Shown: positions 1 to 44,962 of the stretch, piece after piece
How positions within the stretch are numbered: the first letter of the stretch is position 1
How the letters are laid out: each line of letters opens with the position of its first letter
IMG/VR virus record: IMGVR_UViG_3300020171_000010
Span: 1-44,962 of that record
DNA length: 44,962 bases
Reading direction: 5' to 3' (one strand)
Source: a virus
Position numbers and translations under genes: made by a program
The notes under the pieces: model-generated
Told to the model about the DNA's origin: nothing
The model's database searches: none
What the model saw: only the letters and a program-made list of their open reading frames with translations

Positions 1-112
1 GTGAAGTCTATTACTGATATTATTATTAATTTTTTTCTTTTAGAAAAGAGTTGGGCAAAATTATTTTATATCATTAGTCCAAAAGATGAGAAAGTGATAA
101 GAAAGTTAGCCT
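1..112. repeat. Terminal direct repeat, copy 1 (identical to 44851..44962). Interpreted as the circular-closure overlap or terminal redundancy.
   Basis: Base-by-base comparison shows 1..112 equals 44851..44962. An ORF reads continuously across the junction. Confidence 0.95.
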
Positions 113-180
113 CAAAAATTGCTGGAAGTCCAGAAGTAAGACAATCTTTTCTTAATGAATGGAAAAAGGAGGGAATGTGA
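1..180 (+). CDS. Hypothetical protein, 3' part of a junction-spanning ORF (ATG at 44839, 63 aa in total)
   Basis: Frame 1 is open from base 1 to TGA at 178..180. The upstream part at 44839..44850 is preceded by a GGAGGAG ribosome-binding site. Hand translation: MNEIVKSITDIIINFFLLEKSWAKLF...NEWKKEGM. Confidence 0.6.
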   Translation: MKSITDIIINFFLLEKSWAKLFYIISPKDEKVIRKLASKIAGSPEVRQSFLNEWKKEGM

Positions 181-785
181 TGGTAAATTCAAAAAATTAT
201 AAACAGTTTAAATACATTTCTGATTATCGTTACGGGGCTTTAGAGGAATTAACTGATGATGAATTAGAAGCCCAAAAATATCATGTGAAAGAAATATATG
301 GGCAATCAAAATTACCTTGTTTTAGAACTCTTATTCGAATATCTGTATCAACTATTCAATTTGAGCAATGCCGAAGAAAAATTATTATTATGAATAAGAA
401 AAAAAAGGGGAAATGCAAATACTCTAAAAGGAATATTTGTGATTTTACAGAAGAATGTTGCGTAGGTGATGAATCAATGGCTACGGTTTGCGAAGATTAC
501 GAAGAAGAGGAAGAACTTGCCAACCTTTTTGAACAGGAGGGGGTCACAATGGTAAAGGGTAGGAGGAAAAGTTTGGTGGGATGGGCGATGTTTTATTTTA
601 ATTACTCTACTAAAGAATGGGACTTGGTTAGGATGTTAAATCCTGAAGGTGGTTTAGCGTTATTCCACAATGAAGAATCTGCTAACAAGTGCGAATATAT
701 CAGCCAAGCACTTACGGGTGGGGTAGTAAAAGTTAAAATCACTAAAGTTCTTATCACCATAGAAGAACTCGGAGGCGGAAAATGA
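180..785 (+). CDS. Hypothetical Cys-rich/acidic protein, possibly a fusion of two modules
   Basis: The ORF track gives 159..785. ATG at 180 follows AAGGAGGG and overlaps the upstream stop. An internal GGAGGGGG-N6-ATG sits at 549. Confidence 0.6.
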   Translation: MVNSKNYKQFKYISDYRYGALEELTDDELEAQKYHVKEIYGQSKLPCFRTLIRISVSTIQFEQCRRKIIIMNKKKKGKCKYSKRNICDFTEECCVGDESMATVCEDYEEEEELANLFEQEGVTMVKGRRKSLVGWAMFYFNYSTKEWDLVRMLNPEGGLALFHNEESANKCEYISQALTGGVVKVKITKVLITIEELGGGK

Positions 786-874
786 ATGAGAGTTTGGTTG
801 TCCTCGGAATAGGATTATTGATGTTTGGTCTTACATTAGTAGCGGTTGGAATATTTTGGAAATATTTATTTTAA
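782..874 (+). CDS. Small hydrophobic membrane peptide (30 aa)
   Basis: Hand-translated MNESLVVLGIGLLMFGLTLVAVGIFWKYLF. It has a GGAGGCGG ribosome-binding site and an ATGA overlap with the upstream stop. It is below the 60-aa cutoff of the track. Confidence 0.45.
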   Translation: MNESLVVLGIGLLMFGLTLVAVGIFWKYLF

Positions 875-885
875 GGAGGCGGAAA

Positions 886-945
886 ATGAGTGAACCTGTT
901 TGTGAATGGTGTGGGGAATGGAAAAGAGATTGTAAGTGTGGCTAA
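886..945 (+). CDS. Possible Cys-rich micro-ORF (19 aa)
   Basis: Hand-translated MSEPVCEWCGEWKRDCKCG. It is preceded by the same GGAGGCGGAAAATGA initiation context as its neighbours. Confidence 0.3.
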   Translation: MSEPVCEWCGEWKRDCKCG

Positions 946-959
946 CTCTGAGGCGGAAA

Positions 960-1379
960 ATGAATGAACAAGAAATAAGAGAGGCGGTTGTTAAAATAAA
1001 GGAAATATATAAAGATTTGGATGATGAACAAGAATTAGCTAAACGACTATGTTCTGATGGAAGATACTTAAATTCTTTAAATTGGTTACTCTCTCTCGCC
1101 CAGCAATACCTCGACATAAAAGGGATGCCAGAAGACTTTGAATATTTTTTAACAGAGAAACACGCAGAACAATATATCGGCACTAAAGATTGTATGGTTG
1201 ACGATTTTGAGAAATGGATACAAGAATTAGAAATTGATGATTTTATTAAATATGGCAATAAAGCTTTACACCTCTGCAAATTGGCGAGGATGAAGCAATC
1301 CCAACAAGGTTTAATGGGGGTGGAAGAACTTGAGGCAACTGTCCAAAACGCTCTTGAAAAAATCGGTTACCGAAGATAA
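960..1379 (+). CDS. Hypothetical protein
   Basis: ORF 936..1379. The internal ATG at 960 carries the repeated GAGGCGGAAAATGAATGA initiation context. Confidence 0.6.
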   Translation: MNEQEIREAVVKIKEIYKDLDDEQELAKRLCSDGRYLNSLNWLLSLAQQYLDIKGMPEDFEYFLTEKHAEQYIGTKDCMVDDFEKWIQELEIDDFIKYGNKALHLCKLARMKQSQQGLMGVEELEATVQNALEKIGYRR

Positions 1380-1398
1380 GAGGATGAAAATTAATTAA

Positions 1399-1632
1399 AT
1401 GGATATTGAAAATAAAATCCTAACTATTATCCGTACCGAATTCAACCGCCCTGAATCTATATTAGAAAGTCGATTATACTCCGACCTGCATTTTAGCGAA
1501 TTAGATATGATGATGTTGATGTTTGCGTTAGAGGAAGATTTTGATATTGAGATACTTGATGAGGATATGGTAATATGGGTAATGGTGAAGGATGTGATTG
1601 AGTATGTAAAGACAAAAAAGGAGGAGAAATGA
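1399..1632 (+). CDS. Acyl carrier protein-like protein
   Basis: The 77-aa product aligns by eye along its whole length with bacterial ACP. DLHFSELDMMMLMFALEEDFDIEILDED compares with [28 protein letters not shown]. A Ser is present, but its spacing to helix III differs by one residue. Confidence 0.75.
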   Translation: MDIENKILTIIRTEFNRPESILESRLYSDLHFSELDMMMLMFALEEDFDIEILDEDMVIWVMVKDVIEYVKTKKEEK

Positions 1633-1793
1633 AATTTTTAAGATTCTTAATATTTATAATCTTGGTAATTATCTTAATATGGTGGTTTATGTTTTTCTTT
1701 ACTCATTTTAACGAGGCGATTAGGTTAGATGCTTTAGATTATATATCAAATAACACAAGTTCAATTATCCAAGATAAACGAGTATATCGATAA
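1629..1793 (+). CDS. Small membrane protein (54 aa)
   Basis: Hand-translated MKFLRFLIFIILVIILIWWFMFFF... with an ATGA overlap with the ACP-like stop. Not in the ORF track. Confidence 0.45.
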   Translation: MKFLRFLIFIILVIILIWWFMFFFTHFNEAIRLDALDYISNNTSSIIQDKRVYR

Positions 1794-1811
1794 AATCAGA
1801 AAAGGAGAAAC

Positions 1812-2108
1812 ATGTTACAAGCAGTCGGCCAGTCATATATCATCAAGCCGGTATGGGAGAAGGAGACTGGAAGATATATCAGATTCTGGGTTCCCAAACG
1901 AGGAGAATGGTCGCAATATGATGGATTTGTCTATGGTTTGATTTTATCTACTGGCCCTAAATGTGTATTTACATATCAAGGTAAACTTTTGCAGCCAGGA
2001 TATAAAATAATATTTCAGCGCCACGAAGGGAAGATGATAAAGTTTGAAGGCGAAATTTACTATAAGATGCGTGAACGTTGGGTTCAGGCGGTAATTGAGG
2101 AGGCGTAA
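1812..2108 (+). CDS. Divergent GroES/Cpn10-like protein (second copy)
   Basis: It has the same length and block pattern as GroES. QSYIIKP matches DRVIVKR, GLILSTGPK matches GEVLAVGNG, and LQPGYKIIFQ...WVQAVIE matches VKVGDIVIF...ILAIVE. The GGI mobile-loop motif is missing. AAAGGAGAA ribosome-binding site. Confidence 0.45.
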   Translation: MLQAVGQSYIIKPVWEKETGRYIRFWVPKRGEWSQYDGFVYGLILSTGPKCVFTYQGKLLQPGYKIIFQRHEGKMIKFEGEIYYKMRERWVQAVIEEA

Positions 2109-2125
2109 ATATTGAAGGAGGCAAT

Positions 2126-2269
2126 ATGAAAAACCCATTAATTTATGAAATCAGCTTACCTGTATGGCAATTGTTTTTATGTTTTTTCATTGGTAATATT
2201 ATGATTGGTAGTTTTATTATAGTGAACCTTATGCTTATTGAAATGATAAAAACTATTTTTCATAAATAA
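2126..2269 (+). CDS. Small membrane protein (47 aa)
   Basis: Hand-translated MKNPLIYEISLPVWQLFLCFFIGNIMIGSFIIVNLMLIEM... The AAGGAGGCAATATGAAA context is identical to that of the next gene. Confidence 0.4.
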   Translation: MKNPLIYEISLPVWQLFLCFFIGNIMIGSFIIVNLMLIEMIKTIFHK

Positions 2270-2281
2270 TAAGGAGGCAAT

Positions 2282-2584
2282 ATGAAACTCATACCATTAG
2301 CGGACCGAGTAGTAATCAGACCAATGAATCCTGAATCAATGTCAAGGGGCGGCATAGTCATTCCTGATGTAGCCAAAGATAAGCCGCAGGAAGGTGAAGT
2401 CATCGCCGTAGGTAATGGCAGGATACTTAACGATGGCACAGTTATAACTTTGACCGTCAAAGAAGGCGATAAGGTTTTATACGGTAAATGGACAGGCAAT
2501 GAAATTACTACCAAAGAAGGTGATAAGATTTTGATTATGCGAGAAGACGACATTTTAGCAGTAGTAGTGAATGACAAAACTTAA
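2282..2584 (+). CDS. groES: Co-chaperonin GroES (Cpn10)
   Basis: MKLIPLADRVVIRP...SRGGIVIPD...GEVIAVGNGRILNDG...VKEGDKVLY...ILIMREDDILAVV is collinear with bacterial GroES, including the mobile loop. Confidence 0.9.
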   Translation: MKLIPLADRVVIRPMNPESMSRGGIVIPDVAKDKPQEGEVIAVGNGRILNDGTVITLTVKEGDKVLYGKWTGNEITTKEGDKILIMREDDILAVVVNDKT

Positions 2585-2615
2585 GAATAAATATTAATCC
2601 ACAATTAAAATTTTC

Positions 2616-2643
2616 TTGACATTTCATTTATTCGTGATATATC
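2616..2643 (+). promoter_or_regulatory. Sigma70-like promoter (putative late/structural operon promoter)
   Basis: TTGACA (2616..2621), a 16-nt spacer containing TG, then TATATC (2638..2643). It lies in a 175-nt intergenic gap upstream of the terminase genes. Confidence 0.6.
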
Positions 2644-2657
2644 TGTATTAGAAAAGC

Positions 2658-2712
2658 AAGGGCGAACAAAATTTAGACTTTCACCTGAGTAATCAGGATT
2701 TTCGGCGCCCTT
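2658..2712 (+). other. Structured 5' leader element
   Basis: AAGGGCG (2658..2664) pairs with CGCCCTT (2706..2712). This stem encloses the hairpin CCTGA-GTAA-TCAGG (2684..2697), which has a GNRA loop. No U-tract follows. Confidence 0.45.
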
Positions 2713-2759
2713 ATGAAAATAATATAAATTAGAATAGATAACGATAATTAAACGAAATT

Positions 2760-3143
2760 ATGCCCAAAAAATTATTTACTTCTGAATACCAACCTAAGAA
2801 GAACGGACGCCATAAGGGTTCTACTGCTACCGATTGGCTCCGCACATTATCCCATACTAAAATTCATTTCCATAATCCCATTACCAACAAGAAAGATTTT
2901 GCAGAAGTCAATCTTGTTGTTGCTATACAATTGATTTTAAAAGCTACACAGGATAGCGATTTGCCTTCAATCAAGGAATATTTTGATAGACTTGACGGCA
3001 AAGTGCCGCAAGAAATCAAAAGTGATAACCTCGGTGGGTTACGCATAATCATAGTTAAAGATGGCGATAAACGAGTGGACAATAAAACCGAAGAAGTTTC
3101 AGGACAGCTTCCTATTCAGCGAAAAAAGATTTCCTTGTCTTAA
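2760..3143 (+). CDS. Putative terminase small subunit (DUF5681-like)
   Basis: The N-terminal F..EYQP.KNGRHKGS motif is typical of DUF5681 proteins found next to phage terminases. The gene sits immediately upstream of the large terminase. Confidence 0.5.
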   Translation: MPKKLFTSEYQPKKNGRHKGSTATDWLRTLSHTKIHFHNPITNKKDFAEVNLVVAIQLILKATQDSDLPSIKEYFDRLDGKVPQEIKSDNLGGLRIIIVKDGDKRVDNKTEEVSGQLPIQRKKISLS

Positions 3144-4350
3144 AGCTGGTATTGGTACGGGCAAGACAATGATGATGTTGTTGAAGATATGGAAGTTTTG
3201 TGAGGATTATCCTGATACTCTTGCATTGATAGTGAGAAAAGAGTTCACTGATTTAAGAGATAGTACCATCAAAGACTTTGAAAGATATTTTCAAGTTTCT
3301 ATTGACGCCAATAAAGAACATAAATTCAAAAATGGTTCAACGATAATGTTCAGGCATGGTGCCGAATTAAATGTGCTTCGCAATATCAATTTATCTATCA
3401 TCGGAGTAGAACAAGCCGAAGAATTTGATACTGACGAAACATTCCAATTCTTAAGGGACCGGTTGCGCCGAGACAATGCACCATTAAGGCAACTGTGTTT
3501 AATCTGTAATGCCAAAGGTCATAACTGGATATGGAAGAACTGGATGAATAATCCCCCCTCCAAAGATTACGATTTATCCATCGCTACCACATTTGAAAAT
3601 GCCGATAACCTACCAAAAGATTTCATTGAAGATTTAAAGACAATGGAAATTGAAGCCCCTAATCATTACAAACAATATGTCCTTAATTCCGATGAAGAAG
3701 TCGAGGCTGATGATTATTTACTTACTTGGTCAATTCTTGATTCTGCGACTAAATTAGCATTAAGCGATAAGACTGGCACAAGGATTTTGGCATTAGACCC
3801 TGCACGGTTCGGCCAGGATAAGACTGCCTTCACTATCATTGAGAAAAAAGGAGTTAATACTTGGGAACAAATATTCAAAGAATCGCATATCGGCAAAGAT
3901 CTGATGTGGACAGTAGGAAGGTTCATAGATTTGCGTAGAGAGTTCAATGCGCATATAGGCGTGGTTGATAGTGATGGATTAGGAGGTGGAGCTGTAGATA
4001 GGTTAAGAGAATTGAGCATTGAGATTATTGAATTTCAAGGTGGTCAAAAATCAAAGCAGGAAGAATATTATGCTAACCGCCGGACTGAAGGATATTTTAA
4101 ACTTAAAGAGATGATTGATAATGGATACTTAAAAATCCTTACTGACCATTTGCAGATTGATGAATTGCTGACTATCCGGTATAAATATACTTCCAAAGGT
4201 CAGAAGTTAATCGTAAGCAAAGATGAGATGAGAAAAGAAGGGATTAAATCACCGGATGAAGCTGATGCTCTGATGATGGCGATAAGTGCGACGATGCGAA
4301 CACCAATGAGGCAAGAATTTGTCAAACAATCTCCAGGAAGGATATACTAA
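3061..4350 (+). CDS. terL: Terminase large subunit
   Basis: Walker A is KAGIGTGKT and Walker B-like is IIGVEQAEE. Nuclease-domain motifs are LDPARFGQDKTAF, VDSDGLGGG and SPDEADALMMA. Confidence 0.9.
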   Translation: MAINEWTIKPKKFQDSFLFSEKRFPCLKAGIGTGKTMMMLLKIWKFCEDYPDTLALIVRKEFTDLRDSTIKDFERYFQVSIDANKEHKFKNGSTIMFRHGAELNVLRNINLSIIGVEQAEEFDTDETFQFLRDRLRRDNAPLRQLCLICNAKGHNWIWKNWMNNPPSKDYDLSIATTFENADNLPKDFIEDLKTMEIEAPNHYKQYVLNSDEEVEADDYLLTWSILDSATKLALSDKTGTRILALDPARFGQDKTAFTIIEKKGVNTWEQIFKESHIGKDLMWTVGRFIDLRREFNAHIGVVDSDGLGGGAVDRLRELSIEIIEFQGGQKSKQEEYYANRRTEGYFKLKEMIDNGYLKILTDHLQIDELLTIRYKYTSKGQKLIVSKDEMRKEGIKSPDEADALMMAISATMRTPMRQEFVKQSPGRIY

Positions 4351-4755
4351 ATGAGCGATAATGGTAACGGAAAAAAAGATTTAGAAATGGATAAGTTAGC
4401 AGCAGGAGTATTAAAAAATGGATTTGATACTACGAATAAATCACCTGAGAAAACTCCTGAACAATTTAAACAAGAACGATTGGAACGATATCAGAAGAAT
4501 CCTGAAACTTTCCTTGAGTTTCAAGATATTATATTTGCTACAATCCGTAATCCTAAATCGGCATTAGGCGTGAGTGTTCTGATATGTAATTGTAAACGTA
4601 CCGAGATGGACATTGCTCAAGTCGAGATTAATCATAGATTAAATATGCTCAGGTCAAGAATGGATATTGAAGCCGAGATGAAAAAACAGGCGGTGGAAGG
4701 GTTGATTGTGACACAGCCACATAAGATAATAGATTTTTTAAGAAGGAAAAGATAG
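4351..4755 (+). CDS. Hypothetical protein
   Basis: 134-aa ORF starting directly after the terL stop (TAAATG). Confidence 0.6.
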   Translation: MSDNGNGKKDLEMDKLAAGVLKNGFDTTNKSPEKTPEQFKQERLERYQKNPETFLEFQDIIFATIRNPKSALGVSVLICNCKRTEMDIAQVEINHRLNMLRSRMDIEAEMKKQAVEGLIVTQPHKIIDFLRRKR

Positions 4756-4758
4756 ACA

Positions 4759-4833
4759 ATGAAATTGTTACAAGAATTGTTCACTGAACTTAAACATCTT
4801 ATAAATGCTTGGAGAAAATGGTTGGGATTATGA
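4759..4833 (+). CDS. Possible small ORF (24 aa)
   Basis: Hand-translated MKLLQELFTELKHLINAWRKWLGL. It is the first of five chained small ORFs. Confidence 0.25.
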   Translation: MKLLQELFTELKHLINAWRKWLGL

Positions 4834-4904
4834 TGTATTTGGGAACAATCGCAATAATAGTGATAATTGTCTTAACGATATGGAATGAGGTTCATTGTGG
4901 ATAA
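4830..4904 (+). CDS. Possible small membrane peptide (24 aa)
   Basis: Hand-translated MMYLGTIAIIVIIVLTIWNEVHCG, with an ATGA overlap upstream. Confidence 0.3.
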   Translation: MMYLGTIAIIVIIVLTIWNEVHCG

Positions 4905-5028
4905 TCTTACAGAATATGCCTGGTCATTGCAGAATAATTTATTGCCGATAGATTATTATATAATGTTTGGGTTAGGTTTTATATTGCTGTGGATGTCCTG
5001 GTTTAACCGTAAATACAAGGTTTATTGA
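4897..5028 (+). CDS. Possible small membrane protein (43 aa, GTG start)
   Basis: Hand-translated VDNLTEYAWSLQNNLLPIDYYIMFGLGFILLWMSWFNRKYKVY. The start codon is uncertain. Confidence 0.3.
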   Translation: MDNLTEYAWSLQNNLLPIDYYIMFGLGFILLWMSWFNRKYKVY

Positions 5029-5168
5029 TGAGCATACTATTTTTAATCTTGCGATTATTTGCTTCATTATCAAGTCAGTATGACTGGATTATATTTATGT
5101 TTATGATACAGTTGGATTATATTGCGATGATGGAAACATTGAGGTGGAGGCGGTTAAACAATAAATGA
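5028..5168 (+). CDS. Possible small membrane protein (46 aa)
   Basis: Hand-translated MSILFLILRLFASLSSQYDWIIFMFMIQLDYIAMMETLRWRRLNNK. Its ATG overlaps the upstream TGA. Confidence 0.3.
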   Translation: MSILFLILRLFASLSSQYDWIIFMFMIQLDYIAMMETLRWRRLNNK

Positions 5169-5329
5169 CCTGGAAAGACAGATTGATTGACGAAGCTGAA
5201 AAAATAGTTACACACGGAGAAGGCAAGATAAATTTTATGGCTGGTGAACGTAGTGGTTCAAAAACATCGATTGTGATAGAAGCGACCAAGATACATAGAT
5301 ACACAACAGAGAAAATCGAGGACGATTAA
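5165..5329 (+). CDS. Hypothetical small protein (54 aa)
   Basis: Hand-translated MTWKDRLIDEAEKIVTHGEGKINFMAGERSGSKTSIVIEATKIHRY..., with an ATGA overlap upstream. Confidence 0.4.
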   Translation: MTWKDRLIDEAEKIVTHGEGKINFMAGERSGSKTSIVIEATKIHRYTTEKIEDD

Positions 5330-5374
5330 GTAAACTAAAAATCAGGTTGTAGTATCGCTTAAGATTAACTAATA

Positions 5375-5414
5375 GGCGACTTGGTGAGAAATCATCGGGT
5401 CGCCGTTTTTGTTT
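5375..5414 (+). terminator. Rho-independent terminator
   Basis: GGCGACTTGGTGA-GAAA-TCATCGGGTCGCC forms a 13-bp stem (with G-U pairs) capped by a GNRA loop. It is followed by GTTTTTGTTT. Confidence 0.7.
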
Positions 5415-5422
5415 GAGGAGAT

Positions 5423-5785
5423 ATGCCGGAAAATAAATTTGAGAAATACATTATGGGGGTAATTGAAAAATATATACCCATTCTATTATTGCAAAGGCAT
5501 ACATTTGAAGTGGAGAAAGGAACAGAAGACCAAAAATCTTTTATGGAGTGTGTGCCTAATTATCCCTATCTTAATGCAACATTAAAATATTCAAATGAGT
5601 GCGTTAAGGACTGGAAAAAAGGAAAAGATATTGTGCCTTACATTCTTCACGAAATGTGTCATCTTATTACAGAATCTTTATATGTAAAAGCTATACGTCG
5701 TTATAGCGGTAAAGATGAAATATTAGACGAACGAGAAAACTTGACTGATTTGATATGTAACATTGTTGTGAAAAATAAATTGTGA
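5423..5785 (+). CDS. Putative zinc metallopeptidase-like protein (HExxH)
   Basis: It has the ILHEMCHLITE motif (HExxH, SprT-like flavour). GAGGAG ribosome-binding site. Confidence 0.4.
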   Translation: MPENKFEKYIMGVIEKYIPILLLQRHTFEVEKGTEDQKSFMECVPNYPYLNATLKYSNECVKDWKKGKDIVPYILHEMCHLITESLYVKAIRRYSGKDEILDERENLTDLICNIVVKNKL

Positions 5786-5795
5786 GGAGGATTAA

Positions 5796-5840
5796 ATGCC
5801 TTGTGGAAAACATAAACGAAAAAGAAAAAAGAAAAGATAA
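5796..5840 (+). CDS. Possible 14-aa highly basic peptide
   Basis: Hand-translated MPCGKHKRKRKKKR, behind a strong TGAGGAGG ribosome-binding site. Confidence 0.25.
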   Translation: MPCGKHKRKRKKKR

Positions 5841-6004
5841 TGTTGAAAAAAAGAAAACTTAGTTTCAAACAATCAATGAAAGCATTGAAGAAAGCCGAAG
5901 AAGAATCATCTGGTGTTGTATTAAATAAGAACCCCCAGATTGCAAAATTAGAACTTGAGATGTTGACTATAGCGGAACGTGCTAAAACCGAGGGTATTCA
6001 ATGA
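5840..6004 (+). CDS. Hypothetical small protein (54 aa)
   Basis: Hand-translated MLKKRKLSFKQSMKALKKAEEE... The TAATG and ATGA junctions couple it to both neighbours. Confidence 0.4.
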   Translation: MLKKRKLSFKQSMKALKKAEEESSGVVLNKNPQIAKLELEMLTIAERAKTEGIQ

Positions 6005-8229
6005 TTAAAGATGAAGTAAAAGAGAAGCCAGAGAAACCTGAATCCACAGAAACCAAACAGGTTGCAGAGATAAAGTTTCAACCCGAATCAGATAAACTCA
6101 GTTCAGAAGAAAAAAAAGAAATCCTGAAGATTGTCAAGGCAGATGTTGAGTATGGTGAAGAAATCCAACTTGATTATGTCAAACAAAAAGAACTTGACCT
6201 CAAACATTACCATTGTGAGAAACCATCTGTCTTGGAAGATTTGCAGAAGAAACCCTGGCACTCTGACCGTAATTTAGGATTATCCCGCGCAATCGCTGAT
6301 TCATACCAGGCCACATTATTAGCCACTTGCTGGAATCCTGACTCAATTCATTATATAGCCACAAACACAATCGAAATAGATAACCGTGTCAATCAGGAGA
6401 AATTTACCAAGTGGGGTATGGGTAAACACGAAGCAAATGTCAAACCTGATATTGATGGGTTCATTCATAACCGTATCGTTGTAGGGGCTTCATTCTGTAA
6501 GATATACCGCAAGACCTGGGAAGAATGGGCTGATAAACGAATCCCCAAGAAGAACAAGAAAGGCGACACTACAGGTTTTGATATCAAGACCGATAAAGTT
6601 AAATTTACTAAAGGCATAATTGAGAACATCCCTGATATTGATGATATCCTTATTCCCGCATACGGCAAAAATGTCCAGGAACTTCCGTTTTTTATCCAGA
6701 TACTCCATTTAGACGGTGAGACAGTATTAGATTATATTGAACGAAAAGTATTTAAACCTGCCAATAAAGAAGAATACAAGAAAAAACTTTATAACCACGC
6801 ATTTGAGGATAAGAAACGCACTCTTGGCGAGGAAAAACTAAAAGCGCAAGGGATAACCGAATCAATGATTAATGATGCCGATGTGCGCAGAATCCCGATA
6901 GATTTATATGAATGGTACGGTTTTTATACCAAGAATAATAAGCGCGAACGGTATCGGTTTATCGTAGATTTAGTCAATGAAGAAGTGTTATCAGGTAAAC
7001 CTGTACGCAAGATTAATAGGTCAGGTAAGATACCATTTGCCGGTGGCGCATTATGCAAAGAACCCGGACAGATTAGAGGCACATCATTAATGCAGTTGAT
7101 AGCGCCGATAGTCAATGCATTTAATAATGTATTCAACCAGAAGTCAGATTTTCAATATGTTACCAACTGCCCGTTTGGATTCCATAACCCAGAGGAAGGA
7201 TACCAGAAACAGACTTATGAACTTGAACCCGGGGTATCATATCCTGTTGGCGGTGAACCTTCACGAAGCGTATATTTCCCGAACTTGCAACGGTCAATGG
7301 CTTGGGCTGAATCAGATATCCGGATATTGCTTGAAGTATTAGAACGGTTAACCGGCGCGGCATCATATTTTGCAATAAGCCAGCAACGGAATAAAACATT
7401 AGGCCAGGATTTATTGGTGGATAAAGCTTCTGAAACCAGGTTTAGTTTATGGGTATCGCGGATACAAGAAGATATAACTGAGGCAATAGGGATGTGGTAT
7501 GAATTATATCAAGACTTCCCGCCAAAAGGGTTAGCGGAACGAGTGGTAGGCGAAAACGGACAAAAACTATTCCCGAACTTATCGGTGAACACATTACGAG
7601 GTGATCCCAATGTTCAGATGACACCGGATACAGTCGCAGGGTCAAAGGCATACAGGAAACAGTTACAGTTATGGGCATTAGAATCTTCTCAAAATTGTAT
7701 ATGGCTCAACCCGCAATTAAACCCTCAAGGCAACTGGAATATGTGGTCTGATGGGTATAAGGAAATATTGGACTTGTCCGATAACGAAGTTGAACGATAT
7801 ATCGGTAAACAACCTAAATCGCAGTTTGATGAGAATGAATTAAATAATGAATGGTATAGATTCTTAAACGGCGAAGAATTTGACCCACCTGAAGGTGAGA
7901 CTGCATTAGCATTACAGCATTTACAGGGGCATATGAAACAGAAGGAAGAAAAATATCATCTACTTGATGAGGAATACAAGCCGAACTTTGATAGTCATTT
8001 ATTCAAGACTACTATAAATTATATGAAATTTATGAAGAATATGCAGAATGAACAGATTGCGGAACGAGTAGCCGCGAATATGATAATGAACCAGGGAGGT
8101 CAACCGCCAATGGGGGCAGGGAATATGCCTGTTCAATCGATGAACGCACAACCTGGCGCACCTGTGGCGCAACCAGGGGCAGTAAAACCGCCTATGCTGG
8201 GTGTGAATCCAGGAGGTCAAGTTGCATAA
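6001..8229 (+). CDS. Portal protein
   Basis: The 742-aa ORF lies between the terminase and the scaffold/capsid genes. It has a low-complexity Q/P/G-rich C-terminal tail. The call is from size and synteny only, with no motif. Confidence 0.7.
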   Translation: MIKDEVKEKPEKPESTETKQVAEIKFQPESDKLSSEEKKEILKIVKADVEYGEEIQLDYVKQKELDLKHYHCEKPSVLEDLQKKPWHSDRNLGLSRAIADSYQATLLATCWNPDSIHYIATNTIEIDNRVNQEKFTKWGMGKHEANVKPDIDGFIHNRIVVGASFCKIYRKTWEEWADKRIPKKNKKGDTTGFDIKTDKVKFTKGIIENIPDIDDILIPAYGKNVQELPFFIQILHLDGETVLDYIERKVFKPANKEEYKKKLYNHAFEDKKRTLGEEKLKAQGITESMINDADVRRIPIDLYEWYGFYTKNNKRERYRFIVDLVNEEVLSGKPVRKINRSGKIPFAGGALCKEPGQIRGTSLMQLIAPIVNAFNNVFNQKSDFQYVTNCPFGFHNPEEGYQKQTYELEPGVSYPVGGEPSRSVYFPNLQRSMAWAESDIRILLEVLERLTGAASYFAISQQRNKTLGQDLLVDKASETRFSLWVSRIQEDITEAIGMWYELYQDFPPKGLAERVVGENGQKLFPNLSVNTLRGDPNVQMTPDTVAGSKAYRKQLQLWALESSQNCIWLNPQLNPQGNWNMWSDGYKEILDLSDNEVERYIGKQPKSQFDENELNNEWYRFLNGEEFDPPEGETALALQHLQGHMKQKEEKYHLLDEEYKPNFDSHLFKTTINYMKFMKNMQNEQIAERVAANMIMNQGGQPPMGAGNMPVQSMNAQPGAPVAQPGAVKPPMLGVNPGGQVA

Positions 8230-8455
8230 AGATAATGTAAGCGATATTGGTGAATTAACTGCAATCAAATCTTCCTCTGCATTTGCCAGATTGCTTGAAG
8301 AAAGAAAAATATATTTACAAAGTCAAATCAATAGGTTTGTAAGAGAACAGAATTTAATCCAATCTTATGGTGAACTTTGTAAACTTGAGGATATAGATAA
8401 ACTTATGGAAATGGTTAATAAAACAATCGAAGAACTTAAAAAAGGAGGAAGTTGA
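8222..8455 (+). CDS. Hypothetical protein (TTG start)
   Basis: GGAGG lies 5 nt upstream of TTG at 8222. The product looks helical/coiled-coil. Confidence 0.5.
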   Translation: MHKDNVSDIGELTAIKSSSAFARLLEERKIYLQSQINRFVREQNLIQSYGELCKLEDIDKLMEMVNKTIEELKKGGS

Positions 8456-8456
8456 A

Positions 8457-8717
8457 ATGGCTAAAGAAATATCGGGACAAAGAGGAATCACATCACGGGA
8501 TAAGGGTGTTTTTATACCTTTGTCAGAACGAGTCCCTACACAACCGCAATATCTTCATATGAGTAAATCTCAGGTTGTTGAAGCGGAACGCAAACGTAAA
8601 GAAAAGAATCTTAGGTTAGCGCAAATAAGTATTGATATGGATAAAGAAATAGAAAACCAGGGTGAACCTGCAAAGACTGAAGTTAAAAAAGCGGGGAGAC
8701 CTAAAAAAACAGAATAG
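8457..8717 (+). CDS. Hypothetical basic protein
   Basis: 86-aa ORF with an AAGGAGGAAG ribosome-binding site. Confidence 0.55.
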   Translation: MAKEISGQRGITSRDKGVFIPLSERVPTQPQYLHMSKSQVVEAERKRKEKNLRLAQISIDMDKEIENQGEPAKTEVKKAGRPKKTE

Positions 8718-8811
8718 ATTTTAATACGTTTCCTGTGCTTACGATTAAAGCACTGGTAAAGAGGTTTCTTAATTTATCCTTAAAAATTATGGTTTTAACC
8801 AGGGAGGATTT

Positions 8812-9972
8812 ATGGAATTAAAAGTGGAAGATGCAAAAAAAGAACTTCAGGGTATGGTTGATGATACGAAATCTCAGGTTCAGAAAGAGAAGGATAAGGT
8901 GTTGCCTGCTGAAGAATTAAAAATTCTTGAGGAGAAACGCCAGAAAGATAAGGAAGCCACAGAGAATGCAAGGGTAGAAGCCGAGACGAAAGCCAAAGCC
9001 GATGCCTTAATCCTTACCAAAAAATCCGAAGAACTTTCTGAGGATGAGAAAAAACGTAAGGCGGAACTTGAGGAATCAAAACGTAAAGAGGAAGAATCTA
9101 AATTATCCGTAGAAGAAAAGTTAAAACGGGTAAAAGATGAATCCCAAAAACGGATTGATGAAGTCCTTAATGAAATGAAACAGATTAAGGATAAAAGTTC
9201 AAAGGAATTTGAAGGGTTGCAGAAAGAATTGCAAATACTTAAATCCCAGAACGAAGAACTCTCGAAACGCCTTTCCCAATCTCCTGCGGCAAAAGATGAA
9301 ACTGCCACAGAATTAAAGAAACTTGAATGGGAACGTATCACTAAATACCTTGAAGAAGATAAATCGTTGCCTCGTGAACAGCGCAAGGAAATGTCTGATG
9401 AAGAACTTGAGGAATGGATACTTGAGGATTTAACCCATGCGACAGTATGGATTAATCGCAGGGAAATCCGCAGGGTGCAGGAAACATATCAAGACCGCCA
9501 AGAGTTATCGACAAAGACCCGCGCTGGTGAAGTGATTAAAAAGCAACAGGAGTCTTTAACCAGAGTCCTTGATAAACACAAGGAACTCAATGATGTCAAT
9601 AGTGAAAAGGCAAAGATTTTTAATCAGATAATCAACGAGGATAAACAAAAGTTTTTGATGGCTGAAAACGGCCCGGAACTTGTGGTCGAAGAAATGGAGA
9701 AACGGTTAGCAATCAGTTCTCAACCTTCACAAACTGAAGAACAGAAACAGATTGAAGCACTTCAAAAGACGGTTGAAGAACTTACTAATACCATTCAAGC
9801 CATACAAAATCCTGACGACGAAGGCATCAATTCCACTATCCTAAGAAAAAAGTCGACCAGTAATGAACTCACTGAAGCCGAGCAAATTCTTATGGATACC
9901 ATGAAAGACCTTCCTGAAATCAATAAACAGGCAGCTCTCAAAAGTTATAGGGAGCGTATAGGGAAGAAGTGA
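8812..9972 (+). CDS. Putative scaffolding protein
   Basis: 386 aa, extremely K/E-rich with predicted coiled-coil character. It lies between the portal and the capsid gene. Confidence 0.55.
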   Translation: MELKVEDAKKELQGMVDDTKSQVQKEKDKVLPAEELKILEEKRQKDKEATENARVEAETKAKADALILTKKSEELSEDEKKRKAELEESKRKEEESKLSVEEKLKRVKDESQKRIDEVLNEMKQIKDKSSKEFEGLQKELQILKSQNEELSKRLSQSPAAKDETATELKKLEWERITKYLEEDKSLPREQRKEMSDEELEEWILEDLTHATVWINRREIRRVQETYQDRQELSTKTRAGEVIKKQQESLTRVLDKHKELNDVNSEKAKIFNQIINEDKQKFLMAENGPELVVEEMEKRLAISSQPSQTEEQKQIEALQKTVEELTNTIQAIQNPDDEGINSTILRKKSTSNELTEAEQILMDTMKDLPEINKQAALKSYRERIGKK

Positions 9973-9973
9973 T

Positions 9974-10156
9974 ATGCCCGATTTACGAAGTGATGACCAA
10001 TGTGGGTATTATACCTGTGGGAAATGTAAAGGCAGAATCCGGTATTTGATGACTGACGGTATGCTTGACCATTGTCCTCAGTGTGGTTATGGTCATGGTA
10101 TACGGGATGTTCACGATATTCCTTCCGAAATAAAATTAAACTTAAACGACCTATAA
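9974..10156 (+). CDS. Small zinc-ribbon protein
   Basis: Two CxxC pairs: CGYYTCGKC ... CPQCGY. Confidence 0.5.
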   Translation: MPDLRSDDQCGYYTCGKCKGRIRYLMTDGMLDHCPQCGYGHGIRDVHDIPSEIKLNLNDL

Positions 10157-10169
10157 GGAGGATATTAAT

Positions 10170-10634
10170 ATGAGGTATCAAACACATGGGTTTATACCCA
10201 TTTCGGCTCCACCGGCACGGCATACAAAACCTGCTGCTATAGTAAATATTGTCAAAGGAGATTATCTAATTGACGATACTACGGGATATGCGACTCAGAC
10301 AGCAACGGCGTTTGCTGTAGCTGGACTTGGTATTGCCGCTGCAGATTGCGACAATTCCGCCGGTGCTTCTAAAGGCGCCAAAAATGTCGAGATTTATCCG
10401 ATTGACCCACTTACAAGATACATCGTTCCAGTTGCTGCCAATGCATTAATCACACAGACTGCAATAGGGTTATTGGTTGATTTAGAGAATAATGATGACA
10501 TTGATATATCTGATACTACGATAGTGGCAGGATCATATGGGTTCTTCATCGATGATATTGATGTAAGTGCTGAGGCAATTGTGGCAAACGCTTATGGTTA
10601 TGCAATCGGTCATTTCCAAATGGCTCATGCATAA
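10170..10634 (+). CDS. Putative head decoration/auxiliary capsid protein
   Basis: 154-aa A/G/I-rich protein immediately upstream of the capsid gene, with a strong ribosome-binding site. The DUF2190-like impression is weak. Confidence 0.3.
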   Translation: MRYQTHGFIPISAPPARHTKPAAIVNIVKGDYLIDDTTGYATQTATAFAVAGLGIAAADCDNSAGASKGAKNVEIYPIDPLTRYIVPVAANALITQTAIGLLVDLENNDDIDISDTTIVAGSYGFFIDDIDVSAEAIVANAYGYAIGHFQMAHA

Positions 10635-10666
10635 TTATTACTAAAAATTAAGGAGGGAAACAAAAT

Positions 10667-11593
10667 ATGACACGCGCAGAATTACTCGATTTGTTTACGC
10701 CAATCTATGACCAGTTTGTCCAGATTGCGGCAGGAGGCGTTGATGTCAAGCATCCACAGTTATTCGATGAGGTGATTGACCCGACTAAGGATTACAAATA
10801 TAACGCTATATCTGGATTAGGAGCATGGGAAGAAGTAACTGAAGATAGCGAAGATGGGTTAGACCATTTCGTTATCGGATACGAAGGCACAATTACACCT
10901 GTTTATCTCCGCAAATACTTCTATGTATCATTTGAAGTAAACGAACAGATGGAATATGCTGCCTTGAAATCAAAGATAGGAAGAGCTGAAGCATTAGGAC
11001 GTGGCGGACAGATAAAACTCGAATTAAAAACCGCAGCAATAATGATTGCCGGATTTACGACTGCTTGTGCGGATGGCCAGATTCTTTACAGCAATTCGCA
11101 TCCCAAGAATCCTGAGGAAACAGCAACGACTTACGACAACTTGTTAGATAGTGCATTTTCTCATGACGCTCTTGAAACGGCAGAGAATCAAATATCAGAG
11201 AATTTCTTTGATATGGATGGTTCACCGATGGCTACTTTTGCAGGCAAACCAAAATTAGTGTTTCCACCTGCATTACGAGGACCGGTTAAAAGAGTTTTAA
11301 GTGAACGCGCAGTTGACCAACCAGGTACTACATTACGCAATATCAATGTTTATTCTGGTGAGTATGATCCTGTGGAATGGGCATATTTGGGTGCAAAATT
11401 AGGCGGCACAAATACCCAATGGCACATTATCTATCCAGGATTAAAGAATCTAAAACTTATCAAGAATAGTGCTGCTCCCCAATACGCATCTTGGATTGAG
11501 AATCTTAAACACAGGTATTACTTTGATGGGTGGCAATATGCAGAAGCAGGTGTAGTGGATTGGAGAGGTTTATTTGCCAGCACTGGAGTTTGA
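10667..11593 (+). CDS. Major capsid protein (HK97-fold expected)
   Basis: 308 aa with a strong AAGGAGGG ribosome-binding site. The call rests on its position after the scaffold and its typical size. Confidence 0.65.
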   Translation: MTRAELLDLFTPIYDQFVQIAAGGVDVKHPQLFDEVIDPTKDYKYNAISGLGAWEEVTEDSEDGLDHFVIGYEGTITPVYLRKYFYVSFEVNEQMEYAALKSKIGRAEALGRGGQIKLELKTAAIMIAGFTTACADGQILYSNSHPKNPEETATTYDNLLDSAFSHDALETAENQISENFFDMDGSPMATFAGKPKLVFPPALRGPVKRVLSERAVDQPGTTLRNINVYSGEYDPVEWAYLGAKLGGTNTQWHIIYPGLKNLKLIKNSAAPQYASWIENLKHRYYFDGWQYAEAGVVDWRGLFASTGV

Positions 11594-11598
11594 TAAAA

Positions 11599-12282
11599 AT
11601 GAATAGAGTTTGTCCATATTGTCATAAGGTTTATACGACTTGGCCCTGTAAATTAAAAAAGGGTTGGATGTTGTATTGTTCAAAACTATGTTCTTCACTT
11701 GCTCGCGGGAAAAGAAAAAAGAATAATTGTGAAATTTGCGGAAAAGAATTTATTTATTACGTGAGTTCACGCAATTCTTCTCGATTTTGTTCTCCAATAT
11801 GTGCTAATAAGAATGCAAGAGGCAAAGAGAAACCATCTATTCAAAAAGAAAATTCTCCGAATTGGAAAGGTGGTCATACTTTGATACAAAAAATCTGTTT
11901 AGATTGCGGTAAAAAGATTTATTATCGGTCTATCAGATGTCATTCTTGTAGTAAAAAGAGTGAATTGCATCCTCATTGGTTAGGAGGAATCGGTAAATTC
12001 CCGTATCCTTTTGAGTTTAATGATGAATTAAAAGATATGATAAGAGCAAGAGATAATTATAATTGTCAACTCTGTGGAATATCAGAAGAAGAGCATATTT
12101 TGATTAAAGGTATGCAACTCCATATTCATCACATTGATTACAATAAAGATAATTGTTTTGAGAATAATCTTATTTCTTTATGCCATCAGTGTCATGCACG
12201 CACTAATTACAATCGTGAACATTGGTCGTATAAACTAAATGATATTATTAGACAAACTAATTTAACCTATAAGGAGATGTAA
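11599..12282 (+). CDS. HNH homing endonuclease (class A: Zn-ribbon/NUMOD-like repeats plus a C-terminal HNH)
   Basis: NYNCQLCG...LHIHHIDYNKDN...NLISLCHQCHARTN, with PNWKGG and HPHWLGG repeats. ATG at 11599 lies just after the capsid stop. The track's 11530 start is an upstream extension. Confidence 0.85.
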   Translation: MNRVCPYCHKVYTTWPCKLKKGWMLYCSKLCSSLARGKRKKNNCEICGKEFIYYVSSRNSSRFCSPICANKNARGKEKPSIQKENSPNWKGGHTLIQKICLDCGKKIYYRSIRCHSCSKKSELHPHWLGGIGKFPYPFEFNDELKDMIRARDNYNCQLCGISEEEHILIKGMQLHIHHIDYNKDNCFENNLISLCHQCHARTNYNREHWSYKLNDIIRQTNLTYKEM

Positions 12283-12283
12283 T

Positions 12284-14467
12284 ATGAAATACTTAAAGTA
12301 TTTCCTTATGGCTCTATTCATTTTAATCACAACAGTGAATGGAGCCATAGCAGCAACCGATAGATATAATGATGGAGCTTGGAAAATTGATGCTACTGGA
12401 AATTTAGTTACTGTGGCTACTTCTAATTCTATCACTATCGGTGATTCAACACATTATCCCGCCTCGATATATTTAGGCGGGACAGGTAAATCATCCTGGG
12501 GTTCTATTGTTTCGCCCTGGGAAGATTCAGGCACGACAACCTTATTGACCTCAGCACCGACATACTTTATCCTGACGCATTCAAGTGGTAATTTATTTGC
12601 TTCAGGTGTTACAACAGGGTATGCTGGTGAAACATTTGTTAATGGGTTGACGATAACGGAGAATACTGATAATGCGTTAGTATTTACCGAGAACAGCGAT
12701 ACTTTGTCAATGAAATTTGATGGTTCAAGTATTGAGTTAGAAATACCGACAGGAACTGGACCATTATTGATTGACAACAATCACGCAACGGCTTCAGAGG
12801 CATCAGTCAACTTCGCATTAGGTGCGGATGATGATGATTACCTGCGTATCTCAACAATATCGAATGTTCCTAAAATTGATACTGTAGGCGGATGTAATCT
12901 TGATATTGTTCCTGCAGGTGGGACATTGGCGTTGACAGGGACATTGACAGCAAGTGTAGCGGTAAGTGCTGCGACTGTTCAGTCTAATGGTGATATCACC
13001 TTGCAGAACGGCGAATTGATAGGTAATAGCGGAACTGATATTGTTACCGTTACATCAAATGGCACGGATGCGACATTGAAAGTTATTAGCGCAGGTGATG
13101 AGTCAGATACTTATTTGTATTTGACTTGCGACAAGGACGATGATGCTGCTGATGACTGGATATTCAAATCCGTTGCATCAACCAACGCCTTGCAAATCAC
13201 TAATGGCGCGACAATGGTAGCTTCTATGGCAACAACTGGTGCGTTTACTTCCGCTGATATGACAATCATCGGCACAACTCCGTTATTGACTATTGGTGAT
13301 GCAGGAACCGAAGATAACGCAATCGTGTTTGATAATGTTTCGATGCCAGATTTTTATATCGGCTCGGATTATGATAACACAGTATTGGCTATCGGGACAG
13401 GTTCTACAATAGGCACGAACCAGATACTTGCAGTTACCGGCCCATCAGTAGTTATCATCGGAGATGGCGATACACAGGATAATGTTCTTAGGTTTGACCA
13501 GACTTCCGGTCCTGACTTGTATATTGCGGGTGATTACTCAACAGGTGCATTATCAATAGGTACAGGTGCGACAGTAGGGACAAACCAAATCTTGTCAGTA
13601 TCTGGTCCATCTATTGTTACAATTGGTGACGGAGACACGCAAGATAATGTTCTCGTTTGGGATGGTTCAAATGATTATTACATCGCAAACGATAATAGTC
13701 AGGCGATGCTACAAATTGGTACTGGTTCAACGGTCAATTCCAATGTATGTCTTACGGTATCCGGTCCGACAATCATCATTGGTGATGCAGACACGCAAGA
13801 CAATACGATATTGTTTGATGGCAATGACCACGATTTTTACATTGCCAACGATGTAAGTGCAAACTCACTTATTATCGGGTCAGGGGCAACCGTTGCGACA
13901 ACTCCGATATTGACTCTTGACAATGCGATGAATGCGACGTTCTCCAATAGTTTGACTGTTAATGGTATATTAACCGCGACAAAAGTTTCGGTTATGCCAT
14001 TACCAATTTACAGTATGCTTTCGACTGCTGCGACTGTATTCACATCATCAACAACTCCGATATTGACGGCAACGAATAATTCGGTAGCATTATACTGGAT
14101 GGATAACAACACATCTGCTGCAACCATAACGTTCAGAGTGCCTGACGACTTTTATTCAGGCGGGGCGTTTAGGGCTGTAGTTGATTGTATCTCAGCATCT
14201 TCAGTGCAACCAGCGATTGACTATTCGGTATATGTCAACGGTGATGGTGGAACATATGATAGTGCTGTTACAGATCAGACACCCGCGATATTAACAAGCG
14301 GACATTCAGGAACTCCTGAAACAGTTACATTATCAGTAACGACTGATTTCGCAACTATTCAGGCCGCAAGTTATGTTACGGTTAATGTTTGGAGAGATAA
14401 CGTAAGGGCAAGTCCAGCGTATCTCACATTGTATTATCTTGAGTTCTACTATACATCGAGGAGTTAA
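12284..14467 (+). CDS. Tail fibre-like protein with an N-terminal signal peptide and internal tandem repeats
   Basis: N-terminus MKYLKYFLMALFILITTVNGAIA|AT. It contains four ~55-aa repeats and is S/T/G/D-rich. Confidence 0.6.
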   Translation: MKYLKYFLMALFILITTVNGAIAATDRYNDGAWKIDATGNLVTVATSNSITIGDSTHYPASIYLGGTGKSSWGSIVSPWEDSGTTTLLTSAPTYFILTHSSGNLFASGVTTGYAGETFVNGLTITENTDNALVFTENSDTLSMKFDGSSIELEIPTGTGPLLIDNNHATASEASVNFALGADDDDYLRISTISNVPKIDTVGGCNLDIVPAGGTLALTGTLTASVAVSAATVQSNGDITLQNGELIGNSGTDIVTVTSNGTDATLKVISAGDESDTYLYLTCDKDDDAADDWIFKSVASTNALQITNGATMVASMATTGAFTSADMTIIGTTPLLTIGDAGTEDNAIVFDNVSMPDFYIGSDYDNTVLAIGTGSTIGTNQILAVTGPSVVIIGDGDTQDNVLRFDQTSGPDLYIAGDYSTGALSIGTGATVGTNQILSVSGPSIVTIGDGDTQDNVLVWDGSNDYYIANDNSQAMLQIGTGSTVNSNVCLTVSGPTIIIGDADTQDNTILFDGNDHDFYIANDVSANSLIIGSGATVATTPILTLDNAMNATFSNSLTVNGILTATKVSVMPLPIYSMLSTAATVFTSSTTPILTATNNSVALYWMDNNTSAATITFRVPDDFYSGGAFRAVVDCISASSVQPAIDYSVYVNGDGGTYDSAVTDQTPAILTSGHSGTPETVTLSVTTDFATIQAASYVTVNVWRDNVRASPAYLTLYYLEFYYTSRS
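13289..13921 (+). repeat. In-frame tandem repeat, four units of about 49-55 aa
   Basis: Units begin TIGDAGTEDN, IIGDGDTQDN, TIGDGDTQDN and IIGDADTQDN. Each continues ..FD....D.YIA.D.....L.IGTG.T.G.NQIL.V.GPS. Confidence 0.85.
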
Positions 14468-14478
14468 GTAAGAGATAT

Positions 14479-14525
14479 AGATAAGGGGTGGGGGTAATTC
14501 CTCACTCCTTATCTAAATTTATTTT
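14479..14525 (+). terminator. Strong hairpin / terminator-like element
   Basis: AGATAAGGGGTG pairs with CACTCCTTATCT in a stem of about 12-15 bp including G-U pairs. It is followed by AAATTTATTTT. Confidence 0.5.
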
Positions 14526-14529
14526 AAGT

Positions 14530-15702
14530 ATGAAAGAAATTAAATTAAAATTAGTAACATTTATTGTGTTGTTAATAGGTGCATTAGGTTTTACACCTGG
14601 TCTTCTTCCTTTTCGTTTAGGCGAAGAACTGATGTCGCAGTTGGCGATAGTCCTATTTATCGCCATATTTTATATCAAGAACAGATGGATTGGAGTATTC
14701 TTGTTATGGAATATCGTAAGGTTTTATCTCGGCATAAACAATATGTCGATTTGGACGATACATACAACCATATTTTATGTGGTATTATATCAAATGTTGT
14801 TTGACAAATTTAACAAAAATAATATAGACATAATCCTCGACGGTATATGCCTTGTGGCGATATACCAAGTCTGTTCAATGACCTTGCAATTTATGGGAAT
14901 ATGGGTGCATATAATCCCATTGACGTTAAAAGACGGCGGAACGTTTATTACATTTTTTAGCAGGACAAAATTCTCGATGACACTTGTAGATAATATCCCA
15001 TATTACTGGTCAACATTAACAGGGTTTACAAGTAATGTGACTATGGCATCTGGATTATTAGCGATGTGCTTGCCTGCGTTTTTCAGGAAGAAATGGTATC
15101 CGGGAATAATCCTTGTGGTAATAGGGTTATTAATGGCAAAAGCGATGTCGGGGATAGTTGCGGCGATAATCATAAGCACTATATACATTTGGGTATCTCA
15201 TTCTAAAATACGGTGGCAAACAATATCTGTATTATTGGCAATGTTTATCACATATATTTTGATAAGCGAGAACCACGAACAACTGTTAAACGGAAGTGGC
15301 AGATGGGAAACTTGGAGATTTATAATAACTAAACTCATTCCAAAACGGTGGATTATCGGATGGGGCGTAGGTCAAGCACCGGCATTATGGCCGATAATCT
15401 CTAAAGAAACGTCGTTTAAAGGAATCGCCTGGATACACGCGCATAATGAGTATATAAACCTATGGCTTGAGTATGGGGTCATCGGGTTTGTTATTGGTAT
15501 GGGGTATGTATTCACTCTGGTTAAAAACGGCTTTATAAATATTACAAAAGATAAAACTAAACTACTTATATTTCTTGGTGCGGTATCGGGATTACTTAAC
15601 TGTATGGTGAGTTTCCCTCTGCACGTTACGATAGGATTTATGTTAGTAGTATATTTAGCGATATTAGATAAATTAAATAAGGAGGAACAATGCGTAAATT
15701 AA
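14530..15702 (+). CDS. O-antigen ligase / Wzy_C-family polytopic membrane protein (WaaL, Wzy or PglL-like)
   Basis: About 10-12 hydrophobic segments. Hallmark motifs are SGRWETW, IIGWGVGQ and HAHNEYINLWLEYGVIGFV (the H.HN.yL...E.G.iG box). No Shine-Dalgarno sequence precedes ATG 14530. The track's alternative start at 14488 lies inside the hairpin. Confidence 0.8.
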   Translation: MKEIKLKLVTFIVLLIGALGFTPGLLPFRLGEELMSQLAIVLFIAIFYIKNRWIGVFLLWNIVRFYLGINNMSIWTIHTTIFYVVLYQMLFDKFNKNNIDIILDGICLVAIYQVCSMTLQFMGIWVHIIPLTLKDGGTFITFFSRTKFSMTLVDNIPYYWSTLTGFTSNVTMASGLLAMCLPAFFRKKWYPGIILVVIGLLMAKAMSGIVAAIIISTIYIWVSHSKIRWQTISVLLAMFITYILISENHEQLLNGSGRWETWRFIITKLIPKRWIIGWGVGQAPALWPIISKETSFKGIAWIHAHNEYINLWLEYGVIGFVIGMGYVFTLVKNGFINITKDKTKLLIFLGAVSGLLNCMVSFPLHVTIGFMLVVYLAILDKLNKEEQCVN

Positions 15703-16139
15703 TTTTAGGGTTAATGATTTTAGGATTATTCGTATCAAATGCGTTTGCGTATATGGGAACTACAACAGTGGTTGCCAGCGATACTTCGACTGATATTCTC
15801 GTGACTACCGCAGCGACGGTTTATACCCATTCGTTTATAATGAGATCTAAAGACCCGACGATGATGACTTATTCTTATCTTATCACATCGGAAGGTGGCA
15901 CACCCAATGTTAATATACAATTCCAACAATCGGTTAAAGAACCGACCACAGAAGGTGCAAGTGATACATATTGGTCGGAACCTATTGGAGTAAAAGCTAT
16001 TGTTACAGGTGAAACTTCCGAATCTTTGCAACAAGCTACTTTTGACACAGTAACATTACCTTATGGTAGATTTATAATTAACGAAACCGGATCGTCCACA
16101 GAAACCACGGTAAATCTCTGGGTAACAAGTATGGAATAA
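15690..16139 (+). CDS. Secreted beta-rich protein (signal peptide)
   Basis: N-terminus MRKLILGLMILGLFVSNAFA|YMG. T/S-rich, with an AAGGAGGA ribosome-binding site. Confidence 0.6.
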   Translation: MRKLILGLMILGLFVSNAFAYMGTTTVVASDTSTDILVTTAATVYTHSFIMRSKDPTMMTYSYLITSEGGTPNVNIQFQQSVKEPTTEGASDTYWSEPIGVKAIVTGETSESLQQATFDTVTLPYGRFIINETGSSTETTVNLWVTSME

Positions 16140-16153
16140 AATAAGGGGTGAAT

Positions 16154-16501
16154 ATGGGCAAATCAAAATTCTTAAAACCCGATATAACCACATCGCAGAA
16201 TTTACTCAATGGGGCATTGTCCTATACTACGACACTCACACAGGCGTTTCAGTTAGAGGAAATACATTTTCATTTTTCGGAGAATGTAACCGAAACAATC
16301 ACAATAATATTAGATTCAATACACGGTGATAATTATGATACGGTATTAAGAACAATCAATCTTAATGCCGAAGATGATGCGGTATATCGTCCGCCGGTAA
16401 AAGTAAATTATGCCGTAGGCGACCAGATAAAAATACAATGCACACAAGCAAATCTTGCAGGTATTGTTTATGCAACTATTAAAATTTCAGAACCGTCGTA
16501 A
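16154..16501 (+). CDS. Hypothetical beta-rich protein
   Basis: ORF 16148..16501. ATG at 16154 follows AAGGGG. No signal peptide. Confidence 0.55.
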   Translation: MGKSKFLKPDITTSQNLLNGALSYTTTLTQAFQLEEIHFHFSENVTETITIILDSIHGDNYDTVLRTINLNAEDDAVYRPPVKVNYAVGDQIKIQCTQANLAGIVYATIKISEPS

Positions 16502-16513
16502 CCAGGAGGAAAT

Positions 16514-17377
16514 ATGGAATTGAAAGACATTGCAAAATTGGAAGAAGAAGTAAAAATAAAACAGGCAAGATTCGTCGAGTTGAATAAAGAATATGACGGG
16601 TTGTTCAACAAGAAACTGGATTTATTAAAAGAGATTATCAGTATTGATAATAAACGCAAAAGCGGGGCGGATAAACTAAAAGAAGTTAATGATACCATTT
16701 CTAAGTTAAATGAGGAAGTAAGGAAAAAGAAAACTGAATTGACTGCCGTAACCAAAGATTCCGACAATAAGATTGCGGAAGTTCAGGATAAGATAGACGA
16801 ATTGAATAAGGTATCAATCGAGATTGCCGATAAACAACAGGCATTAGACAGGGATACCGCAACCCAAAAAGAACAGAAGATAGAATTGAGTAGGGGTTCA
16901 GGTGCAATAGAACGAGCGAGATTTGAACTTGACAAGCAAAATGTGGTATTAAAAGAAAAAGAGAAAATGTTTGACTTTAAAAATAAATCATTGAATTCGG
17001 AACGCGAGGATATCGCAAAGAAACAATCCGAACATGAAAATACCACAGTCAGACTTGTTGCGTTATCAGACCAGTTGGAAACGAAGAAAAAAGAGTTAGA
17101 TGAGAAACAGTCCGAACTAAATGTGCTTAATCTTAATATAACGAATAAACAAAAAGAGATTGAAGCACTAATAGAAGAATTAAAGAAAAAGATTAGTGAA
17201 GCCGTATTAGCCAAGAAGTCAGCGGACTCATTAGCCGAAACACTTGAACGATCCATCGGTAATTTGCAGAACAGGGAAGATTTATTAAAAGTCAGGGAAT
17301 TAAGGTTTACAAAATTACTTAATGAGAAACTAACCAAAGAAGAAATTGAAAGATTAGAAAAATCGTTAGCTAAATGA
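16514..17377 (+). CDS. Coiled-coil protein
   Basis: 287 aa, K/E/L-rich with heptad-like character throughout. GGAGGA ribosome-binding site. Confidence 0.6.
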   Translation: MELKDIAKLEEEVKIKQARFVELNKEYDGLFNKKLDLLKEIISIDNKRKSGADKLKEVNDTISKLNEEVRKKKTELTAVTKDSDNKIAEVQDKIDELNKVSIEIADKQQALDRDTATQKEQKIELSRGSGAIERARFELDKQNVVLKEKEKMFDFKNKSLNSEREDIAKKQSEHENTTVRLVALSDQLETKKKELDEKQSELNVLNLNITNKQKEIEALIEELKKKISEAVLAKKSADSLAETLERSIGNLQNREDLLKVRELRFTKLLNEKLTKEEIERLEKSLAK

Positions 17378-19074
17378 AAAAACTTCTTTTACTCTTAATT
17401 CTTCTTGCCTGGCAGATACCTTGTTATTCCCAAGATTATGTCGGTGGTTACGAACAAACAAATGCCGAGATATTTGATTTTACCGCAATAGCCACTCCCG
17501 CCACATCTACCACCAATACTGCAAGGATATATTATAATCCCAATGAAGATAAACTCAAGTTATCGGTTAATAATGGAAATTTCTCGAATATATTTACTAT
17601 AGCAGATGATCACGATGCAATAACGGTAAGTAATACCACTGATATTGATTTATTCCTAAGCACCCAAGCACTTAACGCCACACTTAATACTACCCTTAAA
17701 TCAAACTACGAAACCGCCTATACCCATTCCCAGAATACCACTTCAGCGCACAATTTAACTATTGCGAATGTCCCAAATCTCAATGCCGCCAACACCTTCG
17801 GCGCATACAACCAGACATTTGATACGAATACATTTTTTATAGATTCGGTGAATAATAGAGTTGCTATCGGGACGACGACTCCTCTAAGTTTGTTACATAT
17901 GAGTGGGGATTCTCCTGGATTGCGTATTACGAATACCGATACTACTGGTATTGGTCAGGTTACTTTTTTTGAAAATGCCGGCATCAAGGGCGCCGTTAAT
18001 ATGGTTGGGTCTGCTTATACAACAACAAGTCGTCGAAATGTTTTAGAACTTTATTCTGGAAACGATTTGTCTTTGTGGTCGGGAGGAACGGAATCGGTAA
18101 GAATAAAATCTGGCAGCGTCGGCATCGGCACAACTTTACCCGCCACCACTCTCGATGTCAATGGCACTATTAACGCCACCACTTACACAGGTGGGAATAT
18201 TACGAATTACGATACCGCCTATACTCACAGTCAAGCCACCACAGGCACGGTTCACGGATTGAATTTGACCGCAGTAAACGCTACGGAATTCAGTTATCTC
18301 GATGGGGTAACATCTGCGATACAAACACAGTTAGATAGTAAAGGAACATCTAACCTCACCGCCAACGATACCGTTTATGGTGCAGGGTGGAATGGGACAA
18401 CTACTGAAGTGCCATCTCAAAATGTTTTATGGGATAAGATAGAAACCATCTCGGCTGGAGCACAAACTCCCTGGGCTCAGAATATAGACGGTGGAGGGTA
18501 TAATCTTACAAATGCGACAAATATTACTGCAGTTAATTTTATAGGAACTGGAGTATGCGATTTTGGCGGGGCGACTTCATTTGAAATTCCTAATGCCGCA
18601 AATCCGACTTTAGGGACTACTGGTATGATAGCGATAAATACTGCCGATAAAACTCTTGAATTAAATAATGGTGCTAATCAAATTTCATTCCCGACAATTC
18701 ATATTTTACAGGGGCCTCTCGGCACGGGTGATTATGACACCGACCCTGATGTTTGGCTGATAGACTCACACGCCGATACTTTCCCACACGGAATTTATAT
18801 TACTAAAGTATATGTGGATTGCAATGAGGCAGACCCTACGACTGAATTGAATGCTGACTTAAAATATTGCGATGCGGTAGCAGATGGTGCTTTCCCAGGA
18901 GCTAATGTAACAGTTATTCAAGCATTGGATACTACCACAGGCAATATGGCTAATGCTACCGTTAATACCGCAGTTGCTACTGGCAAGAGTTTATACATAA
19001 CAATAGACATAGACCCGACATCAGATACTACTATTTTTCACGTAAGAATTCACTATTATATACCCACTTCCTAA
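17374..19074 (+). CDS. Tail fibre protein with an N-terminal signal peptide
   Basis: N-terminus MKKLLLLLILLAWQIPCYS|QD. Fibre motifs are NRVAIGTTTPLSLLHMSG, GSVGIGTTLPATTLDVNG and EFSYLDGVTSAIQTQLDSK, plus a duplicated NY(E/D)TAYTHSQ. ATGA coupling upstream. Confidence 0.7.
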   Translation: MKKLLLLLILLAWQIPCYSQDYVGGYEQTNAEIFDFTAIATPATSTTNTARIYYNPNEDKLKLSVNNGNFSNIFTIADDHDAITVSNTTDIDLFLSTQALNATLNTTLKSNYETAYTHSQNTTSAHNLTIANVPNLNAANTFGAYNQTFDTNTFFIDSVNNRVAIGTTTPLSLLHMSGDSPGLRITNTDTTGIGQVTFFENAGIKGAVNMVGSAYTTTSRRNVLELYSGNDLSLWSGGTESVRIKSGSVGIGTTLPATTLDVNGTINATTYTGGNITNYDTAYTHSQATTGTVHGLNLTAVNATEFSYLDGVTSAIQTQLDSKGTSNLTANDTVYGAGWNGTTTEVPSQNVLWDKIETISAGAQTPWAQNIDGGGYNLTNATNITAVNFIGTGVCDFGGATSFEIPNAANPTLGTTGMIAINTADKTLELNNGANQISFPTIHILQGPLGTGDYDTDPDVWLIDSHADTFPHGIYITKVYVDCNEADPTTELNADLKYCDAVADGAFPGANVTVIQALDTTTGNMANATVNTAVATGKSLYITIDIDPTSDTTIFHVRIHYYIPTS

Positions 19075-19084
19075 AGGAGAATAT

Positions 19085-19516
19085 ATGCGATTTCTAATTA
19101 TTTTCTTTTTATTAACTTCAGTATGTTTTGCAGGCGAAGTCTTATATCCTATCCCAGAAAATCCCAAAGGTATGAAGATAACTTATGATGACAAATATTC
19201 TCTTAAAGATTTTACAGGAAAGAATTTGTTAGACGCTACTGATTTAGAAGGAACTATTATTTATGCTTCTTGTTTCTCACAGGAATTACCTCCTGATGTT
19301 GATAAAGGAAAAGTAAAGGTATTTCCTGATAGCATTAAGAAAATAACTTTTATCAACTGCAACCTTGATAATGTCAAAATCAATAAACCTGGATGGGTAG
19401 TTACTGGTGGAAGTGAAAGAAATTTTAAGGCACAGAAAAAAGCAGATGGTTCTGATGATGGCGACTGGTTAATAGATAGTGAAGGCAATAAAAGCAAAAG
19501 GGTAAACGAAGAATGA
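19085..19516 (+). CDS. Secreted pentapeptide-repeat-like protein
   Basis: N-terminus MRFLIIFFLLTSVCFA|GE, with pentapeptide-like segments (FTGKNLLDATDLEGT..., FINCNLDNVKI). Confidence 0.5.
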   Translation: MRFLIIFFLLTSVCFAGEVLYPIPENPKGMKITYDDKYSLKDFTGKNLLDATDLEGTIIYASCFSQELPPDVDKGKVKVFPDSIKKITFINCNLDNVKINKPGWVVTGGSERNFKAQKKADGSDDGDWLIDSEGNKSKRVNEE

Positions 19517-20895
19517 AAAAGTTATTATTTTTAATCCTATTTTTACTATTACCAAAATTATGTTTTGGGGCTATCGGTGCAACTTGTGTCTGGGAATTTC
19601 GTTCTACTGCTACTGCAAATATGGTTAATGGTGGCGGATATACTTCTGGTGGAACAGATTACTCCCAACAAGATGCCGCACAATTCGTGCCTACTGACTT
19701 GGCTTGCTTAGATACTTCTACAACCTTAACTTCTGCCACAGGCGGATTTACTGCAGCAATGGTGGGAAACATTATCCATATTACTGCAGGGACTAACTTT
19801 GTTGTTGGCTGGTATGAAATTACCGTTTATACCGATACGAACACTGTAACTATTGACCGAACTGCTGCAAGTGTAGGGTTAAATGCTACTGCGGGAACTG
19901 GCTATGTCGGTGGTGCATTATCTCTTAATTCAACTCTTGATGATGAATTCTTTGACCAATTAGTAGCGGGAAATATAGTTTATATTAAAGCAGGAACATA
20001 CACATTTGTAGAAAATGTAAATCAGCAAGGTTTAAACGGAACAAGTAGTAATCCCTTTATTGTTGAAGGATACAATTCTACAAGAGGAGATAATCCTACT
20101 ACGATAAATAGACCTACTATTGCTGCTGGAGCTTATGAATTTACGCACGGTCAGATGTGGCAATTTTATAATTTGATTATTACAATTACTGGAACTTATG
20201 GGTTATATAGTACTAACAATTCATCCGCTATAAATTGTAAGTCGACTAATAGTAGTGTAAGTGCAAATAGAGCTGCGTTTACTTTTACTAACCAGTCAAT
20301 AATTGCCAGATGTGAAGGAATAAGCACAAATGGTTATGGATTTTATATTATAAATAGCGGTGTGGCTCTTAGTTGTTATGCTCACGATAGCAGTAAAGGT
20401 TATCGTTTAGGCACTAGTGGAGTGTACGTTATCAATTCTATAGCTGATACTTGCACTGTAGGAATTGATTTTAATGCTGACTATTCATCAAGTATAGATA
20501 ATACAATTTATAATTGCACCACAGGAATATTGGAAACTCCAAGTGGATATTTTGAAGCAGTGGTAAACAATATTATTACTAATTGTGCTACAGGAATGTC
20601 TTGGGGTACTACACAAAAAAGAGGATATATAGATTATAACTGCTGGAACAATACAACCGATACCGTAAATGTAACCAAGGGTGACCATGATATAACTGCG
20701 AACCCCCTGTTAACTGACCCAGCAAATGGAGATTTTACTCTTCAATCAGGAAGCCCCTGTTTAGACGCAGGTATGCAAGTGGGAGTTAATCAGGGGGCAG
20801 TAGGGGATTACAAAGTAAATATCGGCGTTGACCAAGATGATGTTACTGTTGCAGGTGCAGGCGGTGGCAGAGGAGCAAGATTTATAAATAATTAA
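19513..20895 (+). CDS. Right-handed parallel beta-helix protein (putative tailspike/depolymerase) with a signal peptide
   Basis: N-terminus MKKLLFLILFLLLPKLCFG|AI. It has repeated PbH1-like turns (N..I..C....G). The C-terminal motif DPANGDFTLQSGSPCLDAG is typical of beta-helix proteins. Confidence 0.65.
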   Translation: MKKLLFLILFLLLPKLCFGAIGATCVWEFRSTATANMVNGGGYTSGGTDYSQQDAAQFVPTDLACLDTSTTLTSATGGFTAAMVGNIIHITAGTNFVVGWYEITVYTDTNTVTIDRTAASVGLNATAGTGYVGGALSLNSTLDDEFFDQLVAGNIVYIKAGTYTFVENVNQQGLNGTSSNPFIVEGYNSTRGDNPTTINRPTIAAGAYEFTHGQMWQFYNLIITITGTYGLYSTNNSSAINCKSTNSSVSANRAAFTFTNQSIIARCEGISTNGYGFYIINSGVALSCYAHDSSKGYRLGTSGVYVINSIADTCTVGIDFNADYSSSIDNTIYNCTTGILETPSGYFEAVVNNIITNCATGMSWGTTQKRGYIDYNCWNNTTDTVNVTKGDHDITANPLLTDPANGDFTLQSGSPCLDAGMQVGVNQGAVGDYKVNIGVDQDDVTVAGAGGGRGARFINN

Positions 20896-20909
20896 ACAGA
20901 GAATAACTG

Positions 20910-21155
20910 ATGAAACCTACTTGGCTAAACTTAATAATGATTATCGTTCTTACAATCTTGCTCACTTACGGCACACTCCATTTACTCGATGGAGTTTCGA
21001 TAAGTTTTATCAAGAAAGCACAATATACGGAATTGCTGACAATGGCTCAACAATCACGGGAGAGGATAGCAGGACTGGAATTGCAGTTAGGGGAGTTTGC
21101 GAGGGTCTATGGGAACTTAAATAGAATCCTCACAGAAAAACAGGTGATACCGTGA
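20910..21155 (+). CDS. N-terminally membrane-anchored coiled-coil protein
   Basis: LNLIMIIVLTILLTYGTLHLL is followed by a helical segment. The architecture resembles an i-spanin, but there is no adjacent lysin. Confidence 0.45.
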   Translation: MKPTWLNLIMIIVLTILLTYGTLHLLDGVSISFIKKAQYTELLTMAQQSRERIAGLELQLGEFARVYGNLNRILTEKQVIP

Positions 21156-21346
21156 TAGGCAAGAATTATTGTTACTATTTAGAAAAGAATTGTAGATTAA
21201 AAAGTGAGTGCTTATTTATAGATTATTGTCCGCATAAGAAGGCAAGAGAGAATTACGAGGAGAGTCATAAAATAATACCGTAGGAGGGGTGATGGGAATT
21301 GTAAAATTAGAGGATGGAAATATAATTATTGACAAAAGGATATAAT

Positions 21347-21982
21347 ATGCCTTCAGGTATTTATCCACATAAATCAAGAACAGAGGAGACAAAGAGAAAA
21401 ATTAGTAAAGCTATTATGGGACATCCACTATATAACACTGGCAGAACGCATTTTAAGAAAGGCCTTATCCCTTGGAATAAAGATAAAAAATACCCTCAAT
21501 TTTCTAAAGAAAATCATCCTAATTGGGGTAAAAAAGCTTCAGAAGAAACAAGACAAAAATCATCAATTTCTCATAAAGGACAAAAATCTTATATGGAAGG
21601 CAAACATCATACAGAAGAAACAAAGAAAAGATTAAGTGAATACTGGAAGGGGAAGCGAATAGGAACACAACATCCTAATTGGCAAAATGGGAAATCCTTT
21701 GAACCATATTCTTTAGATTTCAATGACGAGTTAAAAGCAGAAATTAGAAAAAGAGATAATTATATTTGCCAGAATTGTAATATGACTGAGGAAGAACATC
21801 TAATTGTTTATGGAGATGTTCTTTATATTCATCATATTAATTACAATAAAAAAGATTCTGATGAAGACAATTTGATAACTTTATGTAATTCTTGCAATGC
21901 AAGAGCAAATTTTAATAGGGATTATTGGAAAAATTATTATTCATCAAAGAGAGTTTGTAATGGGGTCAATCAAAATAAATAA
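21347..21982 (+). CDS. HNH homing endonuclease (class A)
   Basis: NYICQNCN...LYIHHINYNKKD...NLITLCNSCNARAN, with HPNWGKK and HPNWQNG repeats. ATG at 21347; the track's 21329 start is TTG. Confidence 0.85.
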   Translation: MPSGIYPHKSRTEETKRKISKAIMGHPLYNTGRTHFKKGLIPWNKDKKYPQFSKENHPNWGKKASEETRQKSSISHKGQKSYMEGKHHTEETKKRLSEYWKGKRIGTQHPNWQNGKSFEPYSLDFNDELKAEIRKRDNYICQNCNMTEEEHLIVYGDVLYIHHINYNKKDSDEDNLITLCNSCNARANFNRDYWKNYYSSKRVCNGVNQNK

Positions 21983-22274
21983 TGAGATAATTCCAGATAG
22001 AAGAAGTGGGTCTGGAAAATTGCGTCTTGACATTATGGATTGGATTAAACTTTCTATTACTATCTTCACTACCTTTGCGATAATTACTTTTGGGGCGGGG
22101 AAACTCCTCTCCATTGTCAATAACCATACCGAAGTGTTAGCTGGACAAGAAAAGGAGATAAAAGGACATTCTCAAGATATTGCTCAGACCAAAAACGATA
22201 TAGTGAATATAAAAGAAAACCTCCTATACATTAGGGGTAAAATTGACGCACTAGTATTGGGTATAAAGAGATGA
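21960..22274 (+). CDS. Membrane-anchored coiled-coil protein
   Basis: Internal ATG of ORF 21897..22274. It has the transmembrane segment WIKLSITIFTTFAIITFGAG followed by a helical tail. It overlaps the HNH 3' end by 23 nt. Confidence 0.45.
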   Translation: MGSIKINNEIIPDRRSGSGKLRLDIMDWIKLSITIFTTFAIITFGAGKLLSIVNNHTEVLAGQEKEIKGHSQDIAQTKNDIVNIKENLLYIRGKIDALVLGIKR

Positions 22275-22291
22275 TAAATAAATTTCTACAT

Positions 22292-22822
22292 TTATATTTT
22301 TCTTCCATCAAAAACTATTTCCTCTGGTTTAATAATGCCATTTTTTTCAAAACGAAGATGAGCAGAATGATTGATAAAAGCCATAAGCATATGAGGACGA
22401 TTATCATTTTTTTTACCAAGATGATGACCAACCTCTGTCGGTTTAAGATAACGACCAATTTGTTTTTCAATTACAAGATGATGTTCAAAAACATAATGAC
22501 GATTATGAGCAAAAGGATGTTTAGGTTTATAAATAAGAACATAACCATTACTATCAATTTTTTTTCCACCTTTCCAACCAGAACTATTTTCCCCCGACCA
22601 TTGAGGAAGCTTTTTATCTTTATTCCAAGGAATAAATCTTTTATGATTTTTACTCATTTTTTTCTTGGCTTTTTTAGTATGGTGTTTTCCTTTCATCCAC
22701 GGAATATGTCCCTTTTTAAATTCAGTTTTAGGATGATGTCCTTTTTGAAATCCTTGTTTTTTCAGTTGTTCCAAATGTTCTTTTGTTTTTTCAAAAACTC
22801 CCCTTGGCATTTTTGCCTCCAA
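22292..22822 (-). CDS. HNH homing endonuclease (class B, HNH_3-like); the only minus-strand gene
   Basis: NGYVLIYKPKHPFAHNRHYVFEHHLVIEK...EVGHHLGKKNDNRP, with repeated KGH.PW.KGK modules. GGAGGCAAAA ribosome-binding site on the minus strand. Confidence 0.85.
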   Translation of the reverse strand: MEAKMPRGVFEKTKEHLEQLKKQGFQKGHHPKTEFKKGHIPWMKGKHHTKKAKKKMSKNHKRFIPWNKDKKLPQWSGENSSGWKGGKKIDSNGYVLIYKPKHPFAHNRHYVFEHHLVIEKQIGRYLKPTEVGHHLGKKNDNRPHMLMAFINHSAHLRFEKNGIIKPEEIVFDGRKI

Positions 22823-22845
22823 ATAAAAGGGCTTTTTTCAGCGTG

Positions 22846-22920
22846 CTTATTAAGAACGGTTAAGTCCTTACGCTTACTCAAAGCCCAAGTTTTAGACATA
22901 GAAAAACCGTTCTCAATAAG
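22846..22920. repeat. Inverted repeat in the 5' UTR of the antisense HNH gene
   Basis: CTTATTAAGAACGGTT (22846..22861) against AACCGTTCTCAATAAG (22905..22920). 15 of 16 positions are complementary. Confidence 0.7.
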
Positions 22921-22927
22921 TAATTTT

Positions 22928-22955
22928 AGTATAACAGAATTTCAGGAATTGTCAA
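22928..22955 (-). promoter_or_regulatory. Sigma70-like promoter for the antisense HNH gene
   Basis: The minus strand reads TTGACA-16 nt-TATACT. On the plus strand this is TGTCAA at 22950..22955 and AGTATA at 22928..22933. Confidence 0.6.
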
Positions 22956-22998
22956 TATAAAAATAGGGCAAGATTGATACGCTTGTGTTAAGATTAAA

Positions 22999-23295
22999 AT
23001 GATAGACAAATATATCCGAGAGAAAGTGGAAAAAAGAGCCTATGAGATTTACGAATGGCGTAAGGAAAATAATATTGTAGGGAACCATCTCGATGATTGG
23101 TTTCAAGCTGAAGCAGAAATTATCATTGATAGACGCGCAAACAATGTCTGCCCTAAATGTGGATTCGGATTATTAGCCCGCAATAACAATGAAATCGTAT
23201 GTTTAAATTCTAAATGCGATTATAAGATAGAAGCGAAAAGAAAACTTGATGAGACTATTCCTGACATTAGTGAAATAAAGAAAATTTGGGAATAG
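22999..23295 (+). CDS. DUF2934-like / zinc-ribbon protein
   Basis: AYEIYEWRKENNIVGNHLDDWFQAEAEI matches the DUF2934 pattern. A CPKCG...C..KC ribbon is also present. Confidence 0.55.
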   Translation: MIDKYIREKVEKRAYEIYEWRKENNIVGNHLDDWFQAEAEIIIDRRANNVCPKCGFGLLARNNNEIVCLNSKCDYKIEAKRKLDETIPDISEIKKIWE

Positions 23296-23336
23296 AACTA
23301 TAGGAAATTTGTCAATATAAAAAGGGGGATTAAAAA

Positions 23337-24008
23337 ATGACACGGTCGGAAATAATTTCGGCATTTAGAGTAGATAATTCAGAGTTGACCTCCAATGTTA
23401 TTACAGATGCACAATTACATAATTATTTATTATTTGGCGATAAAGAAGTATGTGCTATTACCCGGTGTATTGTATCCGATAAAGTATTCCATTCCGTTGC
23501 CTCAACGTCGGTATATGACACCAGATATGATTTGACTAATGAGATTGATAATTTTTTTGATATCGATGATTTCCCTGGCGGAGGGGTATCTTTTGATGAT
23601 GACCCATTAGATAAAACTACCGTAGCACAACTTGACCAGGAATCATCTACTTGGCGCACAAGAACCGCAGGGGTTCCAAAGAAATATTATCGCAGAAGTA
23701 AATATCTTTATTTTGACCGACCTGTAAAGACTGCCGCATTAGATATTCGTGTATATTGCGTCTTAATATCCGATGATTTTAATAATGATGATATTCTACC
23801 GTTTAACCAATTGACATATTTAGAACCATTCCATTCTGTATTAGTAATGTATCTTAAATGGAAAGCAAAAGCTAAAGTAGGCAAACCACAGGACGCAGCG
23901 ACAGCGAAACAGGAATTTTACGATTATTGCCAATTTATGAAAAAGACTATTCAGGGTGGGACTGCGGGGCCTATACAATATAAACCTTCAATATATCCAA
24001 GAAGATGA
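23337..24008 (+). CDS. Putative head-tail adaptor / tail tubular protein A-like
   Basis: 223 aa, immediately upstream of and coupled to a 770-aa protein. This parallels the T7 gp11/gp12 arrangement. Inferred from size and synteny only. Confidence 0.35.
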   Translation: MTRSEIISAFRVDNSELTSNVITDAQLHNYLLFGDKEVCAITRCIVSDKVFHSVASTSVYDTRYDLTNEIDNFFDIDDFPGGGVSFDDDPLDKTTVAQLDQESSTWRTRTAGVPKKYYRRSKYLYFDRPVKTAALDIRVYCVLISDDFNNDDILPFNQLTYLEPFHSVLVMYLKWKAKAKVGKPQDAATAKQEFYDYCQFMKKTIQGGTAGPIQYKPSIYPRR

Positions 24009-26317
24009 AAAGACTACTCATATTTTTATTATTCCTATCAAGCAATTGTTTTGCTCAAGAAGCAGTAAAAAACCAGATTTATGTCTTCGACGAATTTTCT
24101 GGTGGATTGGTCTCAAAAATATCCGAATTCGGACTTCCCAAAAATTACGGTACAGTTGTAGAGAACGCAAGACCTGGCGCGGAATTAAAAACACTTACCA
24201 AACGAGATGAGATATTATCTTATGGTTCGGCAGATTCAACTGAAGCCATACTTGGTATGCACCGACTATATTTGAAAGATGGAACAAAAGTTTTAATCGT
24301 CAATCACGGGAACGAGATAGAAACAGGTACAGACAGTTCAGGTGCGTTTTCTACAATCCTTAATGTTAATACAGAGGGTTACCGTTGGCAATGGGTAACT
24401 TGGCAGAATGAGGCCATAGGTACAGACGGGTATAATTATCTCGTAAAATATGATGGTTCATCGGCAACAGGTACTTATGTCGGTTCATTACTTCCTCTTG
24501 CACTTACTACTGGAGGGGGCCCCAGCGATACTTATACTTATAAAGTAACCGCTTATACCACGCCAAGCACGATTGAGGTAACCTTTGGTTCGACATCGGC
24601 TTCTGTAACAGTAGCCAATAAAGATGTGCAGTTGTCAATGATACCCATTGGCCCAGACTCTTTCGGTGGTGAATCTATATTAGGCCGCAAGATTTACCGT
24701 ACTGCAACAGACGATACTACATATTATCTTTTAACCACTATTGCGGATAATTCCACAACCACTTATACCGATTCATACGCAAACGGGGAATTAAGTTCGG
24801 CTTATGGTACGCCTACTGCTACATATATCCCGCCAAAAGGTAAGTATATTTTAGTACATAAAAATAGGTTATTTATTGCAGGCGACCCAAGTTATCCTTC
24901 ACGGATATATTATTCAGAAGATGGACTTCCTGATTATTTCCCGGCAACAAATTATTTTAATATCCGGTTAGATGACGGTGATTCAATCACATTTATTAAG
25001 AATCTATTGGGTATTTTAACCATCGGCAAGAATAACACTATCCAAAAACTTTATACTGATGGTTCAGACCCTTCCGCTGATTGGGCGATTTCTGACCCAT
25101 TCTCATTTAAAGGTTGTGCCGCACCGTATAGCGCAATCAACTCTCCATTAGGTATAATCTATTTAGGTAGTGATGGGATATATAAATTCAATGGTCAATA
25201 TTCCACATTGATTTCTGACCAAGTTACTCCTGAGATTAAAGATATATCCCCATCAAATTTCGTAAACTGTTGGGGTATATTCCACAACAATATGTATTAC
25301 CTTGCATATACTTCCCACGAATCAGGAGGGACATATAATAACAGGATATTAATATACGATACACTTAATAGTTCATACACTAAAGATTTATGTAATATCA
25401 ATACCTTTTGCACATTTGGTTCGGGTACAGATTGGGATACATTATATGCCGGTTCAAGTGTGGGAGGCACGGTTTATTCATATGGGGGTACTGCACGAGA
25501 AATATTGCACAAGAAACATTCGGATTTTAGCGGAACATTTACTAATGCGAGATATATCCCTACAACCGCAGGTGGAGATGCTGACAGTGCGATATTAGAA
25601 TTATCAAGAACAGAAACAATAAACTCGATGTCCGGTACGATAAATGCGCAGGTAGGGGATATTGATAGGGCTATCGCAACAGGAACGTATGTGTCTCCGA
25701 TATTAAATATCAATTCTGTAACACTTGATAAACTGTATTGGAACGAAAATTTAAGTGCTGTTGGTGATATTACATTTAATATCCGCGCCTCAGATTCTTC
25801 GGTGCATTGTGAAGCTGAAACTTGGGGGACTACCGACCATACCAACTCATTGGGTTCAGATTTATCCTCAGATTCCGCCGGCGATTATCTGCAATATAAA
25901 ATAAACCTTGAAACTTCTGATTTAGATTATACGCCTACTTTATACGAGAATAATAATTACGTTATCAGGCTTACTTATTTAATGGAAGGTACGACCAATG
26001 AATCCACCGTACCGTTTAAATGGGAATCCGGCTGGCTTGATTTCGGGTATCCAGGGTATAAGAAAACATTGCGTAAAATATATTGTCTATACGAATCCGA
26101 AAGTTCAGGAACACTTAACATCACATTCGAGAATTTAGAGGGAGAAACGAGTTTATTCACAATACCTCTTATTACTTATCCTTCAAGTTATACCGAATAT
26201 TTTTCAGGTGGGGCATTTACCGGAGAATGGTTAAAACTTGAAATTAATGAATCGAGTTTGAATAGTTTAAAAATTAAGAAGATAATTTGTATATACGATG
26301 TCGAACCTTTAATATGA
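24005..26317 (+). CDS. Putative tail tubular protein B / nozzle-like protein with an N-terminal signal peptide
   Basis: 770 aa, N-terminus MKRLLIFLLFLSSNCFA|QE, ATGA-coupled upstream. The call rests on size and position, with no motif. Confidence 0.35.
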   Translation: MKRLLIFLLFLSSNCFAQEAVKNQIYVFDEFSGGLVSKISEFGLPKNYGTVVENARPGAELKTLTKRDEILSYGSADSTEAILGMHRLYLKDGTKVLIVNHGNEIETGTDSSGAFSTILNVNTEGYRWQWVTWQNEAIGTDGYNYLVKYDGSSATGTYVGSLLPLALTTGGGPSDTYTYKVTAYTTPSTIEVTFGSTSASVTVANKDVQLSMIPIGPDSFGGESILGRKIYRTATDDTTYYLLTTIADNSTTTYTDSYANGELSSAYGTPTATYIPPKGKYILVHKNRLFIAGDPSYPSRIYYSEDGLPDYFPATNYFNIRLDDGDSITFIKNLLGILTIGKNNTIQKLYTDGSDPSADWAISDPFSFKGCAAPYSAINSPLGIIYLGSDGIYKFNGQYSTLISDQVTPEIKDISPSNFVNCWGIFHNNMYYLAYTSHESGGTYNNRILIYDTLNSSYTKDLCNINTFCTFGSGTDWDTLYAGSSVGGTVYSYGGTAREILHKKHSDFSGTFTNARYIPTTAGGDADSAILELSRTETINSMSGTINAQVGDIDRAIATGTYVSPILNINSVTLDKLYWNENLSAVGDITFNIRASDSSVHCEAETWGTTDHTNSLGSDLSSDSAGDYLQYKINLETSDLDYTPTLYENNNYVIRLTYLMEGTTNESTVPFKWESGWLDFGYPGYKKTLRKIYCLYESESSGTLNITFENLEGETSLFTIPLITYPSSYTEYFSGGAFTGEWLKLEINESSLNSLKIKKIICIYDVEPLI

Positions 26318-26799
26318 GAATACTTATATTTTTATTAACCTTATTTTTTGCTATATCTTGTTACGCGCAAGAAGTCATTGTTGATTTTGCTTCAGATTCC
26401 ACAGTAATTCTTAATGATGAACTGAGAAAAAAAATAACAAAGGAATATGTGGACAGCACATGGGAGGATTACTCGGCAACTTCTACAATTACAGGATGGT
26501 CAAGTTTTACAATTAAACAAATCTATGTCAAAAAAATAGGTAAGACAGTGTTTGTAAGTTATACATTCGAAGGCACGAGTAATTCAACAAAGGTATATTT
26601 TACGCTTCCATACGACATGAGCAATACTTCTTATGCATTAGGTTCCGGAAACGATAACTCAACTGGGGCTGTGGTTAATTTAGTTGTTATACGGTATACG
26701 GCTTCAACGATAAATATTTATGCAACCCTTGTAAGCAATACTTGGACTAACAGTGGGATTAAATCCTGTTTTGGACAATTCTGGTATGTAACAAATTAA
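26314..26799 (+). CDS. Secreted beta-sandwich protein (fibre-tip-like)
   Basis: The ATG at 26314 overlaps the upstream TGA. N-terminus MRILIFLLTLFFAISCYA|QE. Confidence 0.55.
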   Translation: MRILIFLLTLFFAISCYAQEVIVDFASDSTVILNDELRKKITKEYVDSTWEDYSATSTITGWSSFTIKQIYVKKIGKTVFVSYTFEGTSNSTKVYFTLPYDMSNTSYALGSGNDNSTGAVVNLVVIRYTASTINIYATLVSNTWTNSGIKSCFGQFWYVTN

Positions 26800-26808
26800 G
26801 GAGGGAAT

Positions 26809-27567
26809 ATGAAAAAGTTATTATTAACAATTACAATTTTATTGTTTTCAATCTCGCGGGCATATGCGGTTGGTTGGGATGTGGACGCACCTGCTGGTAC
26901 AGATTCAGCAAGTGATATTGATTCACTCATAGGTGTAAATAATTCTGCTCTTGATTTATTATTAGCAGGATATCGCCAAAATGCGCAGATGGTATATTTA
27001 TCTTCATCAACTTTGACGGTAAATGCGGGTGAAGTAGTAGTAACTAATTCTGGCGGGACGGTTCGGTTAATGTTAAGGAACACATCAACCACGACAGTTT
27101 CCTGGGCGAATGCGGATTGTGGTGAAGTACCCAGTGCAACTTTTTATATATACGCTTATTGCACGGCAACAACCGATACCACATTCTCAATAAAGCTTTC
27201 TAACTCATCTACCACACCGTTGGGGGTAATTTATTATAAACGGCTCGGTTCATTTTATAATGATTCAGCGGGGAATATCACACTTATAAACAACGATGAC
27301 GATTTAGGGGAATTTGGGGATTGGACTGCTAAATCAACCAATACATCATATCAGGCGTTCACTGATGGGTTCTTCATTGTTTACGGTTCCCTCTCAGGTT
27401 CCGGATATATATATTCTGATGCAGTTTCAAATCCGGCTACAAAAAGAGGGGCGATTGATGCTGTTGCTGCGATTAGTTCAGCGATGGTGCCAGTTAAAAA
27501 AGGAGATTATTATAAATTCACACTTTTAGATGGCTCGGCAACTGTATGGTGGGTGCCGTTACAATAG
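26809..27567 (+). CDS. Secreted fibre-like protein
   Basis: N-terminus MKKLLLTITILLFSISRAYA|VG. It carries the APAGTDSASDIDSLIGVNNSALD motif seen in fibre proteins. AAGGAGGG ribosome-binding site. Confidence 0.55.
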   Translation: MKKLLLTITILLFSISRAYAVGWDVDAPAGTDSASDIDSLIGVNNSALDLLLAGYRQNAQMVYLSSSTLTVNAGEVVVTNSGGTVRLMLRNTSTTTVSWANADCGEVPSATFYIYAYCTATTDTTFSIKLSNSSTTPLGVIYYKRLGSFYNDSAGNITLINNDDDLGEFGDWTAKSTNTSYQAFTDGFFIVYGSLSGSGYIYSDAVSNPATKRGAIDAVAAISSAMVPVKKGDYYKFTLLDGSATVWWVPLQ

Positions 27568-27576
27568 GAGGATTAA

Positions 27577-27951
27577 ATGAAGTTTATTATTATCGGTATA
27601 CTTTTATTATTTGTTACACCGTGTTTTGCAGAAACATACATTATTTTTAATTCCGATACCCAAGAGGTTTTATCCGTTTCGCCACAAGATGACGCAGTAA
27701 TGCCACAAACAGGATACACGAAAATTATCATAAAAGATAACTTTTGGGACTTGGATTTACAATATCCTCACCAATGGTATAAGTGGTCGGGGTCAAGACT
27801 AATTCCAAATACAAAGAAATTAGATGAGGAAGCGATAAAAGAGGAAAAGGTTAGAGAGAAAGTTGAACAGGAAAAACTTATAAATGATGAATTGCGTTCT
27901 GTTGCGATAGAACGATTAAAGGCAAAAGGAATTAATATCAAAGAGGAATAG
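27577..27951 (+). CDS. Secreted protein with a charged helical C-terminus
   Basis: N-terminus MKFIIIGILLLFVTPCFA|ET. TAGGAGGA ribosome-binding site. Confidence 0.55.
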   Translation: MKFIIIGILLLFVTPCFAETYIIFNSDTQEVLSVSPQDDAVMPQTGYTKIIIKDNFWDLDLQYPHQWYKWSGSRLIPNTKKLDEEAIKEEKVREKVEQEKLINDELRSVAIERLKAKGINIKEE

Positions 27952-28556
27952 TGGCAGAAATTTCAGAATTAATAAATTTAACTAATATTCCAAAAGAAGA
28001 AGCGAGAAAACAGTTTAATTCTATTACTAAAAAATTGGACTTAAAACATACTTTTTCCTTTGATGAAGTATATGATATTTGTATGGAGAAACGATTAACA
28101 AAAAATAAAGAAGGATTTAGGGAAATGATTACTGCTTTTGAAGAACATTTAAATAATTTACCAGAACATTTAGAAGAAGACCCTTTTCCATTGGTTCACA
28201 AATTTGCTGATGGTATGTATATCCGGCAGTTGACTGTTCCACCTCAAACATTAACCGTTACAAAAATTCATAAACAGACACACCCATTTTTTCTTTTAAA
28301 GGGAACAATTTCGATATTGACAGAAGAAGGGGTGAAAAAATTTACAGCTCCTTATTCTGGAATAACTAAAGCAGGAACTAAACGTATTATTTGGCATCAC
28401 GATGAAGTAGTTTTTATTACGGTTCATTCAACCCAAGAAATTGATTTAGATAAAATAGAAGATGAAATTATAGCCAAAGATTTTGATGAAATAGATGAAT
28501 TAGAAAAATCTAAATTATACCAATTTATTGATATAGTAGCTAAAGTGGAGGATTAA
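27951..28556 (+). CDS. Cupin-like beta-barrel protein (GTG start)
   Basis: The segment HKFADGMYIRQL...KIHKQTHPFFLLKGTISILTEEG...TKRIIWHHDEVVFITVH resembles a cupin fold with His residues. Confidence 0.4.
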   Translation: MAEISELINLTNIPKEEARKQFNSITKKLDLKHTFSFDEVYDICMEKRLTKNKEGFREMITAFEEHLNNLPEHLEEDPFPLVHKFADGMYIRQLTVPPQTLTVTKIHKQTHPFFLLKGTISILTEEGVKKFTAPYSGITKAGTKRIIWHHDEVVFITVHSTQEIDLDKIEDEIIAKDFDEIDELEKSKLYQFIDIVAKVED

Positions 28557-28557
28557 T

Positions 28558-29319
28558 ATGTCTTGGATAGCGGTAGCAATCGTTGGGAGTGCAGCAATTG
28601 GAGCAGGTGCTTCAATGTATTCAGCAAATAAACAAGCTAAAGCGGCAGAAAGTGCAGGTCAACCTCAACAATTACAAGATTATCCTGAGGCAAAAGCAGC
28701 AAGAGGACTCTGGTGGGATAAATTACAGGAATGGGGTAATATGCCTGGCTATGGTGGAATTTCTCCTGACTGGAATAATATTTGGATTAAGGCGCAGAAT
28801 AGAGTCAGGCAATATTATTGGGGAGGCGCAACTGACCCGGGTTTAATCTCAAAAGTTAGAAGTTCTGCTGCAAACCGTAATGTATCGGACAGTCCGGCAT
28901 TACAGGATATGATTATGCGTATGGGTATGCAAGAAAAAGGTGATATTCAAAATCTGGCAACCGAACAGGCGACACAACAGGCACAGTTCGGTGAAACCGC
29001 AAGAACGAATTGGATGAACCAACTGGCTTCATTATCAGGCAGGCAACCTGCATATACGACAACCCCGAATACTTATACCCCAGGAATAGGTGAGGGTATA
29101 AGTAGTTTCGCGGGAAGTATTGGCGATTATTATATGCAGAAAGAGCAACAGGATTGGTATACTAATTTAATAAGGCAACAACAATTAAATCAGAGTCAAC
29201 AATATGCCAATGTAGGAGGAATGGGCAATGTTCCTGTTGCCCCAGCGAATTATTATTCACAACCGTCGGGGATGATTGACCCATCTAAAGTTAACTTTAA
29301 GTATAGTCCAAGTCAGTAG
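28558..29319 (+). CDS. Putative internal virion / ejection protein
   Basis: It has an N-terminal glycine-zipper transmembrane segment (IAVAIVGSAAIGAGASMYSA) and a Q-rich body. It lies downstream of the tubular-like genes. Confidence 0.4.
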   Translation: MSWIAVAIVGSAAIGAGASMYSANKQAKAAESAGQPQQLQDYPEAKAARGLWWDKLQEWGNMPGYGGISPDWNNIWIKAQNRVRQYYWGGATDPGLISKVRSSAANRNVSDSPALQDMIMRMGMQEKGDIQNLATEQATQQAQFGETARTNWMNQLASLSGRQPAYTTTPNTYTPGIGEGISSFAGSIGDYYMQKEQQDWYTNLIRQQQLNQSQQYANVGGMGNVPVAPANYYSQPSGMIDPSKVNFKYSPSQ

Positions 29320-29329
29320 GAGGTGAATT

Positions 29330-30412
29330 ATGGGAAACAATGCCGGTGTAGGCGCTGCATTTGCAGATATAGGTAAATCAATAAAGAAGTATGGCGACAT
29401 AATGGCTGAGAGACAGAAAATTATGGCGATGATACTTTCTAATCAATTGACAGCGCAGAATAACTGGTTTTATAAACAAAGGGAGATGGAACAGGAATCT
29501 CAAAATAGACTTATTGAGAGAACTACTTTGAATCCAGCAGAACAATTCCAATTAGAGGAACAAAAAAGACGTAAGGCAAGTTATGAACAAACACAACCTG
29601 GGATGGTAATGCCACAAACAAATGGTGCTATTCCTCCTCAATCTGAAGGCGATATTTTTAGTCAATCAATGGGAGAAGTTACAACTTTGGGTGATAAAGG
29701 ATATGAAGTTGAACGCGACCCCAAAAAAGCGGGATTAATACTTCTTCAAAGAAAAATGGCGGCAGGAAAAAAGTTAAGTGAAAGAGAACAAAGGTTTTTT
29801 GATAAAGAGATGGGGATTAGTAGTATGGAAAAAGAGCAATTAACAATGGCTTCACAATTACGTCAAGAATTTATTAATCGTCCAGAAATAAAAGAATTTG
29901 TAACCATTAATACTCAAGTAAAAGCGATGGATTCTCTTTTAAATAATGCAATAGGGGGTGATATAAAAAATAAAGTAGCATTAGATCAAGCATTAATCAC
30001 CATGTATAATAAATTGACTGATCCACAATCAGTTGTTCGAGAATCTGAATATGCAAGAACTCCAGAAAACTTACCTTTTTATAACAGATTTTTCGGTGCA
30101 TTTAATAAATTAGAAAAAGGTGGAGCTGGCATGACTGATGATGATAGAAAAGCTCTTGTTTGGGGAGCTAAACTTATAGCTAATGAAAGAGGACAAATAT
30201 TCAATGAACGTAGTCAATATTATGGTAATTTAGCTCAAAAAGCGAATATTGACCCAGAATTAGTTATTGGTGGAATAACCGAATATAAACCTTATGAAGA
30301 AATGAATCAAAATCAAAATGCAAATAAAGATTTACAATTAAAAATTCAAAAAGCTAAAGAATATGGATATACTGATGAAGAAATACAAGCATTTTTAAAT
30401 GGGAGTAAATAA
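29330..30412 (+). CDS. Putative internal virion protein
   Basis: 360 aa with a GGAGGTG ribosome-binding site. The call is from position only. Confidence 0.35.
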   Translation: MGNNAGVGAAFADIGKSIKKYGDIMAERQKIMAMILSNQLTAQNNWFYKQREMEQESQNRLIERTTLNPAEQFQLEEQKRRKASYEQTQPGMVMPQTNGAIPPQSEGDIFSQSMGEVTTLGDKGYEVERDPKKAGLILLQRKMAAGKKLSEREQRFFDKEMGISSMEKEQLTMASQLRQEFINRPEIKEFVTINTQVKAMDSLLNNAIGGDIKNKVALDQALITMYNKLTDPQSVVRESEYARTPENLPFYNRFFGAFNKLEKGGAGMTDDDRKALVWGAKLIANERGQIFNERSQYYGNLAQKANIDPELVIGGITEYKPYEEMNQNQNANKDLQLKIQKAKEYGYTDEEIQAFLNGSK

Positions 30413-31959
30413 TGCCTAAACCAAATTTAGAAGAAATTTTTTCGTCTTCTCCTATTTCAGATATTAATACAAAACCTCCTTTGAATGAAATTTTTGGAAA
30501 TACTATTTTTAAACCAATTCCCGAAATAATGACTTCTCAAACTTTTACCAAAGAAACTTCTAAGGGCGAATTAATGACTTTAAGAACATTTAAAAAAGAA
30601 GAAAAAAATAAATATATTCGCAGTGGCAGAATGGCAAAAGATATAGGTCAATTTTTAGGTGGAATTATAGGATTTGGTGTTGGTGCAACAATAGGACATC
30701 CTTATGTTGGAGGTGCATTTGGTGGGACTATTGGCAGAACCATAGCTAATCTTAGTGTTGAACAAGCAAAACAATTTGAAATAATTGCTAAAAAACGTAT
30801 TGCAAAACAACCATTATCATTAAAAGAAAGTGCAATATTATATTTAGCACCTCCGTTTTCATATCCTTTTGTAATTGAACAAATGACACCCCAAAAACAT
30901 TTGAATCTTGGTAGAGAAATATTAACCACCGCGGTCGCCGAAACTATTTCTGCACCAATGGGGATAGTTTTAACTTATGCCGGTAGAGGGATATTAAAAG
31001 GATTATTGACTGCTCGAGTTGCCGAACGAGGATTTGAACGAGGATTTAAAAAAATATTAGATCCTGAATTCTATAAGAATAGAGTCCCTAAAATGATTGC
31101 CGAAAAAACAAGTAGATTTTTTAATAGATTATCGAATGTAACCGGTAAAGAAGTAGATATAGTTGTTAATAGTCCAGTATATAAAAAGATGACAGTTAGA
31201 GTTGACAATTTAAAAAGTGAAATAAAGAATATTTTACCGAAAGGATTAATCATAGAAGATTTAGAGGCGAGTGTGGGACAGAAAAAATTATTACAACGAG
31301 CAACTAAATTGATAACCAGCTTGGGTGAAATACCAGAAGGCAAAAAAATTACTGAAAAAGTTATGGTAAAAACAATGACTGAAGAAATAGAAATATCTGT
31401 ATCTAATTTATGGAAAAAAAGAAAATTATTGGATAAAATAATGAATACTTATAATTGGAGTGAAGATAGTATAGATTATCTTAATAAATTACGTAGTATT
31501 TTGAATAAACCTATAAGAGAGGCCGGAGTGGATATAGCATCAGCTTTCAATAAATATGCTTTTGTAAAACAAGGTGAATATGATTTAGGTAAAAATTTTA
31601 TGGTGGCTAAAGGTATAGGGGGAGAGATATATGCTTCCCCAGCAGAAAAATTCGCCGCTGAATTGATGTCTACTAAAAAAGACGATTTAATACGGCGACT
31701 TAAAGATTTGGATAGATTAACCAATGCTGATGATAAAATAATTGATGAATTTCTTGATTATGCGGCATCTGAAGCATTAGATAAAAAGATTGGATTCGGT
31801 GTATTTCAAGAAATGTTAGTTGGCATGTTGGGTGGAAGAAAAACGATAGCACAAATGGGGGCATTTGGACAGAAACCAATAATTAAAGCCGGAGAGAAAA
31901 TTCTTGGCAGAACAGTTCCGATAGGCTTAACCAATATATTGACTCCAGAAAAAGAATAA
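30412..31959 (+). CDS. Putative internal virion protein with a glycine-zipper membrane segment
   Basis: 515 aa containing IGQFLGGIIGFGVGATIGHPYVGGAFGGTIG. TAATG coupling upstream. Confidence 0.35.
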   Translation: MPKPNLEEIFSSSPISDINTKPPLNEIFGNTIFKPIPEIMTSQTFTKETSKGELMTLRTFKKEEKNKYIRSGRMAKDIGQFLGGIIGFGVGATIGHPYVGGAFGGTIGRTIANLSVEQAKQFEIIAKKRIAKQPLSLKESAILYLAPPFSYPFVIEQMTPQKHLNLGREILTTAVAETISAPMGIVLTYAGRGILKGLLTARVAERGFERGFKKILDPEFYKNRVPKMIAEKTSRFFNRLSNVTGKEVDIVVNSPVYKKMTVRVDNLKSEIKNILPKGLIIEDLEASVGQKKLLQRATKLITSLGEIPEGKKITEKVMVKTMTEEIEISVSNLWKKRKLLDKIMNTYNWSEDSIDYLNKLRSILNKPIREAGVDIASAFNKYAFVKQGEYDLGKNFMVAKGIGGEIYASPAEKFAAELMSTKKDDLIRRLKDLDRLTNADDKIIDEFLDYAASEALDKKIGFGVFQEMLVGMLGGRKTIAQMGAFGQKPIIKAGEKILGRTVPIGLTNILTPEKE

Positions 31960-32087
31960 TGAATTTTAAAAATGAAATAAAAGAATTGGGAGAAGGACTA
32001 CTTGCTTGGTTTAGAATTTTATCCGGTTTATTTTTAATGTTTACCATAATTTATGGTATTGTAATATTTTTTAGAGGGGGGTGCTAA
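31959..32087 (+). CDS. Small membrane protein (42 aa)
   Basis: Hand-translated MNFKNEIKELGEGLLAWFRILSGLFLMFTIIYGIVIFFRGGC, with TAATG coupling upstream. Confidence 0.45.
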   Translation: MNFKNEIKELGEGLLAWFRILSGLFLMFTIIYGIVIFFRGGC

Positions 32088-32297
32088 ATGAAAGAACTTA
32101 TCAAGCAATTCATTGAGGCAATTATTAAAGAGTGGGTTAAAGCCAGGACAGTATTTACCCTTTTATTTTATATAACTTTTCTATACTTGATATTGAAAAA
32201 AATAGAAGTTCCACCAGAATTGAATACGATTATATCCACACTATTCGGTTTCTGGTTTGGTCAACGGCAATCTAACAAAAAGGAGGAAGTAAAATGA
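32088..32297 (+). CDS. Holin-like protein with two transmembrane segments
   Basis: 69 aa with two hydrophobic segments and a charged C-terminus (QRQSNKKEEVK). Confidence 0.4.
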   Translation: MKELIKQFIEAIIKEWVKARTVFTLLFYITFLYLILKKIEVPPELNTIISTLFGFWFGQRQSNKKEEVK

Positions 32298-32710
32298 AAA
32301 GGATAATGTCAGTTTTAGCATTGATTTTGGCAATGGCAATCCCAGCTATGGCGATGGCTCAGGAAAGTTTATCTATAACCGATATGGTTAAACGGATTCC
32401 GAATCTCAAACAGGGATTTGGTTATTCTTTTATTGACCACGATTTCGGGTATCTTGCCACGGTTGAATTGGCGAAATGGAAAGATATATCGTTTGAAGCC
32501 GGATACAACTGGAAAAATAAGGCAATCGGGGTTATTAGTTATGATTTTTTTAAGTTAAAGGATTTTGGGGTTACATTACCTATCTTAAATTTGGTGGGAT
32601 GTAAATTAGGAGTTTATGCCGGCTATGGCAGGATTGATTTATTACAAGGTGGCGGGAATCAAGAATTTGACTATGGTGCCAGTGCGACTATTTTAGAGAT
32701 AAAATTTTGA
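32294..32710 (+). CDS. Small outer-membrane beta-barrel-like protein
   Basis: Signal peptide MKRIMSVLALILAMAIPAMAMA|QE. The body has alternating amphipathic strands. The C-terminus ...ATILEIKF resembles an outer-membrane-protein beta-signal ending in Phe. Confidence 0.5.
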   Translation: MKRIMSVLALILAMAIPAMAMAQESLSITDMVKRIPNLKQGFGYSFIDHDFGYLATVELAKWKDISFEAGYNWKNKAIGVISYDFFKLKDFGVTLPILNLVGCKLGVYAGYGRIDLLQGGGNQEFDYGASATILEIKF

Positions 32711-32718
32711 GGTGAAAG

Positions 32719-33030
32719 ATGGTTACTAATATTGTCCAACCGGTTAAACACGCAATATTTCGTGCCTTCTCAGTATTTTGTGTTTTCTTGGTAATTGGTT
32801 TGCTTGGTTTGGGAGTTAAACGACTATTGTATCCACCCAAAACCGAAAGTTATGCTCAGACTATTCAAGCGGGCGGGGTGAATTACAATATTGAAATTTA
32901 TAATCCCCAAGATACATTTTTTCTCGGTCTGCATATTTTCGGGTTTAAGTTAGGCATTACTAAACCGACAGTCAAGAAGATAAACGATATTACTGCGGAA
33001 TTAAAACCTATTCAACCGGTGAAGAAATGA
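32719..33030 (+). CDS. Signal-anchored membrane protein
   Basis: 103 aa with a single N-terminal transmembrane segment, FSVFCVFLVIGLLGLGV. Confidence 0.5.
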   Translation: MVTNIVQPVKHAIFRAFSVFCVFLVIGLLGLGVKRLLYPPKTESYAQTIQAGGVNYNIEIYNPQDTFFLGLHIFGFKLGITKPTVKKINDITAELKPIQPVKK

Positions 33031-33084
33031 TTAAGCATACACTTTTGTTAATTATCTTGGCTTGTATAAATATATAAAATAACT

Positions 33085-33112
33085 TGATATTCATATCCAC
33101 CAATGCTATACT
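33085..33112 (+). promoter_or_regulatory. Sigma70-like promoter upstream of an HNH gene
   Basis: TTGATA-16 nt-TATACT, 20 nt upstream of the AAAGGAGGA ribosome-binding site. Confidence 0.5.
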
Positions 33113-33131
33113 TATTATAGTAAAGGAGGAT

Positions 33132-33707
33132 ATGATGAAAAAGAAATGTTTATGGTGTGGAAAAGAAATACAAACTTGCAGATGTTTAAAGGATAGAAAA
33201 AAATTTTGTTCTAAAGAATGTTTATATAATTTTAAAAAAGGAAAGCATTATTCTCTCAAAACAGAATTTAAAAGAGGCGAACATCCTTCTCCGAAAACTG
33301 AATTTAAAAAAGGCGATAATCTTGGTAAAAATCATCCTCGCTGGAAAGGTGGTCGCCATAAATTAAAAACAGGATATATTCAAATATATGCCCTTGGACA
33401 TCCAAGAGCTTATAAGAATTTTGTATATGAACATATACTTATTGCCGAAAAAAAATTAGGCAGATATTTATTAACTAATGAAGTCGTTCACCATCTTAAT
33501 GGCATTAAAGATGACAACAGGGAAGAAAATATAGTGGTTTGTCAAAGCGATAAAGAACATTTTAAAAATCATAGATTAAAAACTTGGTCAAGAAAATATG
33601 ATAGATGTAGAAAGTGTGGAACAACAAAAATAAAACATGAGGCAAGAGGACTTTGCCAAAATTGTTATAAATATTACCAAAATCATAAAAAATTATGCGA
33701 ATATTGA
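33132..33707 (+). CDS. HNH homing endonuclease (class B, HNH_3-like)
   Basis: TGYIQIYALGHPRAYKNFVYEHILIAEK...EVVHHLNGIKDDNREENI, with the HPRWKGG repeat and Zn-ribbon CxxC pairs. Paralogous to the gene at 22292..22822. Confidence 0.85.
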   Translation: MMKKKCLWCGKEIQTCRCLKDRKKFCSKECLYNFKKGKHYSLKTEFKRGEHPSPKTEFKKGDNLGKNHPRWKGGRHKLKTGYIQIYALGHPRAYKNFVYEHILIAEKKLGRYLLTNEVVHHLNGIKDDNREENIVVCQSDKEHFKNHRLKTWSRKYDRCRKCGTTKIKHEARGLCQNCYKYYQNHKKLCEY

Positions 33708-34156
33708 TTTTTATATTTTTAACAATATTGAGTTCAATTTTTTACAGACTCGGCGGAATAGGAAAACCTTATCCTGTTAAAATAAGGGATGGCGGTTGTC
33801 CTTTAGTTGCCCTTACCTTGCTATGGTTATTAGGTAGTTCGGGGCTACAAGGGGTATTTCTGCTTAAAATAGGGCTATTCTTGGTTACTTATGGGCTAAT
33901 GTTTGCCAGTTTGACTACCTATTGGAAAAAGGGTGTAGACGCTAAAGCGATTAACTGGTTTTTCCACGGTTTTGGCGTAGGGATATCTTGCTTACCTTTA
34001 ACTTGGTTAGGGATCGACTGGTGGTTAATTCTTGCCCGGGCCGTTATACTCGGTATAACAATGATGTGGTGGTCAGAAAACAATGATGATGTCCTTTGGG
34101 AAGAAGGCGGCCGTGGCGCCTTAATAATCCTCACTTTGCCTGTTTTGCTAACCTAA
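33695..34156 (+). CDS. Polytopic membrane protein (about 5 transmembrane segments)
   Basis: 153 aa, strongly hydrophobic. No family recognised. Confidence 0.55.
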   Translation: MRILIFIFLTILSSIFYRLGGIGKPYPVKIRDGGCPLVALTLLWLLGSSGLQGVFLLKIGLFLVTYGLMFASLTTYWKKGVDAKAINWFFHGFGVGISCLPLTWLGIDWWLILARAVILGITMMWWSENNDDVLWEEGGRGALIILTLPVLLT

Positions 34157-34157
34157 A

Positions 34158-34565
34158 ATGAGATTCAAACCTTATTGGCAGGATAAGATAAAAAAGATGA
34201 GAAGAAATAACGAAGAACAACGATTGCAAGAATGGTTTGCCTTGTGGCTTAATAGTAAGAATATATTATTTAACGCCTCAATGGCTGGGGTTAATCTTGG
34301 GATAGCAACAGCAAAAGCCCGCAAACAAATGGGTGCAAAGGCAGGATTCCCTGATATATTTATTTATGAACCAAGGGGTGGTTTCAATGGTATGGCGATT
34401 GAATTAAAAGCGAAAGGTGGCACAATGACCAATGAACAAACGGATTGGTCAAATCGCCTTACTGATAAAAAATATTATTCTTTGATTATGTCTGGCAAAC
34501 TTAAATTCTACGAAGCGCAGAAATACTTAGAAAAAGTTACTACGGAATATCTTTCCTTGAAATAA
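34158..34565 (+). CDS. VRR-NUC domain nuclease
   Basis: GFPDIFIYEP...AIELKAKGGTMTNEQTDW contains the PD-(D/E)xK D...ExK core and the Q..W of VRR-NUC. Confidence 0.8.
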   Translation: MRFKPYWQDKIKKMRRNNEEQRLQEWFALWLNSKNILFNASMAGVNLGIATAKARKQMGAKAGFPDIFIYEPRGGFNGMAIELKAKGGTMTNEQTDWSNRLTDKKYYSLIMSGKLKFYEAQKYLEKVTTEYLSLK

Positions 34566-34569
34566 GTCC

Positions 34570-34598
34570 TTGACAAATTCGATTTTATAGATTATACT
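34570..34598 (+). promoter_or_regulatory. Consensus sigma70-like promoter (putative early promoter)
   Basis: TTGACA (34570..34575), a 17-nt spacer, then TATACT (34593..34598). It sits at the start of the largest non-coding gap. Confidence 0.7.
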
Positions 34599-34604
34599 TT
34601 TATT

Positions 34605-34729
34605 GTAATTAGATAGAAAGGAAAAAGTGAATATCCAGATAGGCGGTGATAATAGATTTAAAGGCGAAGTTAAGGCGAAAGCCTTAGACCGATTCACCGT
34701 CGGCCTGGAGCTTCGCCTTTTTTATTTTT
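34605..34729 (+). ncRNA. Candidate promoter-proximal structured small RNA (~125 nt), unclassified
   Basis: It is bounded by the promoter and a terminator. The outer helix is AAAGGCGAAG/CTTCGCCTTT, enclosing AAGGC-GAAA-GCCTT (GNRA loop). An alternative CGGTGA/TCACCG pairing is possible. No convincing ORF. Confidence 0.5.
34660..34729 (+). terminator. Rho-independent terminator with a branched stem
   Basis: A 10-bp helix (34660..34669 with 34711..34720) is followed by TTTTATTTTT. Confidence 0.65.
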
Positions 34730-34999
34730 AGCATCCATACAAAGATAAACACCCTTAACTGGTAATACTAACCTGGGCAGTCTTAGGATGCAAAGTCTAA
34801 CAGAAAACCTTAAAACCGAGAACTCATTCGACGAGGGCTTAATGTTCTCAAAATTCAGCGTTCATCCAGAAATCCTCAATGCAGGGACACTGTGTAGTGG
34901 CGTAAGCCAGGGGTAGCTGTTAGTAAGGCAATGTTTATCGTCAAAATAAAAATACCCTAAAGGGGCTTCCTTTACCTTAAATCTATTCTCTGAGGGCTT
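34730..34999 (+). other. Non-coding region of unknown function (structured RNA, origin or regulatory)
   Basis: Hairpins are GCATCC/GGATGC (34731/34785), GAGAAC/GTTCTC (34818/34843) and TGGC-GTAA-GCCA (34898..34909). Long-range complementarity to 34648..34662 lies near 34968..34986. GAGGGCTTA(A)TG occurs twice. Confidence 0.3.
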
Positions 35000-35173
35000 A
35001 TGAATAAACAAAACTTAATAATTAAAATCGCCTCAATTCTTTTAAAACAAGAAGTGCCACATTGGCGTTGGGAAGTAGCAAATTCTGCTCTAAAAGCAAG
35101 GTATTTGGAACAGGCGGAAGATTTATATGAGATTTTTGTTAATGAAGAAGTTTTAATTAACCAAAAGGAGTAA
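35000..35173 (+). CDS. Hypothetical small protein (57 aa)
   Basis: Hand-translated MNKQNLIIKIASILLKQEVPHWRWEVANSALKARYLEQAEDLYEIF... with a GAGGG ribosome-binding site. Not in the ORF track. Confidence 0.45.
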   Translation: MNKQNLIIKIASILLKQEVPHWRWEVANSALKARYLEQAEDLYEIFVNEEVLINQKE

Positions 35174-35176
35174 CCA

Positions 35177-35383
35177 ATGGATATTAAAAAAGAGTTTGAT
35201 GTAGTCGCTAAAGCATTACGAGAAGATGAATCTTTTTATTATGGTTGGCAATCAAATATAGCAATGGCGTTTGTTGATGTATTAACAAATGCGGGATACG
35301 ATTTTCCTGATAGAAACATATTAGCAAATAGGGCGGCAAAAAACTTTCTGGATTTATTGATAAAAGAGAAAAAAATATCTTAA
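35177..35383 (+). CDS. Hypothetical protein
   Basis: 68-aa ORF with an AAGGAG ribosome-binding site. Confidence 0.55.
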   Translation: MDIKKEFDVVAKALREDESFYYGWQSNIAMAFVDVLTNAGYDFPDRNILANRAAKNFLDLLIKEKKIS

Positions 35384-35444
35384 TTCTTTTCCAGGGGCAA
35401 AGTATTTTTAAATCCTCGTCGCTGTGGAGGTCTTAAAATAGTTA

Positions 35445-35473
35445 TTGACAAATGGTATATTATAGTATAAACT
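35445..35473 (+). promoter_or_regulatory. Sigma70-like promoter
   Basis: TTGACA at 35445..35450 with downstream TGGTATATT (extended -10-like) and TATAAA/TAAACT candidates. It shares AATGGTATATT with the promoter at 42128. Confidence 0.5.
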
Positions 35474-35482
35474 TATACCAAG

Positions 35483-35647
35483 ATGAAAAAAGAGAAGATT
35501 TATAAAGCCAAACTACATATTGAAATCCCCGAAAGATACCACGATTTATTAGTAGAAATAAAAGACGATACAGGTATTTCATTTAATAAATTGGTATCAA
35601 GGGCAATAAGAAACTTTCTAAAGGCAAAATTATATATAGTGGATTAA
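35483..35647 (+). CDS. Ribbon-helix-helix (Arc/CopG-like) DNA-binding protein
   Basis: Hand-translated MKKEKIYKAKLHIEIPERYHDLLVEIKDDTGISFNKLVSRAIRNFLKAKLYIVD, a beta-strand/helix/helix pattern. Not in the ORF track. Confidence 0.65.
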   Translation: MKKEKIYKAKLHIEIPERYHDLLVEIKDDTGISFNKLVSRAIRNFLKAKLYIVD

Positions 35648-35649
35648 CT

Positions 35650-36261
35650 ATGCCTAAATTCCTGCGCATCAAACATAAAAATAACCCCCGCTGTTCAAAA
35701 CTCAGATTATTTTGGATGAGAGTCCTTTTAAGTCTGGGTTTTTTTCTTTGCGCGCAGGCAGAGGCAGCGGGGCCTAAATCAACTAATCCCTTACCTGCGG
35801 ATAATTCTGACCCAAGTGTCCAATCAAATCCTCGCACCTTGCGGGGCCCATTAGACACCTCCTTTTTACAGGCGAAAAAAAAGATGCCTGGCTATTCGCG
35901 GGTAGGGGTTATTGATTTAGACATAATCGCCACCATCGAATCATCAAACAATCCTATGGCGTATAATCCCAAAAGTGGGGCAAGAGGATTGTATCAGATT
36001 ACCCCGATTTGTCTAAAAGATTACAATAGCCAAAATACCCCCCAAATCGCCCCTACACGCCTTTTTGACCCCTTTATCAATAAACAGGTGGCTAAATGGT
36101 ATTTAACGCAACGTATACCCCTATTCTTGCGAAATAAAGGCATTCCTATAACGGTTGCCAACATTCTTTGGTGCTATAACGCAGGGATAGGTAATCTATT
36201 AAAAAGAAAAATACCAAAAGAAACCAGGGATTATATTGCTAAATACAGGAGATTACAATGA
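35650..36261 (+). CDS. Secreted lytic transglycosylase (SLT domain)
   Basis: Signal-like N-terminus ...MRVLLSLGFFLCAQAEAAG. SLT motifs are IESSNNP (catalytic E-S), GLYQIT and CYNAGIGN. Confidence 0.85.
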   Translation: MPKFLRIKHKNNPRCSKLRLFWMRVLLSLGFFLCAQAEAAGPKSTNPLPADNSDPSVQSNPRTLRGPLDTSFLQAKKKMPGYSRVGVIDLDIIATIESSNNPMAYNPKSGARGLYQITPICLKDYNSQNTPQIAPTRLFDPFINKQVAKWYLTQRIPLFLRNKGIPITVANILWCYNAGIGNLLKRKIPKETRDYIAKYRRLQ

Positions 36262-36416
36262 CCGCCCATACTGAACTTGAAAAGATTTGCAAAAATATTG
36301 ACCGCAAGGCGCGCAGACTCAGGCGACTTCGCAAAGTTAGAGGCGAACCATTATCGCTGGGGATGACCGAGAGGATAATGGAGGGATATAAATCAGGAAA
36401 GAATATGGGGGATTGA
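36258..36416 (+). CDS. Hypothetical small basic protein (52 aa)
   Basis: Hand-translated MTAHTELEKICKNIDRKARRLRRLRKVRGEPLSLG..., with an ATGA overlap upstream. Confidence 0.4.
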   Translation: MTAHTELEKICKNIDRKARRLRRLRKVRGEPLSLGMTERIMEGYKSGKNMGD

Positions 36417-36418
36417 GG

Positions 36419-36598
36419 ATGACTATATATAAAATTTCTTTATTGATATTAGTTGACCGTGAATGGAAATGGGTTAAAGACGCTTATGATTATCTTGATA
36501 GAATTTTTCATTATTTCAAACAATCAAAAGCGATAGAGGATTATAGATTATTAAAAGTTTATAAATTTAAAAGAAAAAGGAAATTAGCAAATGTCTAA
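36419..36598 (+). CDS. Hypothetical protein
   Basis: ORF 36413..36598. ATG at 36419 follows GGGGGATTGAGG. Confidence 0.45.
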   Translation: MTIYKISLLILVDREWKWVKDAYDYLDRIFHYFKQSKAIEDYRLLKVYKFKRKRKLANV

Positions 36599-36773
36599 CC
36601 TCATCCCCGTAACTTATCTCGGCAAGCAGTCAGGGTTTAATATCGTAACTGATTTTTATTTAGTCAATATGCAGGATGGGCGGACGGTCAAATATCATCC
36701 TGAATTGCATAATATTGTGGGGATGGATAAACGGTGCAAAGAGAAAGAAATACCAAATCTAAAAAGAAAGTGA
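36591..36773 (+). CDS. Hypothetical protein
   Basis: 60-aa ORF with an 8-nt overlap upstream. Confidence 0.45.
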   Translation: MSNLIPVTYLGKQSGFNIVTDFYLVNMQDGRTVKYHPELHNIVGMDKRCKEKEIPNLKRK

Positions 36774-36781
36774 GGTGAAAT

Positions 36782-36964
36782 TTGGCAAGATATTGTTGCC
36801 GCAAGAATAAAAAGGTAAGTATCAAAAAAGCTAATGAATATTGCATTTTACATCGTTGCCCTGAGTTAATGGTTAATAGGCCGGTAATTGAACGAGGGAG
36901 ATTAAAACATATCCAAGTGCCGGTAGTATTAGAAACTTTGATTGATAATAATTTCAGTTGCTAA
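36782..36964 (+). CDS. Hypothetical protein (TTG start)
   Basis: 60-aa ORF with GAGGTGAAAT upstream of the TTG. Confidence 0.35.
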   Translation: MARYCCRKNKKVSIKKANEYCILHRCPELMVNRPVIERGRLKHIQVPVVLETLIDNNFSC

Positions 36965-36980
36965 AAAGGAGATGATTAAA

Positions 36981-37733
36981 ATGAAGAATAAGGCGGTAGT
37001 TATTAAAAATAGAGAACCGAGAGAAGTAATTGTTGTGGATAATTCTCCTGCAGGAATGATACGAACGGCGGTTGCGGGTGGTGCTGATTTGGATAAATTG
37101 GAGAAATTGCTTACCTTGCAAGAAAGGTTTGAGGCGAACGAGGCTAAAAAGGCATATACACAAGCATTATCCGCCTTTAAGTGTGAGGTACCGGATGTTA
37201 AACGTGATAAAAAGAATAAACAATACGATAGCACCTATGTATCAAAAGGCAACCTCATCAAAACCATAACCCCGATTTTAAGCAAATTTGGGTTATCTGC
37301 TAATTTCTCTTATAAGAATTTGCCTGAAAACTTTGTAGAGGTAGCTTGTCGTTTAACTCATCAGCGGGGGCATAGTGAAGAAACATCTTTTTCTGCTCCG
37401 GCGGATATTTCTGGCTCAAAAAATCCTATACAGCAATTAAAATCTACAATAACTTATTTGGAAAAAATTACCTTTGCTGGGATTTTAGGGATAGAATCCA
37501 CTGAAGAAGTTGATGATGATGGGCGAGGTTCGGCGCCGGCTGAGTTGATAGACAAAAAACAGTTAAGTCAGTTGCTTGATATATTAAGCGAAATCAAAGG
37601 TGATCCTCTTGAAAATCTACAAAAATTCCGGGTATACCTAAAACTTGAAAAACTGGAAGATATGCTTAAAACCGATTTTCAGAAAGCTGTTAATGCGTTG
37701 GAAGCCAAAAGAAAAGCACAGGGGAAAGTATGA
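36981..37733 (+). CDS. erf: ERF-family single-strand annealing protein
   Basis: KKAYTQALSAFKCEV...YDSTYVSKGNLIKTITPILSKFGLS...CRLTHQRGHSEE...STITYLEKITFAGILGI matches the ERF pattern (..YA.L..i......L...Gl / GSA.TYa.RY....LlGI). Start chosen at the ATG 6-7 nt after AAGGAG. Confidence 0.75.
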   Translation: MKNKAVVIKNREPREVIVVDNSPAGMIRTAVAGGADLDKLEKLLTLQERFEANEAKKAYTQALSAFKCEVPDVKRDKKNKQYDSTYVSKGNLIKTITPILSKFGLSANFSYKNLPENFVEVACRLTHQRGHSEETSFSAPADISGSKNPIQQLKSTITYLEKITFAGILGIESTEEVDDDGRGSAPAELIDKKQLSQLLDILSEIKGDPLENLQKFRVYLKLEKLEDMLKTDFQKAVNALEAKRKAQGKV

Positions 37734-38329
37734 GAATAATTGAGTGCGTCCAAAACTCTCCTGAATGGTTTGCGGCGCGTTGTGGGATTCCGACATCCTC
37801 TAATTTTGATAAGATAATTACTGCGGATGGTAAACCTTCAAAACAAAGACAAAAATATCTTTACCAACTGGCAGGGGAAAGAAGCGCAGGAAAAGCCGAG
37901 GAAACTTATCAAAATGCTGCTATGCTCCGGGGAATAGAAATGGAAGATGAGGCGCGAAAACTCTATGAGGTAATAACCGGAGGAACGGTTATCCAAGTAG
38001 GATTATGTATTACCGAGGGAAAAACAATCTATGCCGCCAGCCCGGATGGGTTATTCAAAGATGACGGGTTGGTTGAGATTAAATGCCCTTTGATTTATAC
38101 GCACGTTTCCTATCTGTTGAATGGGGGATTAGTGGAAGATTATTTCCAGCAGTTGCAGGGGCAGTTATTGGTTACGGGTAGAAAATGGGTGGAGATAATG
38201 TCCTATTATCCTGGATTGAAACCTTTACTTGTGCCGGTTAACCGAGACGAAAAGTTTTTAAAAGCACTTAAAATAGAACTGGAAATTTTCTGCGGGGAAC
38301 TTGAGGAAGTAACCGCTAAAATAAAATAA
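37730..38329 (+). CDS. YqaJ-like (lambda Exo-type) recombination exonuclease
   Basis: SPEWFAARCGIPTSSNFDKI, ASPDGL and VEIKCP motifs (PD-ExK). ATGA-coupled to erf. Confidence 0.85.
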   Translation: MRIIECVQNSPEWFAARCGIPTSSNFDKIITADGKPSKQRQKYLYQLAGERSAGKAEETYQNAAMLRGIEMEDEARKLYEVITGGTVIQVGLCITEGKTIYAASPDGLFKDDGLVEIKCPLIYTHVSYLLNGGLVEDYFQQLQGQLLVTGRKWVEIMSYYPGLKPLLVPVNRDEKFLKALKIELEIFCGELEEVTAKIK

Positions 38330-38343
38330 AGGGGGTTATTAAA

Positions 38344-39141
38344 ATGGAAAATCAATTACAGATTATCATCAAAGAGAGTGGACTCGAACCTACTAAGGCA
38401 AAGTATATTCTGGAGCAATTTGTAGACTATTTTAACTTAGCTGATGAATGGACAATCAAGGCAAGGGCAATCGTAGTTACAAACGAAAACCAAAAAGCCG
38501 AAATGGAGATGGCGCGCACCGGCCGTTTATTCTTGCGTGAAAAAAGGATTGCCATAGAAACGTCGCGAAAGGAATTAAAAGAACAGTCGTTACGAGAAGG
38601 TAAAGCGATTGACGGTATCGCTAATATTCTGAAAGCCTTAATCGTGCCTATTGAAGAATATTTGGAGAACCAGGAGAAATTTGTCGAGATACAGGAAGAA
38701 AAAAAACTCGAAACCAAACGTCAAGAGATTGAAAGGCGAATGGCAGAAGAAGAACGGATTGCTCAAGAGAAAGCCGCAGTAGAACAGGAAAGGCTTAGGA
38801 TTGAGAATATAAAACTAAAGAAGGAAGCCGAAGCAAGGGAGTGGAAAATTAAGAAAGAACGTGAGGAGCAAGAGAAAATCTTGGCTGTTGAACGCGCTAA
38901 GGCTGACTCTTTAGCAGAAAGAGTAGCAATAGAAGCCAAACAAGAACGGGATAAGCAAGCTAAAAAGTTATCTATGGAACGCATTAAGGCTGAAGCAGAC
39001 CGCAAAATAGCCGAAGAAAAAGCGTTTAAAGAACGTGCAAAGTTGGAAGCCGAACGGAAAGAGAAAGAACGGTTGGAGGCAATCTTAAAAGCACAAATAA
39101 CCTGCCCTTATTGCGGCAAAAAGTGGACTCCGAAAAAATGA
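38344..39141 (+). CDS. Coiled-coil protein with a C-terminal zinc knuckle (DUF1351-like N-terminus?)
   Basis: 265 aa with an E/K/R-rich central coiled coil and C-terminal CPYCGKKW. Confidence 0.5.
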   Translation: MENQLQIIIKESGLEPTKAKYILEQFVDYFNLADEWTIKARAIVVTNENQKAEMEMARTGRLFLREKRIAIETSRKELKEQSLREGKAIDGIANILKALIVPIEEYLENQEKFVEIQEEKKLETKRQEIERRMAEEERIAQEKAAVEQERLRIENIKLKKEAEAREWKIKKEREEQEKILAVERAKADSLAERVAIEAKQERDKQAKKLSMERIKAEADRKIAEEKAFKERAKLEAERKEKERLEAILKAQITCPYCGKKWTPKK

Positions 39142-39218
39142 TATGCTATTTATGCGGAGAAGAAACCAATATAAAAGAAACCGATTATGAAGATCGTAAT
39201 TATCTAAAAATATGTTGA
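39138..39218 (+). pseudogene. Possible truncated zinc-ribbon gene fragment (26 aa)
   Basis: Hand-translated MICYLCGEETNIKETDYEDRNYLKIC. It resembles the start of ORF 40104..40289 (IICWYCKKEFEY...Y.D) on the other side of the HNH gene. Confidence 0.25.
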
Positions 39219-40153
39219 TAAATCCAAATAACTATGATACAATTTTAGGCAGTGAGAGGGAAGTGGATTTTTTATTGCCTAAAACACGGACGCAAAGTAG
39301 GCTTGAAAAGTTTAACCACTTTTCTCTCACGGCTGAAATGCGTCCTTTTTATTTGGCGAAAGAAATGAAGCTTTGTTTAGATTGTGGCAAAAAACTTAAA
39401 GATTATAGGTCAATTAGATGTAGGTCTTGTTCTAAAAAAAAGTTATTTCAAAATCGAGAAAAAACTCCTAATTGGAAAGGTGGAAAACCTAAATGCATAG
39501 TTTGTAAAAAAATATTAAAATCATATACATCTAGTAAATGTTCAAAATGTGCAAAATTGGGAATTACTTTTAGTGATGAACGTAGGAATAAAATTAAGCA
39601 ATCCTTACAAAGAACTATCAAGGAAAGAGGAAGTTGGGGTTTTCAAAATGGACATTTGCCTTGGAATACTGGTAAAAAAAGACCAAAGATGAGTGGGGAT
39701 AAACATCCTAATTGGAAAGGTGGAGATTTAGAAAAAAATTGTAAAGAATGCGGGAAAGTATTTTATAGCAAACATTCTTATATTAACAGAGGTTACTTTT
39801 GCACAAGAAAATGTTTTATTAAATGGAAAATTAAGAACTCACCTAAAAAAGAAAAACATTATAATTGGAAAGGAGGAATAACACCTGAAATAAACAAAAG
39901 AACAAGTTCTCTTAAATGGAAAACAATTAGAAATATGGTTTATGAAAGAGATGTTTGGAAATGTCAAATATGCAACAAACATTGTGATAAAGATATTCAA
40001 TGCCATCATATTATCCCTTATAGAATTTCTTATAATGATGATTTTAAAAATCTAGTAACTCTTTGTAAAGCTTGTCATATAAAAGAAGAAAGAAATTACC
40101 CTAATGGCAAATTCACACAAGATCATTTGTTGGTATTGCAAAAAAGAATTTGA
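39212..40153 (+). CDS. HNH homing endonuclease (class A)
   Basis: VWKCQICN...IQCHHIIPY...NLVTLCKACHIKEE, with three (T/H)(P/Y)NWKGG repeats. LDCGKKLKDYRSIRCRSCSKK is paralogous to the gene at 11599..12282. The N-terminal ~50 aa are uncertain. Confidence 0.8.
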   Translation: MLINPNNYDTILGSEREVDFLLPKTRTQSRLEKFNHFSLTAEMRPFYLAKEMKLCLDCGKKLKDYRSIRCRSCSKKKLFQNREKTPNWKGGKPKCIVCKKILKSYTSSKCSKCAKLGITFSDERRNKIKQSLQRTIKERGSWGFQNGHLPWNTGKKRPKMSGDKHPNWKGGDLEKNCKECGKVFYSKHSYINRGYFCTRKCFIKWKIKNSPKKEKHYNWKGGITPEINKRTSSLKWKTIRNMVYERDVWKCQICNKHCDKDIQCHHIIPYRISYNDDFKNLVTLCKACHIKEERNYPNGKFTQDHLLVLQKRI

Positions 40154-40289
40154 ATACCAGGGAGATAAATATCAAGATGTTTTTTGTTTTTTCTGCGATA
40201 TTATGATTTCCGTATATGACCCAGCGGATTACATTCCAATTCCGCCGGAACAAGAGGAAGAATGGATATTATCTTCGTCGCTAAAGTAG
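40104..40289 (+). CDS. Small zinc-ribbon protein
   Basis: CWYC...CFFC. It overlaps the HNH 3' end by 50 nt. No clear ribosome-binding site. Confidence 0.4.
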   Translation: MANSHKIICWYCKKEFEYQGDKYQDVFCFFCDIMISVYDPADYIPIPPEQEEEWILSSSLK

Positions 40290-40651
40290 ACAAAGGAAAC
40301 CTCGTTTTAAATGATGCCTCAAGGTTTAAGGAATATCTGCGGAGCCTGGACGGGCAGGTGGTAGATGTTATTGTGCGCAAACCGAAGAAACCACGAAGTA
40401 ATAACCAGAACGCTTATATGTGGGGAATAGTTTATCAGTTAATCAGCGAAACTACTGGTTATACGCCTAATGAAGTCCACGACGCAATGCGTATGTTATT
40501 TTTATTGGACCGGTCAAGGAAGATACCTACTTTGCGTTCTACAACTGAATTATCTACGGTTGAGATGGAAGATTATCTAAGTAAAATTAGAGAATTTGCT
40601 TCTATGGAACTTAACTGTTATGTGCCAGAACCCAATGAAGTTAATTTATAA
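40262..40651 (+). CDS. NinB/Orf-like (or HNHc_6-like) recombination-associated protein
   Basis: PRSNNQNAYMWGIVYQLISETTGYTPNEVHDAMRMLF parallels lambda NinB RSLDQNRKLWACLGDVS. A later STTELST.EMEDYLSKIREFA block is also present. Confidence 0.45.
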   Translation: MDIIFVAKVDKGNLVLNDASRFKEYLRSLDGQVVDVIVRKPKKPRSNNQNAYMWGIVYQLISETTGYTPNEVHDAMRMLFLLDRSRKIPTLRSTTELSTVEMEDYLSKIREFASMELNCYVPEPNEVNL

Positions 40652-40661
40652 GGAGGGCCTT

Positions 40662-40928
40662 ATGCCTAACGATACCGAGCAAGAAGAAATGGTAAGGGAA
40701 CACAATTTGCACCAAGAAGAGATTATCAACAAAAAGTATAGCCAGGAAACACTAATACTCAATTATCTGCGTGCTGGTAATTCGTTGACACCCTTAGAGG
40801 CGCTGAGACTCTGGGGTTGTTTTAGATTAGGCGCAAGGATATATGACCTTAAGCGACAGGGATACGATATTAAAATGAAATTGGTTGCAGGCGATAACAG
40901 AAAACATTTCGCCAAATATTATCTATGA
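40662..40928 (+). CDS. Helix-turn-helix protein (HTH_39-like)
   Basis: ILNYLRAGNSLTPLEALRLWGCFRLGARIYDLKRQGYDI. ATG at 40662 follows AAGGAGGG. Confidence 0.65.
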   Translation: MPNDTEQEEMVREHNLHQEEIINKKYSQETLILNYLRAGNSLTPLEALRLWGCFRLGARIYDLKRQGYDIKMKLVAGDNRKHFAKYYL

Positions 40929-41314
40929 AAAAATTTAAAGGGTTAATGACTTCCTGGCGATCTGATTGGCGAACTCCTAAAATATTATTTGATGAACTTA
41001 ATAAGGAATTTCACTTTAATTTTGATCCTTGCCCCAATAATCCGACTTTTGATGGGTTATCTATTGAATGGGGGGGGGCAACCTTTTGCAATCCTCCTTA
41101 TGGCCGGACAATAGGATTATGGCTTAAAAAAGGATATGACGAATGGCAAAAAGGGAAGTTAATTGTTTTTTTAATTCCATCAAGAACAGACACTATTTGG
41201 TGGCATAGTTTTGTTATGAAAGCGACGGAGATTAGGTTTATAGAAGGTAGATTAAAGTTTAGTGAATATCACAACTCAGCACCGTTTCCAAGTGCGGTTG
41301 CAATTTTTAAATAA
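40925..41314 (+). CDS. dam: Phage-type DNA N6-adenine methyltransferase
   Basis: WRTPKILFDELNKEFHFNFDPC ... WGGATFCNPPYG (NPPY catalytic motif). Confidence 0.85.
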   Translation: MKKFKGLMTSWRSDWRTPKILFDELNKEFHFNFDPCPNNPTFDGLSIEWGGATFCNPPYGRTIGLWLKKGYDEWQKGKLIVFLIPSRTDTIWWHSFVMKATEIRFIEGRLKFSEYHNSAPFPSAVAIFK

Positions 41315-41339
41315 GGTTTCCACAAACATTCGCGGGGGT

Positions 41340-41516
41340 ATGAAGATGAAATCATCAGAAATGAAGCCTAATCTAAAAATTGTCTCTCCAGAAAATAAAA
41401 TTTGGATAGTTATAAAAAAATATGCGCCAGGTTTATGGATGATAAAAAGAGGAACAAAAAAAGGAAAGCTTTGTTTTCTCGCTCAAGGGCAACTAAGAAT
41501 GTTTCGTCCAGTATAA
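41340..41516 (+). CDS. Hypothetical protein; possible upstream part of a -1 frameshift product
   Basis: ATG at 41340 follows CGCGGGGG. The zero frame contains A_AAA_AAA at 41456..41462, inside the overlap with the next ORF. Confidence 0.45.
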   Translation: MKMKSSEMKPNLKIVSPENKIWIVIKKYAPGLWMIKRGTKKGKLCFLAQGQLRMFRPV

Positions 41517-41881
41517 TTATAAATAGGGAATACAACAAAACTGAGGCGAGAAAATTATCCCGCAGACATTGGCAGGAAAACCATAAAGAACATTATAATG
41601 CTTACCAAAAAGAATATCACCGAACCCATAAGATTGAACAAAAAATTTCTAATAAACATTGGCGAGAGAAAAATAGATATTCTATTAGGTTGCGGGAAAG
41701 AAGTAGATGGCATATCAGAGCTGGAAAAATTTTAAAAGAACCCTGCGCAATATGTAAATCTATGGAAAATTTAATTGCAATACCTCAAGACCCCAACCAA
41801 CCAAGAACTATTTTATTTTTATGTAGAAAACATTGGTTAGAACATAGAAAAACGATAAAAGAAACCAGAGACCTATTTTAA
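41402..41881 (+). CDS. Basic protein with HW.E(N/K) repeats and a Cys cluster; start unresolved
   Basis: The open frame has no ATG with a ribosome-binding site (TTG at 41402, ATG at 41435). It is in the -1 frame relative to 41340..41516. Confidence 0.5.
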   Translation: MDSYKKICARFMDDKKRNKKRKALFSRSRATKNVSSSIIINREYNKTEARKLSRRHWQENHKEHYNAYQKEYHRTHKIEQKISNKHWREKNRYSIRLRERSRWHIRAGKILKEPCAICKSMENLIAIPQDPNQPRTILFLCRKHWLEHRKTIKETRDLF

Positions 41882-41883
41882 CT

Positions 41884-42120
41884 ATGGAAAAGAGTAGAGG
41901 GAATACTGACGCAGAGTATTATTTTATTCAATTCTTATTTTGCACAAACCGTGATTTACTTTGCAAGGATTATAGGGATATTTACGATGTTATGTTTATC
42001 CGATATGAAAAAATTTATAATGAGGGTATAGAAGCGAGGTTAGATTTAGCAGATATTAACAAAAAGTTTGTAAATAAAATGCTCCAGAGGAACAGAAAAA
42101 ATGCTCATAGACACCCATAA
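41884..42120 (+). CDS. Hypothetical protein
   Basis: 78-aa ORF with a weak ribosome-binding site. Confidence 0.45.
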   Translation: MEKSRGNTDAEYYFIQFLFCTNRDLLCKDYRDIYDVMFIRYEKIYNEGIEARLDLADINKKFVNKMLQRNRKNAHRHP

Positions 42121-42127
42121 ATTTATC

Positions 42128-42156
42128 TTGACAGGGAATTTTAATAATGGTATATT
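42128..42156 (+). promoter_or_regulatory. Consensus sigma70-like promoter
   Basis: TTGACA (42128..42133), a 17-nt spacer ending in TG-G, then TATATT (42151..42156). Confidence 0.65.
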
Positions 42157-42211
42157 GAGTATAACTTAGGGTGAGGTAAAATATGAGGGGTAAAATGTTA
42201 AACAGAAAAAC

Positions 42212-42246
42212 AAAAGGCTCGACGGAAAACCGATTGAGTCTTTTTT
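42212..42246 (+). terminator. Rho-independent terminator/attenuator in a promoter-proximal leader
   Basis: AAAAGGCTC..CGG-AAAA-CCG..GAGTC followed by TTTTTT. Confidence 0.55.
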
Positions 42247-42251
42247 ATTGC

Positions 42252-42322
42252 CTGCCCCTATCGAAGCAACCAGCCCTAAGCTGGTCTCTCATCTTTGGCT
42301 TTGGTGGGGGCAGTGCCTTTTT
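42252..42322 (+). other. Second structured element in the leader
   Basis: CTGCCCC (42252..42258) pairs with GGGGCAG (42307..42313). The stem encloses the hairpin CCAGC-CCTAA-GCTGG (42270..42284). A T5 run starts 4 nt downstream. Confidence 0.35.
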
Positions 42323-42333
42323 AAGGGGCAATA

Positions 42334-42627
42334 ATGGCAAATTATTCAAATAAACTAAGGAATGATTTATTAAAAGAAACTAATTATAAATGTTCCTATT
42401 GTGGTAATGACTTAAATAATATTTATGAAATTGAACACTTTATCCCTAAATCGCAGGGGGGAACAGGGAAAAGAAAAAACCTTACTGTTAGTTGCAGAAA
42501 ATGTAATATTGCCAAACTCGATTATTCTTTAGAAAAATTTAAGCAACGAATAAAGGTTAAAACATTTTACTATGAAAAAATTGGATTATCGAAAGGGGAA
42601 ATCTATGGCAAACCGTTTTACAGATAG
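42334..42627 (+). CDS. HNH endonuclease (class C, short)
   Basis: CSYCGNDL...EIEHFIPKSQGG...NLTVSCRKCNIAK. Confidence 0.85.
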   Translation: MANYSNKLRNDLLKETNYKCSYCGNDLNNIYEIEHFIPKSQGGTGKRKNLTVSCRKCNIAKLDYSLEKFKQRIKVKTFYYEKIGLSKGEIYGKPFYR

Positions 42628-43384
42628 CCGCAAATGGGATGATCCTTGGTTTAGAAAATTACCTTGTAAATATAAAGCATTTTTTATATTTTTACTTGAT
42701 AAATGCGACCATGCTGGGATATGGAAAATAGATTTTGAAAGCGCGGAGTTTCATATAGGTGAAAAACTTGATAAAAATGAAATTTTAGGCATAATGAACA
42801 GCCGGATTATAGAACTAAAAGAAAAGTGGTTTATACCAAAGTTTATAAACTTCCAATATCAAGTTTCTTCAATCACAGAATTAAATCCTGAAAATAGAGT
42901 TCATAAGTCAGTTATTGAATTATTAAAGAAAGAAGGGGCTTTAAAGGGGCTTAAATTACCCTTACAAGGGTGTAAGGACAAGGATATGGATATGGTTAAA
43001 GATAAGGATAAGGATAAGGATGATAAAGGGGTTGTTAAGGGGGGATATTTAGAAAACAAGGAGTTTGAGATTGCTTTCAATAATTTCCTTATTATGCGCC
43101 AAGAAAAAAAGAAACCGGCTACAAAACGCGCTCGAGAGATTATTCTAACCAAACTCCATAAATTTGATATTGAAATAGCAATTAAGATGTTAGAGCAATC
43201 AACAGTTAACTCCTGGACAGATGTTTATGAATTAAAAAATAAAATTGAAAGTAACCTAACTAAACAACAAAGAAGCAATTTACAAGGATTAAATAAGACA
43301 ATAGAAAGGATTAAGAATGATAAGCGAGGCGTTTCAGAAAGGGTATCTGGCTTTAGCGGCCGCCTTCCCGGGACTACAATTTAA
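42605..43384 (+). CDS. Putative replication initiation / replisome organiser protein
   Basis: The N-terminus MANRFTDSRKWDDPWFRKLPCKYKAFFIFLLDKCDHAGIW is typical of phage replisome-organiser-like proteins. It has a KD-repeat linker. ATG at 42605 follows AAGGGGA. Confidence 0.5.
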   Translation: MANRFTDSRKWDDPWFRKLPCKYKAFFIFLLDKCDHAGIWKIDFESAEFHIGEKLDKNEILGIMNSRIIELKEKWFIPKFINFQYQVSSITELNPENRVHKSVIELLKKEGALKGLKLPLQGCKDKDMDMVKDKDKDKDDKGVVKGGYLENKEFEIAFNNFLIMRQEKKKPATKRAREIILTKLHKFDIEIAIKMLEQSTVNSWTDVYELKNKIESNLTKQQRSNLQGLNKTIERIKNDKRGVSERVSGFSGRLPGTTI

Positions 43385-43670
43385 TAGTGATTTGTTTTGG
43401 GCAGCATTAAACGATTTAGATGGGCAGTTTTTTTTAATGGCGGTTATGGATATTATTAAGACAACAAAAGAACTTTATCCGGGTTCAAATATAATCGCTA
43501 TCTTACGCAGTCGCGCAGAAGAATTAAGAATAGAAGTATTAAAAAATAGCACTTTAAAATTGGAAGCCGAAACTGAAAGAGAACGTATAGAGCGATGGCG
43601 CAAAGAATCGGCGCCTATGCCAGAAGATTGCCGGATCGCTTTAGAAAAATTAGGGATAAATATTAAATAA
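43317..43670 (+). CDS. Putative helicase-loader-like protein (G39P-like), weak
   Basis: 117 aa following the organiser. The AAFPGLQFNSDLFWAALNDLDGQFFLMAV...LYPGSN pattern supports it. It overlaps the upstream gene out of frame by 68 nt. Confidence 0.3.
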   Translation: MISEAFQKGYLALAAAFPGLQFNSDLFWAALNDLDGQFFLMAVMDIIKTTKELYPGSNIIAILRSRAEELRIEVLKNSTLKLEAETERERIERWRKESAPMPEDCRIALEKLGINIK

Positions 43671-43775
43671 CCCTCTGGGCTGGTGTGGTTATTGCCGTGA
43701 ATAATCCTTAATGACGATTAGGGGGATGTGTAGGCAAGGCAATATGAGAAATCCATCCTGCCATCAGCCCAGGGG
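43671..43775 (+). other. Structured intergenic element
   Basis: CCCTCTGGGCTG (43671..43682) pairs with CAGCCCAGGGG (43765..43775). Two internal crossing helices are possible: ATTGCC/GGCAAT and GGATG/CATCC. Confidence 0.35.
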
Positions 43776-43794
43776 TAAAAAAGGAGGAGAGAAG

Positions 43795-44055
43795 ATGAGA
43801 GCAATAATAAAAGACTGTAGCACTGATATTTTATTAACCAGTGAGGAAGTAAAGCAATTTTGTAAACCAGAAAGTGTTGATACCTGTATTTGGTTGCTTG
43901 GTAGTTCTATTGGTTTTGAATGTTGCTATTATAATAAACCCTGGTCTTTAGTGGAAAGATTTGATAAAGGAGAAACTAATGCTAAAAGAGATGGGTGCGA
44001 CAGGGTTAAAAATTTTAAACCTGGAGAACAAGATAAAAATGAAGTGGAGTTTTAA
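43795..44055 (+). CDS. Hypothetical Cys-rich protein
   Basis: Internal ATG of ORF 43711..44055, preceded by AAAGGAGGAGAG. Confidence 0.55.
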   Translation: MRAIIKDCSTDILLTSEEVKQFCKPESVDTCIWLLGSSIGFECCYYNKPWSLVERFDKGETNAKRDGCDRVKNFKPGEQDKNEVEF

Positions 44056-44084
44056 CCTATCGGCACAGAAAGGATAAAGCGGAG

Positions 44085-44300
44085 ATGAGAGAAATTAAGT
44101 TTAGAGCGTGGCATATTGGAGCAAAGTTAATGACAGAAGTTGAAGATATTAACTTCAAGACTAAAAGGATTTGGGTAAATAGATTAGATAAGAAAGGATT
44201 TTATTCTTTAGAGAAAGCAGAATATGAATTATTGCAATTCACAGGTCTTAAAGACAAGAATGGTAAGGAGATTTATGAAGCAGTTCTTCTTGTTCAATGA
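44085..44300 (+). pseudogene. YopX-family protein, C-terminally truncated
   Basis: MREIKFRAW...LLQFTGLKDKNGKEIYE is the canonical YopX N-terminal half. A stop follows directly, where IYEGDI... normally continues. No continuation is visible in the other frames. Confidence 0.6.
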
Positions 44301-44345
44301 ATAGCAACATTATAACAGAATACTTCTATAAACCAAGCTCTTAAT

Positions 44346-44528
44346 ATGTCTGGGAAGAAGGGGAGGAAAAAAATTATAAGAGGTTTGGTTTGGAGTGGTT
44401 TTATAGGAGAATATAAAAAACCACCAATTTATATAATTCCCAAACCTGGCGACGATGGAATATTTATAGATGATGTTCTAAGGAAGTTTGTTACTAAGAA
44501 AGTCCGTATCACCATTGAGGAGATATAA
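44346..44528 (+). CDS. Hypothetical protein
   Basis: 60-aa ORF. Confidence 0.4.
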   Translation: MSGKKGRKKIIRGLVWSGFIGEYKKPPIYIIPKPGDDGIFIDDVLRKFVTKKVRITIEEI

Positions 44529-44563
44529 TCAAAAAGAATATGCTGAACATATAAGGAGGCAAA

Positions 44564-44842
44564 ATGCAATCTAAGAATGAGAAAACGATAAGGGAAGAAG
44601 ATTATTTAGACAGATTTGCTGAAGTTGTAAAAGGACTTGAAATTGAGAAAACCATAGCAAATAAGTTAGCCAACTTTATTTATGTTGAGATAGAAATAGC
44701 TAAGAAGAAAGCCATTCACTTCCTCTACGAGAAGATTGAACAGAGGATACTTAATGATATAAATGTTTATGGAGATGATTATGTAGAAAGGGTAGAAGTT
44801 CTCGCCCTACTTGCCAACCTTTTTGAACAGGAGGAGAGATGA
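44564..44842 (+). CDS. Hypothetical protein
   Basis: 92-aa ORF with a TAAGGAGGC ribosome-binding site. Its 3' end carries the 25-nt repeat shared with 516..540. Confidence 0.55.
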   Translation: MQSKNEKTIREEDYLDRFAEVVKGLEIEKTIANKLANFIYVEIEIAKKKAIHFLYEKIEQRILNDINVYGDDYVERVEVLALLANLFEQEER

Positions 44843-44962
44843 ATGAAATAGTGAAGTCTATTACTGATATTATTATTAATTTTTTTCTTTTAGAAAAGAG
44901 TTGGGCAAAATTATTTTATATCATTAGTCCAAAAGATGAGAAAGTGATAAGAAAGTTAGCCT
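44839..44962 (+). CDS. 5' part of the junction-spanning ORF (continues at 113..180 of the circle)
   Basis: ATG at 44839 follows GGAGGAGAG and overlaps the upstream stop (ATGA). The frame is open to the window end. Confidence 0.6.
   Translation, partial: MNEIVKSITDIIINFFLLEKSWAKLFYIISPKDEKVIRKLA
44851..44962. repeat. Terminal direct repeat, copy 2
   Basis: Identical to 1..112. Confidence 0.95.

Follow-up and report, generated by a model that had tools for sequence, protein, structure and literature searches.

The question raised by this locus is whether a tailed phage can carry functional export signals on parts of its own tail. The window, i.e. the whole stretch of 44,962 nucleotides analysed, is the complete genome (~45 kb) of a podophage with a 112-bp terminal repeat. 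Sec-type signals are present on its nozzle, fibres and a tailspike-like protein and are absent from the head and its internal proteins, both in the window and in relatives. The signal-bearing parts beyond the adaptor are the nozzle, three small to medium-sized post-nozzle proteins, two fibre-like proteins, a beta-helix protein and two small proteins, while none of the capsid, portal, scaffold, adaptor and ejection proteins of the window has a signal. All identifiable components distal to the adaptor are thus predicted to carry a cleavable type-I Sec signal grafted on a conventional N-terminus, a pattern which suggests periplasmic export of the outer tail. No case of outer-tail export in a tailed phage was found in the literature searched, and we know of no tailed phage which exports its outer tail to the periplasm. 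The trait is common to a large uncultured lineage and a few separate ones.

Signal peptides in the tail block

N-termini were examined with a rule-based test requiring a net positive n-region, an uncharged core with a mean Kyte-Doolittle hydropathy ≥ 2.0, small residues at -3 and -1, and no Pro at +1. The test was positive for all nine tail-block ORFs named in a sequence-only reading of this DNA, whose coordinates and N-termini were as described there, and for the ORF at 32294. In each of these ten, a K/R n-region precedes a hydrophobic core, which is followed by a small-x-small cleavage site. Two sites were read by eye: CYS↓QD at 17374, where the test cut too early (after Ala12), and AYA↓VG (Ala20) at 26809, where it cut at Ala18. 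The block contains the following features (↓, predicted cut):

12284..14467, + strand: 727-aa repeat-rich fibre-like protein, four ~45-aa repeats in the translation; signal peptide residues 1-23 (nt 12284-12352), AIA↓AT, Shine-Dalgarno
14488..15702, + strand: Wzy_C / O-antigen-ligase-family polytopic membrane protein within the tail operon (Pfam PF04932, 42.6 bits, cut-off 31.7)
15690..16139, + strand: 149-aa protein (phrog_28213); signal peptide residues 1-20 (nt 15690-15749), AFA↓YM
16148..16501, + strand: 117-aa protein without signal, no hydrophobic N-terminus
16514..17377, + strand: 287-aa coiled coil without signal, no hydrophobic N-terminus
17374..19074, + strand: 566-aa tail-fibre protein with fibre motifs, ATGA-coupled start; signal peptide residues 1-19 (nt 17374-17430), CYS↓QD
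19085..19516, + strand: 143-aa protein; signal peptide residues 1-16 (nt 19085-19132), CFA↓GE
19513..20895, + strand: 460-aa right-handed parallel beta-helix protein, tailspike / polysaccharide depolymerase-like (AF2, Foldseek), ATGA-coupled; signal peptide residues 1-19 (nt 19513-19569), CFG↓AI
23337..24008, + strand: 223-aa head-to-tail adaptor without signal (phrog_399)
24005..26317, + strand: 770-aa tail nozzle of T7 gp12 / P22 gp10 / SU10 fold (AF2, Foldseek), ATGA-coupled to the adaptor gene; signal peptide residues 1-17 (nt 24005-24055), CFA↓QE
26314..26799, + strand: 161-aa protein directly after the nozzle, ATGA-coupled; signal peptide residues 1-18 (nt 26314-26367), CYA↓QE
26809..27567, + strand: 252-aa conserved distal-tail protein; signal peptide residues 1-20 (nt 26809-26868), AYA↓VG
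27577..27951, + strand: 124-aa protein; signal peptide residues 1-18 (nt 27577-27630), CFA↓ET

The predicted signal peptides are 16-23 aa long with h-regions of ~10-14 residues. In none of the ten signal-bearing proteins (the nine and 32294) do mature residues 1-12 carry a net positive charge, which suits translocation. The number nine was correct, but the ORFs are not strictly consecutive as first described: signals are present in 9/18 genes of the block, and Wzy_C, the 117-aa protein, the 287-aa coiled coil (together a conserved signal-less pair, 16148..17377), an 81-aa membrane-anchored protein, homing endonucleases and the adaptor are interspersed without signal. Elsewhere in the window, signals occur in 2/45 genes (Fisher p = 8e-5). 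In a simpler screen for hydrophobic N-termini, 0/56 structural genes of three signal-less relatives (L019, L022 and L023) were positive (p = 4e-7).

Mis-called starts, or secreted host-like cargo genes instead of virion proteins, would explain these N-termini as an artefact. Only the general expectation that structural proteins of tailed phages are signal-less speaks for this. The starts at 17374, 19513, 24005 and 26314 are fixed by ATGA overlap with the upstream stop, as the sequence-only reading had held, and the other five have AGGAG-type Shine-Dalgarno sequences at correct spacing. The same N-terminal architecture recurs in homologues from hundreds of independent assemblies, and close homologues retain the hydrophobic segment instead of starting downstream of it. 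The cargo version is excluded by the nozzle fold, the neighbouring adaptor and the single nozzle gene in a complete genome; the modelled structures are not those of secreted proteins of ordinary host type. An artefact is therefore hardly credible, and for the nozzle, the beta-helix protein and the 252-aa protein it is effectively refuted.

Nozzle and adaptor

The 770-aa protein had been placed in the position of T7 gp12. Its AF2 model (pLDDT 89) matches T7 gp12, SU10 and P22 gp10; each of the best 28 Foldseek PDB matches is a tail or nozzle structure of a podophage (E = 1e-23 to 1e-9), and the BFVD matches include proteins named P22 Gp10 or stabilisation protein. On the basis of this model, the protein was confirmed as a true nozzle. 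Its gene is single in the complete genome. The adaptor, whose orthologues match Pfam SU10_adaptor, is encoded immediately upstream and has no hydrophobic N-terminus in any locus examined.

The fold is shared with the podophage nozzles T7 gp12, SU10 nozzle, P22 gp10, cyanophage A4, P-SCSP1u and LME-1 at an identity of only ~10%, as are the gene position directly after an SU10-type adaptor and a similar N-terminal G-G-L/I motif. With hhalign, nozzle residues 28-76 were aligned weakly (E = 0.68) to T7 gp12 residues 8-54. Whereas T7 gp12 and signal-less homologues start a few residues ahead of the motif with no hydrophobic leader, the window nozzle has a 17-residue Sec-type signal.

By a strict test, at least 106 of the 120 homologues of the nozzle (48-58% identity) keep the signal, most of the others being truncated gene calls. 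In the alignment, conservation is 22-62% for the h-region columns, 78-86% for the -1 Ala and 86% for the +1 Gln, with a small or aliphatic residue at -3; -1 and +1 are the best-conserved of the first 28 residues. Conservation of the h-region, which the sequence-only reading had proposed to check, thus holds for the hydrophobic property, while the core sequence drifts. The wider nozzle family is mostly signal-less (profile search of 1.84 billion proteins). Signal-less nozzles begin 7-16 residues ahead of a conserved G-G/M-L/N motif, like T7 gp12, and the median residue of this motif is 37 with signal and 17 without. Since property instead of sequence is conserved, since -1 and +1 are conserved, and since the cut reproduces the N-terminus of signal-less orthologues, the N-termini are predicted to behave as cleavable Sec/SPase I signals. 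The cysteine count of nozzle homologues (even in 53, odd in 61) has no even bias, so oxidative folding does not appear to be the reason for export.

Alternatively, uncleaved signal-anchors or stalled Sec substrates could gather the tail parts at the inner membrane, with their bulk remaining cytoplasmic. All distal tail parts do have hydrophobic N-termini, and the segment is a detached low-confidence helix in the AF2 models. Yet h-regions of ~10-14 residues are too short for a stable transmembrane anchor, an N-in signal peptide places the mature chain outside the membrane, and the predicted mature N-termini coincide with the native ones of signal-less orthologues. The conserved -1 Ala, -3 and +1 Gln make sense only with cleavage on the periplasmic face, which argues against a purely tethered, uncleaved anchor. 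We regard tethering as highly unlikely.

Beta-helix, fibre-like and small tail proteins

The parallel beta-helix of the sequence-only reading was recovered in the 460-aa protein. Its AF2 model (pLDDT 91) matches Klebsiella phage depolymerases, PL6, pectate lyases and the LKA1 and CBA120 tailspikes in Foldseek, and homologues match Pfam Beta_helix, NosD and DUF5123. By fold, nozzle and tailspike-like beta-helix are predicted to be virion hardware in their mature parts. Among 120 beta-helix homologues, 55 have a signal and 65 do not. The signal-less N-termini read M-ALNAxTVWE and the signal-bearing ones ...CFG↓AIGATCVWE, so that the predicted cut recreates the N-terminus of the signal-less orthologues.

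The fibre motifs noticed earlier were found in the 566-aa protein, which by tblastn has segments in common with proteins annotated as tail fibres in Roseobacter phage CRP-1 and in uncultured phages. Signal-bearing homologues or orthologues exist for the 727-aa protein (L020), the 149-aa protein (L001, L016) and the 124-aa protein (L001, L009, L015, L017), and weak ones for the 161-aa protein (L014, L017). The signal-less 117-aa protein has counterparts of 47-58% identity in L001, L015 and L016. The 252-aa protein has orthologues in L001, L009, L014, L016 and L017, of which those in L016 and L017 match Pfam mtd_2nd (Mtd is a receptor-binding protein); its signal-less orthologues (L019, L021) begin at the c-region.

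Distribution among relatives

In L001, L004, L009, L012 and L014-L017, signals are found on the nozzle, the post-nozzle proteins and the visible upstream fibre-like proteins, and adaptor and ejection proteins are signal-less throughout. In relatives with a signal-less nozzle or beta-helix protein, most or all structural genes are signal-less. From these sequences, the signal would be a trait of the whole module. It also has the appearance of an add-on, as distant nozzle, beta-helix and 252-aa orthologues start at the predicted mature end. A rough NJ tree of nozzles has one large all-signal clade and several isolated signal-bearing nozzles; L024 and L025, isolated on the tree, have signal-bearing fibres and nozzle and a signal-less adaptor. 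The signal was apparently acquired on several occasions, often with a Wzy_C enzyme as neighbour.

In L020, the fibre-like proteins are signal-bearing and the nozzle is signal-less. Peripheral export therefore needs no nozzle export, and the peripheral proteins may have a non-virion role. Most of the exported fibre, tailspike and nozzle protein might act in the envelope of the infected cell (receptor destruction or masking, exclusion of superinfecting phage, release), with virions built in the cytoplasm from a minority of escaped precursor or after late Sec shutdown. The pattern in L020 would fit a separate function of the peripheral proteins in the envelope, the beta-helix protein is similar to depolymerases of capsule and EPS, and phages do export receptor-blocking proteins such as T5 Llp. 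However, surface remodelling alone cannot account for the signal on the sole nozzle gene: the signal is kept in nearly all 120 homologues, although no function in the envelope is obvious for a nozzle. Downstream of the signal peptide there is no internal start codon from which a signal-less isoform could be made. An uncleaved precursor would have 16-23 extra hydrophobic residues at the docking end, whereas the cut regenerates the exact N-terminus of signal-less orthologues, indicating that the cleaved form docks on the virion. We consider such dual use unlikely, although it deserves some weight.

Comparison with known exported proteins

The 460-aa protein shares fold and N-terminal domain with beta-helix depolymerases (Klebsiella phages K64-1 S2-4, NTUH-K2044-K1-1 lyase and P560; LKA1 gp49; CBA120 TSP3). 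To our knowledge, the tailspikes and depolymerases of Klebsiella phages, LKA1 and CBA120 are synthesised in the cytoplasm without signal peptides, unlike the 55 signal-bearing members of the window family; those examined are in phages with other signal-bearing tail proteins.

Inoviridae pIII and pVIII have signal peptides, and these virions assemble at and through the envelope. They are the only well-known phage virion proteins with Sec/YidC signals cut by signal peptidase I that we are aware of. They are inner-membrane proteins, and their ssDNA is extruded without lysis; the window phage, by contrast, has a dsDNA icosahedral head, portal, terminase, ejection proteins and a lysis cassette, and there is no homology. 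Sec/SAR endolysins (fOg44 Lys44, P1 Lyz) and exported accessory proteins (lambda Lom and Bor, T5 Llp) use host Sec as well, their counterpart in the window being the SLT at 35650. These are non-virion lysis or exclusion factors, one or two per phage, whereas in the window the whole distal tail is concerned.

The Wzy_C family includes WaaL O-antigen ligase, Wzy polymerase and the PglL/PilO O-oligosaccharyltransferases. The window protein is polytopic with a conserved Arg and an AHNEY His motif; the GxGxG...AHNEY motif is conserved with L001 and L016. Known phage Wzy-type genes serve serotype conversion in temperate phages. The window gene differs in lying in a late tail operon. A Wzy_C gene lies within the module, beside signal-bearing tail genes, in four signal-type loci (upstream of them again in L016 and L024) and in 0/5 signal-less or mixed loci; some signal-type loci (L014, L025) have none.

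A paper on the phage-fibre-like mosaic adhesive trimer fibres of Bdellovibrio (PMC10769870) deals with signal peptides and the periplasm as well. By analogy, this suggests that phage-fibre-like folds can work outside the cytoplasm, although these are described there as bacterial predation genes and not as part of a phage particle.

Downstream genes and host

Three features follow the tail block:

27951..31959, + strand: signal-less boundary set of a 201-aa cupin-like and three ejection / internal-virion-like proteins (253, 360 and 515 aa)
32294..32710, + strand: 138-aa small outer-membrane-like protein; signal peptide nt 32294-32359, AMA↓QE; ends ...LEIKF
35650..36261, + strand: 203-aa SLT lytic transglycosylase (Pfam SLT, E = 4e-12; PHROG endolysin / lytic tail protein)

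Orthologues of the boundary set are signal-less in all loci. The sequence-only reading had placed two further signals here. That at 32294 was upheld by the rule-based test; the C-terminus of this protein resembles an outer-membrane beta-signal, its neighbours are holin-like membrane proteins, and family searches gave no match. The SLT at 35650 has a long charged n-region and an N-terminal export/SAR-like segment, and from its sequence is taken to be an endolysin of the ordinary exported or SAR type.

A diderm host is probable, given the short signals, the OMP-like protein ending in Phe, the small lipoproteins with Cys-containing lipobox-like signals encoded by relatives, and the GroES, whose closest named relatives are from Omnitrophota. 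An unusual host could itself account for the trait, if head and tail meet in an atypical or enlarged periplasm (perhaps of an ultra-small PVC-group bacterium, e.g. Omnitrophota) or if particles enter the periplasm before lysis. The GroES relatives in Omnitrophota would fit such a host, beta-helix homologues occur in MAGs of Planctomycetota (signal-bearing) and Dehalococcoidia (signal-less), and the trait is lineage-wide and recurrent, as expected of a host-linked adaptation. However, this host evidence is very weak, being one short protein of 100 aa and MAG binning, and related contigs are binned in unrelated MAGs, including Paceibacterota and Nanoarchaeota. Moreover, heads must start in the cytoplasm, since capsid and portal are signal-less. 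This explanation is distinctly unlikely.

Proposed export of the outer tail

We tentatively favour, at slightly less than an even chance, a model in which the outer-tail proteins are exported by Sec, cleaved and matured in the periplasm, and join cytoplasmic heads after failure of the inner membrane. Late in infection, pre-proteins would be made, translocated via SecYEG and cut by signal peptidase I, and the distal tail would fold, and probably pre-assemble, in the periplasm. Adaptor-capped, DNA-filled heads would wait in the cytoplasm, and adaptor and nozzle would join only once the inner membrane is breached by the holin/endolysin system. Since filled T3/T7 and P22 heads can take on tail parts in vitro, late joining is physically possible. 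Against this export model, DNA tends to escape from the heads of characterised podophages when the tail plug is missing, making delayed nozzle addition risky. In known phages, Sec/SAR endolysins are often paired with pinholins, and heads cannot pass the small holes that these make; as the window endolysin is Sec/SAR-like, head and tail might mix only at the final burst.

Wzy_C-family enzymes transfer undecaprenyl-linked glycans, and the co-encoded enzyme may modify the tail proteins in the periplasm, an idea kept alive by its recurrence beside the module. The exported tailspike or receptor-binding set could also remove or hide receptors of the dying cell, and selection could on this account have favoured export of the peripheral proteins first.

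Genome organization and gene content

An exact 112-bp direct repeat occupies both ends of the window (1-112 and 44851-44962). Thus, the window is a complete genome of ~44.85 kb, which is either terminally redundant or circularly assembled. The G+C content is 31-40%, all plausible genes except one lie on the + strand, and SD-like motifs were found upstream of 36 of the 62 genes, compared with 14% at random positions. The main features outside the signal-bearing genes are as follows.

1812-2108, second, very divergent Cpn10-like ORF
2282-2584, full-length GroES co-chaperonin (NCBIfam, E = 1e-33)
3061-4350, + strand, large terminase
14488-15702, + strand, Wzy_C protein of 404 aa (Pfam PF04932, 42.6 bits, gathering score 31.7)
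23337-24008, + strand, adaptor-like protein
27951-28556, 201-aa protein (PHROG 'tail fiber adhesin / short tail fiber', E = 6e-31)
28558-31959, + strand, ejection-like proteins
32088-34156, likely lysis cluster with a 69-aa, a signal-bearing 138-aa, an N-terminally anchored 103-aa and a multi-pass 153-aa protein, interrupted by an HNH gene
34158-34565, VRR-NUC nuclease of the recombination module
36942-38329, ERF single-strand annealing protein and YqaJ exonuclease of the same module
11530-12282, 21329-21982, 22292-22822 (- strand), 33084-33707 and 39212-40153, five HNH-type homing-endonuclease-like genes

The portal (742 aa) was identified from its place in the gene order together with a weak tblastn match to a 'head to tail connecting protein', and a coiled-coil scaffold-like protein from position only; the major capsid protein has 308 aa. 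No family match was obtained for the four proteins of the lysis cluster, Pfam scans of about 30 of the 62 ORFs gave no integrase, and no tRNAs were found in the window. The terminase ORF is short (429 aa) and covers only positions 264-604 of the 807-position PHROG profile, and 83 nt at its start are shared with a 127-aa ORF (region 2760-4350); the gene may be split, frameshifted or interrupted. The HNH-type gene at 22292-22822 is the only convincing gene on the - strand, and the long low-complexity ORF overlapping it on the + strand (22271-22960) is probably spurious.

No close cultured phage was found: among 50,697 phage records, tblastn with portal and nozzle queries gave remote partial matches only. 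An exact-protein contig look-up with the nozzle gave no record, and a viral-contig scan with protein P0277 gave no relatives.

Signal peptides in the tail block

Sec/SPase I signal peptides were called using a rule-based test, which demands a net positive n-region, an uncharged core with a mean hydropathy ≥ 2.0, a -3/-1 site and no Pro at +1. A sequence-only reading had described such signals on nine consecutive fibre, tailspike and nozzle-like proteins. The translations agree with it on the nine ORFs and their N-termini, and all nine were positive, as was the ORF at 32294. The ten starts and their predicted cut sites (arrow) are listed below; the rules cut too early for 17374 and 26809, and the sites of these two were read by eye.

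12284, fibre-like protein (727 aa), AIA↓A
15690, tail-block protein, AFA↓Y
17374, tail fibre (566 aa), CYS↓Q
19085, tail-block protein, CFA↓G
19513, beta-helix protein (460 aa), CFG↓A
24005, nozzle (770 aa), CFA↓Q
26314, tail-block protein, CYA↓Q
26809, 252-aa protein, AYA↓V
27577, tail-block protein, CFA↓E
32294, 138-aa protein of the lysis cluster, AMA↓Q

The nine are not strictly consecutive, but make up 9 of the 18 genes of the block, whereas elsewhere in the window 2 of 45 genes carry a signal (p = 8e-5). When 56 structural genes of three related signal-less phages were screened for hydrophobic N-termini, none was flagged (p = 4e-7). Four of the nine starts are fixed by ATGA coupling to the upstream stop, as had been claimed, and the five others are preceded by AGGAG-type SD sites. 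Two further signals had been placed outside the block. The one at 32294 was confirmed by the test, and this protein ends in Phe like an outer-membrane beta-barrel; the other (35650) belongs to an ordinary exported SLT endolysin. The remaining positives were three short membrane-anchored or multi-pass proteins (20910, 32719, 33695) of a type seen in lysis cassettes.

All ten signals carry 1-2 K/R within the first 2-6 residues, an uncharged h-region with a mean hydropathy of 2.2-3.9, small residues at -1 and -3 and no Pro at +1. Their total length is 16-23 aa, with an h-region shorter than a transmembrane helix (criterion roughly 7-15 residues), and the first 12 mature residues have a net charge of 0 to -3 in every signal-bearing protein of the window. 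From these features, translocation and cleavage of the proteins are predicted.

Other types of N-terminus were considered and rejected. A lipoprotein signal does not apply, since the Cys is at -3 instead of +1, is preceded by L/I/V or N, and no lipobox is present; this recurrent Cys is absent from many nozzle and beta-helix homologues. Tat and type IV pilin signals were dismissed, as neither a twin-arginine nor a G↓F prepilin site occurs. A signal-less isoform from an alternative start was dismissed as well, because no in-frame Met follows the signal peptide in the window or the homologues.

Identity of the signal-bearing proteins

The AF2 model of the nozzle, based on an alignment of 66 homologues, had a pLDDT of 89 and a pTM of 0.83. 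Its top 28 Foldseek matches in the PDB were all podophage portal-tail or nozzle structures with probability 1.00, including cyanophage A4, Pa223, Carin-1, LME-1, T7 gp12, SU10, Kp9, GP4 and P22 gp10, and its structural matches in BFVD include proteins labelled P22 Gp10 or stabilisation protein. The gene is ATGA-coupled to the 223-aa adaptor gene directly upstream, the orthologues of which match Pfam SU10_adaptor. Fold and neighbouring adaptor thus bear out the proposal that the 770-aa protein is a nozzle of the T7 gp12 kind. Both properties, the fold and the position after the adaptor, are those of the T7 gp12/P22 gp10 family. The 17-aa signal is the defining departure, since T7 gp12 and dozens of distant homologues have none. 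A PDB sequence search with the nozzle profile gave nothing significant. In an hhalign comparison with T7 gp12, residues 28-76 pair with 8-54; this alignment is not significant (E = 0.68) and was used only to see how the two N-termini correspond.

The 460-aa protein was modelled as a right-handed parallel beta-helix (pLDDT 91); the sequence-only reading had listed a parallel beta-helix among the mature parts. Foldseek matched the model to Klebsiella phage depolymerases, PL6 and pectate lyases and the LKA1 and CBA120 tailspikes; homologues match Pfam Beta_helix and NosD, and a PDB sequence search gave nothing significant. Orthologues that lack the signal are encoded among the structural genes of one podophage and one myophage, consistent with a role in the virion.

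Two other proteins were placed by homology. Homologues of the 252-aa protein match the second domain of Mtd, the receptor-binding protein of a Bordetella phage, and the 566-aa protein has segments in common with annotated tail fibres. The view that the mature parts are virion hardware therefore holds for the parts that could be tested, by structure for the nozzle and the 460-aa protein, and by homology for the 252-aa and 566-aa proteins. That the signal-bearing ORFs are artefacts or cargo genes is hardly credible. The 727-aa protein contains four tandem repeats of ~45-50 aa within 13300-13900 (GTGxTxGTNQIL.V.GP..V.IGDGDTQDN.L.FD....D.YIA.D). These repeats and the N-terminal ~110 residues are shared with a signal-bearing 969-aa protein of a related contig (L020). 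PDB sequence searches with two fibre-like proteins gave nothing significant. The 201-aa protein has no signal, and its PDB search gave a weak cupin similarity (E = 0.012) but no significant match; should it indeed belong to the outside of the tail, the pattern would have an exception.

Conservation and add-on character of the signals

A set of 120 nozzle homologues (48-58% identity) drawn from many independent assemblies was analysed, and 106 of these passed the strict signal test. The other 14 comprise five obvious signals missed by the rules, eight gene calls that are truncated at the N-terminus (with the c-region retained in six), and one long N-terminal extension. The median signal length is 20 aa, and the n-region has a charge of +2 in 76 of the 106, the test itself demanding at least +1. 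Ala is found at -1 in 91 of the 106. In the alignment, the h-region columns are 22-62% conserved, compared with 78% for Ala at -1 and 86% for Gln at +1, which are the most conserved among the first 28 columns. A variable h-region next to conserved -1 and +1 positions indicates that hydrophobicity and the cleavage site are under selection, rather than the sequence itself.

When 1.84 billion representative proteins were searched with a profile, 9,642 nozzle relatives were found. Nearly all of the closest ~28 representatives carry the signal, and most of the remaining relatives start M-x(7-16)-[FL]-x-G-[ML]-N, like T7 gp12. The glycine motif lies at median residue 37 with signal and at 17 without, a difference of one signal peptide. 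As read from these alignments, the signal has been added to tail proteins that are otherwise conventional.

The beta-helix homologues are the clearest example. Of 120 sequences, 55 read C-F-G↓A-I-G-A-T-C-V-W-E and 65 begin M↓A-L-N-A-x-T-V-W-E. Hence, the predicted cut recreates the signal-less N-terminus after Met removal, and the predicted cut of the 252-aa protein likewise gives the N-terminus of its signal-less orthologues. Judged from the sequences, both matches would be difficult to account for if the signal were not actually cleaved off at this site. If the N-termini served as uncleaved membrane tethers, neither the conserved cleavage site nor mature ends equal to those of signal-less orthologues would be expected, and this explanation is considered very unlikely.

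Oxidative folding as a rationale for export was unsupported, as 53 nozzle homologues have an even and 61 an odd number of Cys, and only one Cys column is well conserved.

Distribution among related phages

Eight related loci repeat the pattern of the window: the signal is found on the nozzle, on the proteins after it and, where the locus reaches that far, on upstream fibre-like proteins. In none of them does the adaptor, the 117-aa protein, the coiled coil or any ejection protein have it. A related phage with the same gene order and a signal-less nozzle (L019) has a hydrophobic N-terminus on 0 of 21 structural genes. The two phages with a signal-less beta-helix, a podophage of 61% G+C and a myophage, have none on any structural gene. 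The signal characterises whole phages rather than individual genes. An intermediate is represented by L020 (ENA ERZ928008 contig, 41.9 kb), in which three fibre-like proteins between capsid and adaptor carry a signal, one of them a homologue of the 727-aa protein, and the nozzle and everything after it do not. This contig may be a snapshot of the trait spreading through the tail module.

A neighbour-joining tree of 97 nozzle representatives contains one large clade including the window, in which all 24 assessable members are signal-bearing (counted after by-eye correction of four mis-scored or truncated leaves). In addition, a small second signal-bearing clade and three isolated signal-bearing nozzles stand among signal-less lineages. 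Two of the isolated cases (L024 and L025) were examined, and in both the fibres and the nozzle have a signal and the adaptor has none. The trait was apparently acquired several times; because the tree is crude, this number is approximate.

The Wzy_C gene

The window Wzy_C protein shares a GxGxG...AHNEY motif with its orthologues in two related loci (L001, L016), and R272 and AHN(E/D), in agreement with the periplasmic-loop Arg and His expected of the family, are invariant across the three. It had no NCBIfam or PHROG match, and a viral-contig scan with it returned no close viral relatives. In the distant locus L024, a Wzy_C gene lies just upstream of the signal-bearing tail genes. Altogether, four signal-type loci have the gene, as compared with none of the five loci of the signal-less or mixed type that were examined; two signal-type loci, L014 and L025, lack it. 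The association with signal-bearing tails is suggestive only. Enzymes of this family, which includes O-antigen ligases, polymerases and protein O-OTases, work on the periplasmic face with undecaprenyl-linked glycans. The target may be the exported tail or host LPS.

A second type of glycan-related gene associated with the lineage is a GT1-family glycosyltransferase (Pfam Glycos_transf_1) within the tail-gene region of L015 (7410-8429).

Host

Several signs point to a diderm host: the short signals of 16-23 aa, the 32294 protein ending in LEIKF, the SLT endolysin, the Wzy_C gene, and small lipoproteins of the relatives with Cys-containing, lipobox-like signals. The closest named cellular relatives of the GroES are Candidatus Omnitrophota MAGs (57-66% identity), and Omnitrophota is a possible host phylum on this similarity. 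Cpn10 was also seen in relatives (L016). Omnitrophota are ultra-small and have outer-membrane secretins (PMC10066038). A genome scan for hosts and prophages gave two MAG bins only, Paceibacterota and Nanoarchaeota, and this binning of related contigs is probably a composition-based artefact.

Gln at +1 (4 of 10 window signals, 80 of 106 nozzle homologues) recalls the Q-rule of Bacteroidota. This host was dropped because heavy SD use, with SD-like sites at 36/62 genes, does not fit Bacteroidota. Counts of the Bacteroidota O-glycosylation sequon D[ST][AILVMT] (0-7 per protein, no control) were uninformative. An unusual host compartment or exit route as the reason for the signals is distinctly unlikely.

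Proposed assembly route

Our leading explanation, held at slightly less than even confidence, is that the distal tail is exported by Sec, cleaved and folded in the periplasm, and joins adaptor-capped heads at lysis. After removal of the signal, the proteins would fold, perhaps pre-assemble, in the periplasm, where the Wzy_C enzyme may modify them. Until the inner membrane is breached, the tail would not come into contact with the DNA-filled heads, which are capped by the adaptor. Late joining is possible, as T3/T7 and P22 heads accept tail parts in vitro. The L020 intermediate suggests that export started with peripheral proteins, which can be added last and might also strip or mask receptors, and was later extended to the nozzle.

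This route has difficulties. Heads may leak DNA while awaiting the nozzle, the Sec or SAR type of the endolysin points to a possible pinholin, which would open holes too small for heads, and cysteine parity gives no sign of disulfide-dependent folding. Alternatively, the proteins could have a dual use, with a cytoplasmic minority of the tail protein building the virions, which we regard as unlikely.

Relation to known systems and implications

Nozzle, SU10-type adaptor, beta-helix tailspike and Wzy_C belong to known families by fold and position, and the export signal is the sole difference. To our knowledge, no characterised nozzle, tailspike or fibre protein has an export signal, and filamentous phages are the only phages whose virion proteins routinely use Sec signals. 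Those phages are unrelated to the window phage and assemble by extrusion. Inovirus virion proteins are integral to the inner membrane and the particle leaves through a secretin without lysis, whereas the mature window proteins are modelled as soluble folds without C-terminal anchor; the window genome, unlike inoviruses, has a terminase, portal, capsid and lysis cassette. The likeness is limited to the use of Sec signals. Sec-exported endolysins, Lom, Bor and Llp show that phages use Sec, but we know of no case involving core tail parts. No description of Sec signals on nozzle or fibre proteins of tailed phages came up in full-text searches of the literature.

Textbook morphogenesis of tailed phages is wholly cytoplasmic. 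The signal-bearing tail is real, conserved and recurrent, and contradicts this standard picture of tail assembly. Its apparently multiple origins and its occurrence in hundreds of environmental contigs show that it is not a peculiarity of one genome. Annotation of structural genes in viromes would change, because signal peptides commonly count against a virion role; their lack has been taken as support for phage origin (PMC6199706).

The signals are testable as reporter fusions without cultivation of the host, and the predicted mature N-termini, e.g. pyroGlu-EAVKNQIYV of the nozzle, would be detectable by mass spectrometry. Exported receptor-binding proteins or depolymerases might act on the producing cell, and periplasmic glycosylation of virion proteins by the Wzy_C enzyme is a possibility. 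Head-tail joining would have to be timed relative to holin and endolysin action.

More broadly, and tentatively, a widespread uncultured group of tailed phages may have moved its whole distal tail to the periplasm, more than once and often together with a Wzy_C-type enzyme, for which glycosylation of the exported tail or remodelling of the envelope would be possible roles. A conserved cleavable signal on the parts beyond the adaptor would mean either assembly split between compartments or an unrecognised role of Sec signals in tail biogenesis. In the former case, virion assembly would be divided across the inner membrane and completed only at its breach, a new assembly topology for Caudoviricetes and, if confirmed, a categorically new route.

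Follow-up and report, generated by a model that had tools for sequence, protein, structure and literature searches.

A phage Wzy_C-type glycan-ligase-family gene paired with a gene for an exported fibre-like protein

Why would an apparently lytic phage carry a membrane enzyme of the kind that moves ready-made sugar chains onto surface molecules? The question is raised by a gene in the window, that is, the whole 44,962-nucleotide stretch of viral DNA analysed here, whose product belongs to the Wzy_C superfamily shared by O-antigen ligases, Wzy polymerases and protein O-oligosaccharyltransferases. The original prediction placed this gene within a fibre module, between two exported fibre-like proteins, and proposed that it either alters the host O-antigen or capsule or glycosylates its exported neighbours. 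The Wzy_C assignment is confirmed, and the comparison of related loci reveals near-constant coupling to the upstream gene, which favours the second proposal.

The Wzy_C-type gene and its surroundings

The window has an exact terminal repeat of 112 bp and therefore represents a complete genome of 44.85 kb. The features of the locus are as follows.

12284..14467 (+), partner gene, the last gene of the head operon, encoding a 727-aa exported fibre-like protein
12284..12352 (+), predicted Sec signal peptide of the partner (MKYLKYFLMALFILITTVNGAIA|ATD), with an approximate cleavage site judged by eye
13916..14464 (+), conserved C-terminal domain of the partner (residues ~545-727), predicted to be an all-beta sandwich or jelly-roll
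14478..14515 (+), intrinsic-terminator-like hairpin, followed by a U-rich tail at 14516..14526
14530..15702 (+), Wzy_C-type membrane enzyme of 390 aa with about 12 predicted transmembrane helices
15085..15087 (+), codon of R186, a candidate ligase-type arginine, in the motif CLPAFFRKKW
15268..15465 (+), predicted periplasmic catalytic loop (residues 247-312), with R258 at 15301..15303, GWGVGQ at residues 277-282, and HAHN, with H305 at 15442..15444
15690..16139 (+), downstream 149-aa ORF, overlapping the stop of the Wzy_C gene by 13 nt

The 390-aa product contains the motifs SGRWETW (residues 256-262), IIGWGVGQ (residues 275-282) and HAHNEYINLWLEYGVIGFV (residues 303-321). It matches Pfam Wzy_C (PF04932) over residues 193-322 (E=6.2e-11; 42.7 bits against a gathering score of 31.7), and the seven database relatives, one of which is identical to the window protein, carry the same domain. 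Homologues align from the ATG at 14530, identifying it as the start codon in preference to a GTG at 14488 that lies inside the hairpin stem. The secondary structure of an AlphaFold2 (AF2) model comprises about 12 long helices and a loop at residues 247-306, in agreement with a hydropathy scan; the periplasmic orientation of the loop is inferred from homology only. The model, built with 7 sequences, is of poor quality (pLDDT of 61.6), and its Foldseek hits in the PDB all had E>1 and were discarded.

R258 and H305 are conserved in 128 and 129 of 130 family representatives, respectively, and the GxGxGQ motif is nearly invariant. In profile alignments, R258 pairs with R265 and H305 with H313 of the O-antigen ligase WaaL of Cupriavidus metallidurans (PDB entry 7tpg), and H305 pairs with H349 of the oligosaccharyltransferase PglL (PDB entry 9rmk). 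These two residues correspond to the second Arg and the His of the essential Arg, Arg and His of ligases of this type (R215, R288 and H338 in Escherichia coli WaaL; R224, R298 and H349 in Neisseria meningitidis PglL; PMC3643930), and the requirement for the His is also stated in PMC9829042. R186, conserved in 122 of 130 representatives, is the candidate equivalent of WaaL R215 and PglL R224; it is assigned by spacing only (R186-R258-H305 spacing of 72/47, compared with 73/50 in E. coli WaaL), as the alignment itself is weak.

The hairpin is stronger than the stem of about 12-15 bp originally described. It has a 17-bp stem and a 4-nt loop, with a folding energy of -27.9 kcal/mol (z=-6.3; 0 of 200 shuffled sequences fold as well), and is the most stable 46-nt hairpin in the window. 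No Shine-Dalgarno sequence precedes the ATG (cttatctaaatttattttaagtATG). However, the claim that this distinguishes the gene from nearly every other gene is overstated: in a census of 53 genes, about 22 have a core of at least 5 nt and about 21 have none. The gene sits at the boundary between the head operon and the tail genes, immediately after the putative head-operon terminator, rather than inside a fibre module as such. The hairpin and the missing Shine-Dalgarno sequence are better explained as this terminator plus weak translation of a membrane enzyme than as a special regulatory device. Non-homologous hairpins, several followed by T-runs, occupy the same position in four related loci (locus records L002, L019, L017 and L020), and the ATG also lacks a Shine-Dalgarno sequence in L002 and L019.

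The original prediction was also correct that this is not classical temperate seroconversion cargo. No Pfam integrase, recombinase or repressor was detected among the 38 ORFs scanned, which include every ORF of at least 170 aa. A tblastn search of 50,697 GenBank phage records, including D3-type Wzy-beta phages, gave no match to the enzyme, no PHROG or NCBIfam family was hit, and two motif scans of 185,579 species genomes found no relative. The family comprises 141 clusters at E<=1e-30. The host could not be identified: a megablast search with 10 kb of its DNA found nothing among GenBank phages, the nearest TerL relatives are below 34% identity and come from mixed hosts, the capsid protein has only two weak hits, and no tRNAs are present.

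Pairing with an exported fibre-like protein

Both neighbouring genes encode Sec-type signal peptides, with the 727-aa protein starting MKYLKYFLMALFILITTVNGAIA|A and the 149-aa protein starting MRKLILGLMILGLFVSNAFA|Y. Only the upstream gene is a conserved partner. The downstream gene has a strong Shine-Dalgarno sequence inside the 3' end of the Wzy_C gene and an S/T-rich N-terminus, but its homologues in L005 and L020 lack the first ~18 residues, which form the signal peptide, and this feature is thus specific to the present lineage.

Nearly every relative with readable upstream DNA, in roughly 25 distinct phage contigs, follows a gene for a signal-peptide protein, and in most of these the C-terminal domain of that protein is homologous to residues ~545-727 of the 727-aa ORF. 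A homologue lies directly upstream in all close relatives. A profile of the partner domain hits the ORF directly upstream of the Wzy_C gene in 27 of 33 locus records with a Wzy_C hit (several being duplicates of one contig), including distant members at 21-28% identity. In L016, L028, L031 and L034, the upstream ORF is a different protein of 155-182 aa that also has a signal peptide. Two representatives picked from the far end of the family (P0164 and P0100) are also paired. The pair is kept across phages with different portal and capsid families (Head-tail_con with Phage_capsid_2, and SU10_portal with Phage_capsid_4), and in L017 and L018 it sits elsewhere in the genome. Pairwise identities of the two proteins co-vary (r=0.79 over 153 pairs, uncorrected for phylogeny), and in 11 of 15 related loci surveyed the partner is the only signal-peptide protein.

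The partner is composed of the signal peptide (residues 1-23), a long Gly/Thr/Asp-rich repetitive region and the conserved C-terminal domain, and its gene is preceded by a strong Shine-Dalgarno sequence (AAGGAG). The protein-level repeats are diverged, and no tandem repeats were found by TRF at the DNA level. All nine short homologues (217-322 aa) whose N-termini were inspected start with a K/R n-region, a hydrophobic core and an AxA-type site. The C-terminal domain shows 39-45% identity to partners in other phages, whereas the N-terminal part varies. It was modelled with AF2 at a pLDDT of 75 overall and about 88 in the core, and shows predicted structural similarity to carbohydrate-binding modules, lectins and tailspike C-termini (Foldseek, PDB, E~1e-4) and to C-terminal parts of viral collagen-repeat fibre, tail-fibre and tailspike proteins (BFVD, E of 2e-7, TMq up to 0.6). 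No Pfam family was found for the domain and no PHROG was consistently hit; one of 12 partners gives a weak match to 'virion structural protein' (E=8.5e-4). The domain contains a near-invariant [ST]-x-P (28/30) in an S/T/A-rich stretch (FTSSTTP), as well as QTP and G[ST]PE loops. The [ST]-x-P motif fits the Ala/Pro-rich context of PglL sites (PMC8423747), although it could be purely structural. The Bacteroidota sequon D-[ST]-[AILVMT] is not conserved across homologues and was rejected as the acceptor motif.

Function of the gene pair

We consider it about as likely as not that the two genes encode a dedicated O-oligosaccharyltransferase and its acceptor; glycan transfer, the acceptor identity and site, and the biological purpose are inferred, in the absence of enzymatic or glycoproteomic data. 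In this model, the upstream gene encodes an abundant, Sec-exported, fibre-like protein whose C-terminal domain is the dedicated acceptor or recognition handle, and the inner-membrane enzyme takes a host-made undecaprenyl-pyrophosphate-linked glycan and transfers it en bloc to Ser/Thr of that protein in the periplasm, by the WaaL/PglL/TfpO-type mechanism. The acceptor gene closes the head operon, has a strong ribosome-binding site and is followed by the strongest terminator of the genome; the enzyme gene would therefore be reached only by read-through and translated from an A/U-rich leader lacking a Shine-Dalgarno sequence, giving much substrate and little of a potentially toxic polytopic enzyme. 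The host is unknown, and there is accordingly no evidence that a suitable glycan donor exists.

The gene arrangement resembles that of dedicated O-oligosaccharyltransferases of bacteria. The acceptor gene lies immediately upstream of the transferase gene, in the same orientation, for TfpO/PilO with PilA (Pseudomonas) and TfpM with a pilin-like protein (Moraxellaceae), PglS lies adjacent to ComP (Acinetobacter), and 21 of 31 PglL homologues lie next to their targets (PMC3643930, PMC9829042). TfpO, TfpM and PglS are polytopic inner-membrane enzymes with a Wzy_C domain and the essential His, and act on an exported protein; TfpO and TfpM are also of similar size to the phage enzyme and lack the PglL_A motif. 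However, type IV pilins are the only acceptor class known for dedicated enzymes, and the phage partner has an SPase-I-type signal peptide and a predicted beta-sandwich domain instead of a prepilin leader or pilin fold. Its C-termini vary (YYTSRS, YYNE, YYD and ILEP), without the conserved terminal Ser/Thr of the TfpO and TfpM acceptors or the Cys pair that flanks the PglS site. PglL (Neisseria, Burkholderia) is the best PDB profile match (9rmk, E=1.4e-4) and shares the R-x3-W and P-x2-G-x-G motifs, but it is about 600 aa long, targets many proteins and has PglL_A (PF15864) and PglL_B motifs that are absent here (no PF15864 hit at E<=0.01). When the 9rmk alignment was extended by hand, the positions equivalent to H400 and E404 were N357 and S361, whereas P363 matches P406 in the window but is not conserved. 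WaaL (7tpg/7tpj) has a similar length, about 12 helices and the GxGxGQ motif, but lies in LPS core loci, requires no exported partner and acts on lipid A-core; all contexts examined for the present family are phage structural or late regions. As the PDB profile scores for PglL (24 bits) and WaaL (22 bits) are equally weak, sequence cannot separate a protein acceptor from a lipid A-core or glycan acceptor.

Remodelling of the host envelope is not excluded, although we regard it as less likely. The enzyme could act as a WaaL-like ligase or Wzy-like polymerase on host LPS, capsule or another glycolipid late in infection, masking or destroying the phage receptor and thereby excluding superinfecting phage or protecting progeny from adsorbing to debris, with the partner binding the glycan as a specificity or chain-handling subunit. 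The WaaL-like size and the predicted lectin-like fold of the partner are consistent with this possibility; it also speaks against the acceptor model that the partner domain is slightly more conserved than the enzyme, which suggests a function of its own. Phage-borne Wzy_C genes that alter O-antigen are known from Pseudomonas phages D3 and phi297 and Variovorax phage VarioGold (PMC4815439, PMC9658991), and in VarioGold signal-peptide or TM genes lie nearby. Those phages are temperate, and the gene is a moron beside the integrase or lysis genes; in VarioGold it is oriented against the late genes and is thought to act in lysogeny, and D3 has Iap and Oac as partners. By contrast, the present gene lies in the late structural block on the same strand, in a complete genome with no detected integrase, and has a different, conserved partner. 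Moreover, a lectin that recognizes host-specific glycans should diversify, yet the C-terminal domain is the conserved part, and a WaaL or Wzy does not need a co-inherited exported protein.

It is more doubtful that the partner is a genuine virion fibre, most likely a head fibre, routed through the periplasm solely to be glycosylated and joining particles at or after lysis, such that virions would wear host-type glycans. The position of its gene after the capsid gene and before the putative terminator, which implies co-expression with head proteins, the fibre-like fold matches, and the long repetitive N-terminal parts of the window, L035 and L010 versions are in line with this view. However, to our knowledge no tailed-phage virion protein is exported before assembly, which takes place in the cytoplasm. 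In fibres the virion-attachment end is usually the conserved N-terminus, which here is a cleaved signal peptide followed by a variable region, and in L017 and L018 the pair is not next to head genes. Least likely is that the Wzy_C gene is an unlinked moron at an insertion hot spot after the capsid gene. An HNH homing endonuclease is inserted just upstream of the partner gene (11530..12282), but the persistence of the pair in about 25 distinct contigs at 21-76% identity, in different genomic positions and with different head-gene families, and the correlated divergence of the two proteins disfavour this explanation.

Implications for phage biology

Protein glycosylation by Wzy_C-type oligosaccharyltransferases is known only as a bacterial function, and phage Wzy_C genes are known only as seroconversion cargo of temperate phages. 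The module described here appears phage-specific within the collections searched, is placed in the late structural block of an apparently lytic phage and is nearly always coupled to an exported protein. An unlikely but not excluded possibility is that a widespread, lineage-crossing module lets lytic phages hijack the lipid-linked glycans of the host to coat an abundant, exported, trimeric fibre protein during late infection, with the glycosylated fibres ending up on released virions or on the surface of the dying cell and giving host-glycan camouflage or receptor masking. This would be the first phage-encoded en-bloc protein glycosylation system, with a new non-pilin acceptor domain, and could serve as a compact enzyme-plus-sequon pair for bioconjugate engineering.

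If the two genes are a transferase and its acceptor, they would show that phages exploit the periplasmic glycan pool of the host to modify their own proteins, and would provide a new acceptor domain and a small enzyme for glycoconjugate technology. If the enzyme instead remodels host glycans, the pair would be a late-expressed exclusion or anti-readsorption system of lytic phages with a new lectin-like subunit.

The Wzy_C protein and its genome

The ORF at 14530..15702 (+) encodes a protein of 390 aa that carries the three Wzy_C-type motifs noted in the original prediction, among them SGRWETW and IIGWGVGQ, and matches the Pfam Wzy_C profile with a score of 42.7 bits (cut-off 31.7, E=6.2e-11). 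Secondary structure from an AF2 model and a hydropathy scan predict approximately 12 membrane helices and a long loop, comprising residues 247–312, in which the motifs are located. Both neighbouring genes start with Sec-type signal peptides.

The window carries an exact direct terminal repeat of 112 bp and is thus a complete phage genome of about 44.85 kb, either circularly permuted in assembly or with a true direct terminal repeat. All genes lie on one strand. Recognisable genes include those for TerL, an SU10-like portal, the major head protein, an SLT transglycosylase, ERF and YqaJ recombination proteins, Dam and four HNH endonucleases, whereas no integrase or repressor domain was found among the ORFs scanned. 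One of the HNH endonucleases contains NUMOD3 motifs. The first lies between the major head gene and the partner gene described below, and its longest ORF overlaps the 3' end of the head gene. In L002, one of the related loci (denoted by L-numbers throughout), TerL comprises 788 aa, compared with 429 aa here, with a faint LAGLIDADG hit that suggests an intein or homing insertion. The locations of these features are as follows.

1..112 and 44851..44962, exact 112-bp direct terminal repeat
11530..12282, 21329..21982, 33084..33707 and 39212..40153, HNH endonuclease genes
32088..33030 and 35650..36261, probable lysis region, holding small membrane proteins (69 aa and 103 aa), a 138-aa signal-peptide protein and an SLT-domain transglycosylase with an N-terminal hydrophobic or signal segment

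The probable lysis region suggests a diderm host, which is otherwise unidentified.

A search of 5.8 billion proteins detected only seven relatives of the enzyme, one identical and the others at 34–76% identity. An exhaustive profile search revealed a larger family, comprising 141 clusters (50% identity) at E<=1e-30 and 931 at E<=1e-10, while the 6,535 hits at E<=1e-3 shade into general Wzy_C. Across 130 full-length representatives, R186 (in CLPAFFRKKW), R258, G277/G279/G281, H305, N306, E314, G316, F362 and H365 are nearly invariant.

Profile searches of the PDB gave only two meaningful hits, an oligosaccharyltransferase (PDB entry 9rmk, 610 aa, E=1.4e-4), whose HSHN histidine falls at position 349, in agreement with the numbering of N. 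meningitidis PglL, and the Cupriavidus WaaL (PDB entry 7tpg, E=5e-4). R258 aligns with WaaL R265, and H305 aligns with WaaL H313 and PglL H349. The spacing of R186, R258 and H305 is 72/47 residues, compared with 73/50 for the essential R215, R288 and H338 of E. coli WaaL (PMC3643930), although the equivalence of R186 rests on this spacing only. The protein therefore has the ligase/OTase-type catalytic make-up. However, it does not carry the PglL-specific motif PF15864, belongs to no NCBIfam or PHROG family, and shows no detectable similarity to any of 50,697 GenBank phage records, which include the D3-type Wzy-beta phages. Sequence alone does not distinguish a protein acceptor from a lipid or glycan acceptor.

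Pairing with an exported-protein gene

All contigs examined that encode relatives of the enzyme are phage structural or late regions. In every close relative, the gene directly upstream is a homologue of the C-terminal ~180 aa of the 727-aa ORF that precedes the enzyme gene in the window (39–45% identity), and the nine partners inspected (217–322 aa) all begin with a canonical signal peptide. A profile of this domain hits the ORF immediately upstream of the Wzy_C gene in 27 of 33 locus records with a Wzy_C hit (several of which are duplicates of one contig), including members that are only 21–28% identical to the window enzyme. In four more distant loci (L016, L028, L031 and L034), the upstream ORF encodes a different protein of 155–182 aa, again with a signal peptide. 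Two representatives from the far end of the family, P0164 and P0100, are also preceded by the domain in phage contexts.

The pair persists in phages with unrelated head genes, namely Head-tail_con with Phage_capsid_2, and SU10_portal with Phage_capsid_4, and in L017 and L018 it is found at a different genomic position, after a methyltransferase. Pairwise identities of the two proteins are correlated (r=0.79, 153 pairs, uncorrected for phylogeny). In 11 of 15 related loci surveyed, the partner is the only predicted signal-peptide protein. Motif scans followed by tblastn confirmation detected no family member in 185,579 bacterial and archaeal species genomes.

The conserved domain of the partner has no Pfam or PHROG family. 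Its AF2 model is an all-beta sandwich (pLDDT of 75 overall and about 88 in the core). Among PDB entries, the model resembles carbohydrate-binding modules (CBM15, 6, 16, 29, 61 and 86), gingipain adhesin domains, lectins and the Klebsiella K2-2 tailspike (E of 1e-4 to 1e-3, with modest TM-scores), and among viral models it resembles collagen-repeat fibre proteins of giant viruses and Klebsiella phage tail fibres and spikes (E of 2e-7, TMq reaching 0.6). The N-terminal parts vary in length and sequence, and are long and repetitive in the window, L010 and L035. The domain carries a near-invariant [ST]-x-P in an S/T/A-rich stretch (FTSSTTP in the window; 28/30 sequences), together with conserved QTP and G[ST]PE loops. 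This fits the loose Ala/Pro-rich context of PglL sites (PMC8423747), but it is not proof.

Downstream of the enzyme gene, the 149-aa ORF 15690..16139 (phrog_28213, unknown function) overlaps the stop of the enzyme gene by 13 nt and has an AAGGAGG within the 3' end of that gene. Its homologues in L005 (11112-11510) and L020 (8287-8694) start about 18 residues later and lack the signal peptide, which therefore appears to be an addition specific to this lineage. Two further ORFs of unknown function follow.

16148..16501, 117-aa ORF, also conserved in L002–L004 (42% identity)
16514..17377, 287-aa, highly charged protein that looks like a coiled coil; a 295-aa ORF with a similarly charged N-terminus is at the same place in L002–L004

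In the window itself, at least 11 ORFs in the structural/tail half start with Sec-type signal peptides (ORF starts at 12284, 15690, 17374, 19085, 19513, 24005, 26287, 26809, 27577, 32294 and 35650), including a 770-aa protein that matches the PHROG 'internal virion protein', a 460-aa DUF5123 protein and the SLT transglycosylase. Many of the signal peptides end in C-[FY]-[AGS], and several are followed by Q or E; the Q recalls the Bacteroidota 'Q-rule', yet the genome uses strong AGGAGG sites. The relatives L019 (7) and L034 (4) share this trait, while most other module-bearing loci have only the partner. Tailed-phage tail proteins normally lack signal peptides, so this feature is unexplained; it could mean that the enzyme serves several exported phage proteins in this lineage.

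The intergenic hairpin and the start of the enzyme gene

The hairpin that precedes the enzyme gene is real and is stronger than the stem of about 12–15 bp in the original prediction. It has a 17-bp stem, a 4-nt loop and a U-rich tail (delta-G of -27.9 kcal/mol, z=-6.3) and is the most stable in the genome, in which only two other strong terminator-like hairpins with U tails were found.

5375..5404, terminator-like hairpin
14478..14515, hairpin between the partner gene and the enzyme gene
34673..34718, terminator-like hairpin followed by U6AU5

Together, these elements divide the genome into blocks that correspond roughly to early or small genes plus TerL, the head operon, and the tail/lysis block. 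The head genes 5423..14467 therefore form a block that ends with the partner gene, and the enzyme gene is the first gene after the terminator.

The ATG of the enzyme gene has no Shine-Dalgarno sequence. This was originally described as unlike nearly every other gene; however, in a census of 53 genes about 22 have a core of at least 5 nt and about 21 have none, so the absence is not unique. Hairpins with no sequence homology to this one occupy the same intergenic position in L002, L019, L017 and L020, with T-runs in at least L002 and L019, and in L002 and L019 the ATG again lacks a Shine-Dalgarno sequence. The simplest reading is stoichiometric: the exported protein, with a strong Shine-Dalgarno sequence and head-level transcription, would be made in quantity, and the polytopic enzyme in small amounts.

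Proposed mechanism and relation to known systems

The observation in the original prediction is confirmed, and its interpretation, that the enzyme either alters host O-antigen or capsule or glycosylates neighbouring exported phage proteins, is partly supported and sharpened. The explanation we favour, with only moderate confidence, is a dedicated O-oligosaccharyltransferase with its cognate acceptor encoded immediately upstream. This layout is established for TfpO-PilA and TfpM-pilin (PglS lies adjacent to ComP), and for 21 of 31 PglL homologues (PMC3643930, PMC9829042). Remodelling of host glycans, with the partner as a lectin-like accessory subunit, is possible but less likely. A virion-directed variant, in which the glycosylated fibre joins particles after lysis, is a special case of the favoured explanation and is doubtful, and unlinked cargo is very unlikely.

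In the proposed mechanism, the module would work like the pilin-specific O-OTase pairs, but the candidate acceptor is not a pilin and has no conserved terminal S/T or disulfide-flanked sequon. The enzyme lacks the PglL motif, it is not encoded in an LPS locus, and it is unlike the Wzy of temperate-phage seroconversion. No description of such a module was found in literature searches aimed at phage-borne Wzy_C genes or exported phage proteins. Dedicated transferase–acceptor pairs are already known; what differs here is that the enzyme represents a phage-specific Wzy_C subfamily, locked to a new exported acceptor or partner domain.

Follow-up and report, generated by a model that had tools for sequence, protein, structure and literature searches.

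A candidate promoter–terminator unit in the largest non-coding gap of an uncultured phage genome

Gene context of the gap

The window (the whole 44,962-nt stretch of viral DNA that was analysed) has its longest region lacking a + strand ORF of at least 45 aa at positions 34566–34999, in keeping with the initial annotation, which had named this region the largest non-coding gap. Holin-like, HNH, and VRR-NUC genes make up the block in which the gap lies. The gene directly upstream encodes a VRR-NUC nuclease (PF08774), and the downstream order is ORF57 and ORF68, a ribbon-helix-helix (RHH) regulator, SLT, Erf, and an exonuclease (Table 1). ORF57 and ORF68 are in one frame and are separated by a single TAA. 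No homologs of ORF57 were found, and the domain of ORF68 belongs to an uncharacterised family. The phage of the window is present in sample SRR6976411. Across 34168–35390, the window matches an independent Logan assembly (L049) with 100% identity; therefore, the gap is not an assembly artefact, and for the same reason this second copy supplies no variation.

The description of the gap as the boundary between the late and early blocks is approximately right, but the early promoter shared by the relatives sits at 35445, outside the gap. The early start of the relatives consists of a strong promoter and a small RHH regulator gene, and this promoter-RHH module (35445–35647) shares 83–86% DNA identity with 3 relatives (L040, L041, and L042). 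Thus, the gap belongs to a mosaic accessory block that precedes the early start common to the relatives, and is not itself the late/early switch.

Table 1. Features of the gap, of the genes downstream, and of the second unit in the window.
Feature	Position	Strand	Description
Sigma-70-type promoter	34570..34598	+	TTGACA-17-TATACT; 11/12 matches
Predicted short transcript	34605..34729	+	~121–125 nt; inferred start to U-run
34-codon GTG ORF	34627..34731	+	AAAGGA at 34617-22 (5 nt upstream of start)
Alternative extended hairpin	34627..34701	+	−35.3 kcal/mol
A/U-rich stretch GAUAAUAGAUUUAA	34648..34661	+	unpaired in both folds
Three-way-junction terminator	34660..34720	+	fold z = −3.4
P1, 12 bp	34660-71/34709-20	+	outer stem of three-way junction
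P2 hairpin AGGC-GAAA-GCCU	34673-84	+	inside P1
P3 hairpin	34685-34707	+	inside P1
U-run TTTTTTATTTTT	34718..34729	+	directly 3′ of P1
Spacer or 5′ UTR	34730..34976	+	no detectable structure, repeats or homologs
42-codon ORF	34788..34916	+	24-codon version starts 34842 after GAGGGCTTA
UUAAAUCUAUUCUC	34977..34990	+	complementary to 34648-61
ORF57	35000-35173	+	first gene downstream of gap
ORF68	35177-35383	+	conserved WQSNIAMAFVD...AAKNFLDLLIK domain
Early promoter and RHH regulator gene	35445..35647	+	TTGACA-17-TAAACT; near-leaderless 54-aa ribbon-helix-helix regulator gene
Second promoter-then-terminator unit	42128..42322	+	TTGACA-17-TATATT, leader with SD-led ORF, T1, T2
Terminator T1	42216-42248	+	in 42128 unit
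Large-loop terminator T2	42250-42322	+	in 42128 unit

Promoter and structured RNA in the left part of the gap

The promoter hexamers reported at the start of the gap are present as described; they begin 4 nt past the VRR-NUC stop codon and form the top-scoring + strand promoter site within 33000–37000. The number of such matches is at random expectation, with 3 + strand 11/12 promoter-like matches observed genome-wide versus a mean of 1.3 in random genomes, 34% of which contained 2 or more. Placement rather than score therefore supports promoter 34570: only 3 sites, 34570 among them, match at least 11 of the 12 positions and end their −10 hexamer in T, and each of the 3 is intergenic and directly upstream of a transcription unit. 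We infer that transcription starts at ~34605–34607. By eye, a further −10-like hexamer, TATTGT, was seen at 34601.

The predicted RNA (34605–34735) folds with −40 kcal/mol, whereas its shuffles fold with −26.2 ± 3.3 kcal/mol (z = −4.2), and none of the 200 did so as well. For 34605–34729, the fold is stronger on the + strand (z = −4.2) than on the − strand (z = −2.3). The terminator part alone (81 nt) folds with −28.2 kcal/mol (z = −3.4), and the gap as a whole, with a z of −1.3, does not exceed chance. The core of the outer stem P1, AAAGGCGAAG/CTTCGCCTTT (34660–69/34711–20), is a perfect 10-mer that can be extended to 12 bp, and it encloses P2, which belongs to the AAGGC-GAAA-GCCTT hairpin at 34672–85, and P3. 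The outer helix, the inner hairpin, and the U-tract of the initial annotation were thus all recovered, and its overall anatomy of a consensus promoter and a terminated structured RNA of ~125 nt agrees with the hexamers and the distance between them, with the significance of the fold, and with the canonical hairpin and the U-run after it.

A competing pairing, GGCGGTGA/TCACCGTC, had also been proposed. It is present (CGGTGA/TCACCG at 34644–49/34694–99) as part of a 28-nt inverted repeat that is 71% complementary. In the corresponding extended hairpin, GUGAA, UCCAG, and GGCGGUGA (34627–49) pair with UCACCGUC, CUGGA, and UUCGC (34694–34716), and the fold energy is −35.3 kcal/mol versus −29.1 kcal/mol for the three-way-junction form. 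Its helix A (34642–49/34694–701) interleaves with P1, so that the 2 helices either coexist in a pseudoknot topology or exclude one another. Each of the 2 forms ends directly at the U-run; termination would therefore be expected whichever forms, and the competing pairing yields no obvious antiterminator. No promoter was predicted between the terminator (34660–34720) and ORF57. With a terminator this strong, expression of ORF57 and ORF68 needs substantial read-through to be explained.

Rfam 15, the check named in the initial annotation, gave no family at its gathering threshold in the whole window and nothing relevant in 12 related loci. The best sub-threshold matches of a permissive scan had E-values (0.17–0.66) owed only to the tiny search space: (i) STnc40 (RF02057; 24.7 bits versus a gathering threshold of 45), whose alignment spans the AAAGGCG...CGCCUUUUUU terminator but needs a 40-nt loop insertion; and (ii) DUF2693 RNA (RF02956; 17.6 bits versus 81.3), whose consensus has a 5′ hairpin and a three-way junction with 2 inner hairpins, and whose weak cmscan alignment spans a TTGACA box, AAGUGA-UA-CCA-AU, the closing helix (8 bp), and a single inner hairpin, the 5′ hairpin and the other inner hairpin being non-pairing or deleted. 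The phi29-type packaging RNA (RF00044) had no match in the window; in comparison with the phi29 type, which has a small genome and protein-primed replication, the window phage has a 44.85-kb genome and a large terminase of the common type.

Comparison with related phages

At the level of sequence, the gap element is an orphan among the phages obtained. We found no homolog of the gap by blastn in 50,697 phage GenBank records, no match to an exact 27-mer from the gap in IMG/VR, and no match to the gap in 49 related-phage loci by nhmmer, blastn, or a covariance model. When a covariance model built from the three-way junction of the window alone was run over 261 kb, its best foreign match, at 21 bits (E = 0.1), fell within a gene. 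As regards a conserved structured RNA with compensatory changes, there were no homologs, and the sole other copy (L049) is 100% identical.

Relatives whose Erf is 67–75% identical keep the genome layout and lack the gap element; their late genes lead to the promoter-RHH module directly or via other genes. VRR-NUC relatives number only 5, with at most 61% identity and in other gene contexts, and the homologs of ORF68 are in unrelated contexts. The closest relative, L029, from JGI sample Ga0180732, is 88–97% identical in patches and begins just right of the gap. The RHH-cluster relatives (L040–L045) have only the promoter-RHH module in common with the window, and the equally long "gap" of L040 proved to contain an uncalled zinc-ribbon gene. 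The DNA pattern of this module found nothing in IMG/VR and only unrelated matches in GTDB genomes. A decayed lambda-like late region beside VRR-NUC was considered and rejected; the 630-nt gap that follows VRR-NUC in L003 has no similarity to the window gap and a different composition.

A second promoter-then-terminator unit

The window contains a second unit of the same design at 42128, with an additional −10-like TATAAC (42160) 3 nt past its −10 hexamer. In L013 (13139–13332) and L007 (14074–14208), positional equivalents of this unit precede members of the same gene family, so that promoter-then-terminator is a maintained design in the phage group. This suggests that promoter-proximal termination is a regulatory habit of the group. 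The genome has only about 4–8 strong + strand terminators in 45 kb, and 2 of its 3 strong promoter matches (34570 and 42128) have a terminator ~60–120 nt downstream; we estimate the probability of this pairing by chance to be well below 1%. Strong terminators at 5375–5412 and 14478–14526 lie inside the late operon and are followed by no promoter, and therefore read-through control must exist in the window phage.

Wherever the leader of a unit is long enough, one and only one SD-led ORF with a start codon spans the terminator (34627 and 42183 in the window, 13217 in L013, and 46 in L029), and such an ORF is absent at 4 control terminators. Terminator elements with interleaved helices occur at 34642–34720 in the window, at 54–155 in L029, and at 10178–10263 in L041; they could possibly represent a new class of riboregulator.

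These comparisons bear on whether the promoter and terminator of the gap are chance neighbours, that is to say, whether the hairpin and U-run merely end the long rightward HNH/VRR-NUC operon, while the hexamers are non-functional or a weak start and there is no functional discrete RNA. Such an arrangement would agree with L013, in which a terminator (8761–8788) lies just before the early promoter, with the gap terminator being the first strong one on the + strand after 14478, and with both the random-level count of promoter-like matches and the absence of the element from the relatives. By contrast, the order in the gap is promoter then terminator, not the reverse, and this order recurs at 42128, in L013, and in L007; the structure reaches much further 5′ than a terminator would require (z = −4.2 for 131 nt versus −3.4 for 81 nt); and the hexamers stand at the ideal 17-nt spacing exactly in intergenic DNA. 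We consider chance neighbours unlikely, while leaving them a minor share of our confidence.

Small ORFs and the right part of the gap

The 34-codon ORF covers the whole terminator, with its TAG stop codon (34729–31) inside the U-run, and could be a leader peptide or incidental. Its 3-periodic Markov score of 0.12 bits/codon in frame (versus −0.7 and −1.3 out of frame) resembles that of genuine small genes of the window phage, in a test that is lenient because any open frame outscores its stop-containing neighbours. Twenty of its 34 codons are in the terminator structure, and 61 of its 105 nt are the terminator itself. The 42- and 24-codon ORFs have coding scores of ~0. No homolog of the 34-codon or the 42-codon ORF was found among 5.8 billion proteins, and phmmer with the 42-aa ORF returned only artefactual matches to tandem-repeat proteins, in which one weak similarity is added up across as many as 12 repeats. 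The 24-aa micro-ORF had been proposed as an alternative reading that shares the initiation context of the ORF at 35000, and the exact 9-mer GAGGGCTTA does precede both ATG 34842 and ATG 35000, occurring elsewhere in the genome only with a mismatch; the coding score and the lack of credible homologs nevertheless do not bear out a gene. The 16-nt direct repeat around this 9-mer is at about chance level by our estimate.

A protein-coding gap could take the form of a moron-like cassette for the 34-aa peptide or of a small gene at 34788/34842–34916. The in-frame score, the AAAGGA ahead of the GTG start, and the 9-mer shared with the ORF57 start would fit such a role, but they are set against the absence of homologs, the tandem-repeat origin of the phmmer matches, the near-zero scores of the 42- and 24-codon ORFs, the overlap of the 34-codon ORF with the terminator, and the leniency of the Markov test, and we regard coding as improbable. 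Morons are autonomous promoter-gene-terminator cassettes in tailed phages. The gap unit resembles them in having its own promoter and terminator, in its position in a mosaic region between genes, in its absence from relatives, and in its atypical composition. It differs in that its payload would be an RNA or a 34-aa peptide coded mostly by the terminator, with no accessory protein gene inside.

The region 34730–34976 has a GC content of 41–43% (genome ~36%) and a locally negative GC skew. The fold of 34730–34999 has a z of +0.37, and 123 of 200 shuffles fold as well; hence the label "hairpin-rich" is unsupported there. The TGGC-GTAA-GCCA hairpin that had been pointed out in this part does lie at 34898–34909, but no structure beyond chance accompanies it. 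The reading that best suits the right 270 nt is that of a leader or spacer, foreign or decayed in origin, rather than that of a structured RNA. A search for a decayed gene in the gap by tblastn with 6 HNH proteins and with ORF68-family proteins was negative, and stop-codon reassignment was rejected, as all 3 stop codons interrupt all 3 frames.

Long-range complementarity

As the initial annotation had noticed, 2 stretches of the gap are complementary: GATAATAGATTTAA (34648–61) and TTAAATCTATTCTC (34977–90) match at 13 of 14 nt, and the latter ends 1 nt ahead of the ORF57 Shine-Dalgarno sequence GAGGG (34992–96). The complementarity is marginally significant and was noticed post hoc, a perfect 11-nt inverted repeat arising in 3% of gap shuffles. 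A trans target in the phage genome was also sought and rejected; the best duplex (−33.6 kcal/mol) is with 8186–8210 in the portal gene, and 1 of 25 shuffled RNAs matched or beat it.

Comparison with known regulatory systems

The lambda PR′-6S RNA-tR′ unit, which is under Q-dependent late control, places an intrinsic terminator within ~100–200 nt downstream of a strong, constitutive sigma-70 promoter; a short terminated RNA is the default product and the downstream genes need read-through. The gap is similar in that its promoter is closely followed by an intrinsic terminator predicted to give a short RNA. Differences from the lambda arrangement are that (i) the gene upstream of the gap is a VRR-NUC nuclease, with no Q-like gene; (ii) the gap precedes 2 small ORFs and then the early block instead of lysis or structural genes; (iii) the window genome has at least 2 such units; and (iv) for the qut/pause element, the gap and the 42128 unit have only the −10-like hexamers TATTGT and TATAAC, recognised by eye.

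A leader for riboswitch-like or factor-dependent antitermination (as in lambda Q/qut, lambda N/nut, or HK022 put), in which 2 folds decide between termination and read-through, is a related alternative. The 2 mutually interleaved helices would suit it, as would the 2 adjacent hairpins right after an early-type promoter, the −10-like TATAAC of the 42128 unit, and the need of the phage to pass internal terminators somewhere. However, both folds end in a hairpin abutting the U-run, so that neither is a clear antiterminator and a riboswitch-like switch was rejected; no riboswitch or leader family matched; the upstream neighbour is not a Q-like protein; the downstream genes are not late genes; and, by inspection, no boxA/boxB-like motif is common to the 34570 and 42128 leaders. 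In HK022 put, 2 stem-loops shortly past an early promoter render the polymerase resistant to terminators in cis; the 2 adjacent hairpins of the gap (34673–84 and 34685–707) are enclosed by the terminator's own stem. We judge this alternative quite improbable.

A role of the gap as DNA in cis, whether as an origin of replication, for packaging, or as the physical ends of the genome, which would accord with the largest non-coding stretch of a unidirectional genome with a circular assembly (1–112 = 44851–44962), with a few short repeats (CAGAAAHCCTYAA and ACCTTAAA, each twice), and with the atypical local GC content and skew, is very improbable, as the gap has no iterons or tandem repeats beyond chance and is GC-enriched, not AT-rich, the cumulative GC skew climbs monotonically without a turn, the terminase genes (2585–4350) have their own 175-nt upstream gap and lie 13 kb away, and the relatives have no comparable gap at the same position; the origin and packaging roles listed in the initial annotation were therefore dropped.

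Two further systems resemble the reading of the gap as a short transcription unit. The immunity RNAs of phages P1/P7 (c4 RNA) and P4 (CI RNA) share one transcription unit with their own target, which lies 3′ of them; they are released by RNase P/E processing, the target gene controls an antirepressor or replication, and P1 c4 RNA acts on icd. The predicted gap RNA is likewise a short structured RNA 5′ of its possible target, with a stretch, unpaired in both predicted folds, complementary to a site beside the ribosome-binding site of the next gene. By contrast with c4 and CI RNA, the gap has one complementary pair only, which is marginal (perfect 11-mer in 3% of shuffles), its RNA would arise from termination rather than from processing (RNase P/E), ORF57 has no known antirepressor or toxic role, and there is no sequence similarity.

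In the Escherichia coli pyrBI attenuator, the terminator hairpin is traversed by a leader ORF that has an SD of its own, so that a ribosome following closely could block termination. The 34-codon ORF of the gap has this layout, being open from its AAAGGA-led GTG through the terminator, and the layout recurs in 3 other units of the phage group; its translation is putative. It differs from pyrBI in that no nucleotide-sensing U-rich pause region was identified in its leader, in its GTG start, weak SD, and lack of conservation, and in its stop codon at the very end of the U-run.

Proposed function of the unit

The explanation that we favour, with about even confidence, is that the left part of the gap is a real short transcription unit, producing a terminated ~120-nt RNA or an attenuated leader that gates ORF57/ORF68. 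In this model, the left 160 nt would be self-contained: host sigma-70 RNA polymerase would initiate at the near-consensus promoter and transcribe ~120 nt, which would form a stable branched hairpin, and would then reach a strong intrinsic terminator, whose stem is 12 bp long and G+C-rich and whose tail is UUUUUUAUUUUU. By default, the terminated RNA would be the product, and only polymerases that escape the terminator would get to the 270-nt untranslated spacer and ORF57/ORF68. The unit would thus act as a promoter-proximal gate (attenuator) on these 2 genes and also as a source of a small RNA. Two mechanisms, which are not exclusive, may operate the gate: (a) a ribosome on the SD-led 34-codon leader ORF could trail the polymerase and suppress the hairpin; and (b) the unpaired GAUAAUAGAUUUAA could pair with UUAAAUCUAUUCUC beside the ORF57 Shine-Dalgarno sequence, in cis or in trans, and lower translation.

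A broader version extends this logic to timing across the group, which comprises largely uncharacterised, ~40–46-kb, unidirectional phages of groundwater-type metagenomes. Terminators close to promoters, with an SD-led leader ORF across each of them, would then be used group-wide, passage beyond each early-type promoter being licensed by a closely coupled ribosome or an unknown antiterminator, and the RNA from 34570 would also repress ORF57. We hold this version to be rather unlikely.

The present value of the gap unit is modest, as it is one orphan candidate among many in phage intergenic DNA. If active, the unit would add a regulatory small RNA or an attenuator to a lineage that has no cultured representative and in which almost no genes are annotated. 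In combination with the conserved 42128-type units, it would indicate termination control as the timing logic of the phage group, and would mark ORF57/ORF68 as genes under tight, separate phage control. Two clean promoter/terminator pairs are made available by the window.

Genome organization and position of the gap

The window covers one complete phage genome with a circular assembly, in which positions 1–112 are repeated at 44851–44962. The genome has a G+C content of ~36%, is transcribed almost wholly from genes of + orientation, and contains no tRNA genes. The 434-nt gap between the VRR-NUC gene and ORF57 (34566–34999) is indeed its longest non-coding stretch, followed by one of 175 nt (ORF cut-off 45 aa). 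All motifs named in the initial annotation were found in place when the sequence was checked, and a Logan assembly of another run (L049) was 100% identical over 34168–35390; the gap sequence is therefore not an assembly artefact. The Rfam comparison proposed there revealed no family in the window.

Coordinates of genes, predicted folds, and leader ORFs
Feature	Position	Remarks
Two GroES/Cpn10-like genes	1812–2108; 2282–2584	just 5' of the terminase genes; Pfam match weak for the first, clear for the second (E = 2.9e-30)
Large terminase	3061–4350	
Portal-like protein and other structural genes	up to ~31960	
Small membrane proteins	32088–33030	
Six HNH-type endonuclease genes	11530–12282; 21329–21982; 22292–22822 (-); 33084–33707; 39212–40153; 42334–42627	
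153-aa membrane protein		between the HNH endonuclease (33084–33707) and VRR-NUC genes
VRR-NUC nuclease	34158–34565	gap follows
Fold 1, three-way junction	P1 34660–71/34709–20; P2 34673–84; P3 34685–34707	P1, 12 bp; P2, GAAA hairpin; P3, hairpin
Fold 2, extended imperfect hairpin	34621–49 paired with 34694–722	GAAA hairpin at tip
ORF57 and ORF68	35000–35383	directly after gap
54-aa ribbon-helix-helix (RHH) protein	35483–35647	
SLT-domain protein, Erf, exonuclease, more HNH genes, Dam-like methylase, the two GroES-like genes		after RHH
Second unit	42128–42322	hairpin terminator then CTTTTTTATT; second terminator with large loop; followed by HNH gene, then 270-aa gene w_42572
Terminator-spanning leader ORFs	window 34627; window 42183; L013 13217; L029 46	

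All six HNH-type genes share a PNWKGG-encoding repeat, and several have their own promoter-like site; the one on the minus strand, the sole sizeable gene there, has TTGACA-16-TATACT at 22955 (-). Within the structural block are two very strong intrinsic terminators (5375–5412 and 14478–14526; -22 and -26.5 kcal/mol), neither of them followed by a promoter-like site, so that the phage must have some control of read-through. They would be accounted for either by regulated read-through or by dosage steps built into late transcription.

A candidate promoter-to-terminator unit

The best-supported reading, to which we give about an even chance, is that the gap holds a genuine promoter-to-terminator unit that gates transcription into ORF57/ORF68; every rival reading is less supported. 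With a start near 34605–34607 and release in the U-run, the site TTGACA-17-TATACT (34570–34598, +) would yield a transcript of ~121–125 nt. The proposal of a structured RNA gained support from dinucleotide shuffles: the folding energy of the initial 131 nt of the transcript is -40 kcal/mol versus -26.2 ± 3.3 (z = -4.2; 0 of 200 shuffles as good), with z = -3.4 for the 81-nt terminator part alone and -2.3 for the opposite strand. The remaining 270 nt, previously described as hairpin-rich, are not so beyond chance (z = +0.37; 123 of 200 shuffles as good), which leaves the GTAA hairpin and those around it at the level expected by chance.

That the terminator and the promoter-like site are mere neighbours is unlikely. 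Such a promoter score is nothing unusual in this AT-rich genome (3 + strand matches of at least 11/12 versus a random-genome mean of 1.3), and what counts for the 34570 promoter is its placement, not its score. All three matches with a proper -10 end, at 34570 (+), 42128 (+), and 22955 (-), sit between genes and point into a transcription unit. The second unit consists, in order, of a TTGACA-17-TATATT promoter, a leader, and terminators, then genes. In the related loci L013 (13139–13332) and L007 (14074–14208), a promoter, T1, and T2 immediately precede the w_42572 homologs; the promoter-then-terminator order is therefore conserved by position, not in sequence. Each unit with a sufficiently long leader has exactly one ORF with a Shine-Dalgarno (SD) sequence and start codon across the terminator(s), and such an ORF is absent at all 4 control terminators without a preceding promoter.

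The promoter and the two tandem terminators behind it, of which the second has a loop of 35–50 nt, together span 42128–42333 in the window, 13139–13343 in L013, and 14074–14218 in L007; an inserted HNH gene separates them from the 42572–43384 gene in the window.

Coding potential of the gap and adjoining ORFs

A tiny protein gene in the gap is distinctly improbable. The 34-codon ORF starts with GTG preceded by AAAGGA, reads across the whole terminator, and has its stop codon within the U-run; its 3-periodic Markov score is similar to those of real small genes of the phage, in a test that favours any open frame. As to coding ALTERNATIVES, the 34-, 42-, and 57-aa ORFs have no homolog among 5.8 billion proteins, and ORF68 was the only ORF tested beside them that does. 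The matches of the 42-aa ORF in a full phmmer scan are an artefact, comprising only tandem-repeat proteins with a weak 27-residue match summed up to 12 times. The gap shows no remnant of a decayed HNH or ORF68-family gene, and recoding is ruled out as its cause because all three stop codons break all three frames.

ORF57 and ORF68 share one reading frame with TAA-CCA as the sole separator, and the homologs P0129–P0131 are single longer proteins whose alignment crosses the stop. The two may therefore be a split gene or one expressed by read-through, though ORF68 has its own AAGGAG SD.

Competing folds and possible control

Two competing folds are predicted, a three-way junction (-29.1 kcal/mol for 34605–34722) and an extended hairpin (-35.3 kcal/mol). 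Helix A (34642–49/34694–701) is interleaved with P1, a topology that would allow a pseudoknot. Each fold runs right up to UUUUUUAUUUUU; transcription should therefore terminate whichever forms, and the competing pairing pointed out earlier, whose two sequences are in place, is for that reason not a convincing antiterminator. A put/Q/N-type antitermination leader is likewise improbable.

The promoter-to-terminator unit would by default produce a ~120-nt structured RNA. Two routes to control may be envisaged by analogy: (i) ribosome coupling via the leader ORF, on the model of pyrBI-type attenuation; and (ii) a duplex between the exposed A/U-rich stretch and the ribosome-binding region of ORF57, in a P1 c4-type arrangement. 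Positions 34650–64, unpaired in both folds, hold most of the complement to 34977–90, which ends 1 nt 5' of the GAGGG of ORF57; inverted repeats like that of 34651–61/34977–87, perfect over 11 nt, turn up in 3% of shuffles. Across the phage genome, the unpaired 5' part of the candidate RNA has its best complement at 8186–8210, in the 3'-terminal part of the portal-like gene (AUAGGCGGU plus CCAG, one bulge); this complement is not significant (1 of 25 shuffles as good).

In layout, the unit resembles lambda PR'-6S-tR', cis-encoded immunity RNAs, and ribosome-coupled attenuators, but it belongs to no sequence-defined family. With low probability, the recurring leader-ORF-over-terminator design or the interleaved-helix terminators could be a general control system of the phage group.

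Relatives and the shared early start

On sequence comparison, the gap element is an orphan. Its DNA has no match in GenBank phage records, no exact 27-mer of it was found in IMG/VR, and nhmmer, blastn, and a covariance model detected no homolog across all fetched loci. The five VRR-NUC relatives (at most 61% identity) have different gene contexts. Erf has many relatives, on 40–46-kb contigs with the unidirectional layout of the window, including L007, L011, and L013 at 67–73% identity; the gap sequence is absent from all those found. Conservation, whose lack had been held to count against the element, is thus formally lacking among the relatives obtained, but they lack the whole module rather than carry a drifted copy, and the element is therefore "orphan", not "unconstrained". 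A cis-acting DNA site is highly improbable; the spacer (G+C 41–43%, GC skew locally negative) is more in keeping with foreign or decayed DNA than with an origin of replication.

The early region of the Erf relatives starts with a near-consensus promoter leading, nearly leaderless, into a ~45–50-aa RHH protein. Its counterpart in the window is 35445–35647 and not the gap, where the late/early boundary had been placed; that placement is only approximately right, and the gap, ORF57, and ORF68 lie upstream of the shared early start in a mosaic accessory block. The promoter-RHH module (35434–35656) shares 83–86% DNA identity with L040, L041, and L042, which have unrelated flanks. Logan unitig ends at 34168 and 35390 hint that VRR-NUC, the gap, and ORF57/68 move as one module. 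Of the relatives, L029 is the closest, with 88–97% identity in patches, and it begins just right of the gap.

In the window, the RHH ATG lies ~10 nt past the -10 hexamer, so the mRNA would be near-leaderless; the promoter is overlapped by GGTATA...TATACC repeats that resemble an operator. Just 5' of the promoter-RHH, a ~55-aa zinc-ribbon protein (IP-D/E-DIYC...RKIQCGRFF.CP.C.G) is encoded in L040 (9720–9890) and L041 (9773–9940); it is uncalled in L040, producing a false 434-nt "gap".

A structured element recurs in relatives, at L029 54–155, L041 10177–10263, and in L042–L045. It comprises, in order, CTGTGAG, (C)CCGCAAGG or GGGCAAG, a small terminator hairpin with T-run, CTCACAG, and CCTTGCGGG or CTTGCCC, and its two helices interleave around the intrinsic terminator. 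The CTGTGAG motif is missing from the window, where the 34642–34720 element has equal topology. Two positions of the second helix vary compensatorily between L029 and L041, and a third CTGTGAG in L041 overlaps the SD of the next gene.
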